Shown here: positions 1 through 64,000 of the stretch, piece after piece
How positions within the stretch are numbered: the stretch's first letter is position 1
Layout of the letters: every line of letters begins with the position of its first letter
NCBI GenBank assembly: GCA_963716175.1
Contig: OY970296.1
Coordinates: forward strand, 452,031-516,030
Direction of reading: 5' to 3'
From: an uncultured Armatimonadetes bacterium
GTDB taxonomy: Bacteria; Armatimonadota; Hebobacteria; Hebobacterales; Hebobacteraceae
Length of the DNA stretch: 64,000 nt
The notes under the pieces: model-generated
Databases searched by the model: none
Told to the model about the DNA's origin: nothing
The model's input: only the letters and a program-made list of their open reading frames with translations
Program-made: the position numbers and the translations under genes

Positions 1-52
1 CTCTCCTCCAGCGCTTCCCCGCAGTTCGGACACTTGTTGTCTTGCTTGGTCA
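1..52 (-). CDS. Partial CDS: N-terminal 17 codons of a minus-strand gene that runs off the window start. The N-terminus MTKQDNKCPNCGEALEE suggests a zinc-ribbon protein.
   Basis: Reverse complement of 1-52 reads ATG ACC AAG CAA GAC AAC AAG TGT CCG AAC TGC GGG GAA GCG CTG GAG GAG. It is truncated, so it is absent from the ORF track. Confidence 0.25.
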
Positions 53-288
53 TGAGCCGAGTGCGCATCACAGACCTGGCGCGAAGCCTGCCCCGACGAA
101 TCTCCGACACTGCCTGGTATTGGGCCACATCACAAGCTCACCCGGTCCCGCTGACCCGGGCTGGCGCGGTGTGGAGGCAGCCCCTAAGGCGGTTCTACCC
201 GCCCGGCCCCGCCAGGTAAACGCCCTCGGCCAGCCATCTCGGCCCACTCCAGCTTCACCAACCGCGGCTGCCGCCTGGAGAGGGTCTG

Positions 289-795
289 CTACCCCCACCG
301 ATCGCGGCGGACAATCTCGGCCAGCGACTTGCGAGGACGGCCTTCCGGCTCCTCGTCAGGATAGCCAAGAGGCGTCGTGGCCACCAGGCGTATTGCCTCC
401 GGCACGCGGAGAGCCTGTTTCGCCCTCTGCTCGTCAAACCAGCCAATCCAGCACGTGCCCAATCCCTGCTCGGCTGCCGCCAGCACCAAGTGCTCCATGG
501 CAATGCCGATGTCGAGCAAGTAGTAGCCCTGGTCGCCCTTGGTGCCGCTCTGCTTGGCATCGGCGCAGGCGGCGATAATCACCGGCGCGCCCTCAATCCA
601 CTCGTTGCCGGCCGCGGCCAGGTCGTGCTTCACCTTGGGGTCGGTGACCACCACGAAAGTCCAGCACTGGCCGTTCGCCCAGGAGGGCGCGAGCCGCGCC
701 GCCTCCAACACGTAGTCAACCTTCTCCTGCGGCACTGGATCAGGCCGGTAGCTGCGGACGCTGCGACGCCGGCGCACCACCTCCATGAACTCCAT
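289..795 (-). CDS. Nitroreductase-family (NAD(P)H-flavin oxidoreductase-like) protein
   Basis: The 168-aa ORF starts RRRRSVRSYRPDPVPQEKVDYVLEAARLAPSWANGQCW, a typical nitroreductase fold signature; protein-like composition. Confidence 0.8.
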   Translation of the reverse strand: MEFMEVVRRRRSVRSYRPDPVPQEKVDYVLEAARLAPSWANGQCWTFVVVTDPKVKHDLAAAGNEWIEGAPVIIAACADAKQSGTKGDQGYYLLDIGIAMEHLVLAAAEQGLGTCWIGWFDEQRAKQALRVPEAIRLVATTPLGYPDEEPEGRPRKSLAEIVRRDRWG

Positions 796-973
796 GCTAT
801 ACCCCTTTCCGACAGCGCCCCGTACCGCACCTCGATTATATGCTAGCTAGCCTCCCTGTCAAGCCAAGCCGAGGCCGAGGGGCCGGCCGCGGCCCTGCCG
901 CCATCTGCGAAGCCCAGAACAGGAATACGGCCGGCGGCCAGAGAAGACAGTGCCGAGAGTTTGAGCAGCGCAG

Positions 974-1951
<978 letters not shown>

Positions 1952-2974
1952 ATCCGCTGGTGCCCCATCATCAGCGCCACGCCGGTTATCACCAGCGCCG
2001 CCCCCGCCAGCAGGTAGCGCGTCACGGTCTCTCCGATGAGGAGATGGGCCTCGACCATGGTGAAAACGGGGAGGGTGGAGCCGAGCAACCCCACGGTCGC
2101 CGCCTCCAGGCGGGCCAGCCCCTTGACCAGCAGGACATAGGCCAGCCCGGTTCCGCCAAAGCCGAGGTATACCAGCGCCAACACCGCTGACCCTCGCAGC
2201 GGGTGGTGCGCAATCGGCTGCGTGAGCGCCACCAGGCCGGCGACCGCGGTGCCGACGAGGAAGACCGGCACCAGCGTGCCTCCTGGCGTTCGCGCCAGCA
2301 CGCGCTGACCCAGCCCGTAGGTGGCCCAGCAGCAGGCAGCGGAGAACACCAGCACATTGCCCAGCAGATACTTCGACTGAAGCAGCGCGCTCAGGTTCTG
2401 GCCGTTCCAGCCCACCAGCACCAGCCCGGCCAGCGCGGCCGCCCCCGCGCCGGCCTTCAGCCACGACATCCTTTCCCGCAGCACCAACACCCCCAGCAGG
2501 GCCAGCATGATGCCATCTGTGCTCACGATCAGGGTGGCGGCACTGGCTGTGGTGTAGTACAGCCCAAGCGTGTAGAGCAGCAGATCCCCGCCAATCCCGA
2601 GGCCCACGATCGCAATCCAGGCGCGGAGGCCAATCCAGTTGGGCCCGCCCAGGTCCAGCGCCGCGCGCCGGCCGGGCAAGCGAAGCCCCCGCCCGGCCAC
2701 CACCTCCAAAGCGGCGAAGACGCAGGTGCCGCCGACCAGCCGCGCCAACGCGATGAACCCAGGGTTGAAGCTGACATAGGCGAGCTTGACCGCAAGTGGG
2801 ATCAGGCTCCACAGCCAGACCGTGCCCAGCACCCAGAGGACGGGCATTAGGGAGTTTCGGGCACCACAGTCATGCCGGCGCGAAGTGGACAGCCCCGAAA
2901 CTCCTTTCGTGAGTGCATTCCTGGGGTAGGTCGGGTCCTGCTCACTGCAACTGGAGTGCTCAACGTGCTTTGGG

Positions 2975-3181
2975 TCAGCCGGTTGGCGTCTGCTGCAGGC
3001 AGGCCTCGGGAGGCGGCTGGCGCTGCTCCAGCGCGCGGCGGGTCACCCGATAGACGAATCCGGTGAGCCAAACCAGGAGGTAGAGCGCGATCAGCAGGAG
3101 TAGGCCGTAGCCGATCCGCCGCGCCCAGAGTTCGGACTTCTCCGCTGGCAGCATCCCGGCCCCTAGGAGGCGGGCCCCCAC
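2975..3181 (-). CDS. Small hypothetical membrane protein (68 aa), downstream of the NHL gene
   Basis: Hydrophobic helix LLLLIALYLLVWLTGFVY. Small ORFs in high-GC DNA are unreliable. Confidence 0.25.
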   Translation of the reverse strand: MGARLLGAGMLPAEKSELWARRIGYGLLLLIALYLLVWLTGFVYRVTRRALEQRQPPPEACLQQTPTG

Positions 3182-3200
3182 TTCTGAATGCGGTTGTTCC

Positions 3201-4130
3201 CTAGGTCCAGATGTAGACCGCCTGGTCTGCTCCCACCGCCACGCTGATGGGGCAGTCCAGCTCGCCCTTCCCCTTGCCCCATTTGCCGGAGAATGAGAGC
3301 AGCCGGCCCGAGGGCGTGAACTTCTGGAGGCGGTGATTGCCGAAATCCACTACGTACACATTGCCCTGGGAGTCCACGTTCACCGCATAGGGACGGTCGA
3401 ACTGACCTGGGTCCGCGCCGGCCTCGCCCCACTTGCCGTCGAACTGCATCTTCTTGCCATTGCTGCGGAAGGCCTGCACCCGATCATTGCCCAGGTCGGC
3501 CACATAGAGGCGGTCTTGGCTGTCAACAGCGAGCCCGGCGGGGCGGCTGAACTGGCCGTCCTGCCGGCCCTCCGTGCCCCACATCATCACGAACTTGCCC
3601 TTGGCATCGAACTTGTGGACGCGGTTGTTGTTGAAGTCGGAAACGTAGATAAAGCCCTGGGAGTCCACCGCCACGCCGTAGGGATACACGAACTGGCCAG
3701 GGGCTTCATCATATCCCTTGGGCTCCCCCTGCTCGCCGAACTTGAGCAGGAAGCGGCCCTCCGGCGAGAACTTCTGCACCCGGTGGTTCCAGTTGTCCAC
3801 CACGTAGATGTGGCCAGCTTTGTCCGTGGTCACAGAGCGAGGGCACTCGAACTGACCGGCCTTCTTCCCTCTCTCGCCGAAGCTGGAGATCAGCTTGCCA
3901 TTGGTGTCCACGCGCAGGATGCGGTTGTTCCAGGTGTCGGCCACCAGCAGGTTTCCCTTGGGGTCAATGCTGAGGCCCTCCGGATGGTCAATCCCGCCCG
4001 CCCCGGGATACTGGGTCCACTGAGCGAGGAAGTGCGGCGCCGTCTGGCTCGGTGCCCCGCACCCCAGGATCAGCGCTGCCATCACCAGCACCACCAGCCC
4101 GACCCCCGCTACTCTCCAGGCACCGGCCAT
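3201..4130 (-). CDS. NHL-repeat (six-bladed beta-propeller) lipoprotein
   Basis: Repeated blades containing NNRILRVD, NHRVQKF, NNRVHKFD, NDRVQAF and NHRLQKF. N-terminal signal MAGAWRVAGVGLVVLVMAALILGC has a lipobox. Start chosen at the internal Met (4130) of the 333-aa ORF. Confidence 0.8.
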   Translation of the reverse strand: MAGAWRVAGVGLVVLVMAALILGCGAPSQTAPHFLAQWTQYPGAGGIDHPEGLSIDPKGNLLVADTWNNRILRVDTNGKLISSFGERGKKAGQFECPRSVTTDKAGHIYVVDNWNHRVQKFSPEGRFLLKFGEQGEPKGYDEAPGQFVYPYGVAVDSQGFIYVSDFNNNRVHKFDAKGKFVMMWGTEGRQDGQFSRPAGLAVDSQDRLYVADLGNDRVQAFRSNGKKMQFDGKWGEAGADPGQFDRPYAVNVDSQGNVYVVDFGNHRLQKFTPSGRLLSFSGKWGKGKGELDCPISVAVGADQAVYIWT

Positions 4131-4380
4131 CTCATCCTCCTGTCCACTCAAGGCGGACGCTCGCTCGCTCCGATTATAGCCCCGCCTGCGCGCGGGCGTC
4201 AATGATGGCCTCTACCACTGCGGAAGCGCTTTTCCTGCTGGCGTCCGGGGCGGCTCGAGGGCGAGGCCCAGCCAAGAACAGCCAGGTAGGCACCATAAGG
4301 AGCACGGCCAGCATCAGTGTGCTCCGGTCCCCCGAAATTGACGCTCTCTCTGCCGCGATGCTATAATCCCCGAGGAGGCG

Positions 4381-5316
4381 TTGAGCACAGCCATTGCCAT
4401 GAAGGAAATTGTCGAAGTCTGGCGCTACCGCGAGGTGCTGTGGAACCTGGTGCGCCGCAACCTCAAGGTGCGCTATAAGAACTCCATCCTCGGCTTCCTC
4501 TGGTCTCTCCTTAACCCCCTGATGCAGATCGGGGTCTGGTGGTTCGTCTTCAAGATCATCCTGGATAACCCCGAGCCCAACTACATGGCCTTGCTGATCA
4601 CGGGTTTCTTGCCCTGGCTCTTCTTCTCCCAGACCGTGCTCGACAGCACCGCCTGCGTCACCCAGGAGATGGCGCTGGTGAAGAAGGCCTACTTCCCCCG
4701 CATGGTCCTGCCGCTGTCGGCCTTGTTCTCCAACCTGATCCATCTCGGGCTGGCCTTCGTGGTGCTGCTGGCGCTCTTCGCCGTCTGGCGGGTCGACATC
4801 AACATCAGCTATTTCCTGATCATCCCGGCCACCCTCCTGGTCGCGGTCTTCGCCTATGGCCTGTCGGCGATGCTGGCGGCCTGGAGCGTGTTCTACGCGG
4901 ATGTGAAGTTCATCATCGGTAACCTGCTGGGGCTCTGGTTCTTCCTGACGCCGGTGCTGTACTCGGCGTCCGGTTTGCTCGCCCGGCAGGCCATCTCGGG
5001 ACGGGAGCTGAACTGGCTCCAGCGCCTGATCCAGGCCGGACTGCCGGTGATCAAACAGGTCTACCTCGTGGACCCGGTGACCATTGGCGTGCTCGGGTAC
5101 CGCAGCGGGCTGCTCTACGGCGGCGGAAATCCCCTCCTGGTGCGCGCCGGAGCCACCAGGACCGAGGAGGCGGCGCGTCTGCTGCAGGCCCAGCTCCAGG
5201 CCCAATATCCCATCGGCCACTACATCATCGGGGCCACCATCGTGGCGGTGCTGGTGGCGATCGTCGGCCACCTGATCTTTCGGCGCCTCTCCCACCTCTT
5301 CGCGGAGCGAGGCTGA
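4381..5316 (+). CDS. ABC-2 type polysaccharide/polyol-phosphate export permease (Wzm/TagG-like)
   Basis: Signature RRNLKVRYKNSILGFLWSLLNPLMQIGVWWFVFKII plus six TM helices. Immediately followed by the cognate ATPase. TTG start in track; the alternative ATG is at 4399. Confidence 0.85.
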   Translation: MSTAIAMKEIVEVWRYREVLWNLVRRNLKVRYKNSILGFLWSLLNPLMQIGVWWFVFKIILDNPEPNYMALLITGFLPWLFFSQTVLDSTACVTQEMALVKKAYFPRMVLPLSALFSNLIHLGLAFVVLLALFAVWRVDINISYFLIIPATLLVAVFAYGLSAMLAAWSVFYADVKFIIGNLLGLWFFLTPVLYSASGLLARQAISGRELNWLQRLIQAGLPVIKQVYLVDPVTIGVLGYRSGLLYGGGNPLLVRAGATRTEEAARLLQAQLQAQYPIGHYIIGATIVAVLVAIVGHLIFRRLSHLFAERG

Positions 5317-5324
5317 ACCCTGCC

Positions 5325-6104
5325 GTGAGCGGAATCGAAATCCGAGACCTATGGAAGCAGTACCGCCGCCCTCATCAGCGGGTGAGCACGCTGAAGGAGG
5401 CGATCGTCGCCTTCCTCCGGGGCCAGACGGGCTATGAGGAGTTCTGGGCGCTGAAGAGCATCTCTTTCACCGTGGACGCAGGAGAGGCAGTGGGCGTGGT
5501 GGGGCCCAACGGGTCCGGCAAGAGCACGCTGCTGGCGCTGATGGCCGGTGTGCTCACTCCCACCCGGGGCACGGTGAAAGTGGGAGGGCGCATCTGCCCC
5601 ATGCTGGAGCTGGGCACCGGGTTCCATCCCGACCTGACGGGCCGGGAGAACGTGTTTCTCAACGCCAGCCTGCTGGGTCTGAGCCGCCGGGAGACGGCTC
5701 GCCGCTATCATGCCATCGTGGACTTCGCGGAGCTGGGCGAGTTCATGGACGCGCCGGTGAGGACCTATTCCAGCGGCATGGTGGTGCGGCTCGGGTTCTC
5801 CGTGGCGATGCACCTCGACCCGGACGTGCTGCTGATTGACGAGGTGCTGAGCGTGGGGGACGAGCACTTCCGGCACAAGTCCTTCGAGCGGCTGGTGCGC
5901 TTCAAACAGGAGGGCAAGACCATCTTCGTGGTCTCCCATGATCTCGGGTCGGTGGAGCGACTCTGCGCGCGCGCGATCTGGCTGGACCACGGCCACATGG
6001 TCATGGACAGCCCCAGTGCCCAGGTGGTCCGGAAGTACCGAACCGCGGTGGAGGAGAGCGAGCGCGCGGCGGAGGCCGGGTCTCCCCATGCCCGCCTGGT
6101 CTGA
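5325..6104 (+). CDS. ABC transporter ATP-binding protein (Wzt/TagH-like, short form without a C-terminal carbohydrate-binding domain)
   Basis: Walker A GPNGSGKST, signature SSGMVVRLGFS and Walker B VLLIDEVLSVGD. GTG start 8 nt after the permease stop. Confidence 0.9.
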   Translation: MSGIEIRDLWKQYRRPHQRVSTLKEAIVAFLRGQTGYEEFWALKSISFTVDAGEAVGVVGPNGSGKSTLLALMAGVLTPTRGTVKVGGRICPMLELGTGFHPDLTGRENVFLNASLLGLSRRETARRYHAIVDFAELGEFMDAPVRTYSSGMVVRLGFSVAMHLDPDVLLIDEVLSVGDEHFRHKSFERLVRFKQEGKTIFVVSHDLGSVERLCARAIWLDHGHMVMDSPSAQVVRKYRTAVEESERAAEAGSPHARLV

Positions 6105-7533
6105 GCTCATCCGGACGGCCGGAAACGTCTTCCTCACCCCAGTCGCGCTCTCCGACCTGCCCGGCCGGGAGACCTGGAGGCGCGCGCTGGTGGTGGGGTC
6201 GGGAGAGCCGGCCAGCATTGCCCAGGCCGCCCAGGCGCTGCGCAGGGCCTGCCCTGCGCTCCTGGTGGATCCGCCGGGTCCCCCGCGGCTGTGGCGAATC
6301 CACCGACGCCGCTACGATGTCGTCTGCCTGCTCCTCACCGGCGAGGGGAGACGCAGGGAAAAGCTGGCGGGACTGCTTTCCGGGGCCCGTGTGGCTCTGG
6401 CCTGCAACCGGAGCGGCCGGTGGTACCAGGTCCACCGGCCGGCCTTCCGGCCGCTCAACCTGCGTTGGTGGGCCCGCCTGGTGCTGGCCGGCATGCTGTC
6501 CGGGTGCTACCTGCGGGTGATGCTGTGGGCTCGCGCCTGCGATCTGCTGTGGCGCTTCGGCCCCATGCCGGCGCCGATTCCGGATCCAGGACCCCCGGTG
6601 GGGCGAGGGACCACTTTCATCGTGCCCACCTACAACCAGCGCCACCTGATGGACTTCTGCTTGCCAGCCCTGGTGGCCGAGGCGGGCCGTCAGCACGAGG
6701 TAATGGTAGTAGATGACGCCAGTGCCGATGGCACGGCCGAGTACGTGCGCAAGCAATACCCGCGCGTGCGCGTGCTCCGGCTGGCGCGCAACCAGGGCTT
6801 CGCGGGGGCGGTGCGAGCCGGCATTGCAGCCAGCCGGACGCCGCTCTTCGCCTTGATCAACACCGATGTGCAGGTGCGGCCCGGGTTCCTGAAAGCGATC
6901 CTGCCGCACTTCGCGCGCGAGGACACCTTCGCGGTGTGCTCCCGTATCGAGCTGCCTGGCGGCTCGCAGATGGAGACCGGCAACGTGGCTCCCGCCTTCT
7001 CAGGAATACTGGAACCCTATCATCTGCCTCCCGATCGCCCCGGCCCGATCCTCTATGCCGGTGGGGCCTCATCGGTCTTCCACCGCGCCCGCTATCAGGC
7101 GCTGGGCGGATTCGAGACCATCTACCGGCCCATCTACTGGGAAGACATTGAACTGGGATACCGCGCCTGGCGGCGCGGGTGGCGTTCGCTCTTCGAGCCC
7201 GGGGCGTCGGTGTGGCATGAGCGCCGCGCGTGGGTCGGCCAGCGACTGGGCGATGTCCAGGCCAACGAGACCTTCCTGAAGAACGGCCTGCTCTTCGTCT
7301 GGAAGAACATACGAGACCGGGGGATGCTATCCCAGCACTGGGTCTACGTCTGTGCCAGGCTCTACCGGGAGGTGCTGGCCGGGGAGCGAATGATGTGCTA
7401 CGCGCTGCTGCGGGCGCTGCCGCTGCTGCCCGCCGCGCTGATCAGGCGGTGGCGAGGGCGACATCGCGGCGACCTGATGGACCGCGACATCCTCGCCCTG
7501 GCCACGCCCTCGCAGGAGCGCCACGGGCCGTGA
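6088..7533 (+). CDS. Family 2 glycosyltransferase with an N-terminal GT9-N-like module
   Basis: GT-A motifs TTFIVPTYNQRH and VVDDASADGT. Start taken at the ATG (6088) overlapping the ATPase stop; the track ORF begins further upstream in the same frame. The N-terminal ~170 aa form the recurring module described in findings. Confidence 0.8.
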   Translation: MPAWSELIRTAGNVFLTPVALSDLPGRETWRRALVVGSGEPASIAQAAQALRRACPALLVDPPGPPRLWRIHRRRYDVVCLLLTGEGRRREKLAGLLSGARVALACNRSGRWYQVHRPAFRPLNLRWWARLVLAGMLSGCYLRVMLWARACDLLWRFGPMPAPIPDPGPPVGRGTTFIVPTYNQRHLMDFCLPALVAEAGRQHEVMVVDDASADGTAEYVRKQYPRVRVLRLARNQGFAGAVRAGIAASRTPLFALINTDVQVRPGFLKAILPHFAREDTFAVCSRIELPGGSQMETGNVAPAFSGILEPYHLPPDRPGPILYAGGASSVFHRARYQALGGFETIYRPIYWEDIELGYRAWRRGWRSLFEPGASVWHERRAWVGQRLGDVQANETFLKNGLLFVWKNIRDRGMLSQHWVYVCARLYREVLAGERMMCYALLRALPLLPAALIRRWRGRHRGDLMDRDILALATPSQERHGP

Positions 7534-9260
7534 GGATCCTTTTCGTCAGCCCCTTCCTCCCCTATCCGCCCACGGCTGGCGGCCACGCGCTGATCTGGGG
7601 CTGGCTGCGGCGCCTTGCCAGCAAGCACGAGATCGCGTTCGTGGGATTCTGCGAGCGAGAGGCGGACGCGGTGGGCGCCGACGAGGTGGCGAAGCACTGC
7701 GCCAGCATGCGAATACGTCTCCGCCGGCCGACGCCGCATGCCTACAGCTCCTTCGCGCAGGTCCCCCGATGGGTGAGCGAGTTCTTCTCGGCAGAGCTAG
7801 CAAGTGACCTGCGCGCGCTGGCGCGAGATTTCAGGCCGGAGGTGGCGCAGTTTCTGAGCACCAACATGGCGCAGTATGCGCGCGCGGTTGATGCCGCGCA
7901 TGTCATCACCGCGGTTGACGTCTCTTTTGTCGCCCATCGTAGGCGGATCGCAGCCGCGCGCGGACTCGAGCGTCTCCAGGCCCGGCTGGAGTGGCTGCGC
8001 ATGCTGCGCTATGAGGCGTCCGTCTTTCGCCGCGCCGATCACGTGATCGCAATGTCGCTCCGAGATGCAGAGATCATCAGGGCCGTCTCGCCTCGGGTGC
8101 CGAGCACCATCGTGCCTCCCGGCGTGGACCGGGAACTGCTCGCGCCCCGGCCGCGCCGGCCGGGGCCAGGCAGAGTGCTCTACCTGGGCCAGATGGAGCA
8201 CTTCCCCAACCTCGATGGTCTGCTCTTCCTCTATCGAGAGATCTGGCCCCGGGTTCGGCGCGCTCATCCAGAAGCTCGTCTCACCGTGGCCGGCCGCGGC
8301 GCGCGGGAGGAGCTGGCGCGCGTCGCGCCGCAGACCCTCGCTGCCATGGAGAGCGACCAGAGTGTGGACCTGGCGGGATTCGTGCCCGACCTCCAGGCGA
8401 CCATGGATCTCACCGCGGTCATGGCCGCGCCCCTGCGACTGGGATCGGGCGTGCGCACCAAGGTGATCGAGGCGATGGCCGCGGGGCTGCCGGTGGTGAC
8501 AACCACCCGGGGCGCGGAGGGCCTGGCGGTTGCGCACGAACGCGAGCTGCTCATCGCGGACGAGCCAGAGCAGTTCGCGCGGGAGCTGGTGCGCCTGCTC
8601 CGAGATCCGGAGCTGCAGGCGCGACTCTCCCGGGCCGGCCGCGAGCTGGCAGCTCGCGAGCATGACAACGATCAACTGGCGGCGCGGCTGGAGCGGGCCT
8701 TGATGGCAGCGGCAGGGTCTGCAGGGCGGGCACGTCTCGCATGCCCGCCGCAGGACGGCGAGGCGCGGGAGATGAGAGTCCTGATCCGATACCTCGCCGG
8801 CTATGTCTTCGACTTCTTCCGGGAGCGGGTGACCGCTGACGATTTCCGCGGCGAGCGCGTGCGCCGCGTCCTGGCGACGGCCGCGCTGGATGCGCGCGGC
8901 CAGGCTGCGGTGCGGTGCATGTTCCCGCAGGCCGTCCTGTATGCCGTCACTGCTCGCGCCAGCCTGGCCCAGGTTCGCCGGGGTCGGTTCGAGGCGAGCT
9001 GCATCTCCATGGCCGGCGGCGGCATGCGAGAGCGCTTGCTGGCTCTGCTCAGCGGCGCCCGGCACCAGCTGCTCATCCCTTCGCCGGACTACATCTACCG
9101 TCTGGGCATGCGGCAGGGAGGCCCGGCCCTCGCCTGGGCGGTGATAGACCGCTTCCTGGTCGCACCTGTCGCTCTGATGTGGTTCATCCTACTGGTTTGC
9201 TGGCTCTATGTGAGCGGATTGGTTGAGCGGACCGCGCAGCCAAAGGCGCAGGGAGGGTAG
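7530..9260 (+). CDS. Family 4 (GT-B) glycosyltransferase with a C-terminal GT9-N-like module and a TM helix
   Basis: VRILFVSPFLPYPPTAGGHA N-terminus and an EX7E-type motif IEAMAAGLPVVTTTRGAEGL. GTGA overlap with the upstream stop. The C-terminal 160 aa are the module plus the hydrophobic helix PVALMWFILLVCWLYVSGL. Confidence 0.8.
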   Translation: MRILFVSPFLPYPPTAGGHALIWGWLRRLASKHEIAFVGFCEREADAVGADEVAKHCASMRIRLRRPTPHAYSSFAQVPRWVSEFFSAELASDLRALARDFRPEVAQFLSTNMAQYARAVDAAHVITAVDVSFVAHRRRIAAARGLERLQARLEWLRMLRYEASVFRRADHVIAMSLRDAEIIRAVSPRVPSTIVPPGVDRELLAPRPRRPGPGRVLYLGQMEHFPNLDGLLFLYREIWPRVRRAHPEARLTVAGRGAREELARVAPQTLAAMESDQSVDLAGFVPDLQATMDLTAVMAAPLRLGSGVRTKVIEAMAAGLPVVTTTRGAEGLAVAHERELLIADEPEQFARELVRLLRDPELQARLSRAGRELAAREHDNDQLAARLERALMAAAGSAGRARLACPPQDGEAREMRVLIRYLAGYVFDFFRERVTADDFRGERVRRVLATAALDARGQAAVRCMFPQAVLYAVTARASLAQVRRGRFEASCISMAGGGMRERLLALLSGARHQLLIPSPDYIYRLGMRQGGPALAWAVIDRFLVAPVALMWFILLVCWLYVSGLVERTAQPKAQGG

Positions 9261-11895
9261 ATGGGCCGCCAGAAACAATGGCGCGGGGACCAGGGTTGAT
9301 GCCGTGAGCCATATCCTTATCTGCGGCGCGGCGGGCTATACCAATCTGGGCGATGATGCCATCCTCTGGGGGATGCTCACTCAGCTGCGGCCAGCGGTCG
9401 GGGGCCGTGCCATCAGGGTGGCCGGGGGCCCAGGGCTGGCGCCGCTGCTGACCCTATTCGGGGCTGCGCCCGTCTCCTACATGGACCGCCCGGAGCTGGC
9501 CCGCGCCGTCGAGGAGGCCGGCCTGGTCATCCTCGGGGGCGGCGGGATGCTGTACGATGTGGATTACGAAGCCAGCCTCGCTCGGTTCTTCGGCGACCCG
9601 GCCGATCGTCCCTGGCTCTATGAGCTCGCCCAGATCGCAGCCGCAGCGCGGGTCGCGGCACGGCCGTTGATGCTGTATGGGATGGGAGCAGGCCCACTGG
9701 TGACAGAGGCGGCGCGGCGGGCGGCGCGGTTCGTCGCAGAGCAAGCCTCGGTGGTCACTGTCCGCGACGCCGGCTCGGCTGATCTGCTGGCGGAATGCGG
9801 CGTGCCGCGGGCCCACGTCCAGGTCGCTGGTGACCCGGCCCTGGCCGTGGCTCCCGGATCGGCGGAGAGCGCGGAGAGCTTCCTCAGGGCCACCGGCATC
9901 GCCGCCCGTCCCAGGCCCTGGATCGCGCTGAACCTGAGGCCGTTGGTGGCGGGCATGGGCATGCCCGCCCTACAGGAGGCACAGCTCGTTGCCCGGGCCG
10001 CAGAGCTGGTGCGCCGGCTCACCGACCGGCTCGCCGCCACGGTGGTGCTGATGCCATTCCAGCGAACCAGACACGATGACCGGGAGGTCCTGGGCGCGGC
10101 GCTGGAGGCGGCCGGGAAGCCCGCTAACGCGCTGCTCGTGGCGCCACCCCCTCTGCCGCCCGATCTGGCGGCCGTGCTGGCGCGCTTCGATCTCGTGGTC
10201 GGGATGCGGCTGCACTCTCTGATGCTGGCCATGAACGGGGCCGTGCCCTTCGTCGGGCTCTGCTATGACCCCAAGGTGGCTGAGTTCGCTCGCGAGGCGG
10301 GCCTGGGCGAGTACCTGCATGCCGTTGATGAACTCGACCCGGAATCGGTCGCAGCTTCGTGCCAGCGCCTATTGAGCCGGCGCGCGGAGGCCTCGGGTCT
10401 GCTGGCTCAGCGCAACGAGCAGATGCGGACCGCTGCCGGGCTCTCGGCCGAACTCGCGGCCTGGCTGCTCGCCCGGAGGACCGGGCTCCCACAGGCGCCC
10501 CGCCCCCGCGGCGCGCGGTCTGCGGCCGCACCGCGGCCGGTGAGGCTGCCGCGGGTGCTGATGCAGATCCGGGCCGACTACCAGGACCTCCCAGGCGGCG
10601 ACACGGTGCAGATGACCCAGACCAGGCGCGCCCTGCAGGAGTTGGGGGTAAGGGCGGAGGTGAGCACCGAGGAAGCGCCTGATCTATCAGCATACGATCT
10701 CGTCCACACCTTCAACCTTGGGAGGCCGGGCGAGCCCTACAGGCACTGCCTGAACGCGATGTCACAGGGCAAGCCGGTGGCGCTTTCTACCGTCTACGCC
10801 GACTTTGGGGAGATGTGGGAGTGGGGCGACTCCGATTACTGGGAGCTGCCGCCGCCAGAGGTGGGGCTGCCGGTGCCCAGGAGGGCGCCGCCGGTGGGGC
10901 CAGTCGAGGCCCGCCGCCGGATGCGCTTGGAAGAGCAGCGGCAGGCCGCCATTGACTGGGCGACGGTCTATCTGCCGAATGGGCAGGGGGAGGCTGACTG
11001 GCTGCACGCCGCCCATGGTATGGACCTGAGCCGGACCGTGGTGGTGCCAAACGCGGTCGCGGACATCTTCTTCGACGCGCGGCCGGAGGCATTCGTGGCC
11101 CGCTGCGGGCTGCGGGATTTCGTCCTATGCGCAGCGCGGGTGGAGAAGCGTAAGAACCAGCTCAGTCTGGTGGCTGCCTTGCGAGGGACCGGCCTGCCTC
11201 TGGTGATCCTGGGGTGGGCGAACCCGGAGGCCTACCGCGATCTCTGCCGCCGCTATGCAGACGAGAATGTGCGGTTTATTGACGGGCTGGCCCACGAGGA
11301 GCTGCCTTCGGCCTACGCCGCGGCCAGGGTGCACGTGCTCGCCGGTTGGTTCGAGACCCCCGGCCTCTCCACCCTGGAGGCGGCCGCCGCCGGCTGCAAT
11401 GTCGTGTCCACCGACCGGGGGCTGGCGCGGGAGTACTTCGGCGACCTGGCCTGGTACTGCGACCCGGGCCGCATCGAGTCCATCCGGGAGGCGGTGCTGG
11501 CCGCCTACCAGGCCCCCCGGTCTGACCGCTTGCGGGACCACGTGTGCCAGCACTACACCTGGCGGCATGCCGCAGAGCGAACGCTGGAGGCCTATCAGCT
11601 CGCACTCGCCCTGCACCAGAGCGGAAGCGATCGCGATCGGCAGCCCGAGCTGCTGGCCGCCGCCCGGCGGCACGCGGACTGGCTGGCGCGGCTGGCCGCC
11701 GACCGTCAGTACGAGGCCGACCAGTTGCGCCAATGGGCCTCCGATTTGGACACGCGCAGGAAGGACCTGGAGGCGGAGGTGCAGCGGCTGCAGCGGGAGC
11801 TGGAACTGGTGACCTCGCGGCGGCTGTATCGGTGGTCGGAATCGGTGGGTCGTGCGGGCTGGGGCCTGCTTCGCGCTCTGAGGATCAAGCGGTGA
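9223..11895 (+). CDS. Polysaccharide pyruvyl transferase (CsaB/WcaK-like) fused to a GT4 glycosyltransferase, with a coiled coil and a conserved C-terminal tail
   Basis: N-terminal HILICGAAGYTNLGDDAILWGML resembles the PS_pyruv_trans signature. The C-terminal half carries GT-B motifs (RVEKRKNQLSLV ... ETPGLSTLEAAAAGCNVVSTD). The start may instead be the GTG near 9304. Confidence 0.8.
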   Translation: MSGPRSQRRREGRWAARNNGAGTRVDAVSHILICGAAGYTNLGDDAILWGMLTQLRPAVGGRAIRVAGGPGLAPLLTLFGAAPVSYMDRPELARAVEEAGLVILGGGGMLYDVDYEASLARFFGDPADRPWLYELAQIAAAARVAARPLMLYGMGAGPLVTEAARRAARFVAEQASVVTVRDAGSADLLAECGVPRAHVQVAGDPALAVAPGSAESAESFLRATGIAARPRPWIALNLRPLVAGMGMPALQEAQLVARAAELVRRLTDRLAATVVLMPFQRTRHDDREVLGAALEAAGKPANALLVAPPPLPPDLAAVLARFDLVVGMRLHSLMLAMNGAVPFVGLCYDPKVAEFAREAGLGEYLHAVDELDPESVAASCQRLLSRRAEASGLLAQRNEQMRTAAGLSAELAAWLLARRTGLPQAPRPRGARSAAAPRPVRLPRVLMQIRADYQDLPGGDTVQMTQTRRALQELGVRAEVSTEEAPDLSAYDLVHTFNLGRPGEPYRHCLNAMSQGKPVALSTVYADFGEMWEWGDSDYWELPPPEVGLPVPRRAPPVGPVEARRRMRLEEQRQAAIDWATVYLPNGQGEADWLHAAHGMDLSRTVVVPNAVADIFFDARPEAFVARCGLRDFVLCAARVEKRKNQLSLVAALRGTGLPLVILGWANPEAYRDLCRRYADENVRFIDGLAHEELPSAYAAARVHVLAGWFETPGLSTLEAAAAGCNVVSTDRGLAREYFGDLAWYCDPGRIESIREAVLAAYQAPRSDRLRDHVCQHYTWRHAAERTLEAYQLALALHQSGSDRDRQPELLAAARRHADWLARLAADRQYEADQLRQWASDLDTRRKDLEAEVQRLQRELELVTSRRLYRWSESVGRAGWGLLRALRIKR

Positions 11896-12968
11896 GACTG
11901 ACTGTCATCATCCCCACCTACAATCGCAGCGCGCTCCTGGGTAGGGCGCTGCGCCTGCTGCTGGATGAGCAGACCGCCGCGCCCAGCGACTACGAGCTTG
12001 TCGTGGTGGACGACGGCTCGACCGACGGCACCCCCGAGGTGGTCAAGGCCGTTGGCGCGCCGGAGTCGCGCCTGCGGTATTTCCGCCAGGAGAACCAGGG
12101 CCCGGCGGCGGCGCGCAACCTGGGCGTGCGAGAGGCGAAGGGCAAGATCGTCCTCTTCACCGGGGATGATTGCCTGCCCGACCGGCGGCTGATCGAGGAG
12201 CACCTGCGGGCGCATGATCGGAGCGGGGACGTGGGCGTGGTGGGGCATGTCGCCTGGCACCCCGACCTGGAGCTGACGCCGCTGATGCTCTTCCTCGATC
12301 AGGGAGCGCAGTTCGGGTTCGGGTACATCAACGACCCTGATCATGTGAGCGCCTGGTCGTTCTACACCGCCAACTGCTCGGTGCAGCGCCATTGGATCGA
12401 GGAGGTGGGTGGGTTCGACGAGGACTTCGAGAATGCGGCCTACGAGGACATCGAGCTGGCTTACCGCATGCAGCAGCGGGGCCTGCGTATCATCTACCAT
12501 CGCCCTGCGCTCACCTATCACCACCACGCGCCCACCCTGGAGGGACACCTGGTGCGCCAGCGTCTCTGCGGCCGGTCCTCGGTGATCTTCTGGCGCAAGC
12601 ATCCGGAGCTGAAGGAGGAGCTGGACATCGTCGAGGCGCAGCGACCCAGATATGCCCTTCAGTTCTTCGAGGCCGTGGGCGCCTATGCCAAGGCGCTGGG
12701 GGTGAGAGAGGTGCTGCGGCAGCAGATCCTGCTCAGGGAACAGGGCCAGGAGGCCGAGGGTGGCCCTGCCCCGGACCCCCAGGCCTGGGTGAGGGAGGCC
12801 CTGGGCACGGCCGACCCTGACAGAGAAGAGCTGATCCGTCTGCGGGCCGAACTCCGGGATATGGAGCAGGAGTGGCAGCGCGTCACCTCTCGCCGCCTCT
12901 ACCGATGGTCGGAAGCGGGGGCGCGGGCCGGGTGGAGCTTCCTGCGGCGGCTGGGGATCAGACCATGA
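11892..12968 (+). CDS. Family 2 glycosyltransferase (paralogue 1) with a coiled coil and a conserved C-terminal tail
   Basis: VRLTVIIPTYNRS and VVVDDGSTDGT (GT-A). GTGA overlap. Ends with the shared tail motif (see findings). Confidence 0.85.
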   Translation: MRLTVIIPTYNRSALLGRALRLLLDEQTAAPSDYELVVVDDGSTDGTPEVVKAVGAPESRLRYFRQENQGPAAARNLGVREAKGKIVLFTGDDCLPDRRLIEEHLRAHDRSGDVGVVGHVAWHPDLELTPLMLFLDQGAQFGFGYINDPDHVSAWSFYTANCSVQRHWIEEVGGFDEDFENAAYEDIELAYRMQQRGLRIIYHRPALTYHHHAPTLEGHLVRQRLCGRSSVIFWRKHPELKEELDIVEAQRPRYALQFFEAVGAYAKALGVREVLRQQILLREQGQEAEGGPAPDPQAWVREALGTADPDREELIRLRAELRDMEQEWQRVTSRRLYRWSEAGARAGWSFLRRLGIRP

Positions 12969-14062
12969 GGCTCAGCATCTTGATCCCGACGTACAACCGG
13001 GCCCAGATGCTGGGCCGCACTATCGCCGGCCTCCTGGACCAGTCGGCCCCTACCGAAGACTACGAGATCGTGGTGGTGGACGATGGCTCCACAGATGATA
13101 CCACCGAGGTGATGGCCGGCCTGAGCCGGCCCGGCGTTGCCCTCCAGTACATTCGCCAGGACAACAAAGGGCGGGGGGCCGCCCGGAATACCGGCCTGCG
13201 AGCTGCGCAGGGCAAGATAGCGCTGTTCATGGGAGATGACTGCATCCCGGACCGCCGCCTGGTGGAGGAGCATCTGCGGGCGCATGACAAGGAGGGGGAT
13301 GTGGCCGTGGTAGGTCATGTCTCGTGGCACCCCGAGCTTCCAGTGACACCCCTGATGCGGTTCCTCGACGAGGGCACCCAGTTCGGTTTCGCTCGCATCA
13401 AGGACCCCGATCACGTCTCTTACTGGTTCTTCTATACCAGCAACTGCTCGCTGCAACGGCACTGGATCGAGGACGTCGGCGGGTTCGACGAGGATTTCGT
13501 GCAGTACGGCTTCGAGGACAATGAGGTCGCGTATCGCATGCAGCGGCGGGGCTTGCGGATCATCTACCGGCCCGCGGCTCACTGCTACCATCATCATGCC
13601 ACCGCGCTGGAGCAGTTCCTGGTACGCCAGTGGCTGTGTGGCAAGGCGGCGGTCTCATTCTGGCGCAAGCACCCGGAGCTGAAGGAGCAACTCGGGATCG
13701 TGGAGGCGGGGCGGGCGACGACAGTCATCCAGCTGTTCGAGGCCACCATGGGCTACGCCCAGGCCCTGGGCGTGAAAGAGGAGCTGCGAGGCGAATCCCC
13801 TCTCGCCCAGGCCGACTTGGAGCGACTCTGGAGCAATGCCGAGATGGCGGAGGCCGGGCGCGCCTGGGCGGTCGAGGCCTTCGGCCCGATCGGCCCTGAG
13901 AAGGTAGAGCTGATCCGGCTGCGGGGCAAGGTTTACCTCATGGCTCAGCAGTGGCAGCGGGTCAGCGCGCGGCGCTTCTACCGCTGGTCCGAGTGGCTGG
14001 CGCGACAAGGATGGGGACTGCTACGCTGCCTGGGTTTCGGTCGCCGCGCCAGGACAGGCTAA
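12965..14062 (+). CDS. Family 2 glycosyltransferase (paralogue 2, collinear with 11892..12968)
   Basis: MRLSILIPTYNRAQ and VVVDDGSTDDT. ATGA overlap. Ends with the shared tail motif (see findings). Confidence 0.85.
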   Translation: MRLSILIPTYNRAQMLGRTIAGLLDQSAPTEDYEIVVVDDGSTDDTTEVMAGLSRPGVALQYIRQDNKGRGAARNTGLRAAQGKIALFMGDDCIPDRRLVEEHLRAHDKEGDVAVVGHVSWHPELPVTPLMRFLDEGTQFGFARIKDPDHVSYWFFYTSNCSLQRHWIEDVGGFDEDFVQYGFEDNEVAYRMQRRGLRIIYRPAAHCYHHHATALEQFLVRQWLCGKAAVSFWRKHPELKEQLGIVEAGRATTVIQLFEATMGYAQALGVKEELRGESPLAQADLERLWSNAEMAEAGRAWAVEAFGPIGPEKVELIRLRGKVYLMAQQWQRVSARRFYRWSEWLARQGWGLLRCLGFGRRARTG

Positions 14063-15702
14063 TGCCGACCGCATCGGTCGTCCTCCTCAACTGGAACGGA
14101 GCTCATCTGCTGCCCACCTGCCTGGCCTCGCTGCGCGCCCAGAGCCGCCCACCGGCGGAGATCATCATGCCGGACAACGGCTCCACCGACGGCTCCCTGG
14201 AGCTGGTGGCGAGGCGCTATCCTGAGGTGCGGGTCATCCGGTTTCCGCGGAATATGGGATTCTGCCTGGCCATGAACGCGGGGATGGAGGCCAGCCACGG
14301 CGAGTTCATCCTCTCGCTCAACAACGATACCGAGCTCGACCAGCATTGCCTCCACGAGCTGGTGTCCGCCATGCGGTCCGATCCCGGGCTGGGGATGTGT
14401 GCGCCCAAGATGATCTACTATGACGACCCCGGGTTGATCAACTCCGCCGGACATGCCTGCGGCCCCGATGGGGTGGTGGTGGACATCGGCCGGGGGCAGA
14501 GAGACGGGAAATGGTTCCGCCATCCCCGGGAGGTGCTGGGCGCCTGCGCGGGCGCGGCCCTCTACCGCCGGGAGATGCTGGCCCAGGTGGGGCTGTTCGA
14601 TCCCGACTTCTTCATCAGCTATGAAGACGCCGACCTGAGCTGGCGGGCGCAGTGGGCGGGGTGGCGTGCGCGCTATGTGCCGACCGCAGTGGTACGGCAC
14701 CGGGAGGGAGTCTCGCGAGGAATCCGCAGCCGTCGCGCGGTGTTCCTGGGGATGCGCAACAGCGTCCACGTATGGACCAAGGACTGGCCGCTGTCCTCTC
14801 TCTGGCATCATCTGCCCGCGATCTGGCGCGGCTGGCGCGCCGCTGCCTTGGAGCTGACGCGCCGGGGTGAGGCCGGGGTGGTGGCGGCGGCGACCTGGGA
14901 CGCGCTGGCGCAGACGCCGCGCATGCTGAACCGGAGGCGGCGGATCGGGCGCAGCAGGTCGGTCGCAGCCAGCAGGTTCGAGGCATTGCTGGAGATGGGC
15001 CGCCACCACACTCGTGGCGATTCTGAGCGACGCGAGGAATCGCCTGCCCTGGACAGCGGGGGCGCTTTAGCGCCCCCGCCCGCGTGCCGCCGGAGGAATG
15101 AACCCGTGCCGACGCGCATCCTCGCCATCTCGCTGGTCCCGCCGGAGACGTTCGCCCGAATATTGCGGGCGGTGCGCGACCAGTATCCAGAGGGGGAACT
15201 GGTGGCATTGCTCGGTTCCGAGGGGCGCTATGACAGCGCCGACGAGGTCATGCTCTGGCGATCCTCCGGCGCCCGAAGGCTGATCAAGGAGCTGCGGCGC
15301 CGGCGGCCTGACCTGGTGGTGGTGGCCCATGGCGGCGACCAGTGCCTGACCCGCGCTTACTGGAAGGCAGTGCTTTTGGCACTGCTGGCGGGAGCGCGGC
15401 AGCAGTTGCTCTGGCGAGACACCTGTAGGGTGGGCATGTCTCTGCATGCCCGCCGCCAGGGGGCGACGCCAGCGGTTCGCGCTTGCTCGAAGGCGGGATT
15501 CGTGCTGCGCGCAGCCGGCCAGGCGGTCGCCCAGTTGGCGGCCGAGGCCTATGTGGCCGCCACAGGCTTGCTGCTGGCGCCTATACTGGCAGCGGTCGCC
15601 ATCACCGATATCACTGAGTACTTGGCGCGGGCCGGGCGGCTGGGGCCGCCACGCGGCCAGCGGGAGAGAAGGAGCGTCCCCCGGCGGCGGCAAACTGGCT
15701 AG
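14062..15702 (+). CDS. Family 2 glycosyltransferase with a C-terminal GT9-N-like module and a TM helix
   Basis: VVLLNWNGAHLL and MPDNGSTDGS (GT-A). TAATG overlap. C-terminal module TRILAISLVPPETF...RRRRPDLVVVAHGGDQ...LLALLAGARQQL, then hydrophobic LLLAPILAAVAITDI. Confidence 0.8.
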   Translation: MPTASVVLLNWNGAHLLPTCLASLRAQSRPPAEIIMPDNGSTDGSLELVARRYPEVRVIRFPRNMGFCLAMNAGMEASHGEFILSLNNDTELDQHCLHELVSAMRSDPGLGMCAPKMIYYDDPGLINSAGHACGPDGVVVDIGRGQRDGKWFRHPREVLGACAGAALYRREMLAQVGLFDPDFFISYEDADLSWRAQWAGWRARYVPTAVVRHREGVSRGIRSRRAVFLGMRNSVHVWTKDWPLSSLWHHLPAIWRGWRAAALELTRRGEAGVVAAATWDALAQTPRMLNRRRRIGRSRSVAASRFEALLEMGRHHTRGDSERREESPALDSGGALAPPPACRRRNEPVPTRILAISLVPPETFARILRAVRDQYPEGELVALLGSEGRYDSADEVMLWRSSGARRLIKELRRRRPDLVVVAHGGDQCLTRAYWKAVLLALLAGARQQLLWRDTCRVGMSLHARRQGATPAVRACSKAGFVLRAAGQAVAQLAAEAYVAATGLLLAPILAAVAITDITEYLARAGRLGPPRGQRERRSVPRRRQTG

Positions 15703-15783
15703 GCCAGTGCCGCCGCGGCGGCCGCTTGCCGCGGCCTAGCCGCTGATGGGGCGGGGCCAGCAGACCGGAGTGACGGGAGAGCG

Positions 15784-16845
15784 ATGCGCGTTCTGGTTAC
15801 TGGGATTGCAGGCTTCATCGGCAGCCACGTGGCCGAGGGACTGGTCGCGGCCGGACACGAGGTGGTGGGGATAGACGATCTCGCCGGCGGGTTCAAGCGC
15901 AACGTGCCCGCCCAGGCGAAGTTCCTCCGGCTCGATCTGCGCGATGCCGCTGAGACCGAGCGCGTGGTGAGCGAGCATCCGGCGGACGTGCTCTGTCACC
16001 TGGCCGCCAATGCCCGCGAGGGCGCCTCTCAGTTCCAGCCCCGGGATGTCTGCGGCCGGAACCTGATGGCCTACGTCAATGTGCTGGTGCCGGCCATGCG
16101 CGGCGGAATGAAGAAGGTGGTGCTCTACAGCTCGATGGCGGTCTACGGCGATCAGCAGGCGCCCTTTGATGAGACTATGCCGCGCCAGCCGGTGGACATC
16201 TACGGGGTGAACAAGGCGGCAATGGAGGAGATCACCGGGATTCTGGCGGAGGTGCACGATTTCTCCTATACCATCATCCGCCCACACAACGTCTTCGGCG
16301 AGCGGCAGAGCCTGCGAGATCGCTTCCGTAATGTGGTGGCCATCTTCATGAATCGCATCATGCGGGGCGAACCGCTGTATATCTATGGAGACGGAGAGCA
16401 GACCCGGGCTTTTAGCTACATCGCGGACTCCCTGCCCGCCTTCCTGGCCGCGGTCGAGCTGCGGCCCGAGCTCGACCGGCAGGCCATCAACGTGGGTGGG
16501 AGAAAGGCGGTGAGTGTCAACGACTTGGTGCGGCTCGTGTGCGCCGCCTTCGGGGCCAAACCGGAGGTGGTGCACCTGCCCGACCGGCCTCGGGAAGTGA
16601 GGAACGCCTACTGCACCTGGCAGAAGTCCGAGGCGCTGCTGAACTACCAGGAGCACTACGATCTGGAGCAGGCGATTGGCCGCATGGCGCAGTGGGCCAG
16701 GATGATAGGGCCACAGCCCTGGAGCGAAGAGGAGCTGGAGCTGCCCAGCGCGAAGGCGCCTGTCATCTGGATGAGCGACGACCCGCCAGGCGAGATCACC
16801 AGCAGGCCCGCCACGCCGCCGGCGGGCAAGCCCGATAGCCCGTGA
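15784..16845 (+). CDS. NAD-dependent epimerase/dehydratase (SDR family, UDP-sugar epimerase-like)
   Basis: MRVLVTGIAGFIGSHV Rossmann motif, catalytic YxxxK region (SMAVYGD...YGVNKAAME), Pro-rich tail. Confidence 0.85.
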   Translation: MRVLVTGIAGFIGSHVAEGLVAAGHEVVGIDDLAGGFKRNVPAQAKFLRLDLRDAAETERVVSEHPADVLCHLAANAREGASQFQPRDVCGRNLMAYVNVLVPAMRGGMKKVVLYSSMAVYGDQQAPFDETMPRQPVDIYGVNKAAMEEITGILAEVHDFSYTIIRPHNVFGERQSLRDRFRNVVAIFMNRIMRGEPLYIYGDGEQTRAFSYIADSLPAFLAAVELRPELDRQAINVGGRKAVSVNDLVRLVCAAFGAKPEVVHLPDRPREVRNAYCTWQKSEALLNYQEHYDLEQAIGRMAQWARMIGPQPWSEEELELPSAKAPVIWMSDDPPGEITSRPATPPAGKPDSP

Positions 16846-19775
16846 GCGCTCCCCGTGCCAGCCTGATCATCTCCACCTGGAATGGCCGACACCTGTTGGA
16901 GACGTGTCTGCCGCGGGTGCTGCGCGCGGTAGAGCAGGCGGGTGGCGACCACGAAGTGATCGTGGTGGACGACGCCAGCTCCAATGACACGGTGGAGTTC
17001 GTCCGGCGCGAGTTCCCCCAGGTCCGGCTGTTGGCCCTGCGGCGCAACCTACGATTCGCGGGGGCGAACAACGCCGCCGCCCGGGCCGCCAGGGGCGAGG
17101 TCCTGGTCTTCCTGAACAACGACATGCTGGTCGAGCCGGACTGCCTGGAACCCTTGCTGCGCCACTTCCAGGATCTCACCGTGTTCGCGGTCACCGCCCA
17201 GATCGAGATGACGCCGCGGCGAGTGGCCGGGGAGGTGATCCGGGAGACGGGACTGGTGAGGGCGAGATTCGAGGACGGGCTGTTCGTGCTGCAGCACGAG
17301 GACGCGACCTCGCAGGAGCCGGTGCGCGTGATCTACGCGGGGGGCGGCTCCAGCGCCTGGCGGCGGGAGGTCTTCTTCGGACTCGGCGCATTCGGCCGCC
17401 TCTTTCGGCCTTTCTACTTCGAGGATCTCGATCTCTCCTACCGGGCCCAGAAGGCGGGGTGGAAAGTGCTCTTCGAGCCCGCCAGCCGCATGACCCACCA
17501 GCACAGACAGACCAATGCCCCGCGGAACTTCCCCGGCGGCTACGTGGACTTGATCTTCGGCAAGAATGGCCTGCTCTTCACGTGGAAGGCACTCACCGAT
17601 CCTGACCTGCTGAGCGCTCATTTCCGGGGGCTCTGGCGCAGGCTGATGCGCTCCCGCGCACACCCGCGGCTGGGGGCCTGCTTCCTGCGCGCGGCGGCCC
17701 AGTTGCCCGAGCTATTAGTGAAACGCCAGCAGGCACGAGCGCAGATGGCGCTCTCCGACAAGGAGGTGCTGCGGCTGGGCGCCAGCCCCCCGCCGCCGGA
17801 GGCGGCCGACGGCGGCGAGCTGCCATATGGCTCTGACGGCACCGGCAAGCGCCTGCTGGTGATCGGGTTCTCGCCCCTGCCCTTCGAGCCCGAGCTCCGG
17901 CTGGGTGCGCTCTGCTTCCGCACCTGGCATCTGGCGCAGGCGTTACTGGCAGAAGGGCACGAGGTGACGGTGGTGGGAGTTCGGATGGCCGCGGCTTACC
18001 GGGAAGAGGCGCAGCGTCCCTCGGTGCTGCGGTTCCGGGGCCGGCACTTCACCTACTACTCGGCCACGCACGCCGCCTTTGAGCCCTCCCCGCGGCCGGC
18101 GGGCAAGGGCAGTGACCTGCTCTCGCGCATCTGCGACCAGTGGCAGCCTGATGGGATCGTCGCCGTCCACGCCTACGGGGCCTGGGCGGCCTCGCGGCTC
18201 AAGACCGGGGCGCCGCTGTGGGCCGACCTGACCGGCTACGCGATGGCGGAAGCCCAGGCGCGCGCGGGCCTGGAGGGCAGCGACGCTCCCATGGCCGAGG
18301 CCTGGCAGCAGGAGCGGGCCGCCCTGGCGCGGGCCGACGTGTTCTCTGTGGTCACGCAGCGCCAGAAGTACGCGCTGATCGGCGAGCTCTTCGCCATCGG
18401 GCGACTGGGAGCCGCGAACTGCGGCGAAGACCGTGTCCATGATATTCCGCTCGCCATCGAGAACCTGCCCTATCGTCATCGGCAGGTGGTGCTGCGAGGG
18501 AAGCTGGTGGGAGAGGACGACTTCGTGATCCTGTGGGCCGGGGGCTACAACACCTGGACGGATGTAGACACGCTCTTCCAGGGGCTGACCGCGGCGATGC
18601 GGCAGCATCCTGGCATCAGGTTCGTTTCCCTGGGGGGCGCGCTGCCGGGTCGGGATGAGCAGACCTTCTATCGCTTTCGCCAGCAGGTCGAGGAAAGCGA
18701 GCTGAGCGGCCGCTTCGTCTTCACCGGCTGGGTGCCCAACGAGGAGGTGCCCAACTACTACTTCGAGAGTGATGTCGGGATCAACATTGATCGCTTCAGC
18801 TACGAGATGCTGATCGGGTGCCGCTACCGCATCCTCGACATGCTGCGCGCCGGGCTGCCGGTGATCACCACCCTGGGCACCGAGATCAGTCACATCGTGC
18901 GCGAGGAGCGGCTGGGTCTGACCTTTGCACCAGGAGACGCGCAAGGCCTGAAAGAGGCCATCCTGACACTGGCGCGAGACGAGGCGCTGCGGCGGCGCTG
19001 CGCCTACCGCGCCAAGGAGCATGTTTTCAGGCACCGCACGGTGGACCAGGTGATGGGGCCTCTGCGGCAATGGGCGCAGGCACCGGAGCGGTCCGCGGAT
19101 CGGATGCCTGTTGCGGCCGAGGCGGCGGGCGACGAGGCCCCGCGCTCTCTCCGCCTGCGAGAGCTGGCGCGATCAGTCACCGCCGGGCTGGCCGATATCG
19201 CGGCCCAGGCCTGGGTTCGGCGGCGCGGTACGCACGCCTGGGGGCTGGACCCGCGAGAGCCCCCACACGCGGTGCTGGTGATCCGGGCCGGGTCTCTCCT
19301 CCTGGTCCGGGAAGTGGTGGCGCGCCTCCGCGCACGCTACCCCGCAGCCGCGACCACGGTGCTGGCTCCCGAGGCCCTGACTGCGGAGACCGCCTACGAG
19401 ACCGGTGCCCGCGTGATCTCCGCGCCCGGCGCGGGGATGGTGAGCTATCGGGTCAGCAGGGCCGCCATCGGCCGGGTGCGGCAAGGAAGGTTCGACACCG
19501 TGGTGGTGGCCGGCGAGGGCAACCGGAGAGCCGAGCTGCTCGCGCTGCTCGCGGGTCCCGCGCGGCGAGTCGAGGTGCGAGACGATGGCGCCGCCCATGT
19601 CTTCTCGTTCGCCGCTTACAAGCCACTCGTCGTGCTGGCCATAGCCATCGCCAGCCTGCTGGAGAAGATCACGCTCACCGCGCTGGTGGGCCTGGTATGG
19701 GGAAGCATCCAACTGGAAGGGCGGCTGTGGAGGTTCCGCCAGCGGCGGGGCGCATCCACGCGCGCCACGCGGTGA
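16842..19775 (+). CDS. Tandem GT2-GT4 fusion glycosyltransferase (977 aa) with a C-terminal GT9-N-like module and a TM helix
   Basis: N-terminal GT-A (LIISTWNGRHLL, VVDDASSNDT); central GT-B (KRLLVIGFSPLPFE ... GLPVITTLGTE); C-terminal module HAVLVIRAGSLLLV...RQGRFDTVVVAGEGN...LLALLAGPARRV; hydrophobic helix VVLAIAIASLLEKITLTALVGLVWG. GTGA overlap with the epimerase stop. Confidence 0.8.
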   Translation: MSAPRASLIISTWNGRHLLETCLPRVLRAVEQAGGDHEVIVVDDASSNDTVEFVRREFPQVRLLALRRNLRFAGANNAAARAARGEVLVFLNNDMLVEPDCLEPLLRHFQDLTVFAVTAQIEMTPRRVAGEVIRETGLVRARFEDGLFVLQHEDATSQEPVRVIYAGGGSSAWRREVFFGLGAFGRLFRPFYFEDLDLSYRAQKAGWKVLFEPASRMTHQHRQTNAPRNFPGGYVDLIFGKNGLLFTWKALTDPDLLSAHFRGLWRRLMRSRAHPRLGACFLRAAAQLPELLVKRQQARAQMALSDKEVLRLGASPPPPEAADGGELPYGSDGTGKRLLVIGFSPLPFEPELRLGALCFRTWHLAQALLAEGHEVTVVGVRMAAAYREEAQRPSVLRFRGRHFTYYSATHAAFEPSPRPAGKGSDLLSRICDQWQPDGIVAVHAYGAWAASRLKTGAPLWADLTGYAMAEAQARAGLEGSDAPMAEAWQQERAALARADVFSVVTQRQKYALIGELFAIGRLGAANCGEDRVHDIPLAIENLPYRHRQVVLRGKLVGEDDFVILWAGGYNTWTDVDTLFQGLTAAMRQHPGIRFVSLGGALPGRDEQTFYRFRQQVEESELSGRFVFTGWVPNEEVPNYYFESDVGINIDRFSYEMLIGCRYRILDMLRAGLPVITTLGTEISHIVREERLGLTFAPGDAQGLKEAILTLARDEALRRRCAYRAKEHVFRHRTVDQVMGPLRQWAQAPERSADRMPVAAEAAGDEAPRSLRLRELARSVTAGLADIAAQAWVRRRGTHAWGLDPREPPHAVLVIRAGSLLLVREVVARLRARYPAAATTVLAPEALTAETAYETGARVISAPGAGMVSYRVSRAAIGRVRQGRFDTVVVAGEGNRRAELLALLAGPARRVEVRDDGAAHVFSFAAYKPLVVLAIAIASLLEKITLTALVGLVWGSIQLEGRLWRFRQRRGASTRATR

Positions 19776-19787
19776 GGACGGAGACCG

Positions 19788-20423
19788 ATGGCGCGGCCCG
19801 CGGTGTTTCTCGATCGCGACGGCACCGTGCTGCGCGAGCGCGATTACCTGACATCCGCGCACGAGATGCGGCTGCTGCCAGGGGCAGGAGCTGCGATCCG
19901 CCGGCTGAATGAGGCCGGCTTTGCGGTGGTGGTGATCACGAACCAGTCGGGGATCGCGCGGGGTCTGCTGAGCGAGCGCGACCTCGACCACATGCACCAG
20001 GTCCTGCGCCGGCGACTCGCGCGCTCGGGTGCACAGCTCGACGGCATTTACTACTGCCCCCATCATCCCGAGGCGCCGCTCCGGCGGTATCGCCGCCGCT
20101 GCGGCTGCCGCAAACCGGCGCCCGGCCTGCTACGCCGGGCAGCGCGGGAGCTGAACCTCGATCTCCCACGCTCCTTCGCCATCGGCGACAGCCCACGCGA
20201 CCTGGAGGCAGGGCGGCGCGCCGGTTGCCGCGCGATCCTGGTGCGCACGGGCTATGGCATGCTCACCGAGACCACCGTGAATGCCAGGGCCTTCGACCAC
20301 GTGGCGGACGACCTGCCCGCGGCCGTCACTTGGGTACTGGCGCAGAGGCGGCGGGCATGCAGAGACATGCCCACCCTACAGGAGAGGCAAAGGCGCACAC
20401 AGGCCCCATGCAAGCGACCCTGA
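19788..20423 (+). CDS. gmhB: D-glycero-D-manno-heptose 1,7-bisphosphate phosphatase (HAD-IIIA, GmhB-like)
   Basis: FLDRDGTV, VVVITNQSGIARG and the CxH...C...C zinc-binding insert (YYCPHHPEAPLRRYRRRCGCRKP) match the GmhB/histidinol-phosphatase-like family. Confidence 0.8.
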   Translation: MARPAVFLDRDGTVLRERDYLTSAHEMRLLPGAGAAIRRLNEAGFAVVVITNQSGIARGLLSERDLDHMHQVLRRRLARSGAQLDGIYYCPHHPEAPLRRYRRRCGCRKPAPGLLRRAARELNLDLPRSFAIGDSPRDLEAGRRAGCRAILVRTGYGMLTETTVNARAFDHVADDLPAAVTWVLAQRRRACRDMPTLQERQRRTQAPCKRP

Positions 20424-21349
20424 TCGTGGTCAACTACAATGGGCGGGAGCTGCTGGTGAAATCCGTGCCCGCGGCCCTCGAGGCCGCGCGCCAGGCCGGC
20501 GGTCACCGCGTCGTGGTGGCCAATGACGGCAGCACGGATGACAGCCTCCACTATCTGCCTACCACTCACCCGGAGGTGGATGTGCTCGCCCTTCCCCACC
20601 GCGGCTTCGGCGCCACCTGCAACGCGGCCGTGGCGGCCGCGCAGACAGATGCCGTCCTGCTGCTGAACAGCGATGTCGTGGTCGCCCCGGATTTCCTGCC
20701 GCCCCTGCTTGAGGACCTGACGGGGCGTGATGTCTTCGCGGTCGGAGGCAAGTTCCTCAATCCGGATGGCTCGTTGACCGACGCCCTGGGCAATCGCACC
20801 TCGTGCCAGTGGCGCCGCGGCCTGCCCTACATCCACCACGAGACCGACCCCGCGCTGCTCGCAGCAACTTGTCCCCAGCTCTATGCCAATGGCGCCATGA
20901 TGGCCTTCTGGCGAGATAAGTGGCTCGCGCTCGGCGGCTTCGATCCCCTCTATCGGCCGTTCTACTGGGAGGATGCCGATCTGGGCTATCGCGCCTGGGG
21001 ACGTGGCTGGCGCGTGCTCTACGAACCGGCGAGCGTGGTCTTCCATGCCCAGGGCAGCACCATGAGGCGGACTCACCAGGTTCGCCACATCGAGCTGATG
21101 TCCGCCAAGAACGCCATCCTCTTCACCTGGAAGAATCTGCTCGATCCCGGCTTGCTGCGGCGCGCCCTGGCCGCTCAGGCCCGGTGGGCCGCGGATGACG
21201 TGCTGATCGGAGGCCTGCCGCCCCGCACCCGCGCTTTGCTGTGCGCCTCGCGCCAGCTCGCCGAGGCGGCCCGGGGCCGGGCCCGGGAAGCCCGCGAGCG
21301 CAGGCGCGCCGATTGGGAAATCCTGGCTGCCAGCGGAGCTGATCGGTGA
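20408..21349 (+). CDS. Family 2 glycosyltransferase
   Basis: MQATLIVVNYNGRELL, VVANDGSTDDS and the FYWEDADLGYRA region. Start at the internal ATG overlapping the gmhB 3' end by ~16 nt. Confidence 0.8.
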   Translation: MQATLIVVNYNGRELLVKSVPAALEAARQAGGHRVVVANDGSTDDSLHYLPTTHPEVDVLALPHRGFGATCNAAVAAAQTDAVLLLNSDVVVAPDFLPPLLEDLTGRDVFAVGGKFLNPDGSLTDALGNRTSCQWRRGLPYIHHETDPALLAATCPQLYANGAMMAFWRDKWLALGGFDPLYRPFYWEDADLGYRAWGRGWRVLYEPASVVFHAQGSTMRRTHQVRHIELMSAKNAILFTWKNLLDPGLLRRALAAQARWAADDVLIGGLPPRTRALLCASRQLAEAARGRAREARERRRADWEILAASGADR

Positions 21350-21855
21350 ACGCGCGGGGGCCCACGATACTGCTCTTGACGTTCGCGCGGCAGGGCGAGG
21401 AGGGTGCCATCCGGGGAGCGTTGGCATGGCTCAGCCAGCAAGCGCCCGGGGCCGAGTTCGTCGCGGTCGGGACTCCCGTGTCCGCTCCTGTTCTCAACCG
21501 CCTCGGCCTGACAGATGTGATCATCTTCGGGGACGGGGCCTCCACGCGGCAAGTGGTGGGAGAGGCAAGGGCGCGGCGGCCCAAGATCACCGCCATTGTC
21601 TACGGCGGCCCTGGCAGCAGCGCCCATCTCAAGCTGGAGCTGGTGGCCCTGGGCGCGGCCGCGCCGGTCACCTATCGGTTCGTGCCCGACACACCGCCGC
21701 GGCCAATCGGCAGATGGGCGCTGCTCGCGTCGGTCGCGACCAAAGCGCTGTCGGCGGCAGGCCGCCTGGTCGTGGGGTGCGTGATCTGCGGGATCGCGCT
21801 CTGCCGGCTGCGCCTGGCGCAGCTCCTGACGGGAGGGCAGCATGCGCGTGGCTAG
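21346..21855 (+). CDS. Stand-alone GT9-N-like module protein with a C-terminal TM helix (169 aa)
   Basis: PTILLLTFARQGEEGAIRGALAWLSQQAPGAEFVAV...RRPKITAIVYGGPGSS...LELVALGAAAPV, then GRLVVGCVICGIALC. GTGA overlap with the preceding stop. Confidence 0.6.
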   Translation: MNARGPTILLLTFARQGEEGAIRGALAWLSQQAPGAEFVAVGTPVSAPVLNRLGLTDVIIFGDGASTRQVVGEARARRPKITAIVYGGPGSSAHLKLELVALGAAAPVTYRFVPDTPPRPIGRWALLASVATKALSAAGRLVVGCVICGIALCRLRLAQLLTGGQHARG

Positions 21856-23005
21856 GTCTTGCCGCCACGGCGGCCCGAAGGGCCTAGCCGTCGGCCTTGA
21901 TGCCCGCACCCTGGCCTCCGAGGTGCACTCCGGGGTAGAAGAGTACGTGATCAACCTGGTGAGCGCGCTGTCGCGCCTGACCGAGGCCCCGGAGATCATC
22001 GCCTATGTTGACCGCCCGATCCCTGACCCCGAGACTGCGGAGGCCGCTTCCTCCGGACCGCTGCGAACCAGCATCGTGCGGGCCCGCCGCGGCTGGCTGC
22101 GAGCCGCTCTCCCCTGGCGGCTATGGCGAGACCGGGTGAACCTGGTGCACCTCCCCAGCACCATCCTGCCGCCGCTCCTTCCCTGTCCGGCCGTGGTGAC
22201 AGTCCACGATCTGGCCTGGGTGCGATACCCAGAGACCTATGAACCCAAAGACCTGGTGATGCAGCGACGGGCGGTAGCCGGGGCCGCGGCGCGGGCCGGT
22301 CACATCATCGCGGTCTCGGACGCCACCGCGCGCGATCTGCGCCAGCACTATCCGCGGTCCGGGGACAGAGTCTCGGTCATCCCTCTCGGCGTCTCGCCCC
22401 GATTCTCGCCAGACGGGCCGCGGCTGAGCACCGCAGCCTTCCCGGGCGCGGAGCGGCTCACCCGCGGCTATGTCCTCTACGCCGGCGGGCTGCAGCCCAG
22501 GAAGAATGTCCTGCGTCTCCTGGTGGCCTACGAGAAGGTGCTGGCCGAGACGTCGGCGCCGCCGCTAGTGCTGGCCGGGGCCGTCTCCCCCCACGCGCAC
22601 GAGCTGCGGCAGGCTTCCCAGAGGCTCGGGATCGAGCGCCACGTGGTCTTCCCGGGCTATGTGGCCCAGGACCTGCTGCCGGCCCTCTACCGCAGCGCGA
22701 CCGTGTTCGTCTATCCCTCGCTCTACGAGGGCTTTGGGCTCCCCGTGCTGGAGGCGATGGCCTGCGGCGTCCCGGTCGTCACCTCGAACGTGTCCGCCCT
22801 GCCCGAGGTGGCCGGGGAGGCGGCGCTGCTGGTGGACCCAGAGAGCGTGGAGCGGCTCTCGTGGGCGGTTTCGCTGCTGCTGGCGGACCAGGCGCTGCGC
22901 CAGACCCTGGGCCAGCGCGGCCCGGCGCGCGCCCGGCAGTTCACCTGGGAGCAGACCGCGCGCCAGACCGTGGGAGTCTACCAGCGGTTTGCGGCAGAAG
23001 AATAG
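21842..23005 (+). CDS. Family 4 (GT-B) glycosyltransferase; last gene of the operon
   Basis: C-terminal GT4 signature GYVLYAGGLQPRKNV ... SLYEGFGLPVLEAMACGVPVVTSN. Confidence 0.85.
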   Translation: MRVARSCRHGGPKGLAVGLDARTLASEVHSGVEEYVINLVSALSRLTEAPEIIAYVDRPIPDPETAEAASSGPLRTSIVRARRGWLRAALPWRLWRDRVNLVHLPSTILPPLLPCPAVVTVHDLAWVRYPETYEPKDLVMQRRAVAGAAARAGHIIAVSDATARDLRQHYPRSGDRVSVIPLGVSPRFSPDGPRLSTAAFPGAERLTRGYVLYAGGLQPRKNVLRLLVAYEKVLAETSAPPLVLAGAVSPHAHELRQASQRLGIERHVVFPGYVAQDLLPALYRSATVFVYPSLYEGFGLPVLEAMACGVPVVTSNVSALPEVAGEAALLVDPESVERLSWAVSLLLADQALRQTLGQRGPARARQFTWEQTARQTVGVYQRFAAEE

Positions 23006-23074
23006 GCGCGATCCGCGCTGGCTGTGAAACTTCCTGCCAGCCATTTCCGTATCCCACAGTGGCGGAGGCCGTGG

Positions 23075-23644
23075 ATGAGTGGGACACAGGTCCCAGAGGA
23101 TGAGGGACAGCTAATCCGGCTCTGCCGCGAGGGCGACCAAAGCGCCTTCGATAGCCTGGTTTCCCGCCATTACCGCGGGATCTACAACATGACCTACCGC
23201 ATGCTGGGAAATGCCGAAGATGCCTCGGACCTGACTCAGGAGACCTTCCTGAGGGCCTACACACGGTTGGAGACCTTCCAGCTGGGCCGCCCCTTCACCG
23301 CCTGGATCAGGCGGATCGCCACCAATCTCTGCATAGATCACCTGCGCCAGCGCGGTCAGCCCACCTTGTCCCTGGAGGAACGGCTGGAGTCGGGTGTGGA
23401 GGAGGCCGATAGCCGCCCGGAGGGCTCCCCGGTGGAGCGAATGGAGATGGCCGAGGATTCCCAGCGGGTGCTGGCAGCGGTGCAGCGGCTGCCGGCAAAG
23501 CAGCGGGCGGTGCTCGTCATGAGGCACATCGAAGGCATGACCCTGGAAGAGATCGCGGCCGCGCTGCGCTGGCCGCTGGGCACGGTGAAGGTGAACCTGT
23601 TCCGCGGCCGCCAGGCGGTCCGCGAGATGGTGGGTGAGCTATGA
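23075..23644 (+). CDS. ECF (sigma-70 family group IV) RNA polymerase sigma factor
   Basis: Region 2 (DLTQETFLRAYTRLETF) and region 4 (MTLEEIAAALRWPLGTVKVNLFRGR). Start placed at the internal Met; the track ORF begins at 23024. Confidence 0.85.
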   Translation: MSGTQVPEDEGQLIRLCREGDQSAFDSLVSRHYRGIYNMTYRMLGNAEDASDLTQETFLRAYTRLETFQLGRPFTAWIRRIATNLCIDHLRQRGQPTLSLEERLESGVEEADSRPEGSPVERMEMAEDSQRVLAAVQRLPAKQRAVLVMRHIEGMTLEEIAAALRWPLGTVKVNLFRGRQAVREMVGEL

Positions 23645-24258
23645 AGCGAAATGTGATGACTTGCTCCGCGGTGGCCGATCTGCTGGAAGCTTACTTCGAG
23701 CAGGTGCTTCCGGAGGGCAAGGCAGCGCTGGTGGCAGCCCATCTCCGGCAGTGCCGCGCCTGTTCCGGCAAGCTGGCCCAGATCGAGAAGATCACGGCGG
23801 CTCTGGCTGCGGTGCCGAGCAGCGAGCCGAGCGCAGACCTGGCGCGGTTGATCTCAGCTCGCGTGGCCGCGCTGCCGCCGGCCGCTCGACGTCGCTGGCT
23901 GGTGGTGGGATGGCGCCGCCTGGAGGTGCTGGCCGCAGCGTTCATGGTCTTCCTGGCGGCCTGGCGCTATGCCCTGCCGCTGCTCCTCTCCGAAGAGGCA
24001 GGCCGACTCCGGATCATCATCTGGGCCAAGCATGCCACCGCTCAGTTGGCGATCTGGGCGACGGCCCTGGCCGAGCCCTGCCACCGCCTCTGGCTGGCGC
24101 TACGAGGAACGCCGGAGGCGCTGAGGCCGGTTGTCACTGCGGTCGCGCCGACGGTCGCGCTCTACGCGGCGGCCGAGGTCGTCATCATCGCCGCCGTCAT
24201 CGTGATCGCTCATCGCACTCATCGCGCTCGTTTCGCTTCCGCAACCATCCTGCTGTGA
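23641..24258 (+). CDS. Anti-sigma factor (zf-HC2 type) with TM segments
   Basis: ATGA overlap with the sigma factor gene. HLRQCRACSG zinc-finger motif near the N-terminus, with hydrophobic helices after it. Confidence 0.7.
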   Translation: MKRNVMTCSAVADLLEAYFEQVLPEGKAALVAAHLRQCRACSGKLAQIEKITAALAAVPSSEPSADLARLISARVAALPPAARRRWLVVGWRRLEVLAAAFMVFLAAWRYALPLLLSEEAGRLRIIIWAKHATAQLAIWATALAEPCHRLWLALRGTPEALRPVVTAVAPTVALYAAAEVVIIAAVIVIAHRTHRARFASATILL

Positions 24259-24271
24259 AGGAGGAAGCTAC

Positions 24272-25811
24272 CATGAAAGGGTACTGCAGCGAGACTGTGG
24301 GGAGACGCGACTTGCGCTGGACAGCATGCCTGCTGATGGTGTTGGCGGCGAGCGCGCTGCTCTGGAGCCAGCTCGCGCTCGCGGCCGGCCCGCCCCTAGA
24401 CCTGTCCGGCACCTGGAAGTTCAAGGCCGACTGGGAAGAGAACGGCCAGGCCCTGGGGTGGCAGAAGCCCGAGTTCGATGATTCCACCTGGCGCGACCTG
24501 GCGGTGCCTGGAACCTGGGAAGGGCAGGGCGTCACTACCACCAACCCCCGCTGGCCGGGATCGGAGCCGTACAACGGCTACGCCTGGTACCGGCGCCACT
24601 TCTCCGTCCCGGCGGATTGGGGCCAACCGAACGAGAGCCTGCACATCGGGGCGATTGACGATATGGACTGGGTGTACATCAACGGCCAGCTGGTCGGGTC
24701 CACCAGCGGCGAGAGGGCCTTTGAACAGGAGCGGGAGTACGACCTCAAGCCCGGCCTGCTCAAGCCCGGCGCCGATAACGTGATCGCCATCCGCATCCTG
24801 GACACAGCAGGCAAGGGGGGCATCGTAGAGGGGCCGGTGGAGCTGGTCGGGTCCGCGCCGGAGTCAGCAGCAGAAGAGGAGCCAGGCGAAGCGGCTCCGC
24901 CCCCCGGCAAGTACCCCGAGAAGCGGGGCGACATGGTGCAGGTGGTGGGCAGTGTCACCGTGCCGCCTGGCAGCCAAGTGGACGGAGATGCGGTGGCGGT
25001 GGGCGGCTCGGTTGATGTCAAAGGATATGTCACCGGAGACGTGGTCGCGGTGGGCGGCTCAGTCACGATCCGGCCGGGGGCGAGGGTGGATGGAGACGCC
25101 GTGGCCGTGGGCGGCACCGTCAAGACCGAAGGGGATGGCATAGTCAAGGGTCAGGTCACCCAGGTCACCCTCTTCCCCTGGGCCATCCCGGGTATCTTCG
25201 GGCTCGCCTTCCTCACTGGCTCGTCTTCTCTCGTCTTCGTGCTGGTGAAGAGGCTGATCCTGTGGGGGCTGCTGGCGGTGCTGCTCGCGCTGATCTGCCC
25301 TAAGCGCCTGCAAGTGATGGCGCGGGCCCTGCCGCTTTACCCGGGATGGGTGGCCGGGCACGGCGTGGTGGGCTGGGTATTGACCCCGGCGGTGGTGCTG
25401 CTGGTGGCGCTGGTGGCGGCCGCCGTCTGCGTGGTGCTTGCCATCACCATCATTGGCATCGTGCTGATCCCGGCCGTGGCGCTGGTGCTGGTGGCGGTGG
25501 TGCTTGGCCTATTCCTCCTGCTCTGCCTCGGGCTGGGCGGGGTCTGGGTGAGCATAGGGCAAGCGCTCATCGCCCGCATGGGCCGGCCGGAGGCGAGCGT
25601 GCTGCCGGCGGCGCTGCTAGGTGTGGTATTGACCGCGGTCGCTTCGGCGGTCCCCGTGGCGGGGACGCTGGTGCTGATCACGCTTGTGATCTTCGCCTAC
25701 GGGCTGGGGCTGATGACCGGAGGGGGAACGAGACCGGAATGGACTCATCGGCGCCTGGGAATCCGCCGCGCTCCCGAGGCTGCTCCGGCCTCGCAGACTC
25801 CCACCGCCTAG
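24272..25811 (+). CDS. Polytopic membrane protein with a signal peptide, a GH2-N-like (galactose-binding jelly-roll) domain and bactofilin-like beta-helical repeats
   Basis: The real start is an ATG about 640 nt inside the 725-aa track ORF (23634..25811), just after the anti-sigma stop. LSGTWKFKADWEENG...NGYAWYRRHFSVP...WVYINGQLVGS...DLKPG..NVIAIRILD resembles the Glyco_hydro_2 N-terminal sugar-binding domain. Repeats (VDGDAVAVGGSV)x3 are bactofilin/DUF342-like. At least 6 TM helices follow. Confidence 0.6.
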
Positions 25812-25837
25812 CCTAGCAGCGAGAACCAGTCCCAACG

Positions 25838-25872
25838 AGCAGCGCTGGCGGCAGGATCGCCAGCGCTGCTCT
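25838..25872. terminator. GC-rich 13-bp perfect inverted repeat (AGCAGCGCTGGCG-n7-CGCCAGCGCTGCT) between convergent genes; candidate bidirectional terminator
   Basis: Perfect palindrome read directly from the sequence. No U-tract, which is common for high-GC terminators but lowers confidence. Confidence 0.35.
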
Positions 25873-25896
25873 GCTCCCTGCGCTGCGGCTGATCTG

Positions 25897-26523
25897 TCAC
25901 TGGCCCAGGCCGAGAGTTCGCCTCCGCCCTCCCCGCTGCAGCGTTACGCTCTTGGCGCTGATCCTCACCACTCGGTAGCCGCCCGAGATGGTGTCACCCT
26001 CGCGGACCAGGTACCGGCTCTCGCCTTGCCTTAGCACTGCCACCTTCCGCTCATCGCCCACCACGCCTGAGAGCCTGAGCACATTCGGAGGAGGACCGCC
26101 AGAGGTGCCGGCGGCCAGCTGAGGCCCGCCAAATGGCAGCAACGGCGGCAGGGGCCCTCGTGCGTCCACACTTGCCCGCGCCACTACCCGCTTGACGCCG
26201 GCGCGCTGGCGAGTGGGAACGACCTTCACAGGCAGGCGGCCCGTGACCTGTGGTTGGGGAGCTCCTGGCGAAGTAGAAGTATTGGCACTGAGCGCAGACC
26301 CCTCGCCCGGAGGACCGGACTCCCGTAGGCGGCGGTTAGCCGCTGGCTTCGGGTTGACCGGGGACAAGGCCGGCTGGGGTGTCTGCGTGATCCGCACTCG
26401 ATCAGCTGGAACTGCGAGCCTGAGAGGCGCGCCGGAGTGGCTCGTGACGGCGCCGATGACGATTACCACCAGGGCCGCCGCGAAGACAAGCAAGCTGGAT
26501 AGGTTCCGCGTAGTGGACTTCAT
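25897..26523 (-). CDS. Hypothetical membrane-anchored protein (N-terminal TM helix, Pro-rich linker, C-terminal beta-rich domain)
   Basis: MKSTTRNLSSLLVFAAALVVIVIGAV anchor; the C-terminal GVVGDERKVAVLRQGESRYLVREGDTISGGYRVVRISAKSVTLQRGG resembles PilP/GspC-like small beta domains. No family assignment possible. Confidence 0.4.
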   Translation of the reverse strand: MKSTTRNLSSLLVFAAALVVIVIGAVTSHSGAPLRLAVPADRVRITQTPQPALSPVNPKPAANRRLRESGPPGEGSALSANTSTSPGAPQPQVTGRLPVKVVPTRQRAGVKRVVARASVDARGPLPPLLPFGGPQLAAGTSGGPPPNVLRLSGVVGDERKVAVLRQGESRYLVREGDTISGGYRVVRISAKSVTLQRGGRRRTLGLGQ

Positions 26524-26671
26524 GATCTCCCTCCCGGCGACCACGGCCTCCGTGCCGCTTCATACCATAACCAGGGCGTGATCCCACACAGAAGAGGCGG
26601 CCCCAGGCAGCGCGAATCTGTGCCCAGGGCGCCTGGCTTGCCGGCTCCCGGCTGGTTATGGAATATAGCCC

Positions 26672-27650
26672 TTGGCCCCGGAGCGGTGGGGCCTGCGCGC
26701 CGCAGACTCATGGGATTCTGCGGACGCGTGCCATTGGGAGGTGCGGGTCGGCATGAGGTCTCATGCCGGAGAGAGCCACACCCGCTCCCAGCGGCTAGTG
26801 GCGCGGGAGAACCAGGTGGTCAGGCGAGCAGCTCTCGAAAACACCCGGTGCGACGCTGAGGGATACCGTCGCCTCTGGCGGCGCGACCCGCACTCACTTC
26901 GCTTCGCCGAGCTGGCCGACTTGGCCCGCCGCCAGGGCCACCTCCCGCAGGCGGCAGCACTCTCCGCGCGCGGGCTCCTGCTGCACCCGGGCTATGCCAC
27001 CGGGCGCGTGGTAATGGGCGATATCTTCTGGGATCAGAACCTGGAGCACAGGGCCGAGCAGGAATGGCAGGAAGCGCTGCGGATTGACCCTCGGCATCCT
27101 CGGGCTCATCTCCGCCTGGGTGAACTCTACCTGCGCCGCGGCGATCTTCCCCGCGCGGGCCGCGGTGGAGGCGGCGCTCATCTGGAACCCGGAATCGGCC
27201 GAAGCGCGAGCCCTGCTGGCAAGAGTGAGTGGGCGCCCATCCGCTCCTGCTGAGGCAGGTGCTGCGCGCGCTGCCCCGCCCGCGATGTCGCCGGCGAGGT
27301 GCGAAGAAGTGCTAGCGGCCGTCTCCGCCTGCATCTCGGTGTCGCGCGCGGCTGTGGTCAACTCCGACGGCTCGACAGTTGCCGGGACCGACGCCCACCC
27401 GGAGGCAGGGTCGGCGGCGGTGGCGCAACTGATCCGCGAAGCCCGGAGGATAACGCCCCAGCTCGGTGGGGGGCGGCTGCGAGGCGCGCTGCTGCAAGGC
27501 ACCGGGGGCAGCCTGCGCTGTCTCGTGCTGGAGCAGCTGCTGCTGATTGCTGGACTTGAGCCTGGGGTTTCGCCGAGCGCGGCCGATGCTGAGATCGAAC
27601 AGGCCATTGCCGGCCTGGGTGGCTGTCAGGGGGAGCAGGCGTATGCCTGA
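26672..27650 (+). CDS. TPR-repeat plus Roadblock/LC7 domain protein, split across two frames by an apparent +1 frameshift near 27155-27160
   Basis: Frame 2 reads TPR helices ...HLRLGELYLRRGDLPRA; frame 0 continues the same TPR motif (AVEAALIWNPESAEARALLARV), then a Roadblock/LC7 domain (VVNSDGSTVAGTDAHPEAGSAAVAQLIREARRI...LRCLVLEQLLL). The shift lies in the run ccccgcgcgggccgcgg. Confidence 0.5.
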
Positions 27651-28047
27651 GGGGTCGCGATTCGAGCTGCCGCTCAATGTGCTGACCGCGACGCCAGGTG
27701 TGTGCGGAGGCGTGGTCGCCACTGATGACGGCCTGCCGCTGGCTGTGCGGCTCCAGGCCGGACACGACCAAGAGGCCCTATCGGCGGCCGCGGCGGTGCT
27801 CGGTCGTCTCGCGGCTATGGTCATTGCCACCCTCGATCGCGGGGAGCTCGAGCTCGGTGTGCTGGAGGGGGAGAAGCTGCGACTTATGGTCAGGCCGCTC
27901 TCGCTCGGCTTCCTCCTCGTGCTCACTGAGCCGGAGGCGAACCTCGGCCTGATCGCGCGCGAGATTGCGCGGGCGGCCGAGGCCCTGGAACAGGCGGCCG
28001 CAGCGGTTGGTGCGGATTGGATGGCGGCGCAGGGAGGTGCAGCATGA
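27643..28047 (+). CDS. Roadblock/LC7 (MglB-like) domain protein
   Basis: LNVLTATPGVCGGVVATDDGLPLAVRLQAGHDQEALSAAAAVLGRLAAMV...RLMVRPLSLGFLLVLTEP matches the Roadblock/LC7 pattern. ATG overlaps the upstream stop. Confidence 0.7.
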   Translation: MPEGSRFELPLNVLTATPGVCGGVVATDDGLPLAVRLQAGHDQEALSAAAAVLGRLAAMVIATLDRGELELGVLEGEKLRLMVRPLSLGFLLVLTEPEANLGLIAREIARAAEALEQAAAAVGADWMAAQGGAA

Positions 28048-28484
28048 CAGAGATCCTTGACCTGGTGATCCGAGAGCAGGACCTGTTGCAGGTGAACCGC
28101 GCGCTCGCGGCGATGCTGCGCGACTCTCGCGCCCGGTGTGTAATCCTGATCAACCGCAATGACGGCAGCGTGCTGGCGGCCCAGGGATTCCTCGATTCCC
28201 TGGACACCACCTCACTGGCGGCCCTGGCCGCAGGGGCGTTTGCCTCCGCGCGGGAGATTGCCCGGCTGATCGGAGAGCCCGAGTTCAGCGTGCTTTTCCA
28301 CCAGGGCCAGCGCGAGCATGTCCACGTCAACCTCGCGGGAGCGCACGGGCTGCTGATGACCTTGTTCAACGACACCAGCACGGTAGGGCTGGTGCGCCTG
28401 TGCGCGCGCCAGGCCTGCACCGTGATCGAACGCGCCCTGCATGGACGGGCCCCCGGAGAAAGCGGCGACCCCGCCAGACCGTAG
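28044..28484 (+). CDS. Roadblock/LC7 (MglB-like) domain protein
   Basis: MTEILDLV...ARCVILINRNDGSVLAAQGF...SLAALAAGAFASAREIARLIGE...HVHVNLAGAHGLLMTLFND. ATGA overlap with the previous gene. Confidence 0.7.
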   Translation: MTEILDLVIREQDLLQVNRALAAMLRDSRARCVILINRNDGSVLAAQGFLDSLDTTSLAALAAGAFASAREIARLIGEPEFSVLFHQGQREHVHVNLAGAHGLLMTLFNDTSTVGLVRLCARQACTVIERALHGRAPGESGDPARP

Positions 28485-28514
28485 CGGGGTCGCCAACCGC
28501 GCCTGACAGCAGGG

Positions 28515-28739
28515 CTAATCAGCCCAGCTGATCGCCTCCGCCGGGCAGCCATCAATCGCTTCCTGGATCGCGCTCTCGCCGGCCCCGGTGGGATTCTTCA
28601 CCACGGCGATGTCATCGTCCCCCATCTCGAACACTTCCGGGCAAGTCTCGACACAAGCCCCGCAGCCAGTGCAAAGATCGGCATCAACCACAGGTACTCT
28701 CATTGCAGCCTCCCCGGCCATGATCTCGGTGTGCTCCAT
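28515..28739 (-). CDS. Ferredoxin (single [4Fe-4S]/[3Fe-4S] cluster type)
   Basis: DADLCTGCGACVETCPEVFEMGDDDIAVVKNP...IDGCPAEAISW gives a CxxCxxC...CP ligand pattern. Start could be 28739, 28721 or 28703. Confidence 0.8.
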   Translation of the reverse strand: MEHTEIMAGEAAMRVPVVDADLCTGCGACVETCPEVFEMGDDDIAVVKNPTGAGESAIQEAIDGCPAEAISWAD

Positions 28740-29219
28740 ACCCCGGCGCCCGGTAGTTCTGTGGGCGCCAGTTGACTTCCTCCCAGACCACTCAGCGCGC
28801 GGGCGCGGCCTGCGGTAGCAACGGCTGGGCGGCAGCCGAAGCAACGGGCACCGCCAGGCCAACGCTACGACCGCCCCGGTTGGTGTGCCCTGTCAAGGAG
28901 GCGAGGAATTCGTAACTGCTTCGAACCACTCACACCCGGGACGGTCGCACTAACATCATACCCTACTGACCATTACGATGTGCGCGCAATTCTGGACACA
29001 TTCACACTGCTCTGTGATAGAAATACGACACGATGGTAATTGCTGGTACCAGACGGCAAAGGACTGTCACAAAGACGCCCACAGGCGAACGGAAAACGAC
29101 CAACCAGGAAGGCGGCGAGGTGGAAAGCAGTGCCAACGCCAGCCAGAGCGGCTGGCAGCGCTTCTGCGCCAGTCCTGGCAGGCCCCGCCCGGAGACCTAG
29201 ACCGGACTCCTCAGGGCCC

Positions 29220-29294
29220 TGGTGGCACCGGCTGGGCTCGAACCAGCGACATAGCGGTTATGAACCGCTCGCTCTACCACTGAGCTACGGTGCC
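29220..29294 (-). tRNA. tRNA-Met, anticodon CAT (elongator type, or tRNA-Ile2 if lysidinylated)
   Basis: Reverse complement: GGCACCG-TAGCTCAGTGGTAGAGCG-AGCGGTTCATAACCGCT-ATGTC-GCTGGTTCGAGCCCAGC-CGGTGCC-ACCA. 7-bp acceptor stem, GTTCGAG T-loop, encoded CCA. Position 1-72 is base-paired, so it is not an initiator tRNA. Confidence 0.8.
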
Positions 29295-29359
29295 CCACCA
29301 GCGATGATACATCAGCAGGACCGTCGCGACAAGTGATCTCCGCCAAGGCACTCGGGCCG

Positions 29360-31630
29360 TCACGGCTTCATGGTGGCCAGTCGCGCCAGGCTGGCGCGCT
29401 GCTGCCAGCGCTCGGCCGCCGCGAGGTCGGGCCAGGGCAGCTCGATGCGGTAGTCGTTCTCGTCGAGCGCAAGCTGGAAGCTGTGCCGGAAGGCGGCCAC
29501 TTTGAGCGGGAAATGCAGGGCTCGCTTCCTCCGGTCAATGGGCCGCATCACCATCTCCTGGTCGTCGTACGCGGAGAACCGCGTGGCCTCCCGCATGCGG
29601 GCATAGGCGGGCGAAAGGCGAGTCACCTCCCGCCACTGCTCCACCGCGTTCTCAGTTTCGCCCTTGAAGTAGTAGACCAGGCCCAGGTTGCTGCGCGCGA
29701 TGGGGTTGCTGGGGCGCCAGTCTACGACCTGTACCAGATGACGTACCGACTCCGCCAGCATCTTTCCCTTGGCATAGGCCAGGCCCAGGTCGTTGTGTCC
29801 CTCCGGGGAGCGGGGGGAGAAGATCAGCACCCGCTTGAAGCACTCCAGGGCCTCGTTCAGCCGGTCATCCTTGTAATAGGCGAGGCCAAGGTTGGCGTGG
29901 CCGTCCGGGTTGGGAGGCTCGAGCTTCACCAGGGCTCGGAAGTGCTCTATCGCCTCCGGCAATTCCCCTAGGTCCACCGCGGCATGGCCCACGAGGTCGT
30001 GGGCGGCCGCGAGCTGAGGGTCAAGGCTGGCCGCGTAACGGGCCTGCTCGGCCGCGGCCGCCAGGTCGCCTTCGAGGTAGTAGGTCAGCCCGAGATTGCA
30101 GCGGGCAATGGCGCTGCGCGGCATGGCGTCGGCCACAATCCGGAACTGCTCGGCCGCCTCCACTAGCCGGTCCTGAGAGAGCCGGAGGATGCCGATGGCA
30201 TTGTAGACCTCAGGGAAGCCGGAGTAGAGCCTGATCAGCTCATCGAGCTGCTCCTGGGCCTCGTCGAACATGTCCAGCATATGGTAGGCGGTGGCGCAGT
30301 TATACCGGGCCAGGGCGTGCCTGGGGTTCATCCTCACCGCAGCCCGGAAGTGGTCGAGCGCTTGCCTCAGCCGCTCGTCGAGGTAGACGGCCACGCCCAG
30401 GTTCAGCACTACGTCCGCGCTCTTGGACTCCAGCTCGTAGGCCCTTTCCAGCTCCCGCACCGCCTGGTCTACAATGCCCTCGCGCACCAGCAAGGTGCCA
30501 GCATTGTACCTGACCTGGAAATCGCCAGGGGCGACCCGGACCGCCTGGCGAATGGCATCAAGCGCGCGCCCGGTCTGGCCCAAGCGGTACCAACAGCTCC
30601 CCTTCTGAACCAGGGCCCAGCCGTGGTCGGGGGCGACCCGACCCACCGCGCTGAAGTCCTCGATCGCGGCCTGGCACCGACCCTGGAGCATGGCGCACAC
30701 ACCCCGGTTGTAGCGAGCGGCGACGTGGGCCGGCTGGCGCTGAAGCGCGCCGGTGAAGCATCGCTCCGCTACCGTGAGATCGCCTCGCGCCTGATGAATG
30801 ATGCCCAGGTTGCACAGCGCGTCGGGGTGCCGGCGCCGGATCGCGAGCGCCTCCTCCAGCTCTGCCACCGCCTGGTCTGGCATTCCTTGCCGCGCCAGCA
30901 CCAGGGCCAGGGCATTGCGGGCGGCGAGATGACTCGGGTCGAGTTCCAGCAGCTCCCGGAAGCACTGGGCGGCCTCCGAGAACTGCGCCAATTGCCAGTG
31001 ACAGAGCCCGAGGTTCCAGAGCGGCGTCTGTGAGCTGCTCATGCGGGGGCGGGCCCGTTCCAGCTCCTCGATGGCGCGAGTATGACGGCCGGCCGCGGCT
31101 TGGGTAGCGGCGAAGTTGTGGCGCACCAGAGCCGGCACCTCGGCCGCTCCCATCAGCCGCAGCAGCACCTGCTCGGCACGGTCTCTTCCGCTCTCGACCC
31201 AGAGCACGGCGGCGAGCCGCATCTGGGCCTCAGTATCATTGGGCTCAGCTTCGAGGGCGCGGTCGCAAGCGCGCCTGACGCGGGACAGGTTGCGCTTTGC
31301 CAGATAGGTGAAGAGGCCGAGGAGGGCACCGGCCCATCTGCGCCGCAGCACCCGCAGACCCGGGCCCGGTAGGCTTCCCACTGCCGAGCCCGCCGCCGCT
31401 CCAATCACGGCCCCGGCCAGGAGCACGCCGACAGGCAGAGGCGCGTCCCCCGCCCGTGTACCACCACCAGCCCCAGGCCGGCACCGAGCACGAAGCACAG
31501 ACCCGCCCAGATGAGCCACGCGGCGCGCGGCTCGGCATGCCTGCGCACACCCCGCGTCTCTGGTGCATGTTCTAGGGGCGTGCCGCAGACGGTGCAGCTG
31601 GCTTGCTGTGCTGTGTTGGCCGCCCCGCAC
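29360..31630 (-). CDS. Large TPR-repeat protein (at least 18 TPR units) with an N-terminal hydrophobic segment
   Basis: Long succession of W-LG-Y...A-F..AL...P motifs. The N-terminal boundary is uncertain: a GTG near 31426 or a fusion with the upstream zinc-ribbon ORF. Confidence 0.8.
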   Translation of the reverse strand: MRGGQHSTASQLHRLRHAPRTCTRDAGCAQACRAARRVAHLGGSVLRARCRPGAGGGTRAGDAPLPVGVLLAGAVIGAAAGSAVGSLPGPGLRVLRRRWAGALLGLFTYLAKRNLSRVRRACDRALEAEPNDTEAQMRLAAVLWVESGRDRAEQVLLRLMGAAEVPALVRHNFAATQAAAGRHTRAIEELERARPRMSSSQTPLWNLGLCHWQLAQFSEAAQCFRELLELDPSHLAARNALALVLARQGMPDQAVAELEEALAIRRRHPDALCNLGIIHQARGDLTVAERCFTGALQRQPAHVAARYNRGVCAMLQGRCQAAIEDFSAVGRVAPDHGWALVQKGSCWYRLGQTGRALDAIRQAVRVAPGDFQVRYNAGTLLVREGIVDQAVRELERAYELESKSADVVLNLGVAVYLDERLRQALDHFRAAVRMNPRHALARYNCATAYHMLDMFDEAQEQLDELIRLYSGFPEVYNAIGILRLSQDRLVEAAEQFRIVADAMPRSAIARCNLGLTYYLEGDLAAAAEQARYAASLDPQLAAAHDLVGHAAVDLGELPEAIEHFRALVKLEPPNPDGHANLGLAYYKDDRLNEALECFKRVLIFSPRSPEGHNDLGLAYAKGKMLAESVRHLVQVVDWRPSNPIARSNLGLVYYFKGETENAVEQWREVTRLSPAYARMREATRFSAYDDQEMVMRPIDRRKRALHFPLKVAAFRHSFQLALDENDYRIELPWPDLAAAERWQQRASLARLATMKP

Positions 31631-31779
31631 AGCCTACAGACCAAACCGCCCTCCCTGCCGGTCGTTCTCCTTTGCGCCCAGCGCACTATCAGGATACCAC
31701 AATCAGAGTGCTGTCGCAAAACGGCCAGCGACCGGGTCTGACGACTGCCAGTCTGCGAAACGGCTTCGCTGCCTGGCAC
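31405..31779 (-). CDS. Zinc-ribbon plus TM protein; possibly the N-terminal part of the TPR protein
   Basis: CRLCGAANTAQQASCTVCG (two CxxC pairs), then TM AAWLIWAGLCFVLGAGLGLVVV. The ORF ends inside the start region of the TPR ORF. Confidence 0.45.
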   Translation of the reverse strand: MPGSEAVSQTGSRQTRSLAVLRQHSDCGILIVRWAQRRTTGREGGLVCRLCGAANTAQQASCTVCGTPLEHAPETRGVRRHAEPRAAWLIWAGLCFVLGAGLGLVVVHGRGTRLCLSACSWPGP

Positions 31780-31871
31780 CAGCCGCGCGCTGAGCCGGGC
31801 CAGGGACGCGGGCCAGGCCTCCGGCCTCGCCGCCTCGACCGGAGCAGCCAGTCTGCCATGCCCCGAGTCGG

Positions 31872-32438
31872 CTACTGCGCCTTCAGCAGCTCGACCTCGA
31901 AGATGAGTATGGAGTTGGGTGGGATGGGGCCGATACCGCGGGCCCCGTACCCCAGAGCGGCCGGGATGATAAGCTTGCGCACCCCGCCCGGCTTCATGCC
32001 CGCTACCCCTTCATCCCACCCCTTGATCACCCGGCCCGCGCCGAGCGGGAAGGAGAAGGGCTGACCCCGATCCCGCGAGCTGTCGAACTTGGTGCCGTTC
32101 ACCAACCAGCCGGTGTAGTGCACGGTGACAGTCCCGCCGGCCTTGGCCTCTGCCCCTTCACCAACCTTGACGTCTATGTACTGCAGGCCGGAGGCGGTGG
32201 TGACAACCGGGTTGCTGCTGGGCGTTCCCAGCTTGCGGGCGGCCTGCACCGCCTCACTCTCAGTGGGTTTCATCTGGGTCTCCTTTGGCGCCTCGGCCGC
32301 GGGCGCTTTCGCAGCCTGGGGCGGAGCCGCAGGGGGCGGGGGCGCGGTTTCGACGGCCGTTCTCCGGCAGCCCAGCGCGGGTAGGGCTGCCAGCAATGCC
32401 GCGATCAGCAGACCATGGACGACGTTCCTGCGCGTCAT
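31872..32438 (-). CDS. FKBP-type peptidyl-prolyl cis-trans isomerase (secreted/lipoprotein)
   Basis: GLQYIDVKVGEGAEAKAGGTVTVHYTGWLVNGTKFDSSRDRGQPFSFPLGAGRVIKGWDEGVAGMKPGGVRKLIIPAALGYG is the canonical FKBP domain. Signal with LGC lipobox. Confidence 0.85.
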   Translation of the reverse strand: MTRRNVVHGLLIAALLAALPALGCRRTAVETAPPPPAAPPQAAKAPAAEAPKETQMKPTESEAVQAARKLGTPSSNPVVTTASGLQYIDVKVGEGAEAKAGGTVTVHYTGWLVNGTKFDSSRDRGQPFSFPLGAGRVIKGWDEGVAGMKPGGVRKLIIPAALGYGARGIGPIPPNSILIFEVELLKAQ

Positions 32439-32508
32439 GCTCGTTCCCTCCGAGTAGTATGGGCCGGGATGATAGCACGGGAGGCATGCCGGAACAAGAG
32501 CGTCCCGC

Positions 32509-33543
32509 TCACGCGGCCTGTTGCCGGCGACGCGGCCACACATTGACCGCGTTGCCGACCACGATCAGCGCCGCGCCCTGCCAGAAGCCTGGGCCGAAAG
32601 ACTCGCGCAGCACCAGCCAACCCAGGCTCACGCCCAGCACTGGCGTGAGATAGGTGATGGGCGGCAGCTTGTGCGCTTCGCCGAAACGGGCCCCCAGCTC
32701 GAGCGCACACAGCCAAAGGGTGTAGCTGCCGCAGTACACGGCTATCCCCATTAGCAGAATCAGAGCCCAGGCCGCAACTGGCGCCGGTCCCCATGGGCCC
32801 AGGAAAAGCGGAACGGCGTAGCCGGTGACGGGTCGCAGCTCGTGCCTGATGGTGACCACTGCGGCCAGCATGGCTAGACCCAGGGTCATGGCCAGGAAGG
32901 AGTGCACATCCGACAGGCCGCGCCGCTCGTATCCGGGCCGCAGCGGGACAAACCGGTCCAGGTTCGAGTAGACTCCCCAGGAGAAAGCCGCGAACAGCGC
33001 CAGCAGCGCGCCGAGAAGGGAGGTGATGCCGCCCAGGCGCGCGAGATGTCCCTCGGTGGCGATGGTCGCCACCCCCAGCAGGCACAGCAGCAGGCCCGCG
33101 CCCAGCCGCGCCGGCCCGGGCCGGCGCCGCAAGTCGGACTTCCACTCCCAGCCGGTGATCGGCCGTACCAGCGCGCCGAAGGCGGCCCCCTGGAACAGGA
33201 CCACGAACACCGGATGCAGGTAGTTGATGATGATGGCGTCGGGCAGGGGCAAGCGCACGAAAGCTGCATTCAGCGCCACCGGGTAGGCGGCCCAGCCGAA
33301 GAAACCCATCGCCGCCAGCGCCACCCAGCCCCGGGCTGCAATCGCGTGGATATGGTGAAGCCGGCGCCTGATCGCCAGCACGGCGAGCAGCGCCACCCAC
33401 CCCAGGCCGACCCCCCAGAAGGCCACCTGAAGCGGGGTCAGCCTTCCGCCGTCCCGCATGGCCAGCAGCAGCGCCTTGTTGGTAACCAGCGAGATCGCCC
33501 AGACCAGCACGATCAGCAAGGTGTAGGCATAGGCTCGTCTCAT
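32509..33543 (-). CDS. EamA/DMT-family transporter
   Basis: 10 predicted TM helices, duplicated EamA halves. Confidence 0.75.
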   Translation of the reverse strand: MRRAYAYTLLIVLVWAISLVTNKALLLAMRDGGRLTPLQVAFWGVGLGWVALLAVLAIRRRLHHIHAIAARGWVALAAMGFFGWAAYPVALNAAFVRLPLPDAIIINYLHPVFVVLFQGAAFGALVRPITGWEWKSDLRRRPGPARLGAGLLLCLLGVATIATEGHLARLGGITSLLGALLALFAAFSWGVYSNLDRFVPLRPGYERRGLSDVHSFLAMTLGLAMLAAVVTIRHELRPVTGYAVPLFLGPWGPAPVAAWALILLMGIAVYCGSYTLWLCALELGARFGEAHKLPPITYLTPVLGVSLGWLVLRESFGPGFWQGAALIVVGNAVNVWPRRRQQAA

Positions 33544-33716
33544 TGCCGCTCGCTGACCCAACTGCTCGCCAAGAAGTGCATGGCTGCCCTATCGCCTCGT
33601 CGCCGGCTCGCCTGAGGGCTGTGTTTCGGCCCGCGGCCAATCCCATCCTGCCGCCCCAAGCCGGAGGCAAGGGACGAGCGACGGGCGGAGCCTGACCCAC
33701 ACTTGCTCCGCCCGGC

Positions 33717-36269
33717 TTGCCCGCCTCCGGCGGGGACGGCGCTGTCGAATCTCGCGACAGGCGGGAAACCGCGCCCCAACGAAGAACCAAGCGCCAGATC
33801 AGGGAGGGCCTAGAGGTGGCGATACAAGACTTCGAGCTCAGTGCCGACCAACTCCGCGTGGTCTGCGATGCCAGCAGCCTGGGGTTCGAGACCACGGCGG
33901 AGCTGCCCACGCTGGAGGACAGCGTGGGCCAGGACCGCGCCATGGCCGCGATAGACTTCGGGCTGGAAGTGAAGACGCCGGGCTACAACATCTTCGCGGT
34001 GGGGCCGACTGGGACGGGGCGCATGTTCGCGGTGCTATCCCGGGCCCGGGAGGCAGCGGCGAAGCAGCCCACCCCGGATGACTGGTGCTATGTCAACAAC
34101 TTCGACGATGCCCGCCGGCCGGTGGCGCTGCGCCTGCCGGCGGGCCGCGCGGTCGAGTTCTCCCGGGAAGTGGAAGAGCTAATCCAGATGTGCAAGCAGG
34201 AGATTCCGCGCGCCTTCGAAAGCGAGGCCTACGAGCAGCGCAAGGAAGCGGCGATCGGGGACGTGCAGGCCGAGCGCAACCGCTTGCTGCGCCAACTGGA
34301 CGAGGAGGCGCGGGCCGAGGGGCTGGTGATCCAGGCCACGCCCATGGGGATTATCTCGCTGCCGCTGGCCGACGGCAAGGCCATGTCCCGGGAGCAGTAC
34401 ATGCAACTCCCTCCCGAGGAGCGAGACGCGATAGACAAGAAGATGGAGCGGCTCCGCGACCGGATCGCGGAAGGGCTGGGGCAGGCGCGGCAGCTTGAGA
34501 AAGAGGCGCGAAAGCGGGTGGAGGAGCTGGATGCTCAGATCGCGATGATGACTATCGGCCATCGCTTCGAGGAAGTGAAGGCCAAGTACCAGGACCATGC
34601 CAGTGTGGTGACGCATCTCGACCGCCTGGCTCAGGATGTGCTGCAGCACCTGGACGAGTTCCGCCCCGGGGAATCACCCCAGGGCGAGGCGCCGCCCACG
34701 GAGGCGGTTCCGCCCCGCTATCGGGTCAACGTCCTGGTGACCAACGAGAAGGGCGCCGGGGCGCCAGTGATGCAGGAGCAGAGCCCCACCTACTACAACC
34801 TGGTCGGAAAGCTGGAGTACCGGCCGGTGGCCGGGGGCGCGATCACGGATTTCACCTTGATCAAGCCAGGCGCATTCCACCTCGCCAACGGCGGCTACCT
34901 GATCCTCCAGGCACTGGAGGTGCTGCTCAACCCCTTCGCCTGGGAGGCGCTCAAGCGGACCATGCGCAGCCGCAAGGCCACCATCGAGAACATCGGAGAG
35001 CAGTACAGTCCGGTCCCGGCCGCCACTCTGCTCCCGGAGCCGATCCCCCTTGACACCAAGGTGATCCTGGTGGGCTCGCCCCTGCTCTATTTCCTGCTCT
35101 ACCAGTGGGATGAGGATTTCGGCAAGCTGTTCAAGGTGAAGGCCGACTTCGATGTGGACATGACGGCCAGCACCCAGGCCAACCGCAGCTATGCCGCCTT
35201 CATGGCCACCCACTGCCGCAACCACGGCCTCCGCGAGCTGACCAAGGAAGCCGTGGCCAGGGTGATCGAATACGGGATGCGGCTGGCGGCCGATCAGGAG
35301 CGGCTCTCCACTCGCTTCGCCGCCGTCGCCGACCTGCTCACCGAGGCCAACTTCTGGGCCCAGCGGGCGGGAGCCGAGTTGATCGGGGCCGAGCACGTGG
35401 ACCAGGCCTTGGAGCACAAGGAGTACCGCTCCCGCCGGCTCGCGGACCGCCTCTTCGAGTTCATCGCACGGGGCGATCTCATCGTGGACGTGACCGGCGC
35501 GGTGCCCGGGCAGGTCAACGGTCTGGCCGTGCTGGATCTGGGGGATTACGCCTTCGGACGACCCTCGCGCATCACCGCCCGGGTCACGCCCGGCCGCTCC
35601 GGTGTGGTCAACATCGAGCGCGAGGCGCGCCTGGGCGGGGATATCCAGCACAAGGCGGTGATGATCCTCACCGGCTATCTCGCTGGCAGCTATGCCTCGG
35701 AGGCCCCCCTCTCTGTTACCGCCAGCCTCTCCTTCGAGCAATCGTACGAGCTGGTGGAGGGGGATTCCGCCTCCTGCGCCGAGCTCTACGCCATCCTCTC
35801 CATGCTCGCCGACGCGCCCATTCGCCAGGGCATCGCGGTCACCGGCTCCATGGACCAGAATGGGAACGTGCAGCCCATCGGCGGGGCCAATCAGAAGATC
35901 GAGGGCTTCTTCGCCACCTGCAAGCTGAAGGGATTAGCCGGGGATCAGGGGGTGATGCTCCCGCGCCAGAACATCAAGAACCTGACGCTGAAGCCAGAGG
36001 TGGTGGAGGCCGTGAGGGAGGGTAAGTTCCACATCTGGGCGGTCTCCACTGTGGACGAGGGTGTCGAGGTTCTCACTGGCGTGAGAGCCGGCTCGCCCAG
36101 AGAGGCGGATACCATCCACGGGCGGGTGGCCGCCCGGCTGCGCAAGTTCGCGGATGCCCTGAGCGGTGTGAAAGAAGAGAGAATCAAGCAGATCATTGAG
36201 CTGCCTCCCAGCGCCGCCACCCCCCGTCCCCCCACCCCTCCGCCACCACCCATACCGCGACACGGTTGA
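33717..36269 (+). CDS. Lon-like ATP-dependent protease (AAA+ module plus S16 Lon_C peptidase domain), Pro-rich C-terminal tail
   Basis: GQDRAMAAIDFGL and NIFAVGPTGTGR (Walker A) AAA+ region. Lon_C proteolytic domain with catalytic Ser context TGSMDQNGNVQPIGGANQKIEGFF. Tail PRPPTPPPPPIPRHG. Confidence 0.8.
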   Translation: MPASGGDGAVESRDRRETAPQRRTKRQIREGLEVAIQDFELSADQLRVVCDASSLGFETTAELPTLEDSVGQDRAMAAIDFGLEVKTPGYNIFAVGPTGTGRMFAVLSRAREAAAKQPTPDDWCYVNNFDDARRPVALRLPAGRAVEFSREVEELIQMCKQEIPRAFESEAYEQRKEAAIGDVQAERNRLLRQLDEEARAEGLVIQATPMGIISLPLADGKAMSREQYMQLPPEERDAIDKKMERLRDRIAEGLGQARQLEKEARKRVEELDAQIAMMTIGHRFEEVKAKYQDHASVVTHLDRLAQDVLQHLDEFRPGESPQGEAPPTEAVPPRYRVNVLVTNEKGAGAPVMQEQSPTYYNLVGKLEYRPVAGGAITDFTLIKPGAFHLANGGYLILQALEVLLNPFAWEALKRTMRSRKATIENIGEQYSPVPAATLLPEPIPLDTKVILVGSPLLYFLLYQWDEDFGKLFKVKADFDVDMTASTQANRSYAAFMATHCRNHGLRELTKEAVARVIEYGMRLAADQERLSTRFAAVADLLTEANFWAQRAGAELIGAEHVDQALEHKEYRSRRLADRLFEFIARGDLIVDVTGAVPGQVNGLAVLDLGDYAFGRPSRITARVTPGRSGVVNIEREARLGGDIQHKAVMILTGYLAGSYASEAPLSVTASLSFEQSYELVEGDSASCAELYAILSMLADAPIRQGIAVTGSMDQNGNVQPIGGANQKIEGFFATCKLKGLAGDQGVMLPRQNIKNLTLKPEVVEAVREGKFHIWAVSTVDEGVEVLTGVRAGSPREADTIHGRVAARLRKFADALSGVKEERIKQIIELPPSAATPRPPTPPPPPIPRHG

Positions 36270-36463
36270 GAGGGGTTCCGCCGCTGGGCAGGGGCTTGCC
36301 TCTGCCATTCCGGGGCGGTATGTCAGAGTTCACCCGCCTCACGAGGGCATGCCGGCCATTTCCCTTGGGGTTGGGCAGGAGACTCGCTCCTGCCCCTGCC
36401 AGGCCTCGTCCCACATCGAGCCTACGCCATTGGGCGCGGTCGTGTCCAGGCGCTAGCTCGAGG

Positions 36464-37252
36464 TCACCGGTCGTGCAGAGATGTCTGTTTCGAGAATCTC
36501 GCATCAAGGTAGCTGATTATGGTTCTCGAAGCATTGATCACCAGCAGGGCCTCTTCTTCTTCTAGCAATGCTTGGCTAGGGTGAGCGACGCTCGCGGCGT
36601 TCCTGATAGGGTTGAGGGCATCCAATATCCCACCAAATGCTTGAAGGATTCTCTCGATATCCTGTCGTCTTGAGCCCAGGTCCTGTAGCGCAACGTGTTG
36701 CTGGCGTAAGAGTCTGAGCAACCTAGCGGGTGAGTCATCTCTTGAGTATGGAATGCTGGCATCCTCACACACTGCTCGCAGGTAGCCGTGCACGGCTGTA
36801 TGTATACGATCAACGCCGCTGACTGCTCCGCTTGCTCGAAGCAGCGTTTCGGTATCGCTGATCGCTCGCTCGACTACGCGCGAGGTGATCTTGGGTGCCG
36901 GGCTTCCAACTGGCTGCCCCTCCAGTCTGCTTATCATCTTGCGAATCTCGCTCTGTAACTCCTGAGTACGAGTGGACGCGGCCGACTTCGTTGACACAGG
37001 AAATCTCTCAATGACCCCGCGGAGTATCTGGGCCTGTACGTTTGGGGGAGAACCTTTCAGAACCGCTATGAACCTTTCCCGCGTCGTTCCTTCATACTGA
37101 TACGGGTCGATGTCAAGCTCGCAGTACTCCGGGTAGAACTCCGCGTGTGTCCGATAGCTGAAATCCCCAAGGTAGCCGCCAGATACCCCTATATAGCGGT
37201 TGACTACTTTCATGATCTCGGCATTGGTCAGTCCTGATGCTGGCATTGGCAT
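36464..37252 (-). CDS. AbiJ-like abortive-infection protein with a C-terminal HEPN (Abi_C) domain; lies in a low-GC island
   Basis: C-terminal Rx4-6H HEPN motif (IRNAASVAHPSQALLEEEEALLVINASRTIISYLD). Region GC is visibly below the flanking DNA. Start taken at the internal Met of the 296-aa ORF. Confidence 0.55.
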   Translation of the reverse strand: MPMPASGLTNAEIMKVVNRYIGVSGGYLGDFSYRTHAEFYPEYCELDIDPYQYEGTTRERFIAVLKGSPPNVQAQILRGVIERFPVSTKSAASTRTQELQSEIRKMISRLEGQPVGSPAPKITSRVVERAISDTETLLRASGAVSGVDRIHTAVHGYLRAVCEDASIPYSRDDSPARLLRLLRQQHVALQDLGSRRQDIERILQAFGGILDALNPIRNAASVAHPSQALLEEEEALLVINASRTIISYLDARFSKQTSLHDR

Positions 37253-37256
37253 GCTC

Positions 37257-37293
37257 TCCGTAGGGCAGGAGCGTTTCTCCTGCCAGTTGTACG
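37257..37293. repeat. REP-like palindromic element, GTAGGGCAGG family (GTAGGGCAGGAG-cgttt-CTCCTGCC)
   Basis: 8-bp perfect stem with a 5-nt loop; shares the GTAGGGCAGGAG head with the copy at 53321. Confidence 0.6.
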
Positions 37294-37302
37294 GTAGCGG
37301 GC

Positions 37303-37375
37303 CTGGACCGCCCGCCCTACAGAACCGCGGTCCTGCAAACGGCCCAGCGGGCATGGAATGCCCGCCCTACAGCGG
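37303..37375. repeat. REP-like element, GGGCAT-n4-ATGCCCGCCCTACA family; overlaps the radical-SAM stop codon
   Basis: CGCCCGCCCTACAG ... GGGCATggaaATGCCCGCCCTACAG; same arm as the copies at 47516 and 53355. Confidence 0.6.
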
Positions 37376-38392
37376 CGGCCCCTCATACGCTAGATAGCAG
37401 GCGCGGCAGAAGGCCGGGTTGCGGCCGGTGCGAATCTGCTCCCGCAGGCGCTGCATCGCCGAGCCGTTCCAGGCGGTGGCGAAGCTGGCGCCCGACTCCA
37501 GCGCATTGCCCAGCAGCAAGCCCTCTGGGCCCGCGGCATAAGGACACGGGGCCACGTCTCCCCGGACCGTGATCGCAGTCCTGCCCCAGGGCCAGCGGCA
37601 GGGCCTGCCCTCCGCCGGCTTCCGCGGCGGGGGAGGCGCTTCGGGACAGCGGAACTCGAGATTCGCCGCCAGGGCGAGGCGGCGGGCCTCGGGGAGCACG
37701 CGCTGTAGATCCTGGCCCAGCACGCGGCGCTCCGCCACCACGCGCTCCAGGGACTCAGACCCGAAGTTGGTGAGCTTGGCGGTGCACAGCAGGCCGTCCA
37801 CTCCCCACTCCGCGCAGCGCTGAACCAGCGCCGGAATCTGTGGGGCCGATTCCCGCTGGATCACATGCCAGACCCGGATCACCGGGGACCGCCGCCGGCC
37901 TCGCTCCCGCACCAGGGCCGCGATCCCCTGGGAGATGCGCTCCAGGTCGGACCCAGGCCGCAGCCGGGCATGAGTCTCTGGATCGGCGGCATCAACCGAG
38001 ATGTTGAGATGGTTGAGGCCACAGGTGAGGAGCTGGCGACGTGTCTCCTCGCCCAGCACGCTGCCATTGGTGGTGGTGAGCACCCGCACTCGGCGGCGCC
38101 GCGCCTCCTGCACCAGGCCGAAGAAATCCGGGTTCAGCAAGGGCTCGCCCAGCCCCACCAGCTTGATCCGATAGACGGTGGGAAGCTGGTCGAGCAGTCG
38201 GGAGAAATCGGCGAGTGAGAGGTGGGCGCGCGGGAAAGCGCCATCGGTGCTGGGGCAATGGGGACAGCGGTAGTTGCAGAAGCTGGTGGGCTCGATGTCC
38301 GCCCGCGCCGGGAGCGCGCGGCTCGCCGCCGGGCGGTGGCGGTAGGCTTGCCGCAGGCGCAGGGAGTTCAGCAAGGCGGAAGCTGGCCGCAT
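37367..38392 (-). CDS. Radical SAM enzyme with a C-terminal SPASM/twitch-like Cys cluster
   Basis: CNYRCPHC (CxxxCxxC) radical SAM motif. C-terminal CRWPWGRTAITVRGDVAPCPY...CRACY auxiliary cluster cysteines. Start at the internal Met (MRPASALL) of the 427-aa ORF, which itself opens on TTG. Confidence 0.8.
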   Translation of the reverse strand: MRPASALLNSLRLRQAYRHRPAASRALPARADIEPTSFCNYRCPHCPSTDGAFPRAHLSLADFSRLLDQLPTVYRIKLVGLGEPLLNPDFFGLVQEARRRRVRVLTTTNGSVLGEETRRQLLTCGLNHLNISVDAADPETHARLRPGSDLERISQGIAALVRERGRRRSPVIRVWHVIQRESAPQIPALVQRCAEWGVDGLLCTAKLTNFGSESLERVVAERRVLGQDLQRVLPEARRLALAANLEFRCPEAPPPPRKPAEGRPCRWPWGRTAITVRGDVAPCPYAAGPEGLLLGNALESGASFATAWNGSAMQRLREQIRTGRNPAFCRACYLAYEGPPL

Positions 38393-38403
38393 GCCGCGTC
38401 CCC

Positions 38404-39139
38404 TCAGAACAGCAGCGAGAAGGTGATGGGGCGAACCCGCCAGGATCCCTCTTCCTTCACCAGCCAGAGGTTCCCGCTGACGTGCTTGCGGAGAAGCCCG
38501 GCGAAGCGCAGGGTGGCATCGAAATCCACCCGGATCCCGTTCAGGGTAGTGGGCCGCCCGGCCACCTCCAGGCGGGTCATCTTCACCCAGTGGGGTGGGC
38601 GGCGAGGCACATTCCACCAGTGGAAGGTGAGTGCCTTCATCCCCCCCCAATCAGACCGCAGCCAGGCGTGCAAGAAGTCGAACGCCGCCTGCCGCACCGC
38701 GGGCTCCTGGCGCCGGTCGGCCTTCGTGGGGCTGCGGTCGGGGACCTGCGCCTCCGGAGGCAGCTCGTTGAACCAGTAGAGCTGGCGCACCTGCCAGCTC
38801 TTGCTCGCGCCCTCCTCCACGTAGCGCAGCACCATGATGCCGCGGGTCGGGAGATTGGGGTCGGTCATGGGTCCCGCGGAACTCAATCGCCCCGATCCTC
38901 CCATCCGCCCTCTGTTTGTCGAGCTGAGGCATGTGCGCGAACGGGCAGGGGCCATAGAGATTGGCCTTCTGATTGGGAAGCATGCGCTTGATCGCGTCTC
39001 GGTCGTTGCGGCTGAAGGCGAAGAGGAAATCCCGCGCCACCTGCGCCGCCTCCGGGGGCATACCCTGGGCCCTGCTCGGACTCCCCCAGGCCATCGCCAG
39101 TCCAACAGTCAGCATCACGGCCGCGATTTTGGTCTTCAT
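38404..39139 (-). CDS. Secreted hypothetical protein (signal peptide plus NTF2/SnoaL-like region), apparently split over two frames
   Basis: Frame X: MKTKIAAVMLTVGLAMAWGSPSRAQG signal plus AAQVARDFLFAFSRNDRDAIKRML. Frame Y from about 38869: MVLRYVEEGASKSWQVRQLYWFNE...LWLVKEEGSWRVRPITFSLLF. Both look protein-like and the join is near 38870-38930. Confidence 0.35.
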
Positions 39140-39453
39140 GGCTCTCCCGAAGCTGATGTTACCTGGTTTCGACGAGAAAGCCAAGCACTTGGGCCAGGAG
39201 CTGCCGATTGCGCGCAGGCAAAGAGGAAGGAGGCCGCGGCGCGAGGTATAAAGTCTACTGGTGGTTGCGGTGCCGTCGCAGTTACCAGACCGACGAGCAG
39301 CCCCCTGGCCACACCTTGCAAGGCGGCTCGACCTCGCAGGCGGTGCACCTGCTGGCAAGGCGAGCCGCAGACGGCGGGCCACCGGGATGCAGCGCAGCCT
39401 GGCGGGCTTGCGCGCGGGCCGCAGTAGCTCTAGTAGGAGGCAAGATATCCATC

Positions 39454-40896
39454 ATGTCAGTGGTAGCGCGACCCACGCCCCGCGCGCGGCCGCGGACCGC
39501 GGGTGAAGCCCGAGCGCGACAGATCCGGTGGTGGCACTACCTGCTCGCCGGCACCGGCCTGGTGACGCTGGGTGGAATGGCCTATGGCTTCTACGCCGCC
39601 TGGTTCGCCGTCACCCATGTCCGGACCAGCTACGCGCGGGTCAGTGGCTATGTTGTAGTTCTGTCGGCGAAATCCGACACCCGCGTCAAGCGGGTGCTGG
39701 TGCGGACGGGAGAGAAGGTCCGCGAGGGGCAAACGCTGGCCATCCTGGACAACGCCGATGTCGCCGCCCAGGCCGAGCAGGCCAAGGCCACGCTGCTGGC
39801 GCGGGAAAGCGCCCTCAACCGGGCGGAGGCCGAGCTGGATATGACCATCCGGCAGAGCGCGGCCAGCATCGAGGAGGCGGAGGCGCAGCTGGCCGCCTCC
39901 CAGGCGCGGCTCTCCCAGGCGGAGGCAGAGAAGGAGATGGCCTCCCGCACCGAGCGGGATGAAGTGAAGCGCGCCCAGGCCGAGCTGGCCGTGGCCAAAG
40001 CGCGGCTGAGGCAAGTGGAGGTGGGCCCCCGTCCCCAGGAGATCGAGCAGGAGAAGGCCGACCTGGCTTCCGCGGAGTCCCAATCGGCCAGTGCCGCGGC
40101 CACCTTGCGGCGGATGGAGAAGCTGCAGAAAGAAGGCGCGGTCTCGGAGCAGGCGCTGGACGCGGCTCGCACGGATCTGGAGGTGGCCCAGGCCGCGGTG
40201 AACTTGCGTCGCCAGAAGTTGAGCCTGCTGCAAGCCGGCAGCCGGCCGGAGGATATCGAGGCCGCACGACAAGCAGTGACCTCCGCCGAGGCCGCCGTGG
40301 CGCTGGCCACGGCCAAGAGCTTCGACAGCGAGATGAAGGTCCAGCAAGTGGCCACCCGGGTGGCGGAGAAGCGGCAGGCTGCGGCTGGAGTTCGGGGGGC
40401 CCAGTCCCTGCAGCGCACGGTAGCCCTCAAGGAACAGGACGTGGTGGCACAGCGAGCCGCAGTGGCCGAGGCGAAGGCCGCCCTGGAAGCGGCCAAGGCT
40501 CGTGTCTCGGACACGGAGCTGCGCAGCACGGACAACGGGGTAGTGGTGGCGGGACAGGGCCAGAGTATTCACGAGGGCGAGTCAGTCACCAACGGACAGC
40601 CCATCGTCACCATCGTCTCCACCGCGCGGCCTTTCTGGATCAGCGCCTCCGTCTCCGAACTGCAGGTGTCCCAGGTGAAGGAAGGGCAGCCGGCGCTGAT
40701 CTGGATTGACGCCTTCCGCAGGCAGGTCTTCCATGGCACGGTGTCACAAGTGGGAGGGGCCACCGAGTTCTCGGCCGCGGACACCCCGTGGGCCTTGAAG
40801 CAGGTACCACTGAGGCTCAGCTTCGACCCCGGCAAAGTGAAGGACAGTCTCAAGCCCGGCATGAGCTGTCGGGTGTGGATAGACGTGCGGCACTGA
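39454..40896 (+). CDS. HlyD-family secretion protein / efflux periplasmic adaptor (membrane fusion protein)
   Basis: N-terminal TM anchor, long coiled-coil region (AEAQLAASQARLSQAEAEKE...) and a C-terminal beta-barrel region (VTIVSTARPFWISASVSELQVSQVKEGQPALIWIDAF). AGGAGG RBS upstream. Confidence 0.85.
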   Translation: MSVVARPTPRARPRTAGEARARQIRWWHYLLAGTGLVTLGGMAYGFYAAWFAVTHVRTSYARVSGYVVVLSAKSDTRVKRVLVRTGEKVREGQTLAILDNADVAAQAEQAKATLLARESALNRAEAELDMTIRQSAASIEEAEAQLAASQARLSQAEAEKEMASRTERDEVKRAQAELAVAKARLRQVEVGPRPQEIEQEKADLASAESQSASAAATLRRMEKLQKEGAVSEQALDAARTDLEVAQAAVNLRRQKLSLLQAGSRPEDIEAARQAVTSAEAAVALATAKSFDSEMKVQQVATRVAEKRQAAAGVRGAQSLQRTVALKEQDVVAQRAAVAEAKAALEAAKARVSDTELRSTDNGVVVAGQGQSIHEGESVTNGQPIVTIVSTARPFWISASVSELQVSQVKEGQPALIWIDAFRRQVFHGTVSQVGGATEFSAADTPWALKQVPLRLSFDPGKVKDSLKPGMSCRVWIDVRH

Positions 40897-40900
40897 CGCG

Positions 40901-40929
40901 GTGGGGCGCGGGCCCAGGCCGCGCCCCCA
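40901..40929. terminator. GC hairpin GGGGCGCGG-gcccagg-CCGCGCCCC between convergent genes
   Basis: 9-bp perfect stem read from the sequence; no strong U-tract. Confidence 0.35.
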
Positions 40930-40933
40930 ACTG

Positions 40934-41527
40934 CTATACCTGTTGGTCCAGGATTCTCCTGCTGCGCTCGTCGAGGGCGTGCATATCCTCAATCTCGTAG
41001 CGGTTGCCATCGGCGTCCTGGAGCATGAGGCGCCCCTTTGCCAGCACCCGCAAGTCCTCCCGGTCTCGCACATCGAAAACGCGATAGCCGCGGTCGGTCT
41101 CCACCTCCCAGCGGGAGGCGCCGTGAGCGTCCTCGATGTCGTAGATGACGGTGATCTTGGGCACGAAGTAGGCCCGGCTTAGCTCCTCGGTCAGCACCCG
41201 CCGGCTCTCGCAGTCGAGCCCCTTGGGGTTGCGCAGCAGCACCGCCTCCCGCCCTTTCTCGTCCACCAGGCTCAGGTAGTCGGCGACCTCGGAGATGGGG
41301 AAAACCGGCGCCGGCTTCAGGTCCACGTGTTCGGTCTTGCCATCCACCAACACGTGGAGCCGCCGGAACTCGTCTCGCCAGATGCGCAGCCGGCTGGCAT
41401 CAACGATCTCCAGCCGCTGCAGTTCCTGGTCCCAGCTCGCGGCGCTGCCCAGGCGCTCCTGGGAGGGCCCAGTCTCGCCCGGCGCCGGCGCGCCAGTCTG
41501 CTCTGTCTGATCCTGGGGATCTTCCAC
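40934..41527 (-). CDS. DUF1854-like protein (commonly paired with ABC transporter genes)
   Basis: Composition and motifs (LRNPKGLDCESRRVLTEELSRAYFVPKITVIYDIED) recall DUF1854 proteins found next to ABC exporters. Co-directional with the adjacent ABC gene. Assignment from memory only. Confidence 0.5.
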   Translation of the reverse strand: MEDPQDQTEQTGAPAPGETGPSQERLGSAASWDQELQRLEIVDASRLRIWRDEFRRLHVLVDGKTEHVDLKPAPVFPISEVADYLSLVDEKGREAVLLRNPKGLDCESRRVLTEELSRAYFVPKITVIYDIEDAHGASRWEVETDRGYRVFDVRDREDLRVLAKGRLMLQDADGNRYEIEDMHALDERSRRILDQQV

Positions 41528-41583
41528 GGGTTTCCTCGCGAGGGCGTGACCCTCGCCTCGCCGGGTACTGCTAGCTGCGGTCC

Positions 41584-43851
41584 CTACCAGGCCCGCACTC
41601 TGGACAGCTCCGACTGGAGCTTGCAGAGCCGGCTGTAGAGCCCATCGGACTCCAACAGCTCATCGTGGCTGCCGATCTCGCCGATGCGGCCATGCTCCAT
41701 CACGACGATCTTTGTCGCCTTGCGCAGGGTCGAGAGCCGGTGCGCGATGGCGAACGTGGTCCGATTCGCCACCAGGCGCTCCAACGCCTCCTGGATCAGC
41801 ATCTCGGTCTCGGTGTCAACCGAGGAGGTGGCCTCGTCCAGGATGAGAATCCGCGGGTTCTTGAGAATGGCGCGGGCGATGGAGACGCGCTGGCGCTCGC
41901 CACCGGACATCAACTGCCCCCGCTCGCCGGTGAGGGTATCGTAGCCATGGGGCAGGTTGACGATGAAGTCGTGGGCGTTGGCCGCCTTGGCGGCGGCCAC
42001 GATCTCCTCTGGCTTGGCCTCGGGCGCCCCGTAGGAGATGTTCTCGGCCACCGTGCCGTGGAAGAGGAAGGGCTCCTGCAGCACCACGCCGATCTGCTGG
42101 CGCAGGGAGCGCAGGGAGAGCTCCCGCACGTCATATCCGTCTATCCGGACCTCGCCCTCGTCGACATCGTAGAAGCGGCTCAGCAGTTGCACCAGGGTGC
42201 TCTTCCCGGCTCCGCTGGGACCCACCAGCCCGATCACTTCCCCCGGCTCGGCCACGAAGCTGACCTCCTGGAGTACGGGCTTGCCGGGCTCATAGCTGAA
42301 GGTGACGTTGTCGAACTCCACCCGCCCCTCGAGCCGGGGCAGGACCACCGAGCCCGGCGCCTCCGGGATCTCGGGCGCGGTATCGAGCACCTCGAACACG
42401 CGCTCCGCGGCGGTGAGGGCGTGCTGCACCCGGTGGTTCATCTCGCCCAGCATCTGCACCGGCATGTAGAACTGCCACATGAGCTGGGTGAACATGACCA
42501 GGGTGCCCACCGTGGTCAGGCCCAGCACCGCCTGGTAGCCGCCATAGCCGTAGACCACGAGCGAGCCCACGGAGGTGATAAGGCCGATGGCCGGGAAGAA
42601 AAACGTCCACAGCTTGGCCGCATTCAGCTCCTGGGTGAACAGCGCGCCGCTGCGATCCCGGAATCGCTTCGACTCCCGGTGCTCCTGAGCGAAGGACTTG
42701 ACCACTCTGATCCCCGGGATGGAATCGGCCAGCACCGCGCTCAGGCCCGCCCACCGTCGCCACACCTTCTGGTAGACCTGGTGGATCAGGCGGCCAAACC
42801 AGTAAGTGCCGATGGCGATGAAGGGGGTGGGCAAGAGGGTAAGCGCGGCCAGCGCGGGGTTGGCCGCGAACAGCATCACGCAGATCACGGGGATGGTCAG
42901 CAGGTTGATGATGATCTGCTGCAGGCCATCGGCGATGAAGTACTGCAAGCGCATGATGTCGTTGGTGACGCGGGACATGATCTGGCCGGTCTGCTTCCGG
43001 CTGAAGAACCCGAGCGAGAGCATCTGCAGGTGGTCGTAAAGCTCGGTTCGCATGTCCAGCACCACCCGCGCCCCCAGCCACTCCATCATGTAGCCGCGGG
43101 CCATGCTCACCACGGTCCGCACCAGGTAGATCAAGAGCAGCCAGGTCACCACCAGGGAGAGCCCCGGCAGGTACTTGGGCCTGAGCACGCCGTCGAAGAG
43201 ATAGCGGGTGACGTAGGCCGGCAGCAGGTTCAGCACAGTCAGGACGATGCTCAGGAGGAAGCCCACGATCGCCACCGTGTGGTAGGGCCGCAGGTAGCCG
43301 ATGAGGCGCGCGAGCAGTTGCCCTCGCTTCATGCAGAAAGGGCAGACCTCAGACCAGCGAGGCAGCGCCCGCCCGCAGGTGGGGCAGCGGACGCTGCGCT
43401 GCGGGCCGTGTCCCTTGCGGCCGCCCTCTTCCTGTTTCTCGTCCTCCGAAGAGAGGCGGCGCAGGATGTAGTAGGCGCGCGACATCTGCGGAGCCACAGA
43501 GCGGCTGAACCGCAGCAGCTCCACCGACTCCGAGCCCGTGACCGCCTCCAGCGAGCCGCTGCCGATGAAATCGCGCAGGCGGAAGCGGCGGACATCGGAC
43601 AGAGGCAAGTCTACCTCCACCCGGGCCGCGCCGTTCTCGGGCGCCAGAGTCGCCAGCCGCCGGTCAGTGACCAGCAGCCACCGGTCGCCGTACTCCCCCT
43701 CAGGCGTGATGTCGCTGCGGAGGCTGATCAGGCGCCGCTCGTCCTCCTGCATCAGGCGAGCGACCTCCGCCTCCACGGCCGCAGGCAGCTCCTGCTGGAG
43801 CTCGGCGTCGAGCAGCTTATCTATCTGTTGGCGTTGGGCTTCTGTCATCGT
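41584..43851 (-). CDS. ABC exporter (fused permease and ATPase) with an N-terminal bacterial PH-like domain and a zinc ribbon
   Basis: Walker A GPSGAGKSTL, signature LSGGERQRVSIARA and Walker B ILILDEATS. Six TM helices. N-terminal RWLLVTDRRLATL...VELLRF (PH-like) and CPTCGRALPRWSEVCPFC. Confidence 0.85.
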   Translation of the reverse strand, partial: TMTEAQRQQIDKLLDAELQQELPAAVEAEVARLMQEDERRLISLRSDITPEGEYGDRWLLVTDRRLATLAPENGAARVEVDLPLSDVRRFRLRDFIGSGSLEAVTGSESVELLRFSRSVAPQMSRAYYILRRLSSEDEKQEEGGRKGHGPQRSVRCPTCGRALPRWSEVCPFCMKRGQLLARLIGYLRPYHTVAIVGFLLSIVLTVLNLLPAYVTRYLFDGVLRPKYLPGLSLVVTWLLLIYLVRTVVSMARGYMMEWLGARVVLDMRTELYDHLQMLSLGFFSRKQTGQIMSRVTNDIMRLQYFIADGLQQIIINLLTIPVICVMLFAANPALAALTLLPTPFIAIGTYWFGRLIHQVYQKVWRRWAGLSAVLADSIPGIRVVKSFAQEHRESKRFRDRSGALFTQELNAAKLWTFFFPAIGLITSVGSLVVYGYGGYQAVLGLTTVGTLVMFTQLMWQFYMPVQMLGEMNHRVQHALTAAERVFEVLDTAPEIPEAPGSVVLPRLEGRVEFDNVTFSYEPGKPVLQEVSFVAEPGEVIGLVGPSGAGKSTLVQLLSRFYDVDEGEVRIDGYDVRELSLRSLRQQIGVVLQEPFLFHGTVAENISYGAPEAKPEEIVAAAKAANAHDFIVNLPHGYDTLTGERGQLMSGGERQRVSIARAILKNPRILILDEATSSVDTETEMLIQEALERLVANRTTFAIAHRLSTLRKATKIVVMEHGRIGEIGSHDELLESDGLYSRLCKLQSELSRVRAW

Positions 43852-44198
43852 GCTCTTCCCGCGCGCACGCCGGCTTGGCCACAGGCCGGGCCGGCGCACC
43901 TCATCATGCCCTAATTTCCACGAGAATGCAAGTTCTTCCCTCCTTGCTCCGTTGGATATGGGCGGCCACATATACCGCGGACACAGCCAAAAAACTTGTG
44001 CGCGAATGCCAGGGATGTGGTATCCTCACACGGAAATGCAGTCTGGAATCGCGGTGGTCCCGCGGACGTTAACTCCCTCTTGAAAGGGGGTGGCACGGGT
44101 GAGCTGTGGAAGCTGTGGGAAGAAGGCGGCCCCGAAGAAGACCAAGAAGAAGAAGTAGGCCGCAGCAGTAGCGCCCGCCACGCGCGGGAACTGAACCG

Positions 44199-44227
44199 AG
44201 GCCGGCCTCCCAAGCAGGAGGCCGGCC
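44199..44227 (+). terminator. Intrinsic-terminator-like hairpin GAGGCCGGCCTCC-caagc-AGGAGGCCGGCC followed by TTCGCTTTCC
   Basis: 11-bp perfect stem; sits downstream of a Lys-rich sORF and at the 3' end of the convergent membrane protein gene. Confidence 0.4.
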
Positions 44228-44266
44228 TTCGCTTTCCGCTCACATGTTCAAGCAGCCGACCGGTGA

Positions 44267-46258
44267 TTAGCTGGGCGGCTGATGGATGCCGAAGATGGCC
44301 GAGAGCAGGGCCAGGCCAGCGTCGGTGAGATAATCCCCCAGCACCAGGCCCAGGAAGGCCGGGCGGAAGGCCCGGTACAACCTGAGCCCGCCGTAGCGCC
44401 GGATCAGAGTCGTCAGCGCCCAGGCGATGAACACATTCACCCACATGGAGCGGTTGGTCTCATAAGAGCTGGCGATGAGAAAGCCCACCGGGCTCAGGGG
44501 CCACCACACGAAACTGCTGTGGAGCCACACCAGCAGCACGGTGAAGGCTCCCCCTAGCACCAGGGCGACGCGAAGCCAGTTGTCCGGCGCCTCCGGAGCG
44601 CGCAGGCTGGAGTCCAACTCCCCGAAAGCCCAGTGCGGGTAGCTGTAGAAGGGCCAGCTCTCGAGGCTGGTGGCACCGTGCTGGTAGAGCACGTAGATCA
44701 AGGCCGGGATGCCAAACCCCACCATCGCGACCAGCGCCAGCGCCGCAGCCCACGGCCAGGCGCGGCCCCGCAGCCGGCCGGCCTGGAGCAGCTTGAAGCT
44801 GTCCATGATCTGGGGCATGGCCAGGTTCATGGGGTCATACATGTAGATGACAGAAAGATAGGAGTACAGGGTGAGCGAAGGCGCGCCTATGGGCACCGCG
44901 CCCACCGTCCGCATCATCACCATCCGGGGGAAGAAGCCAGTGTCCACGTACATCACTCCCCCGGCCGCCACCAGCCGCGAGGCCCCCACCAGCACCGCGT
45001 AGAACATCCCTATCAGTCCCGCAAACGCCCACCAGGACATGCCCGCCTTCACCGCCCACCAGACCATGAAGCCGTTGGCCAGCAAGAACCCCATCACCGC
45101 CCAGCGGCCCGCCAGCGGCCCGTACGGGTCCGCCTCCTTGGGCCCCCGCCCCACCAGTCCCAGCAAGCCTGACGCGATGGCCTTGCGGGACTGATAGAGG
45201 AGCACCGCGGTGAGGGCGATGAAACCCCCCGCTTCCTCGAAGCCGACAAAGACGCGGGGGTTGATCGCCACCGCCGCCGTGCCTCCCTCCTCCGCCACCC
45301 CGAACGCGCCCCACACCAGCAGCTGCAGCCGGAAGAAGGCATAGAAGAACCAGAGGCTGAGGGACACTTCTGCCGGAAGCAAGCAGGTGATACCGATGAT
45401 GGGGAAGATGATGGAGAACGACATGTCGGAGAGCACGTTCCAGGGCAGGCTCATACCGGAGAAGTAGCGCCCTATCCGCAGATCCCAGAGCGCAGGGGAC
45501 GGGATGCTGGGGAAGATGCGGTGGAACCAGCCCAGCAGCGAGAGAGTGGCGGGAAGGGCGAATCCCAGCCAGAAGATGCGGTTGCTGAGCAAGCTGCCAC
45601 GAAGGGTGGGGCGGGGTTCACTGCCGGTGATGGAGAGAGGCACGTCCACCAGGGGAAAGGCCAGCCGCTGGCGCTCGATCCAGTCTCTACTCAGCAGCGC
45701 ACCCAGACAGAAAATGCCGGCCATCAGGGCCAGGGTGAAGGCCGACCAGGCCACCATCGGTGCCGCCCAGGCGGCCCAGGGCAGAGGGAGGCCCTGGGGC
45801 AGACCTTCCCAGAACCAGTCGTTCGCCTGGAGCGGCTCGAGCCTCAGCCACAGCGGCACGTTGGGCCAGATCGAGTGCTGCCAGTTATTCTCTGGCCGGG
45901 CCATGTAGAAGGGAAAAGTGGTGGCCGAGACCAGGTAAGGCAGCCCGCCCTGCATCGCCAGCCCCACGGAGATGATCAGCATGCCATAGGCCACCAGCAG
46001 CTCGCCGCGAGTGAAGGCGCGGCCCGGCCAGAACCGGAGCAGGGCCCCGTTTAGCAGCACCAGCACGAATAGAACCACCACCGGGCTGCTCAGCAGGGAA
46101 CCGGAGCCTACCGACCAGGTGCGGCTGACGAAGGCGAGATAGGGGTTGATGGAGGCGAGGAGAGCGACGCTGAGAGCTCCGAGCAACACCGCCCGCGGGG
46201 TAATGGGGTTGACAGTCCGATCCTGGGCCTCGAGCTGTGCCGGATTGCCGCGTTCCAC
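44267..46258 (-). CDS. Large polytopic membrane protein (663 aa, at least 14 TM), function unknown
   Basis: Almost entirely hydrophobic helices rich in aromatic and Gly residues; no recognisable catalytic motif. Confidence 0.7.
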   Translation of the reverse strand: MERGNPAQLEAQDRTVNPITPRAVLLGALSVALLASINPYLAFVSRTWSVGSGSLLSSPVVVLFVLVLLNGALLRFWPGRAFTRGELLVAYGMLIISVGLAMQGGLPYLVSATTFPFYMARPENNWQHSIWPNVPLWLRLEPLQANDWFWEGLPQGLPLPWAAWAAPMVAWSAFTLALMAGIFCLGALLSRDWIERQRLAFPLVDVPLSITGSEPRPTLRGSLLSNRIFWLGFALPATLSLLGWFHRIFPSIPSPALWDLRIGRYFSGMSLPWNVLSDMSFSIIFPIIGITCLLPAEVSLSLWFFYAFFRLQLLVWGAFGVAEEGGTAAVAINPRVFVGFEEAGGFIALTAVLLYQSRKAIASGLLGLVGRGPKEADPYGPLAGRWAVMGFLLANGFMVWWAVKAGMSWWAFAGLIGMFYAVLVGASRLVAAGGVMYVDTGFFPRMVMMRTVGAVPIGAPSLTLYSYLSVIYMYDPMNLAMPQIMDSFKLLQAGRLRGRAWPWAAALALVAMVGFGIPALIYVLYQHGATSLESWPFYSYPHWAFGELDSSLRAPEAPDNWLRVALVLGGAFTVLLVWLHSSFVWWPLSPVGFLIASSYETNRSMWVNVFIAWALTTLIRRYGGLRLYRAFRPAFLGLVLGDYLTDAGLALLSAIFGIHQPPS

Positions 46259-46378
46259 CTGCTCTCCTGCCGCGCTCTATTCTCCGGTGCTTCCGCCGGG
46301 TCCTGTTGCGGAGGAGTTGGCTGCGCAGCGGCGAACGGAGGCCGCCACCGTTGCTCGCGAAGCCCCCGGGGAGGACGA

Positions 46379-47423
46379 CATGAGAAGAGCGAAGGCGAAG
46401 CTGCGCGCGGGCGTGATCGGGATCGGCATGGGCCGGCTGCATATGGAGGGATATGCCACCCATCCGCGCAGCGAGCTGCTGGCGGTATGCGATCTCAATG
46501 TGGCCAGGGCAAAGGCATTGGCGGAGAGATGCGGCGCCCGCTACGTCTTCCGCGACTGGCGCCAGCTCATCGCCATGGATGAGCTCGACCTGGTCTCGGT
46601 GGCAGTTCCCAATTATCTCCATGCCCGCATGACCATCGCCGCCCTGCGGGCCGACAAACACGTGCTGTGCGAAAAGCCGATGGCCACCCGGCTGGAGGAC
46701 GCGGAGATCATGGCCCGGGAGGCGAAGCGGGCGAAGAAGCGGCTGATGGTAGACATGAGCTATCGTTTCGACCCGCTGCAGCAGGAGATGTGGCGCCGCA
46801 TCCGGCGGGGCGACCTGGGCCGCATCTACTACGCCAAGTCGCACTACACGCGGCGCAAGGGCATCCCGCTGGGGGCCAGCGCCTGGTTCATCAACAAGCG
46901 CCAGGCCGGGGGAGGACCCAGCGTTGATCTCGGTGTCCACGCCTTCGATCTGGTGTGGTGGCTGATGGGGTCGCCCAGGCCCACCTGGGTGCTGGGCTCG
47001 ACCTATGCCGAACTGCTGCCAGAGCGAGCGTCGCAGATGGGGGTGAAGGGCGATGTGGACGATCTCGCTGCTGCCGTGGTGAAGTTCGATACCGGCCAGA
47101 CCATCTTCTTCGAGGCGAGCTGGGATGGGCACGTTCCTGGGCATGAGGGCTACGAGCTTTACGGGACCAAGGCCGGGGCCACTTGCCACGACTGGGAGAG
47201 CGATCTCAAGGTGACCATCCATTCCGACGACCGCCGCGGCAGGTCGGTGGACAGGCCGGTGAAGGCCACCCGCAAGACGCCTAGCGCCTATTGGCACTTC
47301 GTAGATGCCTGCTTGGATCGGCGCCTGAAGATGACCGCCTCCGCCGAAGAGTGCTTGCACGTGGCCCGGGTGCTGGATGCCATGAACCGATCGCAGAAGA
47401 CCGGCAAAGCGATCATGCTGTAG
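46379..47423 (+). CDS. Gfo/Idh/MocA-family NAD(P)-dependent oxidoreductase
   Basis: LRAGVIGIGMGRLHMEGY Rossmann start and the EKP motif (VLCEKPMA). Confidence 0.9.
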
Positions 47424-47515
47424 GGCGGGGTCTCCCGATGGCTAGGCCCTTCGGGCCGCCATCCCGGCCTCTACAGGCTTAGGGACCCCGCCAGGTGTGT
47501 CCAGAAGACAGCGCT

Positions 47516-47552
47516 CACTACACGGCGGGCATGGGAATGCCCGCCCTACAAG
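47516..47552. repeat. REP-like palindrome CTACACGGCGGGCAT-ggga-ATGCCCGCCCTACAA
   Basis: 9-bp stem with CTACA flanks; same family as 37303-37375 and 53355-53383. Confidence 0.6.
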
Positions 47553-47580
47553 GGCTTGCCACTCAGAAAGGAATCGCCCA

Positions 47581-48435
47581 ATGATGCCTCCCGCCATCTG
47601 GACCGGGATCTATGCGGCGAAGAACACCTGCGACACACTGCGGGCACTGCGCGCCATGGGCTGGCAGTGGTTCGAGCTTTCCACCGAGCACTTGCACCAG
47701 ATCGAGCAGCACAGCCGCCAGCAGGAGCAGATCGGGGCCGTGCGGGCGACTTTGGAAGAGTTAGCAGCGAGAATGCCCCAGGCCCACGCCCACCTGGAGG
47801 CGGACATCGCCCATCCTGATGAGTCACGGCGCGAGGCCGACATGGAGCGCATCCGGCGCGAGCTGATCTGCTGCGCGGACCTGGGCGTTGAGTACGTCGT
47901 TCTTCATCCCGGCACCGGCGAAGGGCACAGCAGCCCGGAGGAGCTTCGCCCTATCTACCAGCTCGATCTGCGGAATCTGTCACGCCTCGCCGACCAGGCC
48001 GGGGAGCTGGGGGTGAGGATCGGGCTGGAGAACACCATGGATTACTCGGGGAGGCGGCACTTCGGCGCCAGGCCTAGCGAACTGCTGGACTTGCTGGCCG
48101 ACCTCGACCACCCCGCGCTGGGCATCTGCGTTGACACCTCCCATGCCCATGTCCAGAAGCTCGATATCGGGGCCGCGATACGGGAGTTCGGCCAGCACCT
48201 GTGCGCGACCCATATCTCTGACAACGACGGCTCCGGGGACCAACACCTCACCCCTGGGAAAGGCACCATCAACTGGCCCGCGGTGATGGCCGCCTTCAAG
48301 GAGATCGGCTACCAGGGCATCTTCAACCTGGAGATCCCGGGCGAGTCCGAGTTTGGCACGCCGCCCACCCCGGAGGTGCTGGAGGCGCGCATTCGGGGCG
48401 CTTTCGAAGTCGCCCAGCGGCTAGTCAGTTCGTAG
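47581..48435 (+). CDS. Sugar phosphate isomerase/epimerase (xylose-isomerase-like TIM barrel)
   Basis: GLENTMD...CVDTSHAH...HISDNDGSGDQHLTPGKGTINW metal-binding pattern typical of the AP_endonuc_2 / xylose isomerase-like family. Confidence 0.85.
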   Translation: MMPPAIWTGIYAAKNTCDTLRALRAMGWQWFELSTEHLHQIEQHSRQQEQIGAVRATLEELAARMPQAHAHLEADIAHPDESRREADMERIRRELICCADLGVEYVVLHPGTGEGHSSPEELRPIYQLDLRNLSRLADQAGELGVRIGLENTMDYSGRRHFGARPSELLDLLADLDHPALGICVDTSHAHVQKLDIGAAIREFGQHLCATHISDNDGSGDQHLTPGKGTINWPAVMAAFKEIGYQGIFNLEIPGESEFGTPPTPEVLEARIRGAFEVAQRLVSS

Positions 48436-48467
48436 GGGAGCTGGTAGGGCAGGTCCGCGACCTGCCC
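48428..48467. repeat. REP-like element TTCGTAGGGGAGC TGGTAGGGCAGGTC-cgc-GACCTGCCC; overlaps the stop of the upstream gene
   Basis: 9-bp perfect stem, shared GTAGGG head. Confidence 0.6.
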
Positions 48468-48490
48468 AGCAATCTGGGTATGCTCCTGGC

Positions 48491-49699
48491 TCAAGCACCG
48501 GCGAGAACCTGCGCGATCCTCTCCCCCAAGAGCTGCTCGATCCATGGCTCGACCTCCCAGAAGCTCTTCAGGTCCTGGTACTCGCGGATGAACCTCTTGT
48601 CTCCCGCTTTGAGGCCTGACCTCGCCCGGATCATCAGGTTTTTCGTGGTGTGCTCGGGGGAGGCGAATTGCACCACATCGGTGCGATAGCCCACGATGCG
48701 CAGCACCAAGGCGCGGAAAGCGTCGGTGAGAATGTCGGCGGTTCTCTCCCCCAGAATGCCGTGGCGCAGCACCGGGCGCATGACCTCGGCCTTGAGCTGG
48801 GTATGAAGCTCGTGCTGGCAGCACGGAGCGGCGAGGATGACGCGGCTTCCCCAGAGGATGCCCTGCGCGAGGGCCTCATCGGTGGCGGTGTCGCAAGCGT
48901 GCAGGCTCAGCACCACATCCGGCCGAGTCTGAGGCGCGAACTCGGCAATGCGAGCGACGTGGAACCCCAGGCCATCCCAGCCCAGGGAATCCCGCAGTTG
49001 GTCGCACTTCTCGATGATCTCTCGGTTGCTATCAACCCCGGTGACATGAGCAGGGATGCCGCGCAGGTGGTTCAGGTAGTGGTAGGCGCCGAAGGTGAGG
49101 TAGGCGTTGCCACACCCGCAGTCCACGATCTCAAGCGGGCCGGCAGCGAAGTCCGCCGGTTGCAGCATCTGCTGCATTAGCGTGAGAAACTCGTTGATCT
49201 GGTGGAACTTGCCCTGCATCGTCGCCCGCACCCGGCCGTTGCGATCCATGATGCCGATGGCCTGGAGGAAAGCGTCGGGCGCGTTGGCCGACAGCGGGTA
49301 GGCCTTCACCCGGTCGTGCGAGAGGTCGGGCTCGGATTCGGCGCGCGAGGGCTTGCCTCTCCCAATCAGCACTCGGCCCCGCTTGGTGATGCGGACATGC
49401 AAATCACCCGAGGTGGACTGCGCCAGGAACTGAGTGAACGGGAGCGCGAGCAGCTCGTCCAGCCTGGCTGCAACGTCGTCTCCTGCGAAGTTCTTGGTGA
49501 TGTCCTTGCGGCCATCGAAGTAGGAGAACTGCATCCGGCGCCGGCCCCTCAGCAGGACAGGGCGCACCACTGCCTTGATCCACGGCACCTCCGCTCCCCG
49601 CAGCTTGCCGCTCACGGTGAGGCGCAGGAAGGTGGGCTCGTCGAGCACGGCCGCTCTCACCATCGCTCTGTAGTCTGCCTGCCGCTCGGACTTAGCCAT
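48491..49699 (-). CDS. Class I SAM-dependent methyltransferase with an N-terminal extension
   Basis: Motif I LEIVDCGCGNAYLTF; acidic motif II region VTGVDSN. Confidence 0.7.
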   Translation of the reverse strand: MAKSERQADYRAMVRAAVLDEPTFLRLTVSGKLRGAEVPWIKAVVRPVLLRGRRRMQFSYFDGRKDITKNFAGDDVAARLDELLALPFTQFLAQSTSGDLHVRITKRGRVLIGRGKPSRAESEPDLSHDRVKAYPLSANAPDAFLQAIGIMDRNGRVRATMQGKFHQINEFLTLMQQMLQPADFAAGPLEIVDCGCGNAYLTFGAYHYLNHLRGIPAHVTGVDSNREIIEKCDQLRDSLGWDGLGFHVARIAEFAPQTRPDVVLSLHACDTATDEALAQGILWGSRVILAAPCCQHELHTQLKAEVMRPVLRHGILGERTADILTDAFRALVLRIVGYRTDVVQFASPEHTTKNLMIRARSGLKAGDKRFIREYQDLKSFWEVEPWIEQLLGERIAQVLAGA

Positions 49700-50726
49700 G
49701 CACGTCTCCAGCACGCCATCGGGCCGGGCTCTCGATCCCGGCCAGTATCGTCTCGGCCGCCCATGCCAGCTCGCCTGGCGGCGCGTTCTTCCCCCCGATC
49801 AGCCAATCGAGGGCCGCGTCCAACGCAAATGCGAGCGCAAGAGCCACGGACCCTTGTTCCGCGGCCGCACCCACCTCGGACCAGTAGCGGCGCAGGAATC
49901 GCCGAACCAGCCCCGTCCGCTCTCGAGGCACGACAGGGAGAGTCGCCAGCAGGCCGATGATGCAGCTTCCCAGATCGCGCTCGCACGGGTCCAGCCCCGC
50001 GTGGTCCCAGTCTATGATGCCCGAAAAGTGCTCACCTGTCACCATGATGTTGGGAGCCGAGAGATCGCGGTGTGCGAGGCCCGCGCGGCTTACGGAGACC
50101 GGGGTCGCAGCCAGCACTGCAGCTCCCTTGAGTATGATCTCCGCGATGCGCTGGTCGCCCCCGGTCGCCCGCTCCGTATACCACTGTGCGTCCTCCGCGA
50201 ACATCGCCGCGACGCGCCGGCTGACTTCGTCGAGCGCGATCCCGCGCGAGCCAGCAGCCTTGCCATCAAGTCTTGTCAGGCGGGCGATTGAGGTGGCAAG
50301 CTCATCCACCAGCCTGGTCCTGCTAATCCCGCGGATCGCTCCGATGCAGCGATCCAGCGGCTCACCGCTATAGCTGGTAAGGAGCGTTGGCAGGCCAAAC
50401 AGGGCCGCTTCCCTCTCTATGCCAATGCTTGTGGGGACAGGTACTACGCCGCGCACAAGTTCGAGGGCCTTCGCATGGCGCCCCAGGCCGTCCTTTCCCG
50501 CATCCGAATCTTCATAGAACTTGATGCATATGCGGCCAGCTCGCGCGTCCTCACAGATGACTACGCGGCTCGCCGCTGGCGTCACCCCATCATCGCGGCC
50601 AGAGGTAGGATTCGTGATCGCTCGCACCTCACGCAGCCCGTACCTCGCCAGGCCGGTGACGACTCGCCGCCGGGCATCCGAGCCCGCCCTGGCGACATCC
50701 GCCGCATAGTCAACCGGGTTCATCAT
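49692..50726 (-). CDS. Phosphotransferase enzyme family protein (APH/choline-kinase-like small-molecule kinase)
   Basis: Brenner motif HRDLSAPNIMV and the downstream IIDWDHAG. Confidence 0.75.
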   Translation of the reverse strand: MMNPVDYAADVARAGSDARRRVVTGLARYGLREVRAITNPTSGRDDGVTPAASRVVICEDARAGRICIKFYEDSDAGKDGLGRHAKALELVRGVVPVPTSIGIEREAALFGLPTLLTSYSGEPLDRCIGAIRGISRTRLVDELATSIARLTRLDGKAAGSRGIALDEVSRRVAAMFAEDAQWYTERATGGDQRIAEIILKGAAVLAATPVSVSRAGLAHRDLSAPNIMVTGEHFSGIIDWDHAGLDPCERDLGSCIIGLLATLPVVPRERTGLVRRFLRRYWSEVGAAAEQGSVALALAFALDAALDWLIGGKNAPPGELAWAAETILAGIESPARWRAGDVHG

Positions 50727-50918
50727 AGCTGTCAGCCCCATCGTCGAAGAGCTGCTCCCGATCCTGGGTGTTCACGCGCATTCCCTTCCTAGTGCCTCGG
50801 CGCTCTGTGCTGCCTGCGTTCCAGGCCTCGTCATGCCACCGGCGTCCACGCCGTCGGGTCCAGCGAGCGCCCCGGCGGCGCGGTGCGGCCCGAGGTTTGT
50901 CCTCGCGGTCCGGTGTCC

Positions 50919-51527
50919 TCATCGCGCCCCTCCTCTTCTCTCCTCCCATCTCTCGCGGGTGAGGTGAAAGCTGAGCCCGTCGTACCAGTCGCCGCGCACC
51001 TCGCGGCACCGGAGATCGCGCTGGATCAGCACGAAGCCGCACTTCTCGGCCACGCGCACCATGCGCAGGTTTCCGGACCAAGTCGCGGTATGAATGCTGG
51101 CAAAGTTGACTTGAGTGAACAGGTAGTCCATCCACAACCGAAAGGCCTCAGTGCCGAGGCCTCGGCCCCAGTAGGCGGACTCGCAGATATCCACGCCGAT
51201 CCAGATGGTGCGCTCGGCCGGATCATAATGGTAGGAGTTGACCCAGCCAAGGAGCGGGCCGCCAATCGCCTGGATCCAGAGCTGCTTGCGGGGGGTGGGA
51301 AGCGGCTCGACCAGCTTCTCCAGGAAGCGGATTCGGGCCGCCTCGTGCTGCTCCGGCGGATCGGGAGAAGAGACACTCTTGCCCTCCCAAGGGGCATCCC
51401 AATCCTGCCAGATAGTCTCTACCGTATACCAGCGGCACCGCGCGTCGAAGTCCTCGGGAAGGGCATCGCGCAGCAGTACCCTCCGGCCCCGGATCTCGAT
51501 CCGGCCGGTGTCTCCGCTTAGAGGCAT
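50919..51527 (-). CDS. GNAT-family N-acetyltransferase (RimJ/RimL-like)
   Basis: Acetyl-CoA-binding motif region WGRGLGTEAFRLWMDYLF. Confidence 0.8.
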   Translation of the reverse strand: MPLSGDTGRIEIRGRRVLLRDALPEDFDARCRWYTVETIWQDWDAPWEGKSVSSPDPPEQHEAARIRFLEKLVEPLPTPRKQLWIQAIGGPLLGWVNSYHYDPAERTIWIGVDICESAYWGRGLGTEAFRLWMDYLFTQVNFASIHTATWSGNLRMVRVAEKCGFVLIQRDLRCREVRGDWYDGLSFHLTRERWEERRGGAR

Positions 51528-52432
51528 TACCTTCCTCCCATCTCCAGGAAGCTCTTCAGCCGCTGAGCGTCAACGGCGCCGGCGCGCACCGCTGCGGTCA
51601 GCGCACAGCCCTCCTCCCCTCCGTGGCCACAGTTGGAGAACCGGCAGTGGCCCAGATAGGGCCGGAGATCGGGAAAGGCGGCGGCCACCTGATCCGGCGA
51701 GACTTCCCACAGGGCGAGCTGTCGCAGCCCTGGGGTGTCGGCGATCCATCCGCCGAAAGGAAGCTGAAGGTAGGTGATAGAGGTGGTGGTGTGCCTTCCT
51801 TTGTGGGTCACCTCCCCTACTTCCCCTGTGCGCAGACGCAGACCGGGAGCGATGGTGTTGAGCAGTGACGACTTGCCCACGCCAGAGGGCCCGATGATCA
51901 CCGATCTGCGGTCCTTCAGCAGCTCCCGCAGCCCGCCCGTCCCCTCGCCCCGCAGGGCAGAGGTGTAGAGCAGGTGATCGGCCACTCGCTGATAGGTGAC
52001 GATGCGCTGGCGGAGCCAGGAGGGCGGCGCCAGATCGCACTTGTTGATGCACACCACCCGGCGCAGGCCGGCCGCGGTCGCCACCACCAGCAACCGGTCG
52101 AGCATGGAGAAGTCGGGGCGCGGCTCAGCCGCCGCGAACACGATGATCGCCTGGTCCACATTCGCCGCGAGCGTCTGCTGGAGCGGCTCATTGCCGGCCG
52201 CGGTGCGAGAGAAGTCAGAGCCGCGCGGCAGCACTTGCTCGATCACGCCGCGATCGCACTCCAGCAGGCTGACATTCACCCGGTCGCCGGCAGCGACCGG
52301 CGCCGCCTTCCGGCGCTTATCTTTCTTCAGTTTTCCTCGCAGCACGCAGCGCACCACGCGCTGGTTCAACAGCACATCGAAAACCGCCCCGTGATTCTCG
52401 ATCACGGTCCCTTCGAGCAACTGATTGGTCAA
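51527..52432 (-). CDS. rsgA: Ribosome small-subunit-dependent GTPase A (RsgA/YjeQ)
   Basis: Circularly permuted GTPase: NKCDL (G4) comes before GPSGVGKSSLLN (G1); N-terminal OB fold; C-terminal zinc finger CRFSNCGHGGEEGC. Confidence 0.9.
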   Translation of the reverse strand: MTNQLLEGTVIENHGAVFDVLLNQRVVRCVLRGKLKKDKRRKAAPVAAGDRVNVSLLECDRGVIEQVLPRGSDFSRTAAGNEPLQQTLAANVDQAIIVFAAAEPRPDFSMLDRLLVVATAAGLRRVVCINKCDLAPPSWLRQRIVTYQRVADHLLYTSALRGEGTGGLRELLKDRRSVIIGPSGVGKSSLLNTIAPGLRLRTGEVGEVTHKGRHTTTSITYLQLPFGGWIADTPGLRQLALWEVSPDQVAAAFPDLRPYLGHCRFSNCGHGGEEGCALTAAVRAGAVDAQRLKSFLEMGGR

Positions 52433-52443
52433 CTGGTCTTCCT

Positions 52444-52468
52444 CTCTGTCTAGGTAGGGCAGGTCCGG
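52444..52468. repeat. REP-like palindrome GGTAGGGCAGGTCC-g-GGACCTGCCC just upstream of rsgA
   Basis: 10-bp arms, nearly perfect palindrome. Confidence 0.6.
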
Positions 52469-52702
52469 GACCTGCCCGATTGGTCAGGCCAAAGCAAACG
52501 CCACAGGCCTCTCGGCCTGTGGCGGTAGATCGGCGTTCCGCTGACGAAAGGCGTCAGCGCGCTATCGCGTCCTCAGGCATAGGAGGCAGGTGGTGAGCTA
52601 TTGGGTATAGGATGTAGGTGTTCTTGGTCATCTCACACCCCCTCCTTTCCTGGGGAATGCACTGCCAGCCGAGCGACAGTATACGCGCTGCGCCCAGCCT
52701 CG

Positions 52703-53308
52703 TCAAGGCCTTCCCTCTGTGTCTTGCAGTCGTCGAAAGGCCTGATAGTCCGGCTTGTCGTAGGGCGTCCCCAGACCGGTGATGAAGCTTGGCACGCCGA
52801 CCGGCCGCCGGCCTTCCAGCAGGTCGCGGGCCAGGGCACGCAGTTCGGAGGGGAAGAGCGGCTCGTGCTCGATCTGCTCCAGAGTCACCCACTCGGCTGT
52901 GGCACCGCGGATGTCATCAGGCCTGGGGTCTGCCGAAGCGCTCGGGGAGAGCTCGGCCCACAGGTACGCCTCAAGCCCATAGGCGTGGCCAGGGCACGGT
53001 CCCTTCTCCTGCTCGAATCCCCACGCCTCCACCTCTGCTCTCATCTCTTCCAGAGACACCATCTTCGGTATCACCCACTCGCGCAGGAACGCGACCGACC
53101 GAACTCTGACCTGGAGGCCGGTCTCCTCCAATACCTCCCGCTGGCCGCACTCATAGAGGCTTTCGTTCGGCTCCAGGCCTCCGCCAGGTAAGCACCGGTA
53201 GGGATCGCGACCGCTGCCGTCCGGCAGCGGTGGGAACAAGAGCATTCGCCCATTCCGCAAGATGATCACTCGCGTTCGCACATTGCGATAGATGTTGTGG
53301 GTGAACAT
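52703..53308 (-). CDS. NUDIX hydrolase
   Basis: Nudix box GGGLEPNESLYECGQREVLEETGL (GX5EX7REUXEEXGU). Confidence 0.85.
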   Translation of the reverse strand: MFTHNIYRNVRTRVIILRNGRMLLFPPLPDGSGRDPYRCLPGGGLEPNESLYECGQREVLEETGLQVRVRSVAFLREWVIPKMVSLEEMRAEVEAWGFEQEKGPCPGHAYGLEAYLWAELSPSASADPRPDDIRGATAEWVTLEQIEHEPLFPSELRALARDLLEGRRPVGVPSFITGLGTPYDKPDYQAFRRLQDTEGRP

Positions 53309-53320
53309 GTCGGATCAGTT

Positions 53321-53383
53321 TCGTAGGGCAGGAGCCTGCCTCCTGCCCCCTTCTCTGTAGGGCGGGCATGCCTATGCCCGCCG
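53321..53383. repeat. Two adjacent REP-like palindromes: TCGTAGGGCAGGAG-cctgc-CTCCTGCCC and TGTAGGGCGGGCAT-gcct-ATGCCCGCC
   Basis: The first matches the 37257 copy and the second the 37303/47516 copies, which links the two sub-families. Confidence 0.65.
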
Positions 53384-53457
53384 CGGGGTACGACCATCAT
53401 GGCGGGTAAGGTTCACCCGCTTGCTGTGCGGACACGGCCGCAGGCTGGGAGCCTGCG

Positions 53458-54225
53458 CTACTGAAGCCCGCCCCACTGCGGCTTCCGCGCCTTCCAGATG
53501 ATGGTCGCCGGGACCATGCGCTGGCGCGCCGGGGAGTAGTAGTCGCCCCAGTCCTGGCCGCTGCCCTGGTCCACCGGCTCCGGCTCGATGATGTCCAGCA
53601 CCTCCAAACCGGCCGCTCGCAGCAATCGGAACCACTCGCCAACAGTGCGCTGAAACTGGGCGACGCGGGGGTGGGACTTCATCCCTTTCTGCTCCCAGGT
53701 GTAGGAATAGGCGGTATCGAAGTAGCTGCTCTCGATCCGCAGCTCATCGTCTGCCAGGCAGTACCAGAACGGGTGGTCCAGGCTGAAGACGAACAGCCCC
53801 CCCGGCCGCAGCACCCGCGCCACCTCCGCGAAGCACCGGGCGATGTGCTCGACGTACATGAGAGCGTAGGCCGAGAAGACGATGTCCTGGCTCGCGTCTG
53901 CGAGGGCCGACAGGTCGTCGGCTGAGCCCTGCAGGAAGGTCGCCTCTACCCCATTGTCGGCGGCCAGCTTGCGGCCAAACTCAATCTGGGCATCAGACAG
54001 ATCGAGGCCGGTGGCGATGGCGCCGCGCTTGGCGAAGGCGATGCTGCACTGCCCTCCTCCGCAGCCGATTTCCACCACACGTTTCCCGCGTACATCGCCG
54101 ATCAACTGAAGCTGATCCTCGTTCGGGCAGTGCGGGCCATAGTGCACGAAATCGGTCGGGATCTTATGCTCGGCCTGGTAGTGAGGCGAGATCTTATTCC
54201 AGGCCTTGCGCATGTCAATTCGCAT
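53458..54225 (-). CDS. Class I SAM-dependent methyltransferase
   Basis: Motif I VVEIGCGGGQ; motif post-I GLDLSD. Confidence 0.8.
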   Translation of the reverse strand: MRIDMRKAWNKISPHYQAEHKIPTDFVHYGPHCPNEDQLQLIGDVRGKRVVEIGCGGGQCSIAFAKRGAIATGLDLSDAQIEFGRKLAADNGVEATFLQGSADDLSALADASQDIVFSAYALMYVEHIARCFAEVARVLRPGGLFVFSLDHPFWYCLADDELRIESSYFDTAYSYTWEQKGMKSHPRVAQFQRTVGEWFRLLRAAGLEVLDIIEPEPVDQGSGQDWGDYYSPARQRMVPATIIWKARKPQWGGLQ

Positions 54226-54236
54226 ATCAGCCTCCG

Positions 54237-55076
54237 TCACAGCTTCACCGCCACCACTCGCCCATCGCCCATCTCGCCCGATTGCCACTGGGCGATATCG
54301 GTGTGCAGGCTTTGATAGGCCTTCCCCACCCAGGCCTCGCCCATCAGCTTGCGATAGCGCCCTTCCTGCTCCTCCAGCTTTCGCCTAGCAGGGAGCCAGC
54401 CGCACTCCAGATCGAACCCCGAGATGTCCTCGGCGCTGATCACCCGATACCCCATGTGCGTGACCCTCTCAGCCACCTCGTCAAGGGAGAGAAGTCCGGG
54501 ATCCCTGCTGGCCGCGCGGCGGATGATCCCAGTGAAAGCCACCCGTCCGCCTGGTACCAGGAGGCGCGTAATCTCCCTCATCCAGCTCAGGTCCGCCGGG
54601 AAGGTGCACTGCGACCAGGCCACAGTGAAGGAAGTATCGGGCAAGGGCACTGCCTCCACGCTGCCGCAGATGAAACTCACCTTGTCATCTGAACGACGGA
54701 GGCGCGTCAGCCGCTTGGCTACCGCGACATGCACGGGCGAGATATCAACACCCACCACCGTGCAGCCGTAATCGCGCGCCAACTGCCGCGCCGGCCCGCC
54801 CACGTAGCAGGCGAGATCCACCACCCGATCGGCCGCGGTGAGGCGCACCAGTTCCGCCATCCGCGTGGTATCCTCCGCGCCTCCGAGATGGTACTGCTCG
54901 CCCAGCAGAATGGCGTCAACGGACTCGTGATTATGCGGCAGCAAGCCGGCGGCCAGCAGCGGTTCGAGCAGTGCGGCGATCTGCTGCTCCGTATCTCCAG
55001 CCAGCTCCAGGCGCCAGCCCTCAATCAGCTTCTGGACCCTTCTCACCTCGGCCCCTTCTGTTGCCGCGCCGCTCAT
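54237..55076 (-). CDS. Class I SAM-dependent methyltransferase
   Basis: VVDLACYVGGPARQLA (motif I variant), VGVDISP, LLVPGGRVAFT. Confidence 0.7.
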   Translation of the reverse strand: MSGAATEGAEVRRVQKLIEGWRLELAGDTEQQIAALLEPLLAAGLLPHNHESVDAILLGEQYHLGGAEDTTRMAELVRLTAADRVVDLACYVGGPARQLARDYGCTVVGVDISPVHVAVAKRLTRLRRSDDKVSFICGSVEAVPLPDTSFTVAWSQCTFPADLSWMREITRLLVPGGRVAFTGIIRRAASRDPGLLSLDEVAERVTHMGYRVISAEDISGFDLECGWLPARRKLEEQEGRYRKLMGEAWVGKAYQSLHTDIAQWQSGEMGDGRVVAVKL

Positions 55077-55975
55077 TTTGCCTTCAATTCCTTGCGGAAG
55101 CTAAAGGTGCGGTCCAGGAAGCGATAGCCCACGTTGGTGTAGCAGAGGGCGGCGCGGTGATTGTCGTGATCGGTGCTGATGATGGCGTGCCGGCAGCCGA
55201 CGTTTCGCATCTCCTGCAGCGACTGCGCGAGCAGATACTTGCCCAGCCCTTGCCCGCGGAATGGCTCCTCGACAAACAGGTGGTCGCAGAAGCACCACTG
55301 CTGAAGCTCCGGCCGCCACGAGCCATAGCCCAGCCAGTTCATGGTGGAGTGGCCCATCTCGCACCCCACCTGCATCGCCCGCACCGTCACGCCAGGCCCC
55401 ATCGGGCTTTCTTCATGCCAATCGCTGGAGACCTCGAACTCTATGGGCGGCCTGGCGACGGAGGGTGCCTCGAAGTCCGGCCACTCGAAGAATACCTCGC
55501 TCTCCTCCACCCGGTATCCGGCCATGCCGAACAGGGGAGGCAGATGACAGATGCGCTCGGACAGGTGCCCGTAGGGAAGATGGTAGGACGGGTACAGGTA
55601 GTCCCAGTGCCCGGCAATGATCTCCGATCGCGCCTTCTCCCGCAGCCAGGACTCCGCGGCCTCAAGCAGCGCGGCCCCCACGGCCCTCTGCCCGGGACGG
55701 TAGGCAAGGAAGCGAATCACCCCCGGCTCGCCTTTGACATGCCAGTCCTCTGTCGCGGGCGCGGCCACGCCCAGATGGACGAAGCCCGCGATCTCCCCGC
55801 CGCGCTCCCGGGCCACCAGTATCTCTTCTTGGGAGCATGGCTGCCGCGCCAGCCGCGCGGGGTCGCGGAACCAGCCCTCCCCTATCGGCCCGCAGTGCGG
55901 CGCTGGCGCTACCAGTTCGTTGTAGCAGCGCGCCACGCCCGCGGCCATGCCAGGCTCAAAAGCAACGATCTCCAT
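55073..55975 (-). CDS. Tandem-GNAT acetyltransferase (two acyl-CoA N-acyltransferase halves)
   Basis: The C-terminal half has FRGQGLGKYLLAQSLQEM; the N-terminal half is GNAT-like. Similar in style to mycothiol synthase or aminoglycoside acetyltransferase architectures. Confidence 0.65.
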   Translation of the reverse strand: MEIVAFEPGMAAGVARCYNELVAPAPHCGPIGEGWFRDPARLARQPCSQEEILVARERGGEIAGFVHLGVAAPATEDWHVKGEPGVIRFLAYRPGQRAVGAALLEAAESWLREKARSEIIAGHWDYLYPSYHLPYGHLSERICHLPPLFGMAGYRVEESEVFFEWPDFEAPSVARPPIEFEVSSDWHEESPMGPGVTVRAMQVGCEMGHSTMNWLGYGSWRPELQQWCFCDHLFVEEPFRGQGLGKYLLAQSLQEMRNVGCRHAIISTDHDNHRAALCYTNVGYRFLDRTFSFRKELKAK

Positions 55976-56234
55976 CTCAGTTTTCTCCTCCCACAAGGTC
56001 GGACGCGCCTGCCTCTCACCACCCGGAATTCCCAGTGGCGTGAAGCAGGCGCGTCAAGGGCTGAGGTCGCGTTTCTCCTGCGCGCGGCTATGGTTCTGTC
56101 GCTGGTCAGCCGCCGGGATTATCCCGGATCAGACGCTGTCGGTCAAGAGGCCGAACCATCGCGCGACGGGCAGGAATGGAGCGGACTGCGCCCGAAAGGT
56201 CTTCGGGGATTCTGAACTGGAAGATCGAGCGATG

Positions 56235-57437
56235 AACTCCTTGCAGCGACTGCTGTCCTTGAGTGCGGCGGAGAAGGCGCGCCTCGGCATCGAGGCCACT
56301 CCCGCCGAGATTGCCCAGCAACCGGAGATGTGGCGCGACACGGCCCGCCGCTTCGCGGCAGCCGCGCCCGACATCCGCAAGCTCCTGGCGCAGATCGGGC
56401 TTCCCGGCGGCTCATCGGAGATCATCTTCAGCGGGGCCGGCACGTCGGATTTCGTCGGCCGGTGCGTGCAGGGCCCGGTCAGCGCCGCGCTGGCCACCCG
56501 CGGGATCGCCTGCCCCACTACCGACATCGTCACCCATCCCGAGTACGCCTTCCCCGCCGACCGGCCCGCGCTGATGGTCTCGTTCGCCCGCTCGGGCAAC
56601 AGCCCGGAGAGCGTCGCCGCCCTCGATATCGCGGTGGCCGAACGACCGCAGACCCGCCACCTTGTGATCACCTGCAATGAGCAGGGCGAGCTGGCGCGCA
56701 GGGCCCGCCAGCTCGCGGATCGCGCCTTCTGCCTGGCGCTCGACCCTCGCACCAACGACCGCGGCCTCGCCATGACTAGTGCTTTCACCTCTATGGTCGT
56801 CGCCGGCCTCGGCCTCGCGTACCTATATCAGACCGAGGACTACCTGGCACTGGTCGAGCGTCTGGCCGATGCAGGAGAATGCGTCCTCCGGCTCGCGCCC
56901 GACATCACGCAGTCACTCATCAAGCGCAGGCCGCGCCGGGCCTGCTTCCTCGGGTCCGGTGCGCTCTACGGCGCCGCGGTCGAGTCCCACCTCAAGCTTC
57001 AGGAGCTGACGGATGGGAATATCATCTGCCTCTGCGACACCTTCCTCGGCATTCGTCACGGCCCCCGCGCCGCCATTCATGACGACACCCTTGTGGTCTG
57101 CTTTCTCTCTTCCGACTCCTATGTCCGGCGCTACGAGCTGGATCTGGTCCGCGGCAATCGCCAGCAGAAGGTGGGCCTCGCGCATCTCGTGATCGCCGAC
57201 CGTGCGGACGACGAACTCACCGGTCTCGCCGACGAGGTCATCGCCTACGACCCGGAGGGGAAGCTGAAACTGCCGGATCACATGCTTCCACCCGCTGCCA
57301 CCATCGTGGGCCAGCTCCTGGGGCTGTTCGCCTCCCTGGACCATGGGCTGAAACCGGACGCGCCCAGCGCCAGCGGCGTCATCAGCCGCGTGGTGCAGGG
57401 TGTGACCATCTACCCGCGGGAGCGGCGCGCCCGATGA
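56235..57437 (+). CDS. SIS-domain sugar isomerase (AgaS/GlmS-C-like double SIS)
   Basis: Two SIS repeats (IIFSGAGTSDFVG ... ALMVSFARSGNSPESV; FLGSGALYGAAVESHLKLQELT). Confidence 0.8.
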   Translation, partial: NSLQRLLSLSAAEKARLGIEATPAEIAQQPEMWRDTARRFAAAAPDIRKLLAQIGLPGGSSEIIFSGAGTSDFVGRCVQGPVSAALATRGIACPTTDIVTHPEYAFPADRPALMVSFARSGNSPESVAALDIAVAERPQTRHLVITCNEQGELARRARQLADRAFCLALDPRTNDRGLAMTSAFTSMVVAGLGLAYLYQTEDYLALVERLADAGECVLRLAPDITQSLIKRRPRRACFLGSGALYGAAVESHLKLQELTDGNIICLCDTFLGIRHGPRAAIHDDTLVVCFLSSDSYVRRYELDLVRGNRQQKVGLAHLVIADRADDELTGLADEVIAYDPEGKLKLPDHMLPPAATIVGQLLGLFASLDHGLKPDAPSASGVISRVVQGVTIYPRERRAR

Positions 57438-58102
57438 TCCAGGCCGTGCTGTTCGATATGGATGGGCTGATGGTGGACACCGAGCCCATTCACTTCCAGG
57501 CCTTCCGCGCCATGATGGGAGAGTACGGCTACGAAATCGTCGAAGACCTGATGCCAGGCTTCGTGGGCTTTCCGGAGGCCGATAACATCCGCGACCTGAA
57601 GCGCATTTACCATCTGGACGCCCCCCCACAGGAGATGGCGGCCCGCCGCTATGCCATCTTCATGCAGCTCATCAGGACCGAGCCCTTCAGTGTCTTCGCG
57701 GGATTCTGGGAGCTGTCGGAAGAGGCGCGCCGCCGTGGCCTCAAGCTGGCCGTGGTCTCGTCGAGCACCGCGGAGCAGGTGGAGGTGATCCTGCGTCGCC
57801 TCTTCGCCACTCGGCCCGAGCTGGGTGCCCCTGAGGGCTACTTCCAGGCCATCGTCACCGGCGACGACATCGCGCGCAACAAGCCCGCGCCGGACATCTA
57901 CCTGCTGGCAGGGGAACGCCTGGCGGTCCCGCCGGGCCGGTGCCTGGTATTCGAGGACACTCCGCCTGGCGTGGAGTCCGCGGTAGCGGCGGGGATGATC
58001 GCCGTCGGCGTGCCCAATGATTACAGCCGCAATCTGGACTTCCCCGGCGCCCGCGCGGTTATCGGCAGCTTGCTGGAGGCGGCGCCCTATCTCGACATCT
58101 GA
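57434..58102 (+). CDS. HAD-IA hydrolase (beta-phosphoglucomutase / sugar phosphatase-like)
   Basis: Motif I VLFDMDGLMVDTE, motif II SSST, motif III/IV K...FEDTPPGVESAVAAGM. Confidence 0.85.
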   Translation: MIQAVLFDMDGLMVDTEPIHFQAFRAMMGEYGYEIVEDLMPGFVGFPEADNIRDLKRIYHLDAPPQEMAARRYAIFMQLIRTEPFSVFAGFWELSEEARRRGLKLAVVSSSTAEQVEVILRRLFATRPELGAPEGYFQAIVTGDDIARNKPAPDIYLLAGERLAVPPGRCLVFEDTPPGVESAVAAGMIAVGVPNDYSRNLDFPGARAVIGSLLEAAPYLDI

Positions 58103-58117
58103 AGTGTTGGAGGAACT

Positions 58118-59056
58118 GTGCCGTCCGTCGCCATCATCGGTGAGCTCAACCTGGACCTGATCGTGACCGGCGCGCCCGGCCTGCCGGAGCCCGGCCTGGA
58201 GAAGCTGGTCGAGGGGATGGAGCTAACCCTGGGCAGCTCCTCCGCCATCATCGCCGCCCAGTTCGCGCGGCTGGGCGATGATGTGCTCTTCATCAGCAAA
58301 GTGGGGGGCGATGACTTCGGCCGCCGGGCGCTGGAGTTCCTGCGCAGCATCGGCGTGCCCACCGGCGCCGTTGCCGTCCAGCCGCCCCTACGGAGCGGCC
58401 TGACGATCTCGATTGCGGTCGCCGGCGAGCGCGCCATGCTCACTCAACTGGGCTGCATCGAGGAGATGCGCTGGCAGGATGTGGACTTCGATCTCCTGCG
58501 CGGCCGCCAGCACCTGCACATCAGCTCCTTCTACCTCCAGCGCAACCTGCGCCCGGACATCGGCCGCATCTTCGCGCGCGCCCACCAGATCGGCCTCACC
58601 ACCTCCCTCGATACCGGCTGGCCCAGCGGGGGCGAGGTCAACGGCAACCTGGAGAGCTGCTGGCCGCACCTCGATGTCTTCCTGCCCAATGAAGTGGAGG
58701 CGATGCATCTCACCGGGCGCGACTCCGTGGAAGAGGCGCTGGAGGTGTTGGGCCAGCGTGTGCCCACCGCGGTGGTCAAGCTGGGCGCCAGTGGCGCCAT
58801 TGCCCGCCAGGGAGAGCGGATCGCCCGGCGCGCTGCCTTCGCAGTAGACGTGGTCGAGACCACCGGGGCCGGCGATTCGTTCAACGGCGGCTTCCTCCAC
58901 GGTTACCTGTCCCGCGTCGACCTCACCGATTGCCTCGACCTGGGCCTGGCTTGTGGCGGGTTGTCCACCCGCGCGGCTGGAGGCACAACCTCACAAGCCA
59001 CGCTCGCGGAGGCGATGCGGTTCATCCACACCGCCCCACGGCGGGCCGCGGCGTAG
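58118..59056 (+). CDS. PfkB-family carbohydrate kinase (ribokinase/fructokinase-like)
   Basis: N-terminal GELNLDL and C-terminal VVETTGAGDSFNGGFLHG (the PfkB signature). Confidence 0.85.
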   Translation: MPSVAIIGELNLDLIVTGAPGLPEPGLEKLVEGMELTLGSSSAIIAAQFARLGDDVLFISKVGGDDFGRRALEFLRSIGVPTGAVAVQPPLRSGLTISIAVAGERAMLTQLGCIEEMRWQDVDFDLLRGRQHLHISSFYLQRNLRPDIGRIFARAHQIGLTTSLDTGWPSGGEVNGNLESCWPHLDVFLPNEVEAMHLTGRDSVEEALEVLGQRVPTAVVKLGASGAIARQGERIARRAAFAVDVVETTGAGDSFNGGFLHGYLSRVDLTDCLDLGLACGGLSTRAAGGTTSQATLAEAMRFIHTAPRRAAA

Positions 59057-59189
59057 GGGCGCAATTCATTGCGCCCAGAGGACGGCTGGGCGTGATGAAT
59101 CACACCCCTACAGGTCTCTGTTGCCCTGCTGCTCGTTCTCCATTAGAATGTCACCAGTCCTGCGCAAGCGCGCGGCAAGGGGCGGTGCT

Positions 59190-60458
59190 ATGCAAGCCAT
59201 CTTCCTCATCATTGGCATACTGGTCGGGGCAGCGGTGGGGTGGTTGTGGGCGAACTGGCGCGGGGCGGGGCGCCTGCAGGCCGAACGGGAGCGACTCGGG
59301 GCGGCTCAGGCCGAGGCCGAGACGAGGGCGCAGGCCGAGCGCGAGCAGCGCGTCGCCGCCGAGACCCGGCTTCAAGAGGTGGGAAAGCAGCTCACCGATC
59401 GGGACACTCTGATCGCTGCGGCAAAACAACAGCTTGCTGACACCTTCAGAGCGTTGTCTTCTGATGCCCTGCGCGACAACAGCCAGGCCTTCGTGGAGCG
59501 AGCGGAGCAGTCTCTCGAACCGGTGAGGGAGACGCTGAGGCGCTACGAAGACCAGATACGCTCACTGGAAGGGCTCAACCGAGAGGTCTATGGGAACATC
59601 AGCCGCCAAGTGACAAGTCTGCTAACGAGCGAGCAGCAGTTGCAGCGAGAGACGGTTAACCTCGTCAACGCGTTACGACGGCCGCATGTGCGCGGTAAGT
59701 GGGGCGAGTTGACCTTGCATCGCGCGGTTGAACTGGCAGGGATGTCAGAGCACGTAGACTACCTTGAGCAAGTGACCTCTTCGGCCGACAGCGGGAGGAT
59801 CCGGCCCGACATGGTCGTCACACTTCCGAACGGAAGGCAGGTGCTGGTGGATGTAAAGACTCCCCTTGACGCCTATCTCACCGCGTTGGAAGCCAGCTCG
59901 GAAGAGGAACGAAAGGCCTGTCTATTGCGGCACTGCCAGCAGATTCGCCAGCATATGAACGCATTGGCAGGCAAGTCGTATTGGGAAGGGTTCAGATCGG
60001 CTGCTGATTTCGTGGTGATGTTCATACCGGGCGAGTCCTTCCTCTGCGAAGCGGCCGCCAGCGACCCGGCCCTGCTGGATGACGGCGCACAGAAGAACGT
60101 CATCCTTGCAACTCCCACTACTTTCATTGCCCTGTTGCGAGCCATAAACTTGGGCTGGAGGGAGGAAAGGCTCGCCAAGAACGCTGAGAAGATCAGTGAA
60201 GCGGGCCGACAGCTTTACGACGGGGTTCGCACTTTCACTGATCATCTTCTGGAGGTGGGCCAAAGGCTAGACACTGCTGCCAAGTCATATAACAAGGCGA
60301 TTGCCTCGCTCATGAGCCGCGTCTTACCGAGGGCACGCAGGCTCCGGGAACTGGACGCCGGAACCGGCGCGGATTTGCCGGAACCGGCGCTGATAGAGAC
60401 TCAAGTCCGGTATCTGGAGAGACCAGAGGAGCCAGAGGAGCCCGCACAAGGCCCGTGA
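59190..60458 (+). CDS. rmuC: DNA recombination protein RmuC
   Basis: N-terminal TM, long coiled coil and C-terminal RmuC nuclease-like region (VRGKWGELTLHRAVELAGM...FVVMFIPGESF...ILATPTTFIALL). Start at the internal Met of the 501-aa ORF. Confidence 0.85.
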   Translation: MQAIFLIIGILVGAAVGWLWANWRGAGRLQAERERLGAAQAEAETRAQAEREQRVAAETRLQEVGKQLTDRDTLIAAAKQQLADTFRALSSDALRDNSQAFVERAEQSLEPVRETLRRYEDQIRSLEGLNREVYGNISRQVTSLLTSEQQLQRETVNLVNALRRPHVRGKWGELTLHRAVELAGMSEHVDYLEQVTSSADSGRIRPDMVVTLPNGRQVLVDVKTPLDAYLTALEASSEEERKACLLRHCQQIRQHMNALAGKSYWEGFRSAADFVVMFIPGESFLCEAAASDPALLDDGAQKNVILATPTTFIALLRAINLGWREERLAKNAEKISEAGRQLYDGVRTFTDHLLEVGQRLDTAAKSYNKAIASLMSRVLPRARRLRELDAGTGADLPEPALIETQVRYLERPEEPEEPAQGP

Positions 60459-60468
60459 CGGCCGTGGT

Positions 60469-60498
60469 TCGTAGGGGAGCCCCTCTGCGGGCTCCCGG
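60469..60498. repeat. REP-like palindrome TTCGTAGGGGAGCCC-ctctgc-GGGCTCCC between convergent genes
   Basis: Shares the TTCGTAGGGGAG head with the copy at 48428. Confidence 0.55.
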
Positions 60499-60538
60499 CC
60501 GGAGCGTGAGGGCGGCAGATAAGCTCCTGCCGCACGGG

Positions 60539-61330
60539 TCAGGAACCGATCCCTTCGGAAGCGCCGGCCACTTGGCGTTTGACCTTCTCCCTGCCGGCCG
60601 CCAGAGCCTTCTTGATGTCGGCCTGGGAGAGAGCCGTGAAGCCGGAAACCGCTAGGTCCTTCTCAATTGCCTTGGCAGTGGCTTCGTAGAGGTTCTCCAG
60701 CGCGTTCATCACGGCCTCTAGGTGCGTCCCATAGAGACGCCCTAGCTCTTGGTCCGTTCGTGTCTGTACCTTGATCCTCCAGGAAGAGAAGCTAGAGAAC
60801 GCCTCCCAGAACGCAAACTGCACCCGGGCGGCAAGAATCACCGGATTCGAGTGCACGAAGCGGGCCAGCTCGACTAGGCGCGTATCCGTGCGCCGCGCGT
60901 CTTCCCGCTGGACATCAAGATCCGGGGTACTGGGCTCTTCGAAGAACCGAGGCGAGCAGTGCTGGTTCTTGGGCCACCGCAGGAGTTCAAGGCCGGTCTG
61001 TATCAACGGGAGCTCGTGGACCAGTTCGGCTAGGCACCGCATAAGTTCGCCGTACGCTGCGATTCTCTGCGCTAGCAGCAACTCCTGAAGGCGCTCCCTC
61101 CTCAGTCGGCGATGCCGCAGCAGATCGGCCAACAACATCATGCCTCCCGTTAGGAGGCTGCCCACTAACACGCCGACGAATGCGCTCCAGCCCGCCGGAA
61201 TGTCTCTTAGGTCTCGCGGCGGTGCCGCCGTGTTCACTCCATGCCCTGCAACTCTCCCCGCGTCACAAAAGGGGGGCGCTAGCAGCAGGAGCAAGTAGCT
61301 CATCGCAAGGACCACACGCCATCTTCTCAT
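60539..61330 (-). CDS. Hypothetical protein with an N-terminal signal/TM segment and a helical cytoplasmic region
   Basis: Protein-like composition; somewhat lower GC than the flanks; no recognisable domain. Confidence 0.45.
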   Translation of the reverse strand: MRRWRVVLAMSYLLLLLAPPFCDAGRVAGHGVNTAAPPRDLRDIPAGWSAFVGVLVGSLLTGGMMLLADLLRHRRLRRERLQELLLAQRIAAYGELMRCLAELVHELPLIQTGLELLRWPKNQHCSPRFFEEPSTPDLDVQREDARRTDTRLVELARFVHSNPVILAARVQFAFWEAFSSFSSWRIKVQTRTDQELGRLYGTHLEAVMNALENLYEATAKAIEKDLAVSGFTALSQADIKKALAAGREKVKRQVAGASEGIGS

Positions 61331-61383
61331 CGCCCCTCCTCTCGCTTCCGCAAGGGATCCTTCCATCTTCCGGCCCGGCTGGT

Positions 61384-62226
61384 CTATCCCTCGAAATCCA
61401 CAGCGATCTCTTTCGCCAGCCCCATCACATATCTCCGCGCCTGATCGTACTCCTCCGCGGTCTCCAGGTGCTCCAGCAGCACCGGCGGCTGGTGGGGTAG
61501 CTTCTGAACCTCCAACAGATGAGTCTTGATGTCGAATCCGCCCTGCCCCACCATCACCTCGTCCAGATGCACGGTGAGCTTCTGGTCCAGCCGCACGTCC
61601 TTGAGATGGCAGCACAGGATCTGCGGGCCGAGTTTGGCAAAGCACTCGCGGATCAGCGCAGCGTTGTCGTAGTAGCGCCGCGGGCTGTTGACGATATTCA
61701 CCACGTCCAGGTGCACGCCGAAGGCGGGCCGGCCAATAGCTTTGACCAGATCGAGATAGGAATCGGGGCTGTCCGGGATCGCCCAGGGCATCATCTCATA
61801 GGTCAGCTTAGCCCGCTTCGGACGCACCGCGTCGACGATCTCGCGGGCATTGGCCACCGCCAGGTCGAAGGTGTCCTGAGAGAAGTTGTGGGGGTGGTGG
61901 CCAGCCCAGTAATCGGCGTCGCGAGAGCCGGCGATGTTCACGCAGCAGAGCGCGCCGACCGCATCCGCCAACGCCAGAGCGCGCTTCATCCCCTCCAGGT
62001 TGGCGGCGCGCTTCGCCTCATCCGGGTCCATCAGGTTGTTCCACACTCCCACTTCCGCGATCACCACATCGTGCTTGGCGAACGCCTCCCGCACCGCGCG
62101 AGTCCCTGACTGGTCCTCGGGGTCGAGATGGGGGCAGTAGGCCGCCCGGTAGCCGAGCGCGCGGTGGGCGCGGGCAAGCTCCTCCGGGTCGGCTGTGTCA
62201 ACGAAGACCGGTCCACCTAGTCTCAT
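61384..62226 (-). CDS. Sugar phosphate isomerase/epimerase (xylose-isomerase-like TIM barrel)
   Basis: HLDVVNIV, CHLKD and the EHLET pattern of the AP_endonuc_2 family. Confidence 0.75.
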   Translation of the reverse strand: MRLGGPVFVDTADPEELARAHRALGYRAAYCPHLDPEDQSGTRAVREAFAKHDVVIAEVGVWNNLMDPDEAKRAANLEGMKRALALADAVGALCCVNIAGSRDADYWAGHHPHNFSQDTFDLAVANAREIVDAVRPKRAKLTYEMMPWAIPDSPDSYLDLVKAIGRPAFGVHLDVVNIVNSPRRYYDNAALIRECFAKLGPQILCCHLKDVRLDQKLTVHLDEVMVGQGGFDIKTHLLEVQKLPHQPPVLLEHLETAEEYDQARRYVMGLAKEIAVDFEG

Positions 62227-62540
62227 CTCACTCCTCCCATCCCCTGGCTTCCGCAAAGCTCCCCTCTGCCCTGCACGGCGCCGCTCTGGGCCCAGGCAGG
62301 AGGCTGCTGACTTGGTCCCGAACTCTGCGGCCGGAGGAACGCGCATGCAAGCTTGGCTGTCCAGTTCATTGGTTCGCCACTATCCCGGGTCGCGGCCCCG
62401 AAAGCGCAGCAGCCCTCGACCCGGGCGGCGGGCAGGCCTCACGCTCCACGCCGCGCGGGGAGAGCGTTTCGTTTCAGGCTGCGTTCCGCAGCGATGATCG
62501 AGACCTCAAGGTTCGCGCCTCCGCGAGCTCACGGGAGCCG

Positions 62541-63962
62541 GTGGCAGTGCGAGTGCGGCGCGTCGGCTACGTGCCGCTGGCTCACTTCTCCACAGAGACG
62601 CCGCCGGAGGAACTGGAGGGCCTGGGGTATCTGCCCGGCCTGGCGCCGGATCCGCTCTTCCCAGAGTCGGAAATCCATGCGGGACCATACGAGACCAACG
62701 CCTTCTGGATCAACGCCGATGTGCCGGCCGATACCCGCCCGGGCCCCTATCCAATCAGCGTGACCCTGTCGGCGGAGGGCGAGGAGACGCAGACACTGAC
62801 CGCGACGGTGAGAGTCCACCGCGGGGTGCTGGCCCTGCGCCGCGACTTTCCCGTCACCCACTGGTTCTACGCCGACGCGCTCTGCGACTGGTATAAGACT
62901 GCGCTCTGGCAGGAATCGTTTTGGCCCCTCCTCGATGCCTATCTCCGGGACCTGGCGCTTCATAACCTGGATACCACCCACATTCCTGCTTTCACTCCAC
63001 CCACCGACGGGGTGAAGAGGCCCACCCAACTGCTGGGAGTGAGCCGTCAGGACGACCGCTACCTCTTCGACTGGACCCTGGTGCGCCGCTGGATCAGGGC
63101 GGCCCGGGCCCAAGGCCTGTCACACGTCGAGTGGAACCACCTCTTCACCCAGTGGGGTGCGAAATGCGCCATCCGCGTCTACCAGGGCCATGGCGAGGAC
63201 GAGAAGCTGCTCTGGGCGCCCGAGACGCCGGCCGTTTCGGCCACCTACCGCGGCTTCCTGGCCCAGTACCTGCCCCAGCTCCGGCGCTTCCTGGAGGAGG
63301 AAGGGCTGACGGAAAGCAGCTTCTTCCACCTCTCGGACGAGCCGCATGGGGAGGAGCACCTCGCCAGCTACCGCGCCGCCCGCCAGATGCTGCGCGAGCT
63401 GGCGCCCTGGATGAAGGTGATGGACGCGCTCTCTCAGATTGAGTTCGCGCGCGAGGGGCTGACCGACGTCCCCATCCCGATTCTCGACGAGGCGCCGCAG
63501 TTCGTGCGAGAGGGCTTCCCGGCCTGGGCTTACTTCTGCTGCGGCCCCCGCGGCCGCTACCTGAACCGCCTCCTGGATACGCCCCTGCAGAAGATTCGCA
63601 TGGCCGGCTGGCTTTTCTACAGGAACCGCGCCCGTGGCGTCCTCCACTGGGGGTACAACTACTGGTACAAGTCGCAGACCAGAGAGCTGATTGACCCCTA
63701 TCAGGTGAGCGACGCGCTGGCCTGGCCCAGTTGGGCCTCAGGCGACCCCTTCCAGGTCTACCCGGGGAAGGCCGGGCCGGTGGACTCGATGCGATGGGAG
63801 GTGTGGGGGGAGAGCCTCCAGGATTACGGGCTGCTGCAGACGGCCGGTCTTGATCCTGATGACGCTCTGCTCGCGGACATCCGGGACTATGCCGATTTTC
63901 CGAGAGACGCAGGATGGATCAGCTCGCGCCGGAGACATTTGGTCTCCCGGCTGGGCGCGTAG
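62541..63962 (+). CDS. DUF4091-like putative glycoside-hydrolase-family protein
   Basis: HWGYNYWY and the surrounding aromatic-rich C-terminal region recall DUF4091. The N-terminal boundary is uncertain: an alternative frame upstream has MIETSRF... Confidence 0.45.
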   Translation: MAVRVRRVGYVPLAHFSTETPPEELEGLGYLPGLAPDPLFPESEIHAGPYETNAFWINADVPADTRPGPYPISVTLSAEGEETQTLTATVRVHRGVLALRRDFPVTHWFYADALCDWYKTALWQESFWPLLDAYLRDLALHNLDTTHIPAFTPPTDGVKRPTQLLGVSRQDDRYLFDWTLVRRWIRAARAQGLSHVEWNHLFTQWGAKCAIRVYQGHGEDEKLLWAPETPAVSATYRGFLAQYLPQLRRFLEEEGLTESSFFHLSDEPHGEEHLASYRAARQMLRELAPWMKVMDALSQIEFAREGLTDVPIPILDEAPQFVREGFPAWAYFCCGPRGRYLNRLLDTPLQKIRMAGWLFYRNRARGVLHWGYNYWYKSQTRELIDPYQVSDALAWPSWASGDPFQVYPGKAGPVDSMRWEVWGESLQDYGLLQTAGLDPDDALLADIRDYADFPRDAGWISSRRRHLVSRLGA

Positions 63963-64000
63963 CCAGGCAGAGATGGTGGTCAGCAGCGCGATGATGTTTG

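Follow-up and report, generated by a model that had tools for sequence, protein, structure and literature searches.

Which glycan is assembled by a long series of glycosyltransferase (GT) genes in an Armatimonadota bacterium, and in which part of the envelope does it end up? The genes occupy positions 4381-23005 of the window, the 64,000-nucleotide stretch of DNA that was analysed. An ORF survey of this interval revealed an uninterrupted run of 14 ORFs (g1 to g14), all on the plus strand. A sequence-only reading had recognised the common direction but counted 16 genes, a number reached only with the ECF sigma factor gene g15 (23024-23644, +) and the gene of a membrane protein of 725 residues that has a GH2_N-like sugar-binding domain (23634-25811, +), both of which lie downstream of the interval. 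The gene list of that reading sums to 13; its domain types were right but g13 was left out.

All nine start/stop overlaps listed earlier were recovered upon re-inspection: overlaps of 17 nt (6088/6104), 16 nt (20408/20423) and 14 nt (21842/21855), GTGA overlaps at 7530/7533, 11892/11895, 16842/16845 and 21346/21349, an ATGA overlap at 12965/12968 and a TAATG overlap at 14062. At the other four of the 13 junctions, the ORFs lie 8, 43, 81 and 12 nt apart. The junction types recur in independent gene calls of a relative with 58% identity. Directly 5' of g1 lies a near-consensus sigma-70-type promoter (4338-4367, +; TTGACG-18-TGcTATAAT) with 11 of 12 hexamer matches and the TG of an extended -10. 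TTGAC-N17/18-TGnTATAAT is found at an equal distance from the g1 start in five of seven other loci, and the -10 element TGnTATAAT upstream of the g1 orthologues in all seven. Within the operon, no promoter or terminator signals exceeded the shuffled expectation; the 81-nt gap 5' of g9 could harbour an unrecognised promoter, which would argue against a single one. The GC content equals that of the flanks. Judged by these features, the interval is a native 14-ORF operon with one predicted sigma-70-type promoter and, for the most part, predicted translational coupling.

Export, sugar supply and pyruvylation

Thirteen of the 14 products exceed the Pfam gathering scores, the exception being g13. 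These matches bear out the earlier assignment of a Wzm/Wzt exporter and nine GT genes, whose GT domains pass the HMM thresholds: five GT2 proteins (g3, g6, g7, g8, g12), two GT4 proteins (g4, g14), a PS_pyruv_trans-GT4 fusion (g5) and a GT2-GT4 fusion (g10). Domain searches of the operon products revealed neither Wzx nor Wzy, and Wzm/Wzt, as originally proposed, is present in every homologous locus that extends to the 5' end.

The Wzm-type ABC-2 permease g1 (4381-5316, +; PF01061, 45.3 bits) contains several hydrophobic segments and may start at TTG 4381 or ATG 4399. The Wzt/TagH-type ATPase g2 (5325-6104, +; PF00005, ABC_tran) consists of 259 residues, 238 in the orthologue of locus L004, and has no C-terminal extension or carbohydrate-binding module. 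The best NCBIfam match of g1 is the galactan export permease Wzm/RfbD, and those of g2 are TagH and the galactan Wzt/RfbE ATPase, all far under the equivalog cut-offs (60 vs 380 bits; 184-214 vs 320-538 bits). The systems so matched, mycobacterial galactan (GlfT1/GlfT2, Wzm/Wzt Rv3781/Rv3783) and wall teichoic acid (TagGH), occur outside the Proteobacteria and produce conserved peptidoglycan-linked polymers by way of an ABC transporter; unlike them, the operon encodes no GlfT, Glf or TagF-type enzymes.

According to Pfam, NCBIfam and PDB matches, g9 (15784-16845, +) is an SDR UDP-hexose 4-epimerase-like enzyme, closest in the PDB to GalE-type epimerases (4zrm, 153 bits) and under the GalE equivalog cut-off. 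The accessory protein g11 (19788-20423, +) is a GmhB-type HAD-IIIA phosphatase. It scores 185.8 bits with NF006506 (cut-off 178) and 134.6 bits with E. coli GmhB (3l8e) vs 66.5 bits with HisB (2fpr), and it retains the DxDxT motif and the zinc motif CPHHP...CxCRKP; on these grounds a HisB-type identity was rejected. Heptose in the polymer, envisaged earlier as possible, is weakly supported: the phosphatase is of the GmhB type, but loci L016 and L022 have no gmhB between g10 and g12, and the other heptose genes are not in the window. Gene searches agreed with the earlier statement that the window lacks gmhA and hldE, as its SIS protein (55926-57437) is of the AgaS family and its PfkB kinase (58103-59056) is ribokinase-like. 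Since gmhB is missing from L016 and L022, heptose can be no more than an optional component.

The protein g5 (9304-11895, +), defined by Pfam, NCBIfam and orthologue alignment, has its most likely start at GTG 9304, the start used by its orthologues, rather than at TTG 9223. It is composed of a pyruvyltransferase (aa 1-394; PF04230, 103.8 bits), a disordered linker, a GT4 GT-B domain (aa 417-773) and, at the C-terminus, long helices (aa 776-858) whose end forms a conserved tail. Its best NCBIfam match is CsaB (TIGR03609), with 143 bits under the equivalog cut-off of 213 bits; there is no sequence match to WbbZ (6x1l) or Pvg1p (5ax7). The motifs NxGD, RxxxS and H, described for glycan pyruvyltransferases (PMC10629545), do not vary among 22 g5 orthologues, which makes the pyruvylated polymer of the sequence-only reading plausible. 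Downstream of g5 are the EpsD-like GT2 protein g6 (11892-12968, +) and its tandem paralogue g7 (12965-14062, +; 60% identity), a pair restricted to the lineage of the window. A C-terminal tail common to g5, g6 and g7 had been overlooked. The remaining GTs are g12 (20408-21349, +), a GT2 paralogue of the GT2 domains in g3 and g10, the GT4 protein g14 (21842-23005, +), and the fusion proteins described below.

The recurrent, putatively membrane-anchored module

In kind, the locus is an ordinary polysaccharide gene cluster; its unusual feature is a small, previously undescribed and putatively membrane-anchored domain attached to five enzymes, which had escaped the earlier reading. The newly found module is a predicted Rossmann-like domain of about 150 residues followed by a transmembrane (TM) helix. 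It occurs in five copies. In g3 (6088-7533, +) the GT9-N-like module is N-terminal (~aa 1-175, 6088-6612) and precedes GT2 (aa 177-287), a fusion seen in 10 of the 10 loci holding both parts. In g4 (7530-9260, +) it follows GT4 (aa 1-396) and includes the TM helix (aa 415-576, 8772-9260), as it does after the GT2 domain (aa 1-324) of g8 (14062-15702, +; module aa 350-546, 15109-15702). In all other loci the two parts of g8 are encoded by separate ORFs, and the same 546-aa product was called on metagenome contig L001. The 977-residue g10 (16842-19775, +) combines GT2, GT4 and a C-terminal module with TM helix (aa 805-977, 19254-19775), fused in all seven loci that hold this module. The fifth copy, g13 (21346-21855, +; 169 aa), stands alone, is coupled to g12 by the GTGA overlap, and has no match in Pfam.

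The modules have no sequence match in Pfam, NCBIfam or PDB, the identity between their sub-families is just ~20-25% pairwise, and two sub-family pairs gave low hhalign probabilities. These observations would fit Ala/Arg/Leu-rich low-complexity linkers with hydrophobic tails, similar through high GC and forming no functional family, a reading that is nevertheless very improbable. Profile-profile comparison linked the six module sub-families at 95-99.5% probability whereas reversed-sequence controls of identical composition reached at most 1.1%, and the AF2 model of g13 is compact and confident (pLDDT 88, pTM 0.78), with a six-stranded alpha/beta domain and a helix at aa 123-161; together these results largely refute a composition artefact. 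Further evidence against it is that orthologues of each module retain 40-60% identity across species and that a search of 1.84 billion proteins with the module profile yielded only 87 representatives, most of the ten longer matches scanned having glycan-synthesis partner domains. The modules of g4, g8, g10 and g13 carry hydrophobic segments at their C-terminal end. Between loci, modules are variously fused to or separate from the adjoining enzymes; outside these loci, they are fused to GT2, GT4 and methyltransferases.

The module is distantly similar to the N-terminal half of GT9 enzymes. However, unlike the GT9 heptosyltransferases WaaC and WaaF (2h1f, 1psw, 3tov), it lacks the donor-binding C-terminal half and does not match PF01075, and it is therefore not a GT9 enzyme. 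It also differs from split GT-B systems such as Alg14/Alg13 or Cps14F/Cps14G: the partners here are already complete GT-A/GT-B, radical-SAM or methyltransferase enzymes, so the module does not supply a missing half. The C-terminal position of its TM helix also differs from GT9, Alg14/Alg13 and Cps14F/Cps14G.

Pathway and destination of the polymer

The favoured reading, to which we assign a probability of about 0.6, is that the operon directs the synthesis of a pyruvylated heteropolysaccharide, built in the cytoplasm by membrane-held enzymes, exported by Wzm/Wzt, and most likely a core envelope polymer. In the pathway that we infer from gene content, motifs, synteny, module homology and predicted folds, assembly would take place on the cytoplasmic side of the inner membrane, with polyprenyl phosphate as the carrier and a phosphoglycosyltransferase encoded outside the window as the priming enzyme. 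Ten GT domains in nine proteins would extend the chain, with g10 as the likeliest candidate for the repeat-unit polymerase, comparable to the multidomain WbdA of E. coli O9a. The epimerase g9 would provide a 4-epimerised UDP-hexose or UDP-HexNAc and g11 an optional heptose supply; g5 would add one sugar and ketal-pyruvylate the lipid-linked glycan with PEP. The module and its TM helix would hold g3, g4, g8, g10 and, via g13, g12 at the membrane, and the common helical tail g5, g6 and g7. The finished chain would leave through Wzm/Wzt; as the transporter has no carbohydrate-binding module, export would be independent of recognition of a chain-end cap. Capping and export would then be uncoupled, unlike in E. 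coli O9a, where the modification is methyl phosphate instead of pyruvate.

The locus resembles Klebsiella pneumoniae O1/O2a (Wzm-Wzt, WbbM/WbbY, WbbZ) in its multidomain GTs, cytoplasmic assembly, exporter ATPase without carbohydrate-binding module, pyruvyltransferase with NxGD/RxxxS/H motifs, presumably also PEP-dependent, and priming enzyme encoded elsewhere. The product could accordingly be an LPS O-polysaccharide, with pyruvate as a non-reducing cap or epitope as in O1b, where a pyruvyltransferase works in a Wzm/Wzt pathway without carbohydrate-binding module (PMC10629545), and with a WaaL encoded elsewhere joining the chain to lipid A-core. GmhB suits LPS-type sugars, and the N-terminal catalytic domains and long C-terminal helices of g5, which could contact the membrane and set a distance, recall coiled-coil chain terminators such as WbdD, although these helices span just ~80 aa and two ordinary GT2 enzymes carry the tail as well. 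An O-polysaccharide is nonetheless unlikely. The pyruvyltransferase is closest to CsaB, not to WcaK or WbbZ, and WaaL, lipid A and core genes were not found in the window. The locus also differs from Klebsiella O1/O2a in that its pyruvyltransferase is GT4-fused, its enzymes bear GT9-N-like TM modules and its host belongs to the Armatimonadota. O-antigen loci are normally hypervariable, like the serotype-variable Klebsiella loci. By contrast, the gene order here, which begins with Wzm and ends with GT4 and in most cases continues with the ECF sigma gene, is conserved in L004, L006-L016, L022 and L023 and recurs in about 12 species-level genomes, with 55-75% amino acid identity; L004 also shares the upstream nitroreductase and MoxR genes. 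These relatives belong to the Armatimonadota, including the class Candidatus Hebobacteria; Chloroflexota, Actinomycetota and Deinococcota, suggested earlier for a synteny search, were the wrong groups.

A secreted or loosely attached exopolysaccharide, a capsule or a surface-glycoprotein glycan, under envelope-stress control by the adjacent ECF sigma factor, is improbable. Several GTs best match EPS-type NCBIfam families (EpsD, EpsE, PEP-CTERM-associated stp1), but all scores are far under the equivalog cut-offs. The genes of the ECF sigma factor and of the sugar-binding membrane protein follow g14 after 18 nt and are possibly co-transcribed with the operon, and g15 is syntenic in five related loci; yet the operon promoter is sigma-70-type, not ECF-type, and neither operon nor window contains KpsC/S/D/E, Wza/Wzc, oligosaccharyltransferase or PEP-CTERM/exosortase genes.

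Deeply diverged species share both the order of these genes and their flanks, which makes a core envelope polymer most likely, and the degree of conservation favours it over a variable O-antigen. The favoured candidate is a peptidoglycan-associated pyruvylated secondary cell-wall polymer, which may be the ligand for the SLH domains of OmpM-type outer-membrane tethers. Armatimonadetes are reported to have OmpM homologues, and CsaB and SLH are found together across the diderm Terrabacteria (bioRxiv 10.1101/2021.05.31.446380). CsaB, the best family match of the N-terminal g5 domain, belongs to the CsaB/SLH system of Paenibacillus alvei, Bacillus anthracis, Thermus thermophilus and cyanobacteria, where pyruvate is added to a lipid-linked intermediate, as proposed here; the pyruvyltransferases characterised so far use lipid-PP-linked acceptors (PMC6801904). 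Arguing against this candidate are the sub-cut-off CsaB score of g5 (143 vs 213 bits) and the known CsaB substrate, ManNAc-GlcNAc from a GT26 enzyme, which has no counterpart here. The locus also differs from the CsaB/SLH system in the GT4 fusion of g5 and in its lack of TagA, TagO and MnaA. For model organisms, the literature has not settled how secondary cell-wall polymers are exported (PMC6801904); here, by contrast, the route is explicitly Wzm/Wzt. Genes for a priming transferase, an LCP/WaaL ligase, an SLH protein, OmpM, ManNAc synthesis and TagA were not found in the window, and the assigned destination therefore rests on conservation and literature.

The radical-SAM gene and gmhB, as well as the number of GT2 copies, vary from species to species, variation that a strictly essential polymer might not tolerate. 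A further point against the favoured reading is CP070816.1 (L011), where the 5' half of the operon lies apart from the remainder. Relative to most related loci, the source genome lacks the radical-SAM gene and has a duplicated GT2. The g4 module is the counterpart of the first domain of the radical-SAM protein in relatives, and its in-frame fusion to GT4 depends on a single additional G in the 8767-8769 run; g4 carries a remnant of the lost radical-SAM gene, a detail missed previously.

Organization of the glycan operon

The interval 4381-23005 is filled without a break by 14 ORFs on the plus strand (g1 to g14), and its composition is the same as that of its flanks, with a GC content of approximately 67% across the window. 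The sequence-only reading had described an operon of 16 translationally coupled genes for ABC-transporter-dependent glycan assembly. The operon is real and its interpretation was mostly correct, apart from the gene count: 16 is reached only if two co-directional downstream genes are added. All nine start/stop overlaps it listed were found at their junctions, and at the remaining four junctions the ORFs lie 8, 43, 81 and 12 nt apart.

The operon begins with genes for an ABC-2 permease (g1, 4381-5316) and a TagH/Wzt-like ATPase of 259 aa (g2, 5325-6104). They are followed by g3 (6088-7533), a GT2 enzyme with an N-terminal extension of 175 aa, g4 (7530-9260), a GT4 enzyme with a C-terminal extension of 160 aa, and g5 (9304-11895), in which a PS_pyruv_trans domain is fused to GT4. 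Two GT2 genes, g6 (11892-12968) and g7 (12965-14062), whose products are 60% identical, precede g8 (14062-15702), a GT2 enzyme with an extension of 200 aa, and g9 (15784-16845), an SDR protein whose closest solved structures are GalE-type UDP-hexose 4-epimerases. The 3' part consists of g10 (16842-19775), a GT2-GT4 protein with an extension of 170 aa, g11 (19788-20423), a GmhB protein, g12 (20408-21349), a further GT2 enzyme, g13 (21346-21855), a protein of 169 aa lacking a family match, and g14 (21842-23005), a GT4 enzyme.

A promoter of the form TTGACG-18-TATAAT, with TG before the -10 element and matches at 11 of 12 hexamer positions, lies directly 5' of g1 (4338-4367, plus strand). Elsewhere in the 20 kb, the interior of the operon included, no promoter-like or terminator-like sites exceed the shuffle expectation. 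Of seven other loci, all have the -10 element, and five have the whole TTGAC-N17/18-TGnTATAAT at an equal distance from their g1 orthologue.

The gene for an ECF sigma factor (23024-23644), SigW-like with scores below the equivalog cut-offs, starts 18 nt after g14 and is overlapped by 11 nt by the gene for a polytopic membrane protein of 725 aa (23634-25811). The latter protein contains a GH2_N-like sugar-binding domain (aa 257-389) and hydrophobic segments at approximately aa 229-252 and 517-698. Synteny of the sigma factor gene with the operon extends to five related loci, and the two proteins may form a glycan-sensing regulatory pair.

The pyruvyltransferase fusion and its syntenic relatives

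The pyruvyltransferase domain of g5 matches PF04230 with 103.8 bits (cut-off 25.3). The motifs defined for glycan pyruvyltransferases (NxGD, RxxxS/T and His; PMC10629545) do not vary among the g5 orthologues, with the second as RxxxS: all 22 share N14, G16, D17, R154, S158 and H304. By score and motifs together, g5 falls among the polysaccharide ketal-pyruvyltransferases. CsaB (TIGR03609) is the best-scoring family, at 143.2 bits below the equivalog cut-off of 213.1, and the WcaK score is 44 bits. A search of PDB sequences with the pyruvyltransferase domain gave no meaningful match, so the CsaB, WbbZ and WcfO clades cannot be separated by that route. In the AlphaFold model of g5 (pLDDT 86) the pyruvyltransferase domain (aa 1-394) is connected by a disordered linker (aa 393-412) to a GT-B domain (aa 417-773), after which two long helices (aa 776-810 and 813-858) precede a C-terminal tail motif. 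This tail of approximately 40 residues (TSRRLYRWSE..GW..LR.LG) recurs at the C-termini of g6, g7 and their orthologues (plus strand; 11770-11895 in g5, 12840-12968 in g6 and 13935-14062 in g7), and its residues are invariant across the g5 orthologues. The shared tail may serve in membrane binding or oligomerization.

Homologues of the g5 fusion form approximately 60 clusters with 52-66% identity, all with the two-domain architecture, and those with a named source are labeled Armatimonadota. In a scan of species-representative genomes, a g5 orthologue, full or partial, was found at 11 loci. The sources are Armatimonadota and Candidatus Hebobacteria MAGs, Hebobacteria being a class within Armatimonadota, and in addition some MAGs labeled only as uncultured or Bacillota. 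The shared order is Wzm, Wzt, module-GT2, GT4, (module-module-radical SAM/SPASM), pyruvyltransferase-GT4, GT2, GT2, module, SDR, GT2-GT4-module, GmhB, GT2, module, GT4 and ECF sigma factor, where "module" denotes a recurrent domain of approximately 150 aa with a transmembrane helix. This order is kept over about 12 species representatives, at 55-75% amino-acid identity between the window proteins and those of the syntenic loci. The upstream nitroreductase and MoxR genes are also common to GCA_040961635.1.

Several differences separate the species. Most relatives encode between g4 and g5 a 652-aa protein composed of two modules and a radical SAM/SPASM core, which matches only generic SPASM maturase families; it occupies positions 8046-10004 of locus L004 (GCA_040961635.1) and is also found in L006, L007, L009, L010, L013, L015 and L022. 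The core is missing in the window and in L023, L008 and L016. The tandem pair g6/g7 is confined to the window lineage, and L016 and L022 have no gmhB between g10 and g12. In CP070816.1, a MAG chromosome (L011, 1-10000), the 5' half of the locus, from Wzm to GT4 and the N-terminus of the radical-SAM protein, is not upstream of g5, and TldD/PmbA and methyltransferase genes are found there instead; either the locus is truly divided in this genome or the arrangement is an artefact of scaffolding. The fusion of g4 with its module hinges on one extra G (GGG at 8767-8769). L023, which has 98.2% nucleotide identity to the window, contains GG (at approximately 4182) and encodes a GT4 protein of 414 aa followed at an ATGA joint by a module ORF of 162 aa. 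The extra G could reflect true polymorphism or a fault of the assembly. The g8 fusion (546 aa) was also called on an independent metagenome contig. Exact-sequence look-ups matched g9 only on short metagenome contigs and g10 nowhere. Taken as a comparative series, the species variants (loss of the radical-SAM protein, loss of gmhB, GT2 duplication, fused or separate modules) offer a way to relate genes to glycan structure.

A radical SAM/SPASM protein of the window itself (37367-38650, minus strand) belongs to a separate cluster (37367-44025), together with an HlyD-like protein (39157-40896), a DUF1854 protein and an ABC exporter with fused transmembrane and ATPase domains (41584-44025, minus strand). 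This cluster resembles a peptide maturation and export system unrelated to the glycan operon.

A recurrent module

The extensions of g3, g4, g8 and g10 look similar by eye, both to one another and to the complete g13 protein and the pair of domains at the N-terminus of the relatives' radical-SAM protein. Their homology was examined by profile-versus-profile comparison of orthologue alignments, one per sub-family, in which pairs were joined at 95-99.5% probability: the g3 extension with those of g4 (96.8) and g10 (95.0), the g8 extension with those of g4 (95.2) and g10 (96.4) and with g13 (95.2), and the second N-terminal domain of the radical-SAM protein with the extensions of g8 (99.5) and g10 (97.1). 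Comparisons with reversed alignments, which keep the composition, gave at most 1.1% and rule out a composition artefact. Membership in a known family was rejected on the grounds that Pfam, NCBIfam and the PDB contain no sequence match to the module. For g13, only 30 homologous clusters were found, all of approximately 170 aa and lacking annotation. Among 1.84 billion representatives, the module profile retrieved 87 proteins at E<=1e-3, most of them stand-alone proteins of approximately 170-190 aa. Ten longer matches were scanned; in seven the module stands beside GT2, GT4, a methyltransferase or a B12/radical-SAM-methyltransferase-GT2 chain, two lack Pfam domains altogether, and the remaining match lies at the N-terminal end of a GT9-WecG protein.

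The AlphaFold model of g13 (pLDDT 88, pTM 0.78) consists of a six-stranded alpha/beta domain followed by a long helix (aa 123-161) that overlies a hydrophobic segment, with equivalents at the module ends of g4, g8 and g10. In a Foldseek search with the model, WaaF ranked second, with no E-value reaching 0.001, and hhalign aligned the module with the N-terminus of the GT9-WecG protein at 94% probability. The module is not a true GT9 enzyme, since a match to PF01075 is absent even at E<=5 and the model, a single alpha/beta domain with a transmembrane helix, lacks the donor-binding C-terminal Rossmann domain. It is read as a transmembrane-anchored Rossmann domain whose probable origin is the acceptor-side half of a GT-B/GT9 enzyme, and it resembles half a GT-B fold with a membrane anchor.

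The module is always fused in g3 and g10 and always a separate, overlapping ORF after g12. After g8 it is separate in every other locus and fused in the window. A further copy, usually within the radical-SAM protein, is fused to g4 in the window. This pattern speaks for each module working together with the neighboring enzyme, and the simplest reading of its role is membrane anchoring or scaffolding. The module is a rare domain lacking a family entry that accompanies GT2, GT4, radical-SAM and methyltransferase enzymes.

Export, destination and composition of the polymer

The permease and ATPase genes are adjacent within the glycosyltransferase cluster, as in Wzm/Wzt loci, and the pair is kept in related loci. 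The g1 protein scores 45.3 bits against PF01061 and is the sole polytopic membrane protein among the 14 operon products, none of which matched Wzx or Wzy families in domain scans. The g2 protein scores 75.2 bits against PF00005, and its best NCBIfam matches are TagH and the galactan Wzt. A C-terminal carbohydrate-binding module on Wzt is characteristic of cap-dependent export of the E. coli O9a type. No such module is found in g2, in which the ATPase fold fills all 259 aa; the orthologues have 238-240 aa. The dual glycosyltransferase g10 is the obvious candidate for the polymerase. PDB searches with g10 returned only generic GT2/GT4 matches, for example chondroitin polymerase (E 5.5e-10), which do not point to a particular sugar, and for none of the operon enzymes is a specificity readable from the sequence. 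Among the annotated ORFs of the 64-kb window there is no priming transferase of the WecA/TagO or WbaP type. In enterobacterial O-antigen loci the priming transferase is encoded outside the locus and, by analogy, that of the window operon may likewise be encoded elsewhere.

Gene content, gene order and promoter fit the ABC-transporter-dependent pathway. Polysaccharide gene clusters that depend on an ABC transporter are common, and as a system the operon is of this ordinary kind. What distinguishes it is its conservation across a clade of Armatimonadota, the fusion of a CsaB-like pyruvyltransferase to GT4 in a Wzm/Wzt setting, and the undescribed module. The whole chain would be built on a lipid carrier at the cytoplasmic face of the membrane. 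The lipid-linked glycan would be pyruvylated before export, since the characterized pyruvyltransferases require lipid-PP acceptors (PMC6801904). The Wzm/Wzt pair, blind to the terminal cap, would then export the chain, as in K. pneumoniae O1/O2, where the Wzm/Wzt pair is unable to read the cap (PMC10629545).

As the destination of the product, a conserved wall-associated polymer is favored over an O-antigen. O-antigen gene clusters are hypervariable in gene content at the level of strains and species and depend on WaaL. In contrast to such loci, the gene order here is kept between species representatives whose proteins are no more than 55-75% identical. A wall polymer is also favored because CsaB is the nearest pyruvyltransferase family, and because OmpM homologues have been reported in Armatimonadetes and CsaB and SLH co-occur across diderm Terrabacteria (bioRxiv 10.1101/2021.05.31.446380). 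The variation between species in the radical-SAM gene, gmhB and GT2 copy number argues against a wall polymer, as do the sub-threshold CsaB score of g5 and the absence of TagA, TagO and MnaA genes from the window, in which no OmpM gene was found either, nor, among the ORFs annotated across the 64 kb, one for an SLH protein or for an LCP or WaaL ligase.

In diderm Terrabacteria, tethering of the outer membrane has been proposed to need pyruvylated wall polymers (bioRxiv 10.1101/2021.05.31.446380), whose routes of biosynthesis and export are unresolved (PMC6801904). The operon provides a concrete, testable candidate pathway for such polymers, a deeply conserved envelope-glycan locus with a CsaB-like pyruvyltransferase in a phylum almost devoid of experimental data on the cell envelope. 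In the most specific form of the wall-polymer reading, a tentative one to which we give a probability of roughly 0.3, a class-level clade of Armatimonadota would use the operon as its conserved pathway to the SLH/OmpM ligand, a pyruvylated polymer associated with peptidoglycan that the tethers bind to hold the outer membrane. The enzymes of the operon would be organized into one membrane-bound assembly line beside Wzm/Wzt by the modules, acting as undescribed transmembrane-anchored half GT-B adaptor domains derived from the N-terminal half of GT9. If true, this would be the first genetically defined ABC-transporter-dependent route to the OmpM ligand in diderm Terrabacteria.

At best, heptose is an optional part of the polymer. 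The g11 protein passes the cut-off of NF006506 (185.8 versus 178 bits) and falls short of that of TIGR00213 (142.1 versus 149.6). It scores 134.6 bits against E. coli GmhB (3l8e) and 66.5 against HisB, and it aligns at DRDGT (the DxDxT motif), TNQSGIARG and CPHHP...CxCRKP (the Cys/His zinc motif). The NF006506 score, the higher score against GmhB and the DxDxT and zinc motifs rule out a phosphatase of the HisB type. The heptose partners GmhA, HldE/HddA/HddC and a heptosyltransferase are not encoded in the window. SIS and PfkB genes at 55.9-59 kb were considered as gmhA and hldE and rejected; they encode an AgaS-family isomerase and a ribokinase-like kinase, the latter scoring 25.8 bits against rfaE_dom_I (cut-off 345). 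Both belong to a region (55926-63962) that also encodes RmuC, a xylose-isomerase-like TIM-barrel protein and a GH123 glycosidase and that looks like a locus for amino-sugar or glycan catabolism.

Elsewhere in the window, two neighboring Roadblock/LC7 (MglB-like) ORFs (26669-28484) lie beside TPR proteins, one of which has 757 aa (29360-31633, minus strand). The AT skew of the window makes its strongest excursion (+0.29, 44-46 kb) where a large DUF6785/DUF6784 membrane protein is encoded (44267-46276, minus strand).

Follow-up and report, generated by a model that had tools for sequence, protein, structure and literature searches.

GT9-like N-terminal half-domains as putative membrane tethers in an Armatimonadota glycan cluster

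A module of ~110 aa with an alpha/beta fold is present five times in a single Armatimonadota gene cluster for glycan assembly. Profile comparison traces the module to GT9 heptosyltransferases, as a diverged homologue of their N-terminal, acceptor-side half. It retains strands beta1-beta5/6 only and is joined to a membrane helix. We propose, with a probability of roughly 60%, that these GT9-N remnants are non-catalytic membrane tethers or adaptors that organise otherwise soluble glycan enzymes at the membrane.

The host cluster, annotated with Pfam and NCBIfam, occupies positions 6088-23005 of the window, the 64,000-nt stretch of DNA analysed here, and lies on a single strand, the + strand, as do the modules, their helices, and the exporter genes described below. 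It is syntenic with Armatimonadota loci; a scan of GTDB representatives returned three loci only. Its order is GT2, GT4, pyruvyl transferase-GT4, three GT2, an epimerase, GT2-GT4, a GmhB-type phosphatase, GT2, the stand-alone module M5, and GT4. A Wzm-like ABC-2 permease (4381-5316) and a Wzt-like ATPase (5325-6104) have as their best NCBIfam matches a galactan/teichoic-acid export permease and ATPase, respectively, each below the curated cut-off. This pair places the cluster in an ABC-transporter-dependent glycan pathway. The module-less enzymes of the cluster carry a coiled-coil/'RRLYRWSE' motif at their C termini.

A module HMM, built in part from the window copies themselves, matches exactly five of the 584 six-frame ORFs of the window, at 6175-6435, 8859-9104, 15109-15423, 19263-19604, and 21361-21702. 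The sequence-only reading had placed these five segments correctly and had spoken of six copies in its title; that number is wrong for the window, where the next best HMM match has an iE of only 0.3 and was rejected as a sixth copy. A sixth paralogue, M2b, is confined to orthologous clusters, where it forms part of a radical-SAM protein missing from the window. M1 (6175-6441; iE 1.5e-18), a short variant without the beta3 region, forms the N terminus of the GT2 encoded at 6088-7533. M2 (8772-9116; iE 3.5e-17) and M3 (15109-15435) are C-terminal and in frame in the GT4 ORF 7530-9260 and the GT2 ORF 14059-15702, respectively, and M4 (19260-19610; iE 3.6e-29) is the C terminus of the GT2-GT4 fusion (16842-19775). 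M5 is a stand-alone protein of 169 aa (21346-21855), with the module at 21355-21702 and a transmembrane (TM) helix at 21733-21834; its first 4 nt are shared with the end of the upstream GT2 (20402-21349), so that start and stop overlap.

The likeness among the copies is beyond chance when judged from family alignments. Single sequences are too weak to link them, with BLAST between pairs of the five copies in the window reaching only ~28 bits and profile-to-single-sequence comparisons giving 2.6-91%, and ortholog alignments are needed. With small ortholog alignments as hhalign inputs, one per family (M1, M2, M2b, M3, M4, and M5), 7 of the 15 family pairs align at 91-99.4% probability (M1-M2 96%, M1-M4 95%, M2-M3 92%) and an eighth at 73%, which together connect all six families. 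Scores are 45-125 for the seven pairs at or above 91% and 36.5 for M4-M5, whereas the top probability and score among 150 column-shuffled controls are 7.9% and 23.8.

The relationship to GT9 emerges from profiles. Specifically, a profile was made of the window modules and close homologues, with no GT9 among its sequences. Run against 1.84 billion proteins, it picks up GT9 enzymes confirmed by Pfam, with E values from 1e-13 to 6e-8 (P0158 1.4e-13, P0175 2.7e-11, P0181 1.2e-10, P0214 5.6e-9; P0227, P0235, and P0236 ~1e-8), always through their N-terminal ~110 residues and in one register. In hhalign, the module profile aligns with GT9 N-domains at 98.9% (E 1.3e-17, 105 columns), the GT9 proteins in that comparison having been found by the module profile and confirmed independently by Pfam. 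Single families reach 94-98% each (M1 93.9%; M3 98.4%, E 1e-14; M4 98.0% over 118 columns; M5 97.4%). With GT9 profiles shuffled or reversed, the probability never exceeds 0.5%; among same-cluster controls, the GT4 N and C halves, the epimerase Rossmann domain, and HAD give 0.1-1.9%, and the pyruvyl-transferase N-half gives 18%. These matches bear out the earlier suggestion that the module is a truncated GT9 N-half. A GT9 profile is needed to make the link, since single PDB GT9 N-domains match the module profile weakly (2.3% and 6.0%; 23% for both together). PDB sequence searches with the M3 profile and the all-module profile yield no GT9 and nothing significant. Foldseek against the PDB ranks 1psw first by TM-score, although no match has an E value under 1e-3 and the yield is generic Rossmann folds only.

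The known counterparts are WaaC/HepI, WaaF/HepII, and a Veillonella GT9 (PDB 2h1f, 1psw, 3tov; PF01075), whose N-terminal Rossmann-like domain is homologous to the module. Unlike them, the module lacks a nucleotide-sugar C-domain, has the Gly-Asp loop deleted or replaced (Gly-Glu in M5), carries an appended membrane helix, occurs in tandem or as a fusion with GT-A, GT4, radical-SAM, or methyltransferase enzymes, and is undetected by PF01075 or any NCBIfam model.

GT-B enzymes bind the acceptor with their N-domain and the nucleotide sugar with their C-domain, and in HepI the catalytic base is Asp13, within the Gly-Asp of the beta1-alpha1 loop. At merely 160-200 aa, the module proteins and segments do not have this two-domain architecture. 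The donor-half model PF01075 matches no module at E<=10, and the module HMM finds no other GT9-like N-domain or complete GT9 among the 584 window ORFs. The loop that aligns with the Gly-Asp is shortened or replaced in M1, M2, M2b, M3, and M4. Because the C-half is absent and the loop is lost in five of six families, we infer that the modules are non-catalytic and that none is a glycosyltransferase on its own, as the sequence-only reading had supposed. That supposition holds less well for the stand-alone M5 family, in which an invariant Gly-Glu (G17-E18) aligns with the GT9 Gly-Asp, so M5 proteins may have a residual chemical role.

AF2 models of M3 and M5 each comprise a single alpha/beta domain and, after it, a long helix. 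For M3, pLDDT exceeds 90 over residues 1-105 and the helix is predicted at residues 121-177; for M5, mean pLDDT is 88.6 and pTM 0.78. Residues invariant within each family (P11, W50, H74, G75, and Y84-W85-K86 in M3; R15, E18, T43, Y86, H94, and K96 in M5) map to the loops into which beta1, beta2/3, and beta4 run at their C-terminal ends. Rossmann-like folds bind their ligands along the edge formed by such loops, which faces the cleft in GT-B N-domains. Their position there indicates that the modules probably bind something specifically rather than act as a passive spacer.

Each copy is accompanied by a helix, "TM or amphipathic" as first described, and both kinds occur. By Kyte-Doolittle scoring with a 19-residue window (KD19), four of the five are of TM grade (maxima 2.0-2.4): after M2 at 9123-9230 (2.44; ORF residues 532-567), after M3 at 15535-15627 (2.17, with an Arg-rich tail to 15702 and, in the family alignment, a conserved mid-helix Pro), after M4 at 19620-19703 (2.03; one or more helices, PLVVLAIAIASLLEKITLTALVGLVWG, then an Arg-rich tail), and in M5 (2.07). 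The helix between M1 and its GT2 catalytic domain (6442-6558; AFRPLNLRWWARLVLAGMLSGCYLRVMLWARACDLLWRF) is amphipathic or weakly hydrophobic, with a KD19 mean below 1.5 throughout and interspersed Arg.

The earlier view of modules grafted onto unrelated glycosyltransferases (GTs) survives for two of the four apparent fusions. M1-GT2 and M4-(GT2-GT4) are kept in every relative, with orthologous N-terminal M1 modules in L001/L003/L006 and M4 orthologues in L001/L003/L006/L011; the M2 and M3 fusions are specific to the window. M3 is a separate gene of 166-204 aa in all relatives examined (18 stand-alone homologues), and M2 is the N terminus of a 663-665 aa radical-SAM/SPASM protein. In the window, M3 is preceded by GGAGG-9nt-GTG and M2 by GAGG-8nt-ATG, with the internal ATG at 8772; both are plausible start signals, each pairing a Shine-Dalgarno sequence with a start codon. 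A GT2 gene always lies directly upstream of M3 and of M5, with a 3-nt gap or a 4-nt overlap, and the in-frame joining of M3 to that GT2 in the window is a Rosetta-stone type of link. By tblastn, residues 4-153 of the L001 radical-SAM protein match window positions 8781-9230 at 52% identity; the radical-SAM core is absent at the M2 position in the window. The only candidate for a relocated orthologue of the radical-SAM gene, at 37430-38404, is a different, 27%-identical radical-SAM protein and was rejected.

The module is an unannotated domain family. Pfam and NCBIfam scans of whole proteins and excised modules find no model that covers it, and no module of this kind is described in the literature searched. 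At E<=1e-3, the family numbers 447 clusters (50% identity), with some genuine GT9 enzymes counted among them, and it includes ~90 stand-alone M5 homologues of ~170 aa, several from named Armatimonadota. A single module on a single enzyme is the commonest architecture; fusions of module plus TM helix elsewhere involve GT2 (P0219), GT4 (P0224, P0240), a methyltransferase (P0187), B12-rSAM+MT+GT2 (P0200), and rSAM/SPASM (P0143, P0164, P0172). Acidobacteriota-like genomes also encode tandem arrays, in which 2-7 modules share one C-terminal hydrophobic helix without a catalytic domain; a strict rule of six modules was dropped given this range. The arrays lie immediately downstream of a GT2-GT4 fusion homologous to window GT2a/c and GT4a, an arrangement that argues that several modules may work jointly in one complex.

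The notion is that each otherwise soluble enzyme (GT2a, GT2b, GT2-GT4, GT2c, and, in relatives, the radical-SAM enzyme) would carry, or be translationally coupled with, one module that holds it at the cytoplasmic membrane face. The retained cleft-side face would bind the lipid-linked acceptor, other modules, or both, and the enzymes would then act as one membrane-bound complex beside Wzm/Wzt. Acceptor binding, membrane association, or complex assembly would each be consistent with the context, which includes a conserved gene-neighbourhood link between modules and GT2-GT4 enzymes. We infer the tethering, acceptor-binding, or scaffolding role and the cytoplasmic orientation.

Two points of topology count against tethering. 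A single-pass TM helix after M2 would put M2 across the membrane from M2b and the radical-SAM core in relatives, and M1 lies on the N-terminal side of its helix.

We offer only tentatively, and regard as doubtful, the idea that the modules are step-specific "readers" or docking domains. Each paralogue would recognise one lipid-linked intermediate through its GT9-derived acceptor face and present it to the attached GT-A, GT-B, or radical-SAM catalyst. Six anchored modules, or one Acidobacteriota-like array of 2-7, would line up at the ABC exporter as an ordered assembly line, a glycan counterpart of PKS/NRPS carrier and docking domains.

It is unlikely that the modules bind only each other, as a pure protein-protein scaffold or spacer that sets product geometry or chain length. 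The variable copy number (2-7) of arrays adjoining a putative GT2-GT4 polymerase and the six separate modules per cluster in Armatimonadota fit such a role, for which the WbdD coiled-coil ruler is a precedent (PMC3482155, PMC11231755); the family-own invariant residues on a classical ligand-binding edge and the prevalence of one module per enzyme speak against it. Membrane-associated scaffolds that assemble GT complexes are a known paradigm in ABC-transporter-dependent O-polysaccharide synthesis (PMC11231755). Like the modules, WbdD belongs to a Wzm/Wzt pathway, and the role proposed here is likewise to gather soluble GTs in a single membrane-bound complex (PMC11231755, PMC3482155). WbdD, however, has a coiled coil, a C-terminal amphipathic helix, and kinase and methyltransferase domains, whereas the module, a Rossmann-like remnant of GT9-N, carries a TM helix and has, by AF2 secondary structure, no coiled coil.

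An Alg14-like split glycosyltransferase, in which the anchored N-half joins a soluble donor-binding GT-B C-half in trans to make an active enzyme, is improbable. Alg14 is a membrane-anchored GT-B N-half that recruits the soluble catalytic C-half Alg13 in lipid-linked glycan synthesis. The module, with its TM-grade helix in M2-M5, resembles it as an anchored, non-autonomous N-half on, in some cases, a separate polypeptide; the invariant Gly-Glu of M5 and the presence of a GmhB-type heptose-bisphosphate phosphatase in a window with no complete GT9 would also fit. Yet Pfam detects neither an orphan GT-B C-half within the cluster nor an Alg14 or Glyco_tran_28_C match on modules or cluster proteins, and it finds no Alg13-like C-half encoded nearby; all cluster GT4s are complete two-domain enzymes, the GD loop is gone from the five families other than M5, and arrays hold up to 7 N-halves with no C-half nearby. 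The module lineage is GT9-like, whereas Alg14/Alg13 are GT1/GT28-like; the module anchor follows the domain on its C-terminal side, the module partners are a radical-SAM enzyme and complete GT-A (GT2) or GT-B enzymes, and each cluster has five or six paralogues. Finally, a generic Rossmann-like domain, resembling GT9 only through Ala/Arg/Leu-rich, high-GC composition, is scarcely credible and already largely refuted by the E values and single N-terminal register of the GT9 matches and by probabilities of 98-99% for GT9, where shuffled or reversed profiles stay at or below 0.5% and other same-cluster Rossmann-like domains at 0.1-18%. The modules have neither the Gly-rich dinucleotide-binding loop nor the sequence relationship of NAD(P)-binding Rossmann domains.

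How soluble GTs are gathered at the membrane and ordered in ABC-transporter-dependent pathways is little understood beyond a few Enterobacterial models. In the family described here, half of a GT-B enzyme, the one on the acceptor side, is reused as an accessory to GT-A, GT-B, radical-SAM, and methyltransferase enzymes and in multi-copy arrays. If its role as tether, acceptor reader, or scaffold is true, the family would provide a testable, genetically compact model of how a glycan assembly line is organised, and a new rule by which many 170-aa proteins of Armatimonadota and Acidobacteriota now called "hypothetical" could be annotated.

A module of about 110 residues recurs five times in a glycan gene cluster of this Armatimonadetes bacterium. 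Specifically, scanning a module HMM over 584 six-frame ORFs, which represent all of the window, yields matches at 6175-6435 (M1), 8859-9104 (M2), 15109-15423 (M3), 19263-19604 (M4), and 21361-21702 (M5, a stand-alone protein). All five segments named in an earlier, sequence-only reading are thus present. That reading counted six copies; the next-best match among the 584 ORFs has an iE of only 0.3, leaving five in the window. Because single-sequence BLAST between copies is weak (about 28 bits), orthologues were gathered from syntenic loci and their family alignments were compared by hhalign, together with those of M2b, a sixth paralogue residing in a radical-SAM (rSAM) protein of relatives. The resulting probabilities are 96% for M1-M2, 95% for M1-M4, 92% for M2-M3, 99.4% for M2b-M3, 93% for M2b-M4, 97% for M3-M4, 93.5% for M3-M5, and 73% for M4-M5, versus a maximum of 7.9% for column-shuffled controls (n = 150). 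At the level of aligned families, the copies are true paralogs, and their likeness is not a matter of composition.

The evidence from sequence profiles that links the modules to GT9 glycosyltransferases is decisive, and their identity as homologs of the GT9 N-domain is secure. A profile of all module families matches the database protein P0111 (E 1.6e-7, 5.8 billion sequences). This protein, which gave the first link to GT9, represents the N-terminal part of a GT9 broken by a frameshift: its match to PDB 3tov has an E-value of 2.5e-11, it scores above the PF01075 cut-off, and a PF01075 ORF comes after it. At its locus (L012, 6001-8006), this GT9 is divided between two ORFs (195 and 473 aa); several genes on the contig are broken, and the split is probably an assembly frameshift. 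A second profile, A3, was built exclusively from the window modules and close homologues, with no GT9 included. Searched against 1.84 billion representatives, A3 returns 447 matches at E<=1e-3, among them seven Pfam-confirmed GT9 proteins: P0158 (1.4e-13), P0175 (2.7e-11), P0181 (1.2e-10), P0214 (5.6e-9), P0227, P0235, and P0236. P0158 barely exceeds the 22-bit PF01075 cut-off (22.4 bits, 8.5e-5); the other six have PF01075 E-values of 4e-14 to 2e-67. In all seven, the A3 match falls within the N-terminal ~110 residues of a GT9 unit. By hhalign, the module profile aligns with GT9 N-domains at 98.9% (E 1.3e-17, 105 columns), or 98.4% when restricted to N-domains with the PF01075 half directly behind, and single module families reach 93.9-98.4% each. 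With shuffled or reversed GT9 profiles, the probability stays at or below 0.5%. Other domains of the same cluster give 0.1-1.9% (GT4 N- and C-halves, epimerase Rossmann domain, HAD) and 18% (pyruvyl-transferase N-half). GT9 N-half homology, the central proposal of the sequence-only reading, is thereby borne out.

Predicted structures are compatible with this assignment. The AlphaFold2 model of the M3 family has pLDDT >90 over residues 1-105 and the element order b1-a1-b2-b3-a2-b4-a3-b5, followed by a 57-residue helix. Similarly, the M5 family (91 sequences; mean pLDDT 88.6, pTM 0.78) is modeled as b1-a1-b2-a-b3-a-b4-a-b5-b6 plus a 40-residue helix. Foldseek gives no significant match for the module; 1psw is best by TM-score and rmsd. 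In a separate structural comparison, the Rossmann domains of alcohol-dehydrogenase, CARF, and GT1 follow within one Z unit. Thus, taken alone, the modeled structure is Rossmann-like and GT-B N-half compatible, and nothing narrower.

What the modules have lost is equally informative. PF01075 does not match the modules, and downstream of each lies only a helix. In alignments, the 'xLGD' loop that follows beta1 in GT9 has been cut short or substituted in M1, M2b, M3, and M4; for M2, whose alignment with GT9 does not extend beyond the C-terminal half of the module, loop loss is judged from family alignments. Lacking a PF01075 match and having an altered GD loop, the modules are GT9 N-domain homologs without the defining features of a GT9 enzyme. 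M5 differs from the other families in carrying Gly-Glu at the catalytic Gly-Asp position, within an invariant 'RRGEE'. Its beta1-alpha1 loop 'FARRGEE' (residues 13-19, window 21382-21402) shows little or no variation across ~90 stand-alone homologues (alignment A4). Hence, the initial assertion that the C-half and GD motif are absent stands for the C-half in all copies and for the loop in M1-M4 and M2b, but not for M5. Alg14 provides a precedent for an anchored GT-B N-half like the modules; a role in an Alg14-like split enzyme is unlikely, M5 being the likeliest candidate for it.

The host cluster occupies window 4.4-23 kb, all on one strand, at about 67-70% GC. It begins with a Wzm-like permease and a Wzt-like ATPase, followed by a GT2 (6088-7533), a GT4 (7530-9260), a pyruvyl-transferase-GT4 fusion (9223-11895), three GT2s (about 11950-12968 in ORF 11544-12968, 12872-14062, and 14059-15702), an epimerase/dehydratase, a GT2-GT4 fusion (16842-19775), a GmhB-type HAD phosphatase (19788-20423), a GT2 (20402-21349), the 169-aa M5 ORF (21346-21855), and finally a GT4. 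Close homologues of its small ORFs bear 'Armatimonadota' names, and the metagenomic protein P0028 is near-identical to M5. The phosphatase scores 185.8 bits (cut-off 178) against the NCBIfam model for D-glycero-beta-D-manno-heptose 1,7-bisphosphate 7-phosphatase (GmhB). No complete GT9 was found within the window, and GmhB is the only heptose-pathway gene annotated in the cluster. If the product contained heptose, that would agree with the descent of the modules from GT9. The adjacent paralogous GT2 genes 11544-12968 and 12872-14062 share a C-terminal motif and correspond to a single 365-aa gene in relatives, an apparent tandem duplication. On the 3' side (23024-25811; 17774-20525 in the related cluster L001) lie genes for an ECF sigma factor, a zf-HC2 anti-sigma factor, and a large membrane protein whose orthologues contain a GH2_N-like domain. 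Their synteny is kept in all relatives, which suggests that the glycan cluster has dedicated regulation.

Three clusters, L001, L003, and L006, are orthologous to that of the window and keep its gene order except for the rSAM gene, M3, and other noted differences. In each, a 400-aa GT4 is followed by a radical-SAM/SPASM protein of 663-665 aa (L001 3422-5413, L003 3422-5416, L006 3370-5367), whose N-terminus consists of M2, a hydrophobic helix, and M2b ahead of the rSAM core. In the window, M2 alone survives, in frame behind the GT4 (8772-9260); both M2b and the core are lost. Thus, sister genomes have six modules per cluster and the window five. Another rSAM, 27% identical, is encoded at 37430-38404 on the minus strand. 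M3 is a separate gene of 166-204 aa in 18 of 18 homologues found, beginning 3 nt past a 323-aa GT2; in the window, a ~35-codon linker joins it in frame to the upstream GT2, with GGAGG-9nt-GTG retained. M1 (GT2 N-terminus) and M4 (GT2-GT4 C-terminus) are fused in every relative, and M5 is always separate, its start overlapping the stop of the preceding GT2. Of the glycosyltransferase fusions originally described, therefore, those of M1 and M4 are conserved, whereas those of M2 and M3 are window-specific.

The transmembrane (TM) or amphipathic helix expected after each copy is also found. Helices following M2, M3, M4, and M5 are TM-grade (Kyte-Doolittle 19-residue maximum 2.0-2.4) and lead into Arg-rich tails; that following M1 is amphipathic. 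In relatives, a single-pass helix after M2 would put M2 apart from M2b and the rSAM core. The M3 helix is basic on both flanks and has a conserved central Pro, features that would be compatible with a segment lying at the interface or re-entering the membrane. Modules occur on, or adjoining, exactly those enzymes without another membrane feature. The module-less enzymes (the pyruvyl-transferase-GT4 and two GT2s) end in a predicted coiled coil plus the conserved motif (V/T)SRR(L/F)YRWSE....GW.LLR.LG (11750-11895, 12880-12968, and 13960-14062, the C-termini of ORFs 9223-11895, 11544-12968, and 12872-14062), also present in the L001, L003, and L006 orthologues. With it, the cluster may have a second, different means of associating enzymes with the membrane or with a complex.

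Neither Pfam nor NCBIfam has a model for the module. Among the matches listed, the majority are stand-alone proteins of 160-210 aa. Other architectures are module-TM-GT2 (P0219), module-TM-GT4 (P0224, from a Vicinamibacterales MAG, and P0240), methyltransferase-module-TM (P0187), B12-rSAM-module-methyltransferase-GT2 (P0200), and one or more modules preceding rSAM/SPASM (P0143, P0164, P0172). P0175 and P0227 (502 aa each), like P0158, are bona fide GT9 proteins with an additional N-domain copy ahead of the complete two-domain enzyme, and may be evolutionary intermediates toward free N-half modules. Six proteins (P0129, P0204, P0160, P0166, P0199, and P0176, at least the last from an Acidobacteriota MAG) consist of 2-7 tandem modules and one C-terminal hydrophobic helix, 'FPFRF.YLL', and nothing else; each array module ends in an 'NEN.DCF(Y/F)F' hairpin motif. 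Two arrays, P0129 (locus L013, 9231-11741) and P0204 (L014, 6311-9373), lie directly downstream of a GT2-GT4 fusion whose GT2 half is 36-44% identical to the window's GT2a and GT2c and whose GT4 half is 28-31% identical to its GT4a. At one of the array loci, Wzm/Wzt and an rSAM/SPASM gene are close by as well. The pairing of module and enzyme set thus recurs across phyla.

We infer that the module acts as a non-catalytic membrane tether or adaptor, given the missing donor half, its placement at enzymes without a membrane feature, the alternative coiled-coil motif elsewhere, concatenation in other lineages, and the invariant residues particular to each family on the loop edge, the cleft face of GT-B N-domains. 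The notion is that the tether would bind the lipid-linked acceptor, partner modules, or both, and that such binding could assemble the pathway at the membrane. Scaffolds of the WbdD type are a precedent for scaffolding in ABC-transporter-dependent synthesis (PMC11231755). The module's fold and family are known; this variant of them is new and unannotated, and the use made of it is unusual.

Follow-up and report, generated by a model that had tools for sequence, protein, structure and literature searches.

Genes of the locus

The window, that is, the whole 64 kb stretch of DNA that was analysed, comes from an uncultured Armatimonadota bacterium and contained a polysaccharide operon headed by a Wzm-type ABC-2 permease (4381-5316, plus strand) and a short Wzt-type ATPase of 259 aa with an ABC_tran domain (5325-6104, plus strand; context block 4381..6104). 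The same Wzm/Wzt arrangement was observed in the loci L001 and L015, where the Wzt orthologues were also short (256 aa and 262 aa, respectively). The domain search of Wzt gave only ABC_tran and AAA-type matches, at aa 43-174, and detected no carbohydrate-binding module. The operon encoded nine glycosyltransferase (GT) proteins, and one of them, P1, also carried a pyruvyltransferase domain. These nine include a GT2 at 20225-21349 and a GT4 at 21842-23005.

The P1 gene (9223..11895, plus strand, ORF as listed) encodes a polysaccharide pyruvyltransferase followed by a GT4 enzyme, a stalk, and a tail. From comparison with the orthologue P0008, its true start is probably a GTG at about 9295 or 9304. 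Pfam placed the PS_pyruv_trans domain at the N-terminus (aa 41-349, nt 9343-10269), distal to the GT4 domain and the stalk, and Glycos_transf_1 at aa 632-765. Both passed the curated cut-offs, PF04230 with 103.8 bits (cut-off 25.3) and PF00534 with 55.8 bits (cut-off 26.4). The C-terminal half was predicted by AF2 to have a GT-B fold. In NCBIfam, P1 missed the CsaB equivalog cut-off (143 vs 213 bits) and was a CsaB-like match only.

The GT2-A gene (11892..12968, plus strand) starts with a GTG that overlaps the P1 stop (GTGA), and the GT2-B gene (12965..14062, plus strand) starts with an ATG that overlaps the GT2-A stop (ATGA). Their products were identical to the database proteins P0014 and P0070, respectively. 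The AF2 model of GT2-A showed a GT-A fold with a pLDDT of 92. The two proteins were full-length paralogues with 60% identity over 359 aa (E = 2e-157), in agreement with a preliminary description of this DNA that called them collinear duplicates; the duplication was lineage-specific, with one copy each in L001 and L015. PF00535 scored 104.8 and 110.4 bits (cut-off 23.3), so Pfam bore out the initial assignment of the three enzymes as pyruvyltransferase-GT4, GT2, and GT2. Both GT2s missed the EpsD equivalog cut-off of NCBIfam (199 and 198 vs 370 bits), and the EpsD model aligned to GT2 aa 1-242 only, which left the tail outside the model.

Stalk, hinge, and foot of the shared C-terminus

The three consecutive, translationally coupled genes shared the C-terminus ...V-T-S-R-R-L-Y-R-W-S-E-x5-G-W-x2-L-R-x-L-G, and in-frame translation of P1, GT2-A, and GT2-B reproduced it as first quoted. 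The preliminary description counted three different catalytic scaffolds; there are actually two, because both GT2s have the same scaffold. In six frames of the window, the expression R[RK][LFIMV][YFW]RW[ST]E matched the three tails only, and the looser RW[ST]E-x3-8-GW, [LF]YRW, and YR[WFY][ST]-x4-10-[WFY]-x2-4-[RK] gave the same result. In the window, W-x1-3-LR-x-LG matched both GT2 tails only, and [YFW]RW[ST] gave three additional matches outside the tails. No Pfam, NCBIfam, or PDB entry covered the tail in the profile and structure database comparison. Among 1.84 billion representative proteins, all those found to carry the canonical tail belonged to these two enzyme families or were short fragments.

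The shared C-terminus is made of three parts: a coiled-coil stalk, an Arg-only hinge (TSRRLYRW), and a cationic amphipathic helix of ~20 residues, the foot. In the AF2 monomer models of both P1 and GT2, a long helix is interrupted at the SRR motif, and another helix ends the chain.

The P1 stalk (11629..11808, plus strand) is the pre-tail part of a single predicted ~63-residue helix (P1 aa 803-865; H364-426 of the modelled C-terminal half, pLDDT 88-96) and contains the conserved anchor HADWLARLAAD. Its hydrophobic occupancy was 0.57 at a/d heptad positions vs 0.14 elsewhere. In P1 orthologues the distance from the anchor to TSRR was 26, 33, 40, 47, 61, or 68 residues, each equal to 5 mod 7; a length of 57 was the sole exception, so six of the seven distinct lengths followed this rule. 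The short coiled coil of GT2-A (aa 309-330; 12816..12881, plus strand; AF2 helix H309-333) had an occupancy of 0.86 at a/d positions vs 0.06 elsewhere, and that of GT2-B (13895..13960, plus strand), located by a/d heptad occupancy, had 0.86 vs 0.22. W299 and R334 were 35 residues apart in 62 of 78 GT2 orthologues; the remaining ones showed 28, 42, or 49 residues, or loop indels giving 32, 38, or 39. Stalk lengths therefore vary in whole heptads, over 26-68 residues in P1 orthologues and as 28, 35, 42, or 49 in GT2 orthologues. Indels that preserve heptads are what a parallel coiled coil tolerates. Together with the a/d occupancy, the heptad-quantised indels indicate that the segment before each tail is a real coiled coil, as suspected initially, but its length is not the ~40 residues then given: it is ~63 residues in P1 and ~25 (3 heptads) in the GT2s. 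From the same heptad behaviour, the stalk would be a parallel oligomer.

Hinge and foot, taken to begin at the V of VTSRR and to end with the last codon, read VTSRRLYRWSESVGRAGWGLLRALRIKR in P1 (11809..11892), VTSRRLYRWSEAGARAGWSFLRRLGIRP in GT2-A (12882..12965), and VSARRFYRWSEWLARQGWGLLRCLGFGRRARTG in GT2-B (13961..14059), all on the plus strand. The foot showed a hydrophobic moment of 0.67-0.72 over 22 residues, a periodicity peak at 100-105 degrees, and a net charge of +3. The P1 value of 0.72 was reached by 40 of 20,000 composition-preserving shuffles and the GT2-B value of 0.67 by 63 of 20,000 (0.2-0.3%). The tails are thus strongly amphipathic and cationic, as would be expected of a membrane-interface helix, which supports the preliminary description on this point. 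AF2 predicted a loop at RRLYRWS and then a helix in P1, and in the GT2-A monomer a kink at R334 followed by a helix over 335-353 (pLDDT 87-95). The high moment, positive net charge, predicted helices, and variable linker to the catalytic domain are features of terminal-helix tethers.

Tail residues were conserved as strongly as catalytic residues. In 21 P1-type tails, T2, L6, R8, and W9 were present in all, and S3, R4, A14, W18, L21, and R22 in 20 of 21. In 79 GT2 orthologues, S333, R334, R335, L336, Y337, R338, E341, A344, W348, L351, and G355 were 91-100% conserved, and the linker preceding the tail (aa 241-330) was the most variable region, with a mean entropy of 1.2-1.8. The hinge residues T, S, R, R, L, R, and W were near-invariant in both families, and Lys never replaced Arg. 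The foot carried an invariant stripe, Y337-E341-A344-W348-L351-G355, with i+3/i+4 spacing, which includes small residues and a Glu conserved in the GT2s. The tail was kept in about 80 GT2 orthologues and in both families across many metagenome-assembled genomes (MAGs). We found the tail-bearing P1-type/GT2-type gene pair in seven other Armatimonadota loci, and the two genes were strictly adjacent in every locus where both were visible. GT2 homologues at <=51% identity mostly lacked the tail, so it is not a common C-terminus of standalone GT2 enzymes.

Function of the tail

We infer membrane binding, oligomeric state, and geometry, and it seems somewhat more likely than not that the stalk, hinge, and foot tether soluble GT-A and GT-B enzymes to the cytoplasmic membrane beside the Wzm/Wzt exporter. 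The site would be the cytoplasmic membrane face, where a polyprenol-linked glycan would be built for Wzm/Wzt ABC export. The stalk, an amphipathic heptad helix, would form a parallel coiled coil, most simply a homo-oligomer, and would set the height of the catalytic domain above the membrane; its length is ~63 residues, roughly 9 nm, in P1 and ~25 in the GT2s. The hinge T-S-R-R-L-Y-R-W would break the helix and turn the chain, with Arg and aromatic residues at the level of the lipid phosphates. The last ~20 residues, a cationic amphipathic helix, would then lie in-plane at the membrane interface, their Trp and Tyr marking the border between polar and apolar zones. Both enzymes would retain the module because both must work at the same membrane site. 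On our best reading, the design resembles the general plan of WbdD and KpsC.

The operon context is in line with tethering. Four other GT proteins of the operon carried a different appended module (module A) that ends in a hydrophobic helix; with the three tailed proteins, seven of the nine GT proteins (the seven examined) would bear an appended candidate tether. Many tail-less GT2 homologues of about 300 aa had a more hydrophobic C-terminal helix instead (Mann-Whitney p = 0.04), which is a weak hint in the same direction.

The conservation of the tail speaks against a plain tether. Generic membrane-binding amphipathic helices usually keep physical chemistry rather than sequence, but here the hinge residues were near-invariant across two unrelated families, without Lys for Arg. 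From the conserved stripe, with its small residues and the GT2 Glu, one would sooner expect a specific contact, helix-helix or with a ligand, than binding to bulk lipid. In the monomer model the pLDDT of the GT2 tail was 87-95, so it may also be packed on protein instead of free.

In a possible but doubtful alternative, compatible with membrane binding, the hinge and the foot stripe would bind one common partner and recruit GT-A and GT-B enzymes into one complex. Candidate partners are Wzm/Wzt, the TM-anchored module-A glycosyltransferases, the tails themselves mutually, and the pyrophosphate of the undecaprenyl-PP acceptor. The near-invariant Arg, Thr, Ser, Leu, and Trp of the hinge, the a/d-like stripe with the small A344 and G355, the strict adjacency of the tailed genes, and the restriction of this tail form to two families among 1.84 billion representative proteins would all fit. 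Precedents are WbdA, which is recruited by WbdD via a membrane-proximal C-terminal region (PMC3482155), and PglH, whose amphipathic 'ruler helix' is reported to bind lipid-linked pyrophosphate through basic residues (PMC5792488). However, the two tails of one genome did not co-vary: cross-type identity at variable positions was 0.44 within vs 0.43 between genomes (permutation p = 0.34, n = 8). The stalk lengths also mismatch (P1 26-68 residues, GT2 mostly 35), which makes a full-length P1:GT2 coiled coil unlikely. The preliminary description had proposed a docking or membrane-interface element and a scaffold for a multi-enzyme complex; the sequence has the character of a membrane-interface helix, and these two results lend no support to the docking part and the scaffold.

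It had also proposed a ruler role like that in WbdD/WbdA systems. This is conceivable for P1 only and appears unlikely even there. WbdD (E. coli O9a / K. pneumoniae O3), WbbB, ORF7 of O4, and ORF6 of O7 are coiled-coil terminators of ABC-transporter-dependent O-antigen assembly, and coiled-coil proteins mark such terminator/ruler systems (PMC11231755). In WbdD a membrane-associated amphipathic helix at the C-terminus comes after the coiled coil (PMC11231755, PMC5082667), and changes of coiled-coil length are functionally meaningful in systems of this type (PMC11231755, PMC5082667, PMC3482155). P1 follows the same order, with a putative modifying enzyme at the distal N-terminus, GT4, coiled coil, and a predicted membrane foot, in an operon with Wzm/Wzt; it alone of the tailed proteins has an extended coiled coil between catalytic modules and C-terminus, as judged from the AF2 helix and heptad periodicity, with parallel oligomerisation presumed from the latter. 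Between lineages its stalk changes essentially in steps of whole heptads, the longest exceeding the shortest by 42 residues or about 6 nm. P1 also shares PF04230 (103.8 bits) with WbbZ and CsaB-type enzymes, and terminal pyruvate added by WbbZ is a known chain terminator of an ABC-dependent O antigen (PMC10629545). P1 differs from these enzymes in scoring below the CsaB cut-off and in its fusion to GT4, stalk, and foot.

Several features stand against the ruler. P1 has no sequence or domain homology to WbdD-type proteins: Pfam and NCBIfam gave PS_pyruv_trans and GT4 only, and no kinase, methyltransferase, or Kdo-transferase. The operon Wzt has ABC_tran only and lacks the carbohydrate-binding module with which WbdD-type systems read the cap. 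The P1 stalk spans about 6-13 nm across orthologues, compared with about 20 nm in WbdD (PMC5082667). For the pyruvyltransferase of L015, a separate 345-aa protein was called, and it has neither stalk nor tail. Unlike in WbdD-type systems, where the literature examined describes no foot shared between enzymes, the same foot occurs on a second, unrelated enzyme, the GT2, whose stalk has just 3 heptads; the ruler is therefore not the shared element itself, and P1 is at most a candidate terminator.

A bolder combination, which we regard as unlikely to a similar degree, takes the tail as a portable 'address tag' for a common receptor (module-A GTs, Wzm/Wzt, or the Und-PP head group) and the P1 stalk as a pyruvate-capping ruler without a cap-reading Wzt. 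If true, the tag would do for a glycan assembly line something similar to what docking domains or encapsulation peptides do.

Activation as in TagA is improbable. There, the C-terminal appendage provides Arg221 for the active site besides binding the membrane (PMC6493773), and the tail here would likewise fold back on the catalytic domain and donate arginines upon membrane contact. The invariant arginines and the GT2 tail pLDDT of 87-95 would fit, but one tail serves GT-A and GT-B folds whose active sites differ, and in P1 the tail is kept apart from the GT4 domain by an uninterrupted 63-residue helix, which puts the active site out of its reach in cis.

A trivial origin without function, by recent local duplication, 3'-end gene conversion, or chance match, might be suspected of three adjacent genes, two of them paralogous, but it has next to no probability and was rejected: the tails were no more than 65-69% identical in nucleotides, P1 and GT2-A encode 12 of their 18 shared tail residues with different codons, tails clustered by enzyme type rather than by genome, the motif was unique in six frames of the window, and the tail persists in both families, in at least seven other loci and about 80 GT2 orthologues. 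A recent duplication that included the 3' end of the first gene, the caveat raised at the outset, is thereby removed. From conservation and codon usage, the tail, common to two unrelated folds (GT-B/GT4 and GT-A/GT2), is under selection and is best explained by a single acquisition of the module in each family followed by strong purifying selection.

Known amphipathic tethers

Proteins with C-terminal amphipathic membrane tethers include KpsC and TagA, and both become soluble when the tether is removed (PMC10148158, PMC6493773). In KpsC of group 2 capsule, a soluble glycosyltransferase of an ABC-transporter-dependent pathway, the C-terminal amphipathic helix sits on a flexible or variable tether and is predicted to bring about association with the membrane; the enzyme without the helix is soluble and active (PMC10148158). 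KpsC resembles the present tails in this helix, but it has neither a coiled-coil stalk nor a sequence-specific hinge common to different enzymes. TagA of wall teichoic acid synthesis likewise has a conserved Arg-rich C-terminal helical appendage on a glycosyltransferase, needed for peripheral membrane association, and its acceptor is polyprenol-PP-linked (PMC6493773). In TagA the appendage packs against the catalytic domain of the same protein, whose active site it completes, whereas the tail here occurs on two folds and, in the AF2 model of P1, is separated from the catalytic domain by about 9 nm of helix. KpsC / TagA / WecG-type tethers form a functional class and not a homology family.

The ruler helix of PglH (C. 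jejuni N-glycan) lies within the GT-B fold rather than forming a C-terminal stalk and foot, and has no homology to the tail. It is similarly amphipathic with basic residues and attaches the enzyme to the membrane, and by analogy with it pyrophosphate binding is possible for the RR-x-x-R hinge.

The operon and its three tail-bearing genes

The glycan operon of the window (+ strand) opened with a Wzm-like ABC-2 permease (4381-5316, +), then a Wzt-like short ABC ATPase of 259 aa (5325-6104, +) that lacks a C-terminal carbohydrate-binding module. The related loci L001 and L015 likewise encoded a short version (256 aa and 262 aa, respectively). Downstream of the Wzm/Wzt genes, the operon encoded nine proteins with glycosyltransferase domains as well as an epimerase and a HAD phosphatase. 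P1, the pyruvyltransferase-GT4 fusion (9223-11895, +; PS_pyruv_trans at aa 41-349, plus GT4), was directly followed by the paralogues GT2-A (11892-12968, +) and GT2-B (12965-14062, +). Genes were translationally coupled via the overlaps GTGA, ATGA and TAATG.

The tails, measured from the first residue of VTSRR through the final codon, were located at 11809-11892 (P1), 12882-12965 (GT2-A) and 13961-14059 (GT2-B), all on the + strand. In six frames of the 64 kb, the regular expression R[RK][LFIMV][YFW]RW[ST]E and three looser patterns matched solely at these three tails. The looser [YFW]RW[ST] gave three additional, unrelated matches, and W-x1-3-LR-x-LG matched in both GT2 tails only. The coordinates and the six-frame search confirmed the preliminary description, in which three consecutive genes share a C-terminus. 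GT2-A and GT2-B were paralogous over their full length (60% identity, E = 2e-157), so their description as duplicates also held. The C-terminal half of P1 has a GT-B fold and the GT2 enzymes a GT-A fold; as the two GT2s are paralogues, the shared tail stands on two catalytic scaffolds, not on the three originally counted. No Pfam, NCBIfam or PDB sequence entry covered the tail, and its profile gave no significant match against PDB sequences (best E = 0.43).

Anatomy of stalk, hinge and foot

The tail consisted of a coiled-coil stalk, an Arg-only hinge (TSRRLYRW) and a cationic amphipathic helix, here called the foot. In the 22 residues that begin at RR, the foot showed a hydrophobic moment of 0.67-0.72, a periodicity peak at 100-105 degrees and a net charge of +3. 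Only 40-63 of 20,000 composition-preserving shuffles reached the observed moment. A helical wheel read from the sequence placed an apolar arc of about 180 degrees on one side, with W and Y at its edges and Arg opposite. The most conserved foot positions (Y337, E341, A344, W348, L351 and G355 in GT2-A numbering) formed an i+3/i+4 stripe. A transmembrane anchor was ruled out by the mean hydrophobicity of about -0.2.

The AF2 model of GT2-A showed a helix break at R334, between helices 309-333 and 335-353 (mean pLDDT 92, tail 87-95). In the model of the C-terminal half of P1, a helix at 364-426 (numbering of that half) was followed by a loop at RRLYRWS and a helix at 434-446, with a tail pLDDT of 71-85. 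At about 1.5 Å per residue, the 63-residue stalk helix of the P1 model would be about 9 nm long. The GT2 coils carried hydrophobic residues at 86% of their a/d positions and at 6-22% of the others; for the P1 stalk these values were 57% and 14%.

In P1 orthologues, the distance from the anchor HADWLARLAAD to TSRR was 26, 33, 40, 47, 61 or 68 residues, all 5 mod 7, with 57 as the one exception. We calculate a chance of about 3e-4 that, of six more distinct lengths, five or more fall in the residue class of the first, although the lengths are phylogenetically dependent. This range of 42 residues would correspond to about 6 nm. In 62 of 78 GT2 sequences, W299 and R334 were 35 residues apart; the remaining distances were 28, 42 or 49, or 32, 38 and 39 with an indel in the loop ahead of the coil. 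Such heptad-quantised indels show that the register has to be preserved along the whole stalk, as it is in parallel coiled coils.

Conservation, age and distribution of the tail

Across 79 GT2 orthologues, S333, R334, R335, L336, Y337, R338, E341, A344, W348, L351 and G355 were conserved at 91-100%, and variability along the protein was highest in the linker at aa 241-330. R334 and R338 of the hinge were invariant, R335 was Arg in 99%, and Lys never replaced them. Among 21 P1-type tails (positions counted from the V of VTSRR), T2, L6, R8 and W9 were found in all 21, S3, R4, A14, W18, L21 and R22 in 20, and R5, S10, A16, G17 and L24 in 19; position 11, Glu in the GT2s, was free. P1-type tails ended in ...LRALG(V/I)KR at the C-terminus, and GT2-type tails were 3 to 8 residues longer.

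P1 and GT2-A had 18 residues in common over 25 tail codons, 12 of them encoded by different codons, and the nucleotide identity was 69%. Two of the six identical codons were the single-codon Trp. Differing codons at shared residues mean an old divergence under purifying selection; the tail is a real, selected feature. Tails clustered according to enzyme type. At variable tail positions, cross-type identity was 0.44 within genomes and 0.43 between them (permutation p = 0.34, n = 8 genomes), so that gene conversion is absent and no pairwise co-evolution is detectable. A trivial or recent duplication that took in the 3' end of the first gene, or gene conversion, is therefore refuted as the origin of the tail by the codon differences and the lack of excess identity within genomes.

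A HMMER profile of the three tails, run against 1.84 billion representative proteins (E ≤ 0.001), found only 12 proteins, all P1-type, GT2-type or short fragments. A word-indexed search with the three-sequence profile returned one 45-aa fragment only, the index being too coarse for a 50-aa query. One database protein (P0007, 108 aa, metagenome) carried a GT2-type tail on an N-terminus that, by reading of the sequence, resembles a UvrC fragment; it is probably a chimeric contig or gene-call artefact and not a third scaffold.

The full-length search with GT2-A gave 1960 homologues at E ≤ 1e-10. Among the best 120 of these, 82 had the canonical tail, and full-length carriers were at least 52% identical to GT2-A. 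More distant homologues of about 300 aa in this set mostly ended without it, and five distant proteins of the same 120 (P0100, P0101, P0103, P0104, P0108) showed longer coiled coils and a diverged basic end helix, (R/K)VK(S/A)S-x-x-Y-(R/K). In many tail-less homologues the C-terminal helix was more hydrophobic (p = 0.04), and such a helix in place of the tail might hint at tethering. With the GT4 half of P1 as query, the canonical tail was found in orthologues at least 57% identical. In P0150-P0153 (46-50% identity) the coils were much longer and terminated in ...I(T/A)(S/A)RRLYRW(S/G)E(W/R)LA..., and in still remoter GT4s the terminal helix was short, basic and of another kind, or was missing.

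The search of one genome per species with degenerate DNA encoding VTSRRLYRW, not exhaustive because of its CGN/CTN/TCN codon bias, matched eight loci, seven of them real tails. The MAGs of these seven were labelled Armatimonadota (including Candidatus Hebobacteria), 'uncultured bacterium' and, once, Bacillota. The eighth (L003 4567-4749, an Abditibacteriaceae MAG) had an exact VTSRRLYRW in a 61-aa ORF without glycosyltransferase context and was set aside as a chance match or relic.

Wherever both sides were visible (L001, L002, L006, L007, L008, L010 and L015), a tailed P1-type gene lay immediately upstream of a tailed GT2-type gene. L001 and L015 showed full synteny with the window and had a single tailed GT2 (L001 11667-12767; L015 11539-12639) as the counterpart of window 11892-14062, so the duplication into GT2-A and GT2-B is specific to this lineage.

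A remoter lineage (L012 1-3347, also L013) encoded a pyruvyltransferase-GT4 protein with long coil and tail and then a 70% identical GT4 paralogue with long coil and tail. Both ended in ...EIEAI(T/A)SRRLYRWSE(R/W)LAL.... No tailed GT2 followed, the next gene encoding a radical SAM/SPASM enzyme. As 70% identical GT4 paralogues, these tailed genes are not independent scaffolds, and the pair was uninformative for co-variation.

Candidate roles of the tail and neighbouring features

To our knowledge, how soluble glycosyltransferases are gathered and ordered at the membrane in ABC-transporter-dependent glycan pathways is still poorly understood. Existing knowledge derives from a small number of proteobacterial models, above all WbdD/WbdA, WbbB and KpsC. 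For the tail, the data above establish anatomy, selection, age and synteny, and from them we infer membrane binding, oligomeric state and geometry as follows. The stalk would oligomerise the enzyme, and the foot would lie as a cationic amphipathic helix in the membrane plane. Together with the hinge they would keep soluble GT-A and GT-B enzymes on the cytoplasmic membrane face, close to the acceptor on its polyprenol carrier and to the Wzm/Wzt exporter. This is the best-supported reading, and we hold it with some confidence.

The overall design proposed here for an ABC-transporter-dependent pathway, a coiled coil and then a C-terminal membrane-associated amphipathic helix, is that of WbdD (PMC11231755, PMC3482155, PMC5082667), and terminal amphipathic tethers are also present in KpsC (PMC10148158) and TagA (PMC6493773). 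However, the tail proteins have no homology to WbdD and are not members of its family, and the cap-reading Wzt feature was absent from the window operon. The tail also differs from the known cases in that one recognisable module is reused on adjacently encoded GT-A and GT-B enzymes, its hinge is unusually sequence-specific and its natural series of stalk lengths is heptad-quantised.

The tail might instead, or in addition, be a sequence-specific docking tag or contain a pyrophosphate-binding hinge, which is compatible with a membrane foot. An Arg-only invariance in the hinge and small residues within the conserved stripe exceed the needs of bulk lipid binding, but the tails of one genome did not co-vary and the P1 and GT2 stalks are mismatched in length, so we regard this as a tentative possibility.

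A WbdD-like ruler, proposed for P1 only, is rather unlikely. In its favour are the architecture, a stalk with lengths in whole heptads and the known role of pyruvate as a terminator (PMC10629545); against it, Wzt lacks the carbohydrate-binding module and the stalk is shorter than the ~20 nm of WbdD (PMC5082667). The pyruvyltransferase is, moreover, called as a separate gene in L015, a complete Armatimonadota genome (345 aa, 8956-9993). There it lies 8 nt upstream of the GT4-stalk-tail gene (10001-11542) in a different frame; the separation is either a real split or a long-read assembly frameshift, which matters for whether the stalk could serve as a pyruvylation ruler. A joint reading, in which a portable address tag goes together with a pyruvate ruler independent of any carbohydrate-binding module, is similarly doubtful.

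That the tail completes the active site, as in TagA (PMC6493773), is very improbable, as the same tail serves two folds and that of P1 is a 63-residue helix away from the catalytic domain. A C-terminal degron would leave the heptad stalk and the amphipathicity unexplained, and an encapsulation or cargo-loading peptide was rejected, as a scan of the operon genes showed none for a shell or encapsulin and the substrates of the enzymes are lipid-linked.

In the membrane-foot reading, this operon of an uncultured phylum has the same physical solution, stalk and amphipathic foot, as one module on two unrelated folds, and P1 adds a candidate pyruvyltransferase ruler. If the hinge is a recognition element, the tail would serve as a compact tag, about 30 residues long, that directs enzymes to where polyprenol-linked glycans are made, with use in glycoengineering; if not, it is still a clean natural case of heptad-quantised stalk evolution. 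The tail may resemble the widespread S-x-S-W-R-x-T-x-P-L-R motif, which other glycan enzymes carry behind their coiled coils.

The operon's four remaining multi-domain glycosyltransferases bore a different appended module (module A) ending in a hydrophobic helix, at 6163-6627, 8772-9257, 15112-15699 and 19266-19772, once N-terminal and three times C-terminal. It was also found at L001 8195-8716 and 13742-14320 and at L015 6714-7220 and 13612-14130. The window copies were about 155-195 aa, like half a Rossmann fold and then a hydrophobic TM-like helix, with motifs including R-(F/Y)-D and LLALL(S/A)GAR; in related loci the module was encoded by ORFs of its own. Module A had no Pfam or NCBIfam match, and GT9 heptosyltransferases may have a similar N-terminal half. 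Module A is possibly a second means by which this assembly line is tethered to the membrane. An appended candidate tether was thus present on all seven operon glycosyltransferase proteins considered for one, which favours the membrane-foot reading; the nine of the operon also include those at 20225-21349 and 21842-23005.

Outside the glycan operon, a single tRNA (29223-29294, -), a 756-aa TPR-repeat protein (29360-31630, -) and a LonB/LonC-like AAA protease (33717-36269, +) looked ordinary. Across the window, AT skew was strongest (+0.29) at 44-46 kb, which coincided with a 663-aa polytopic membrane protein (44267-46258, -).
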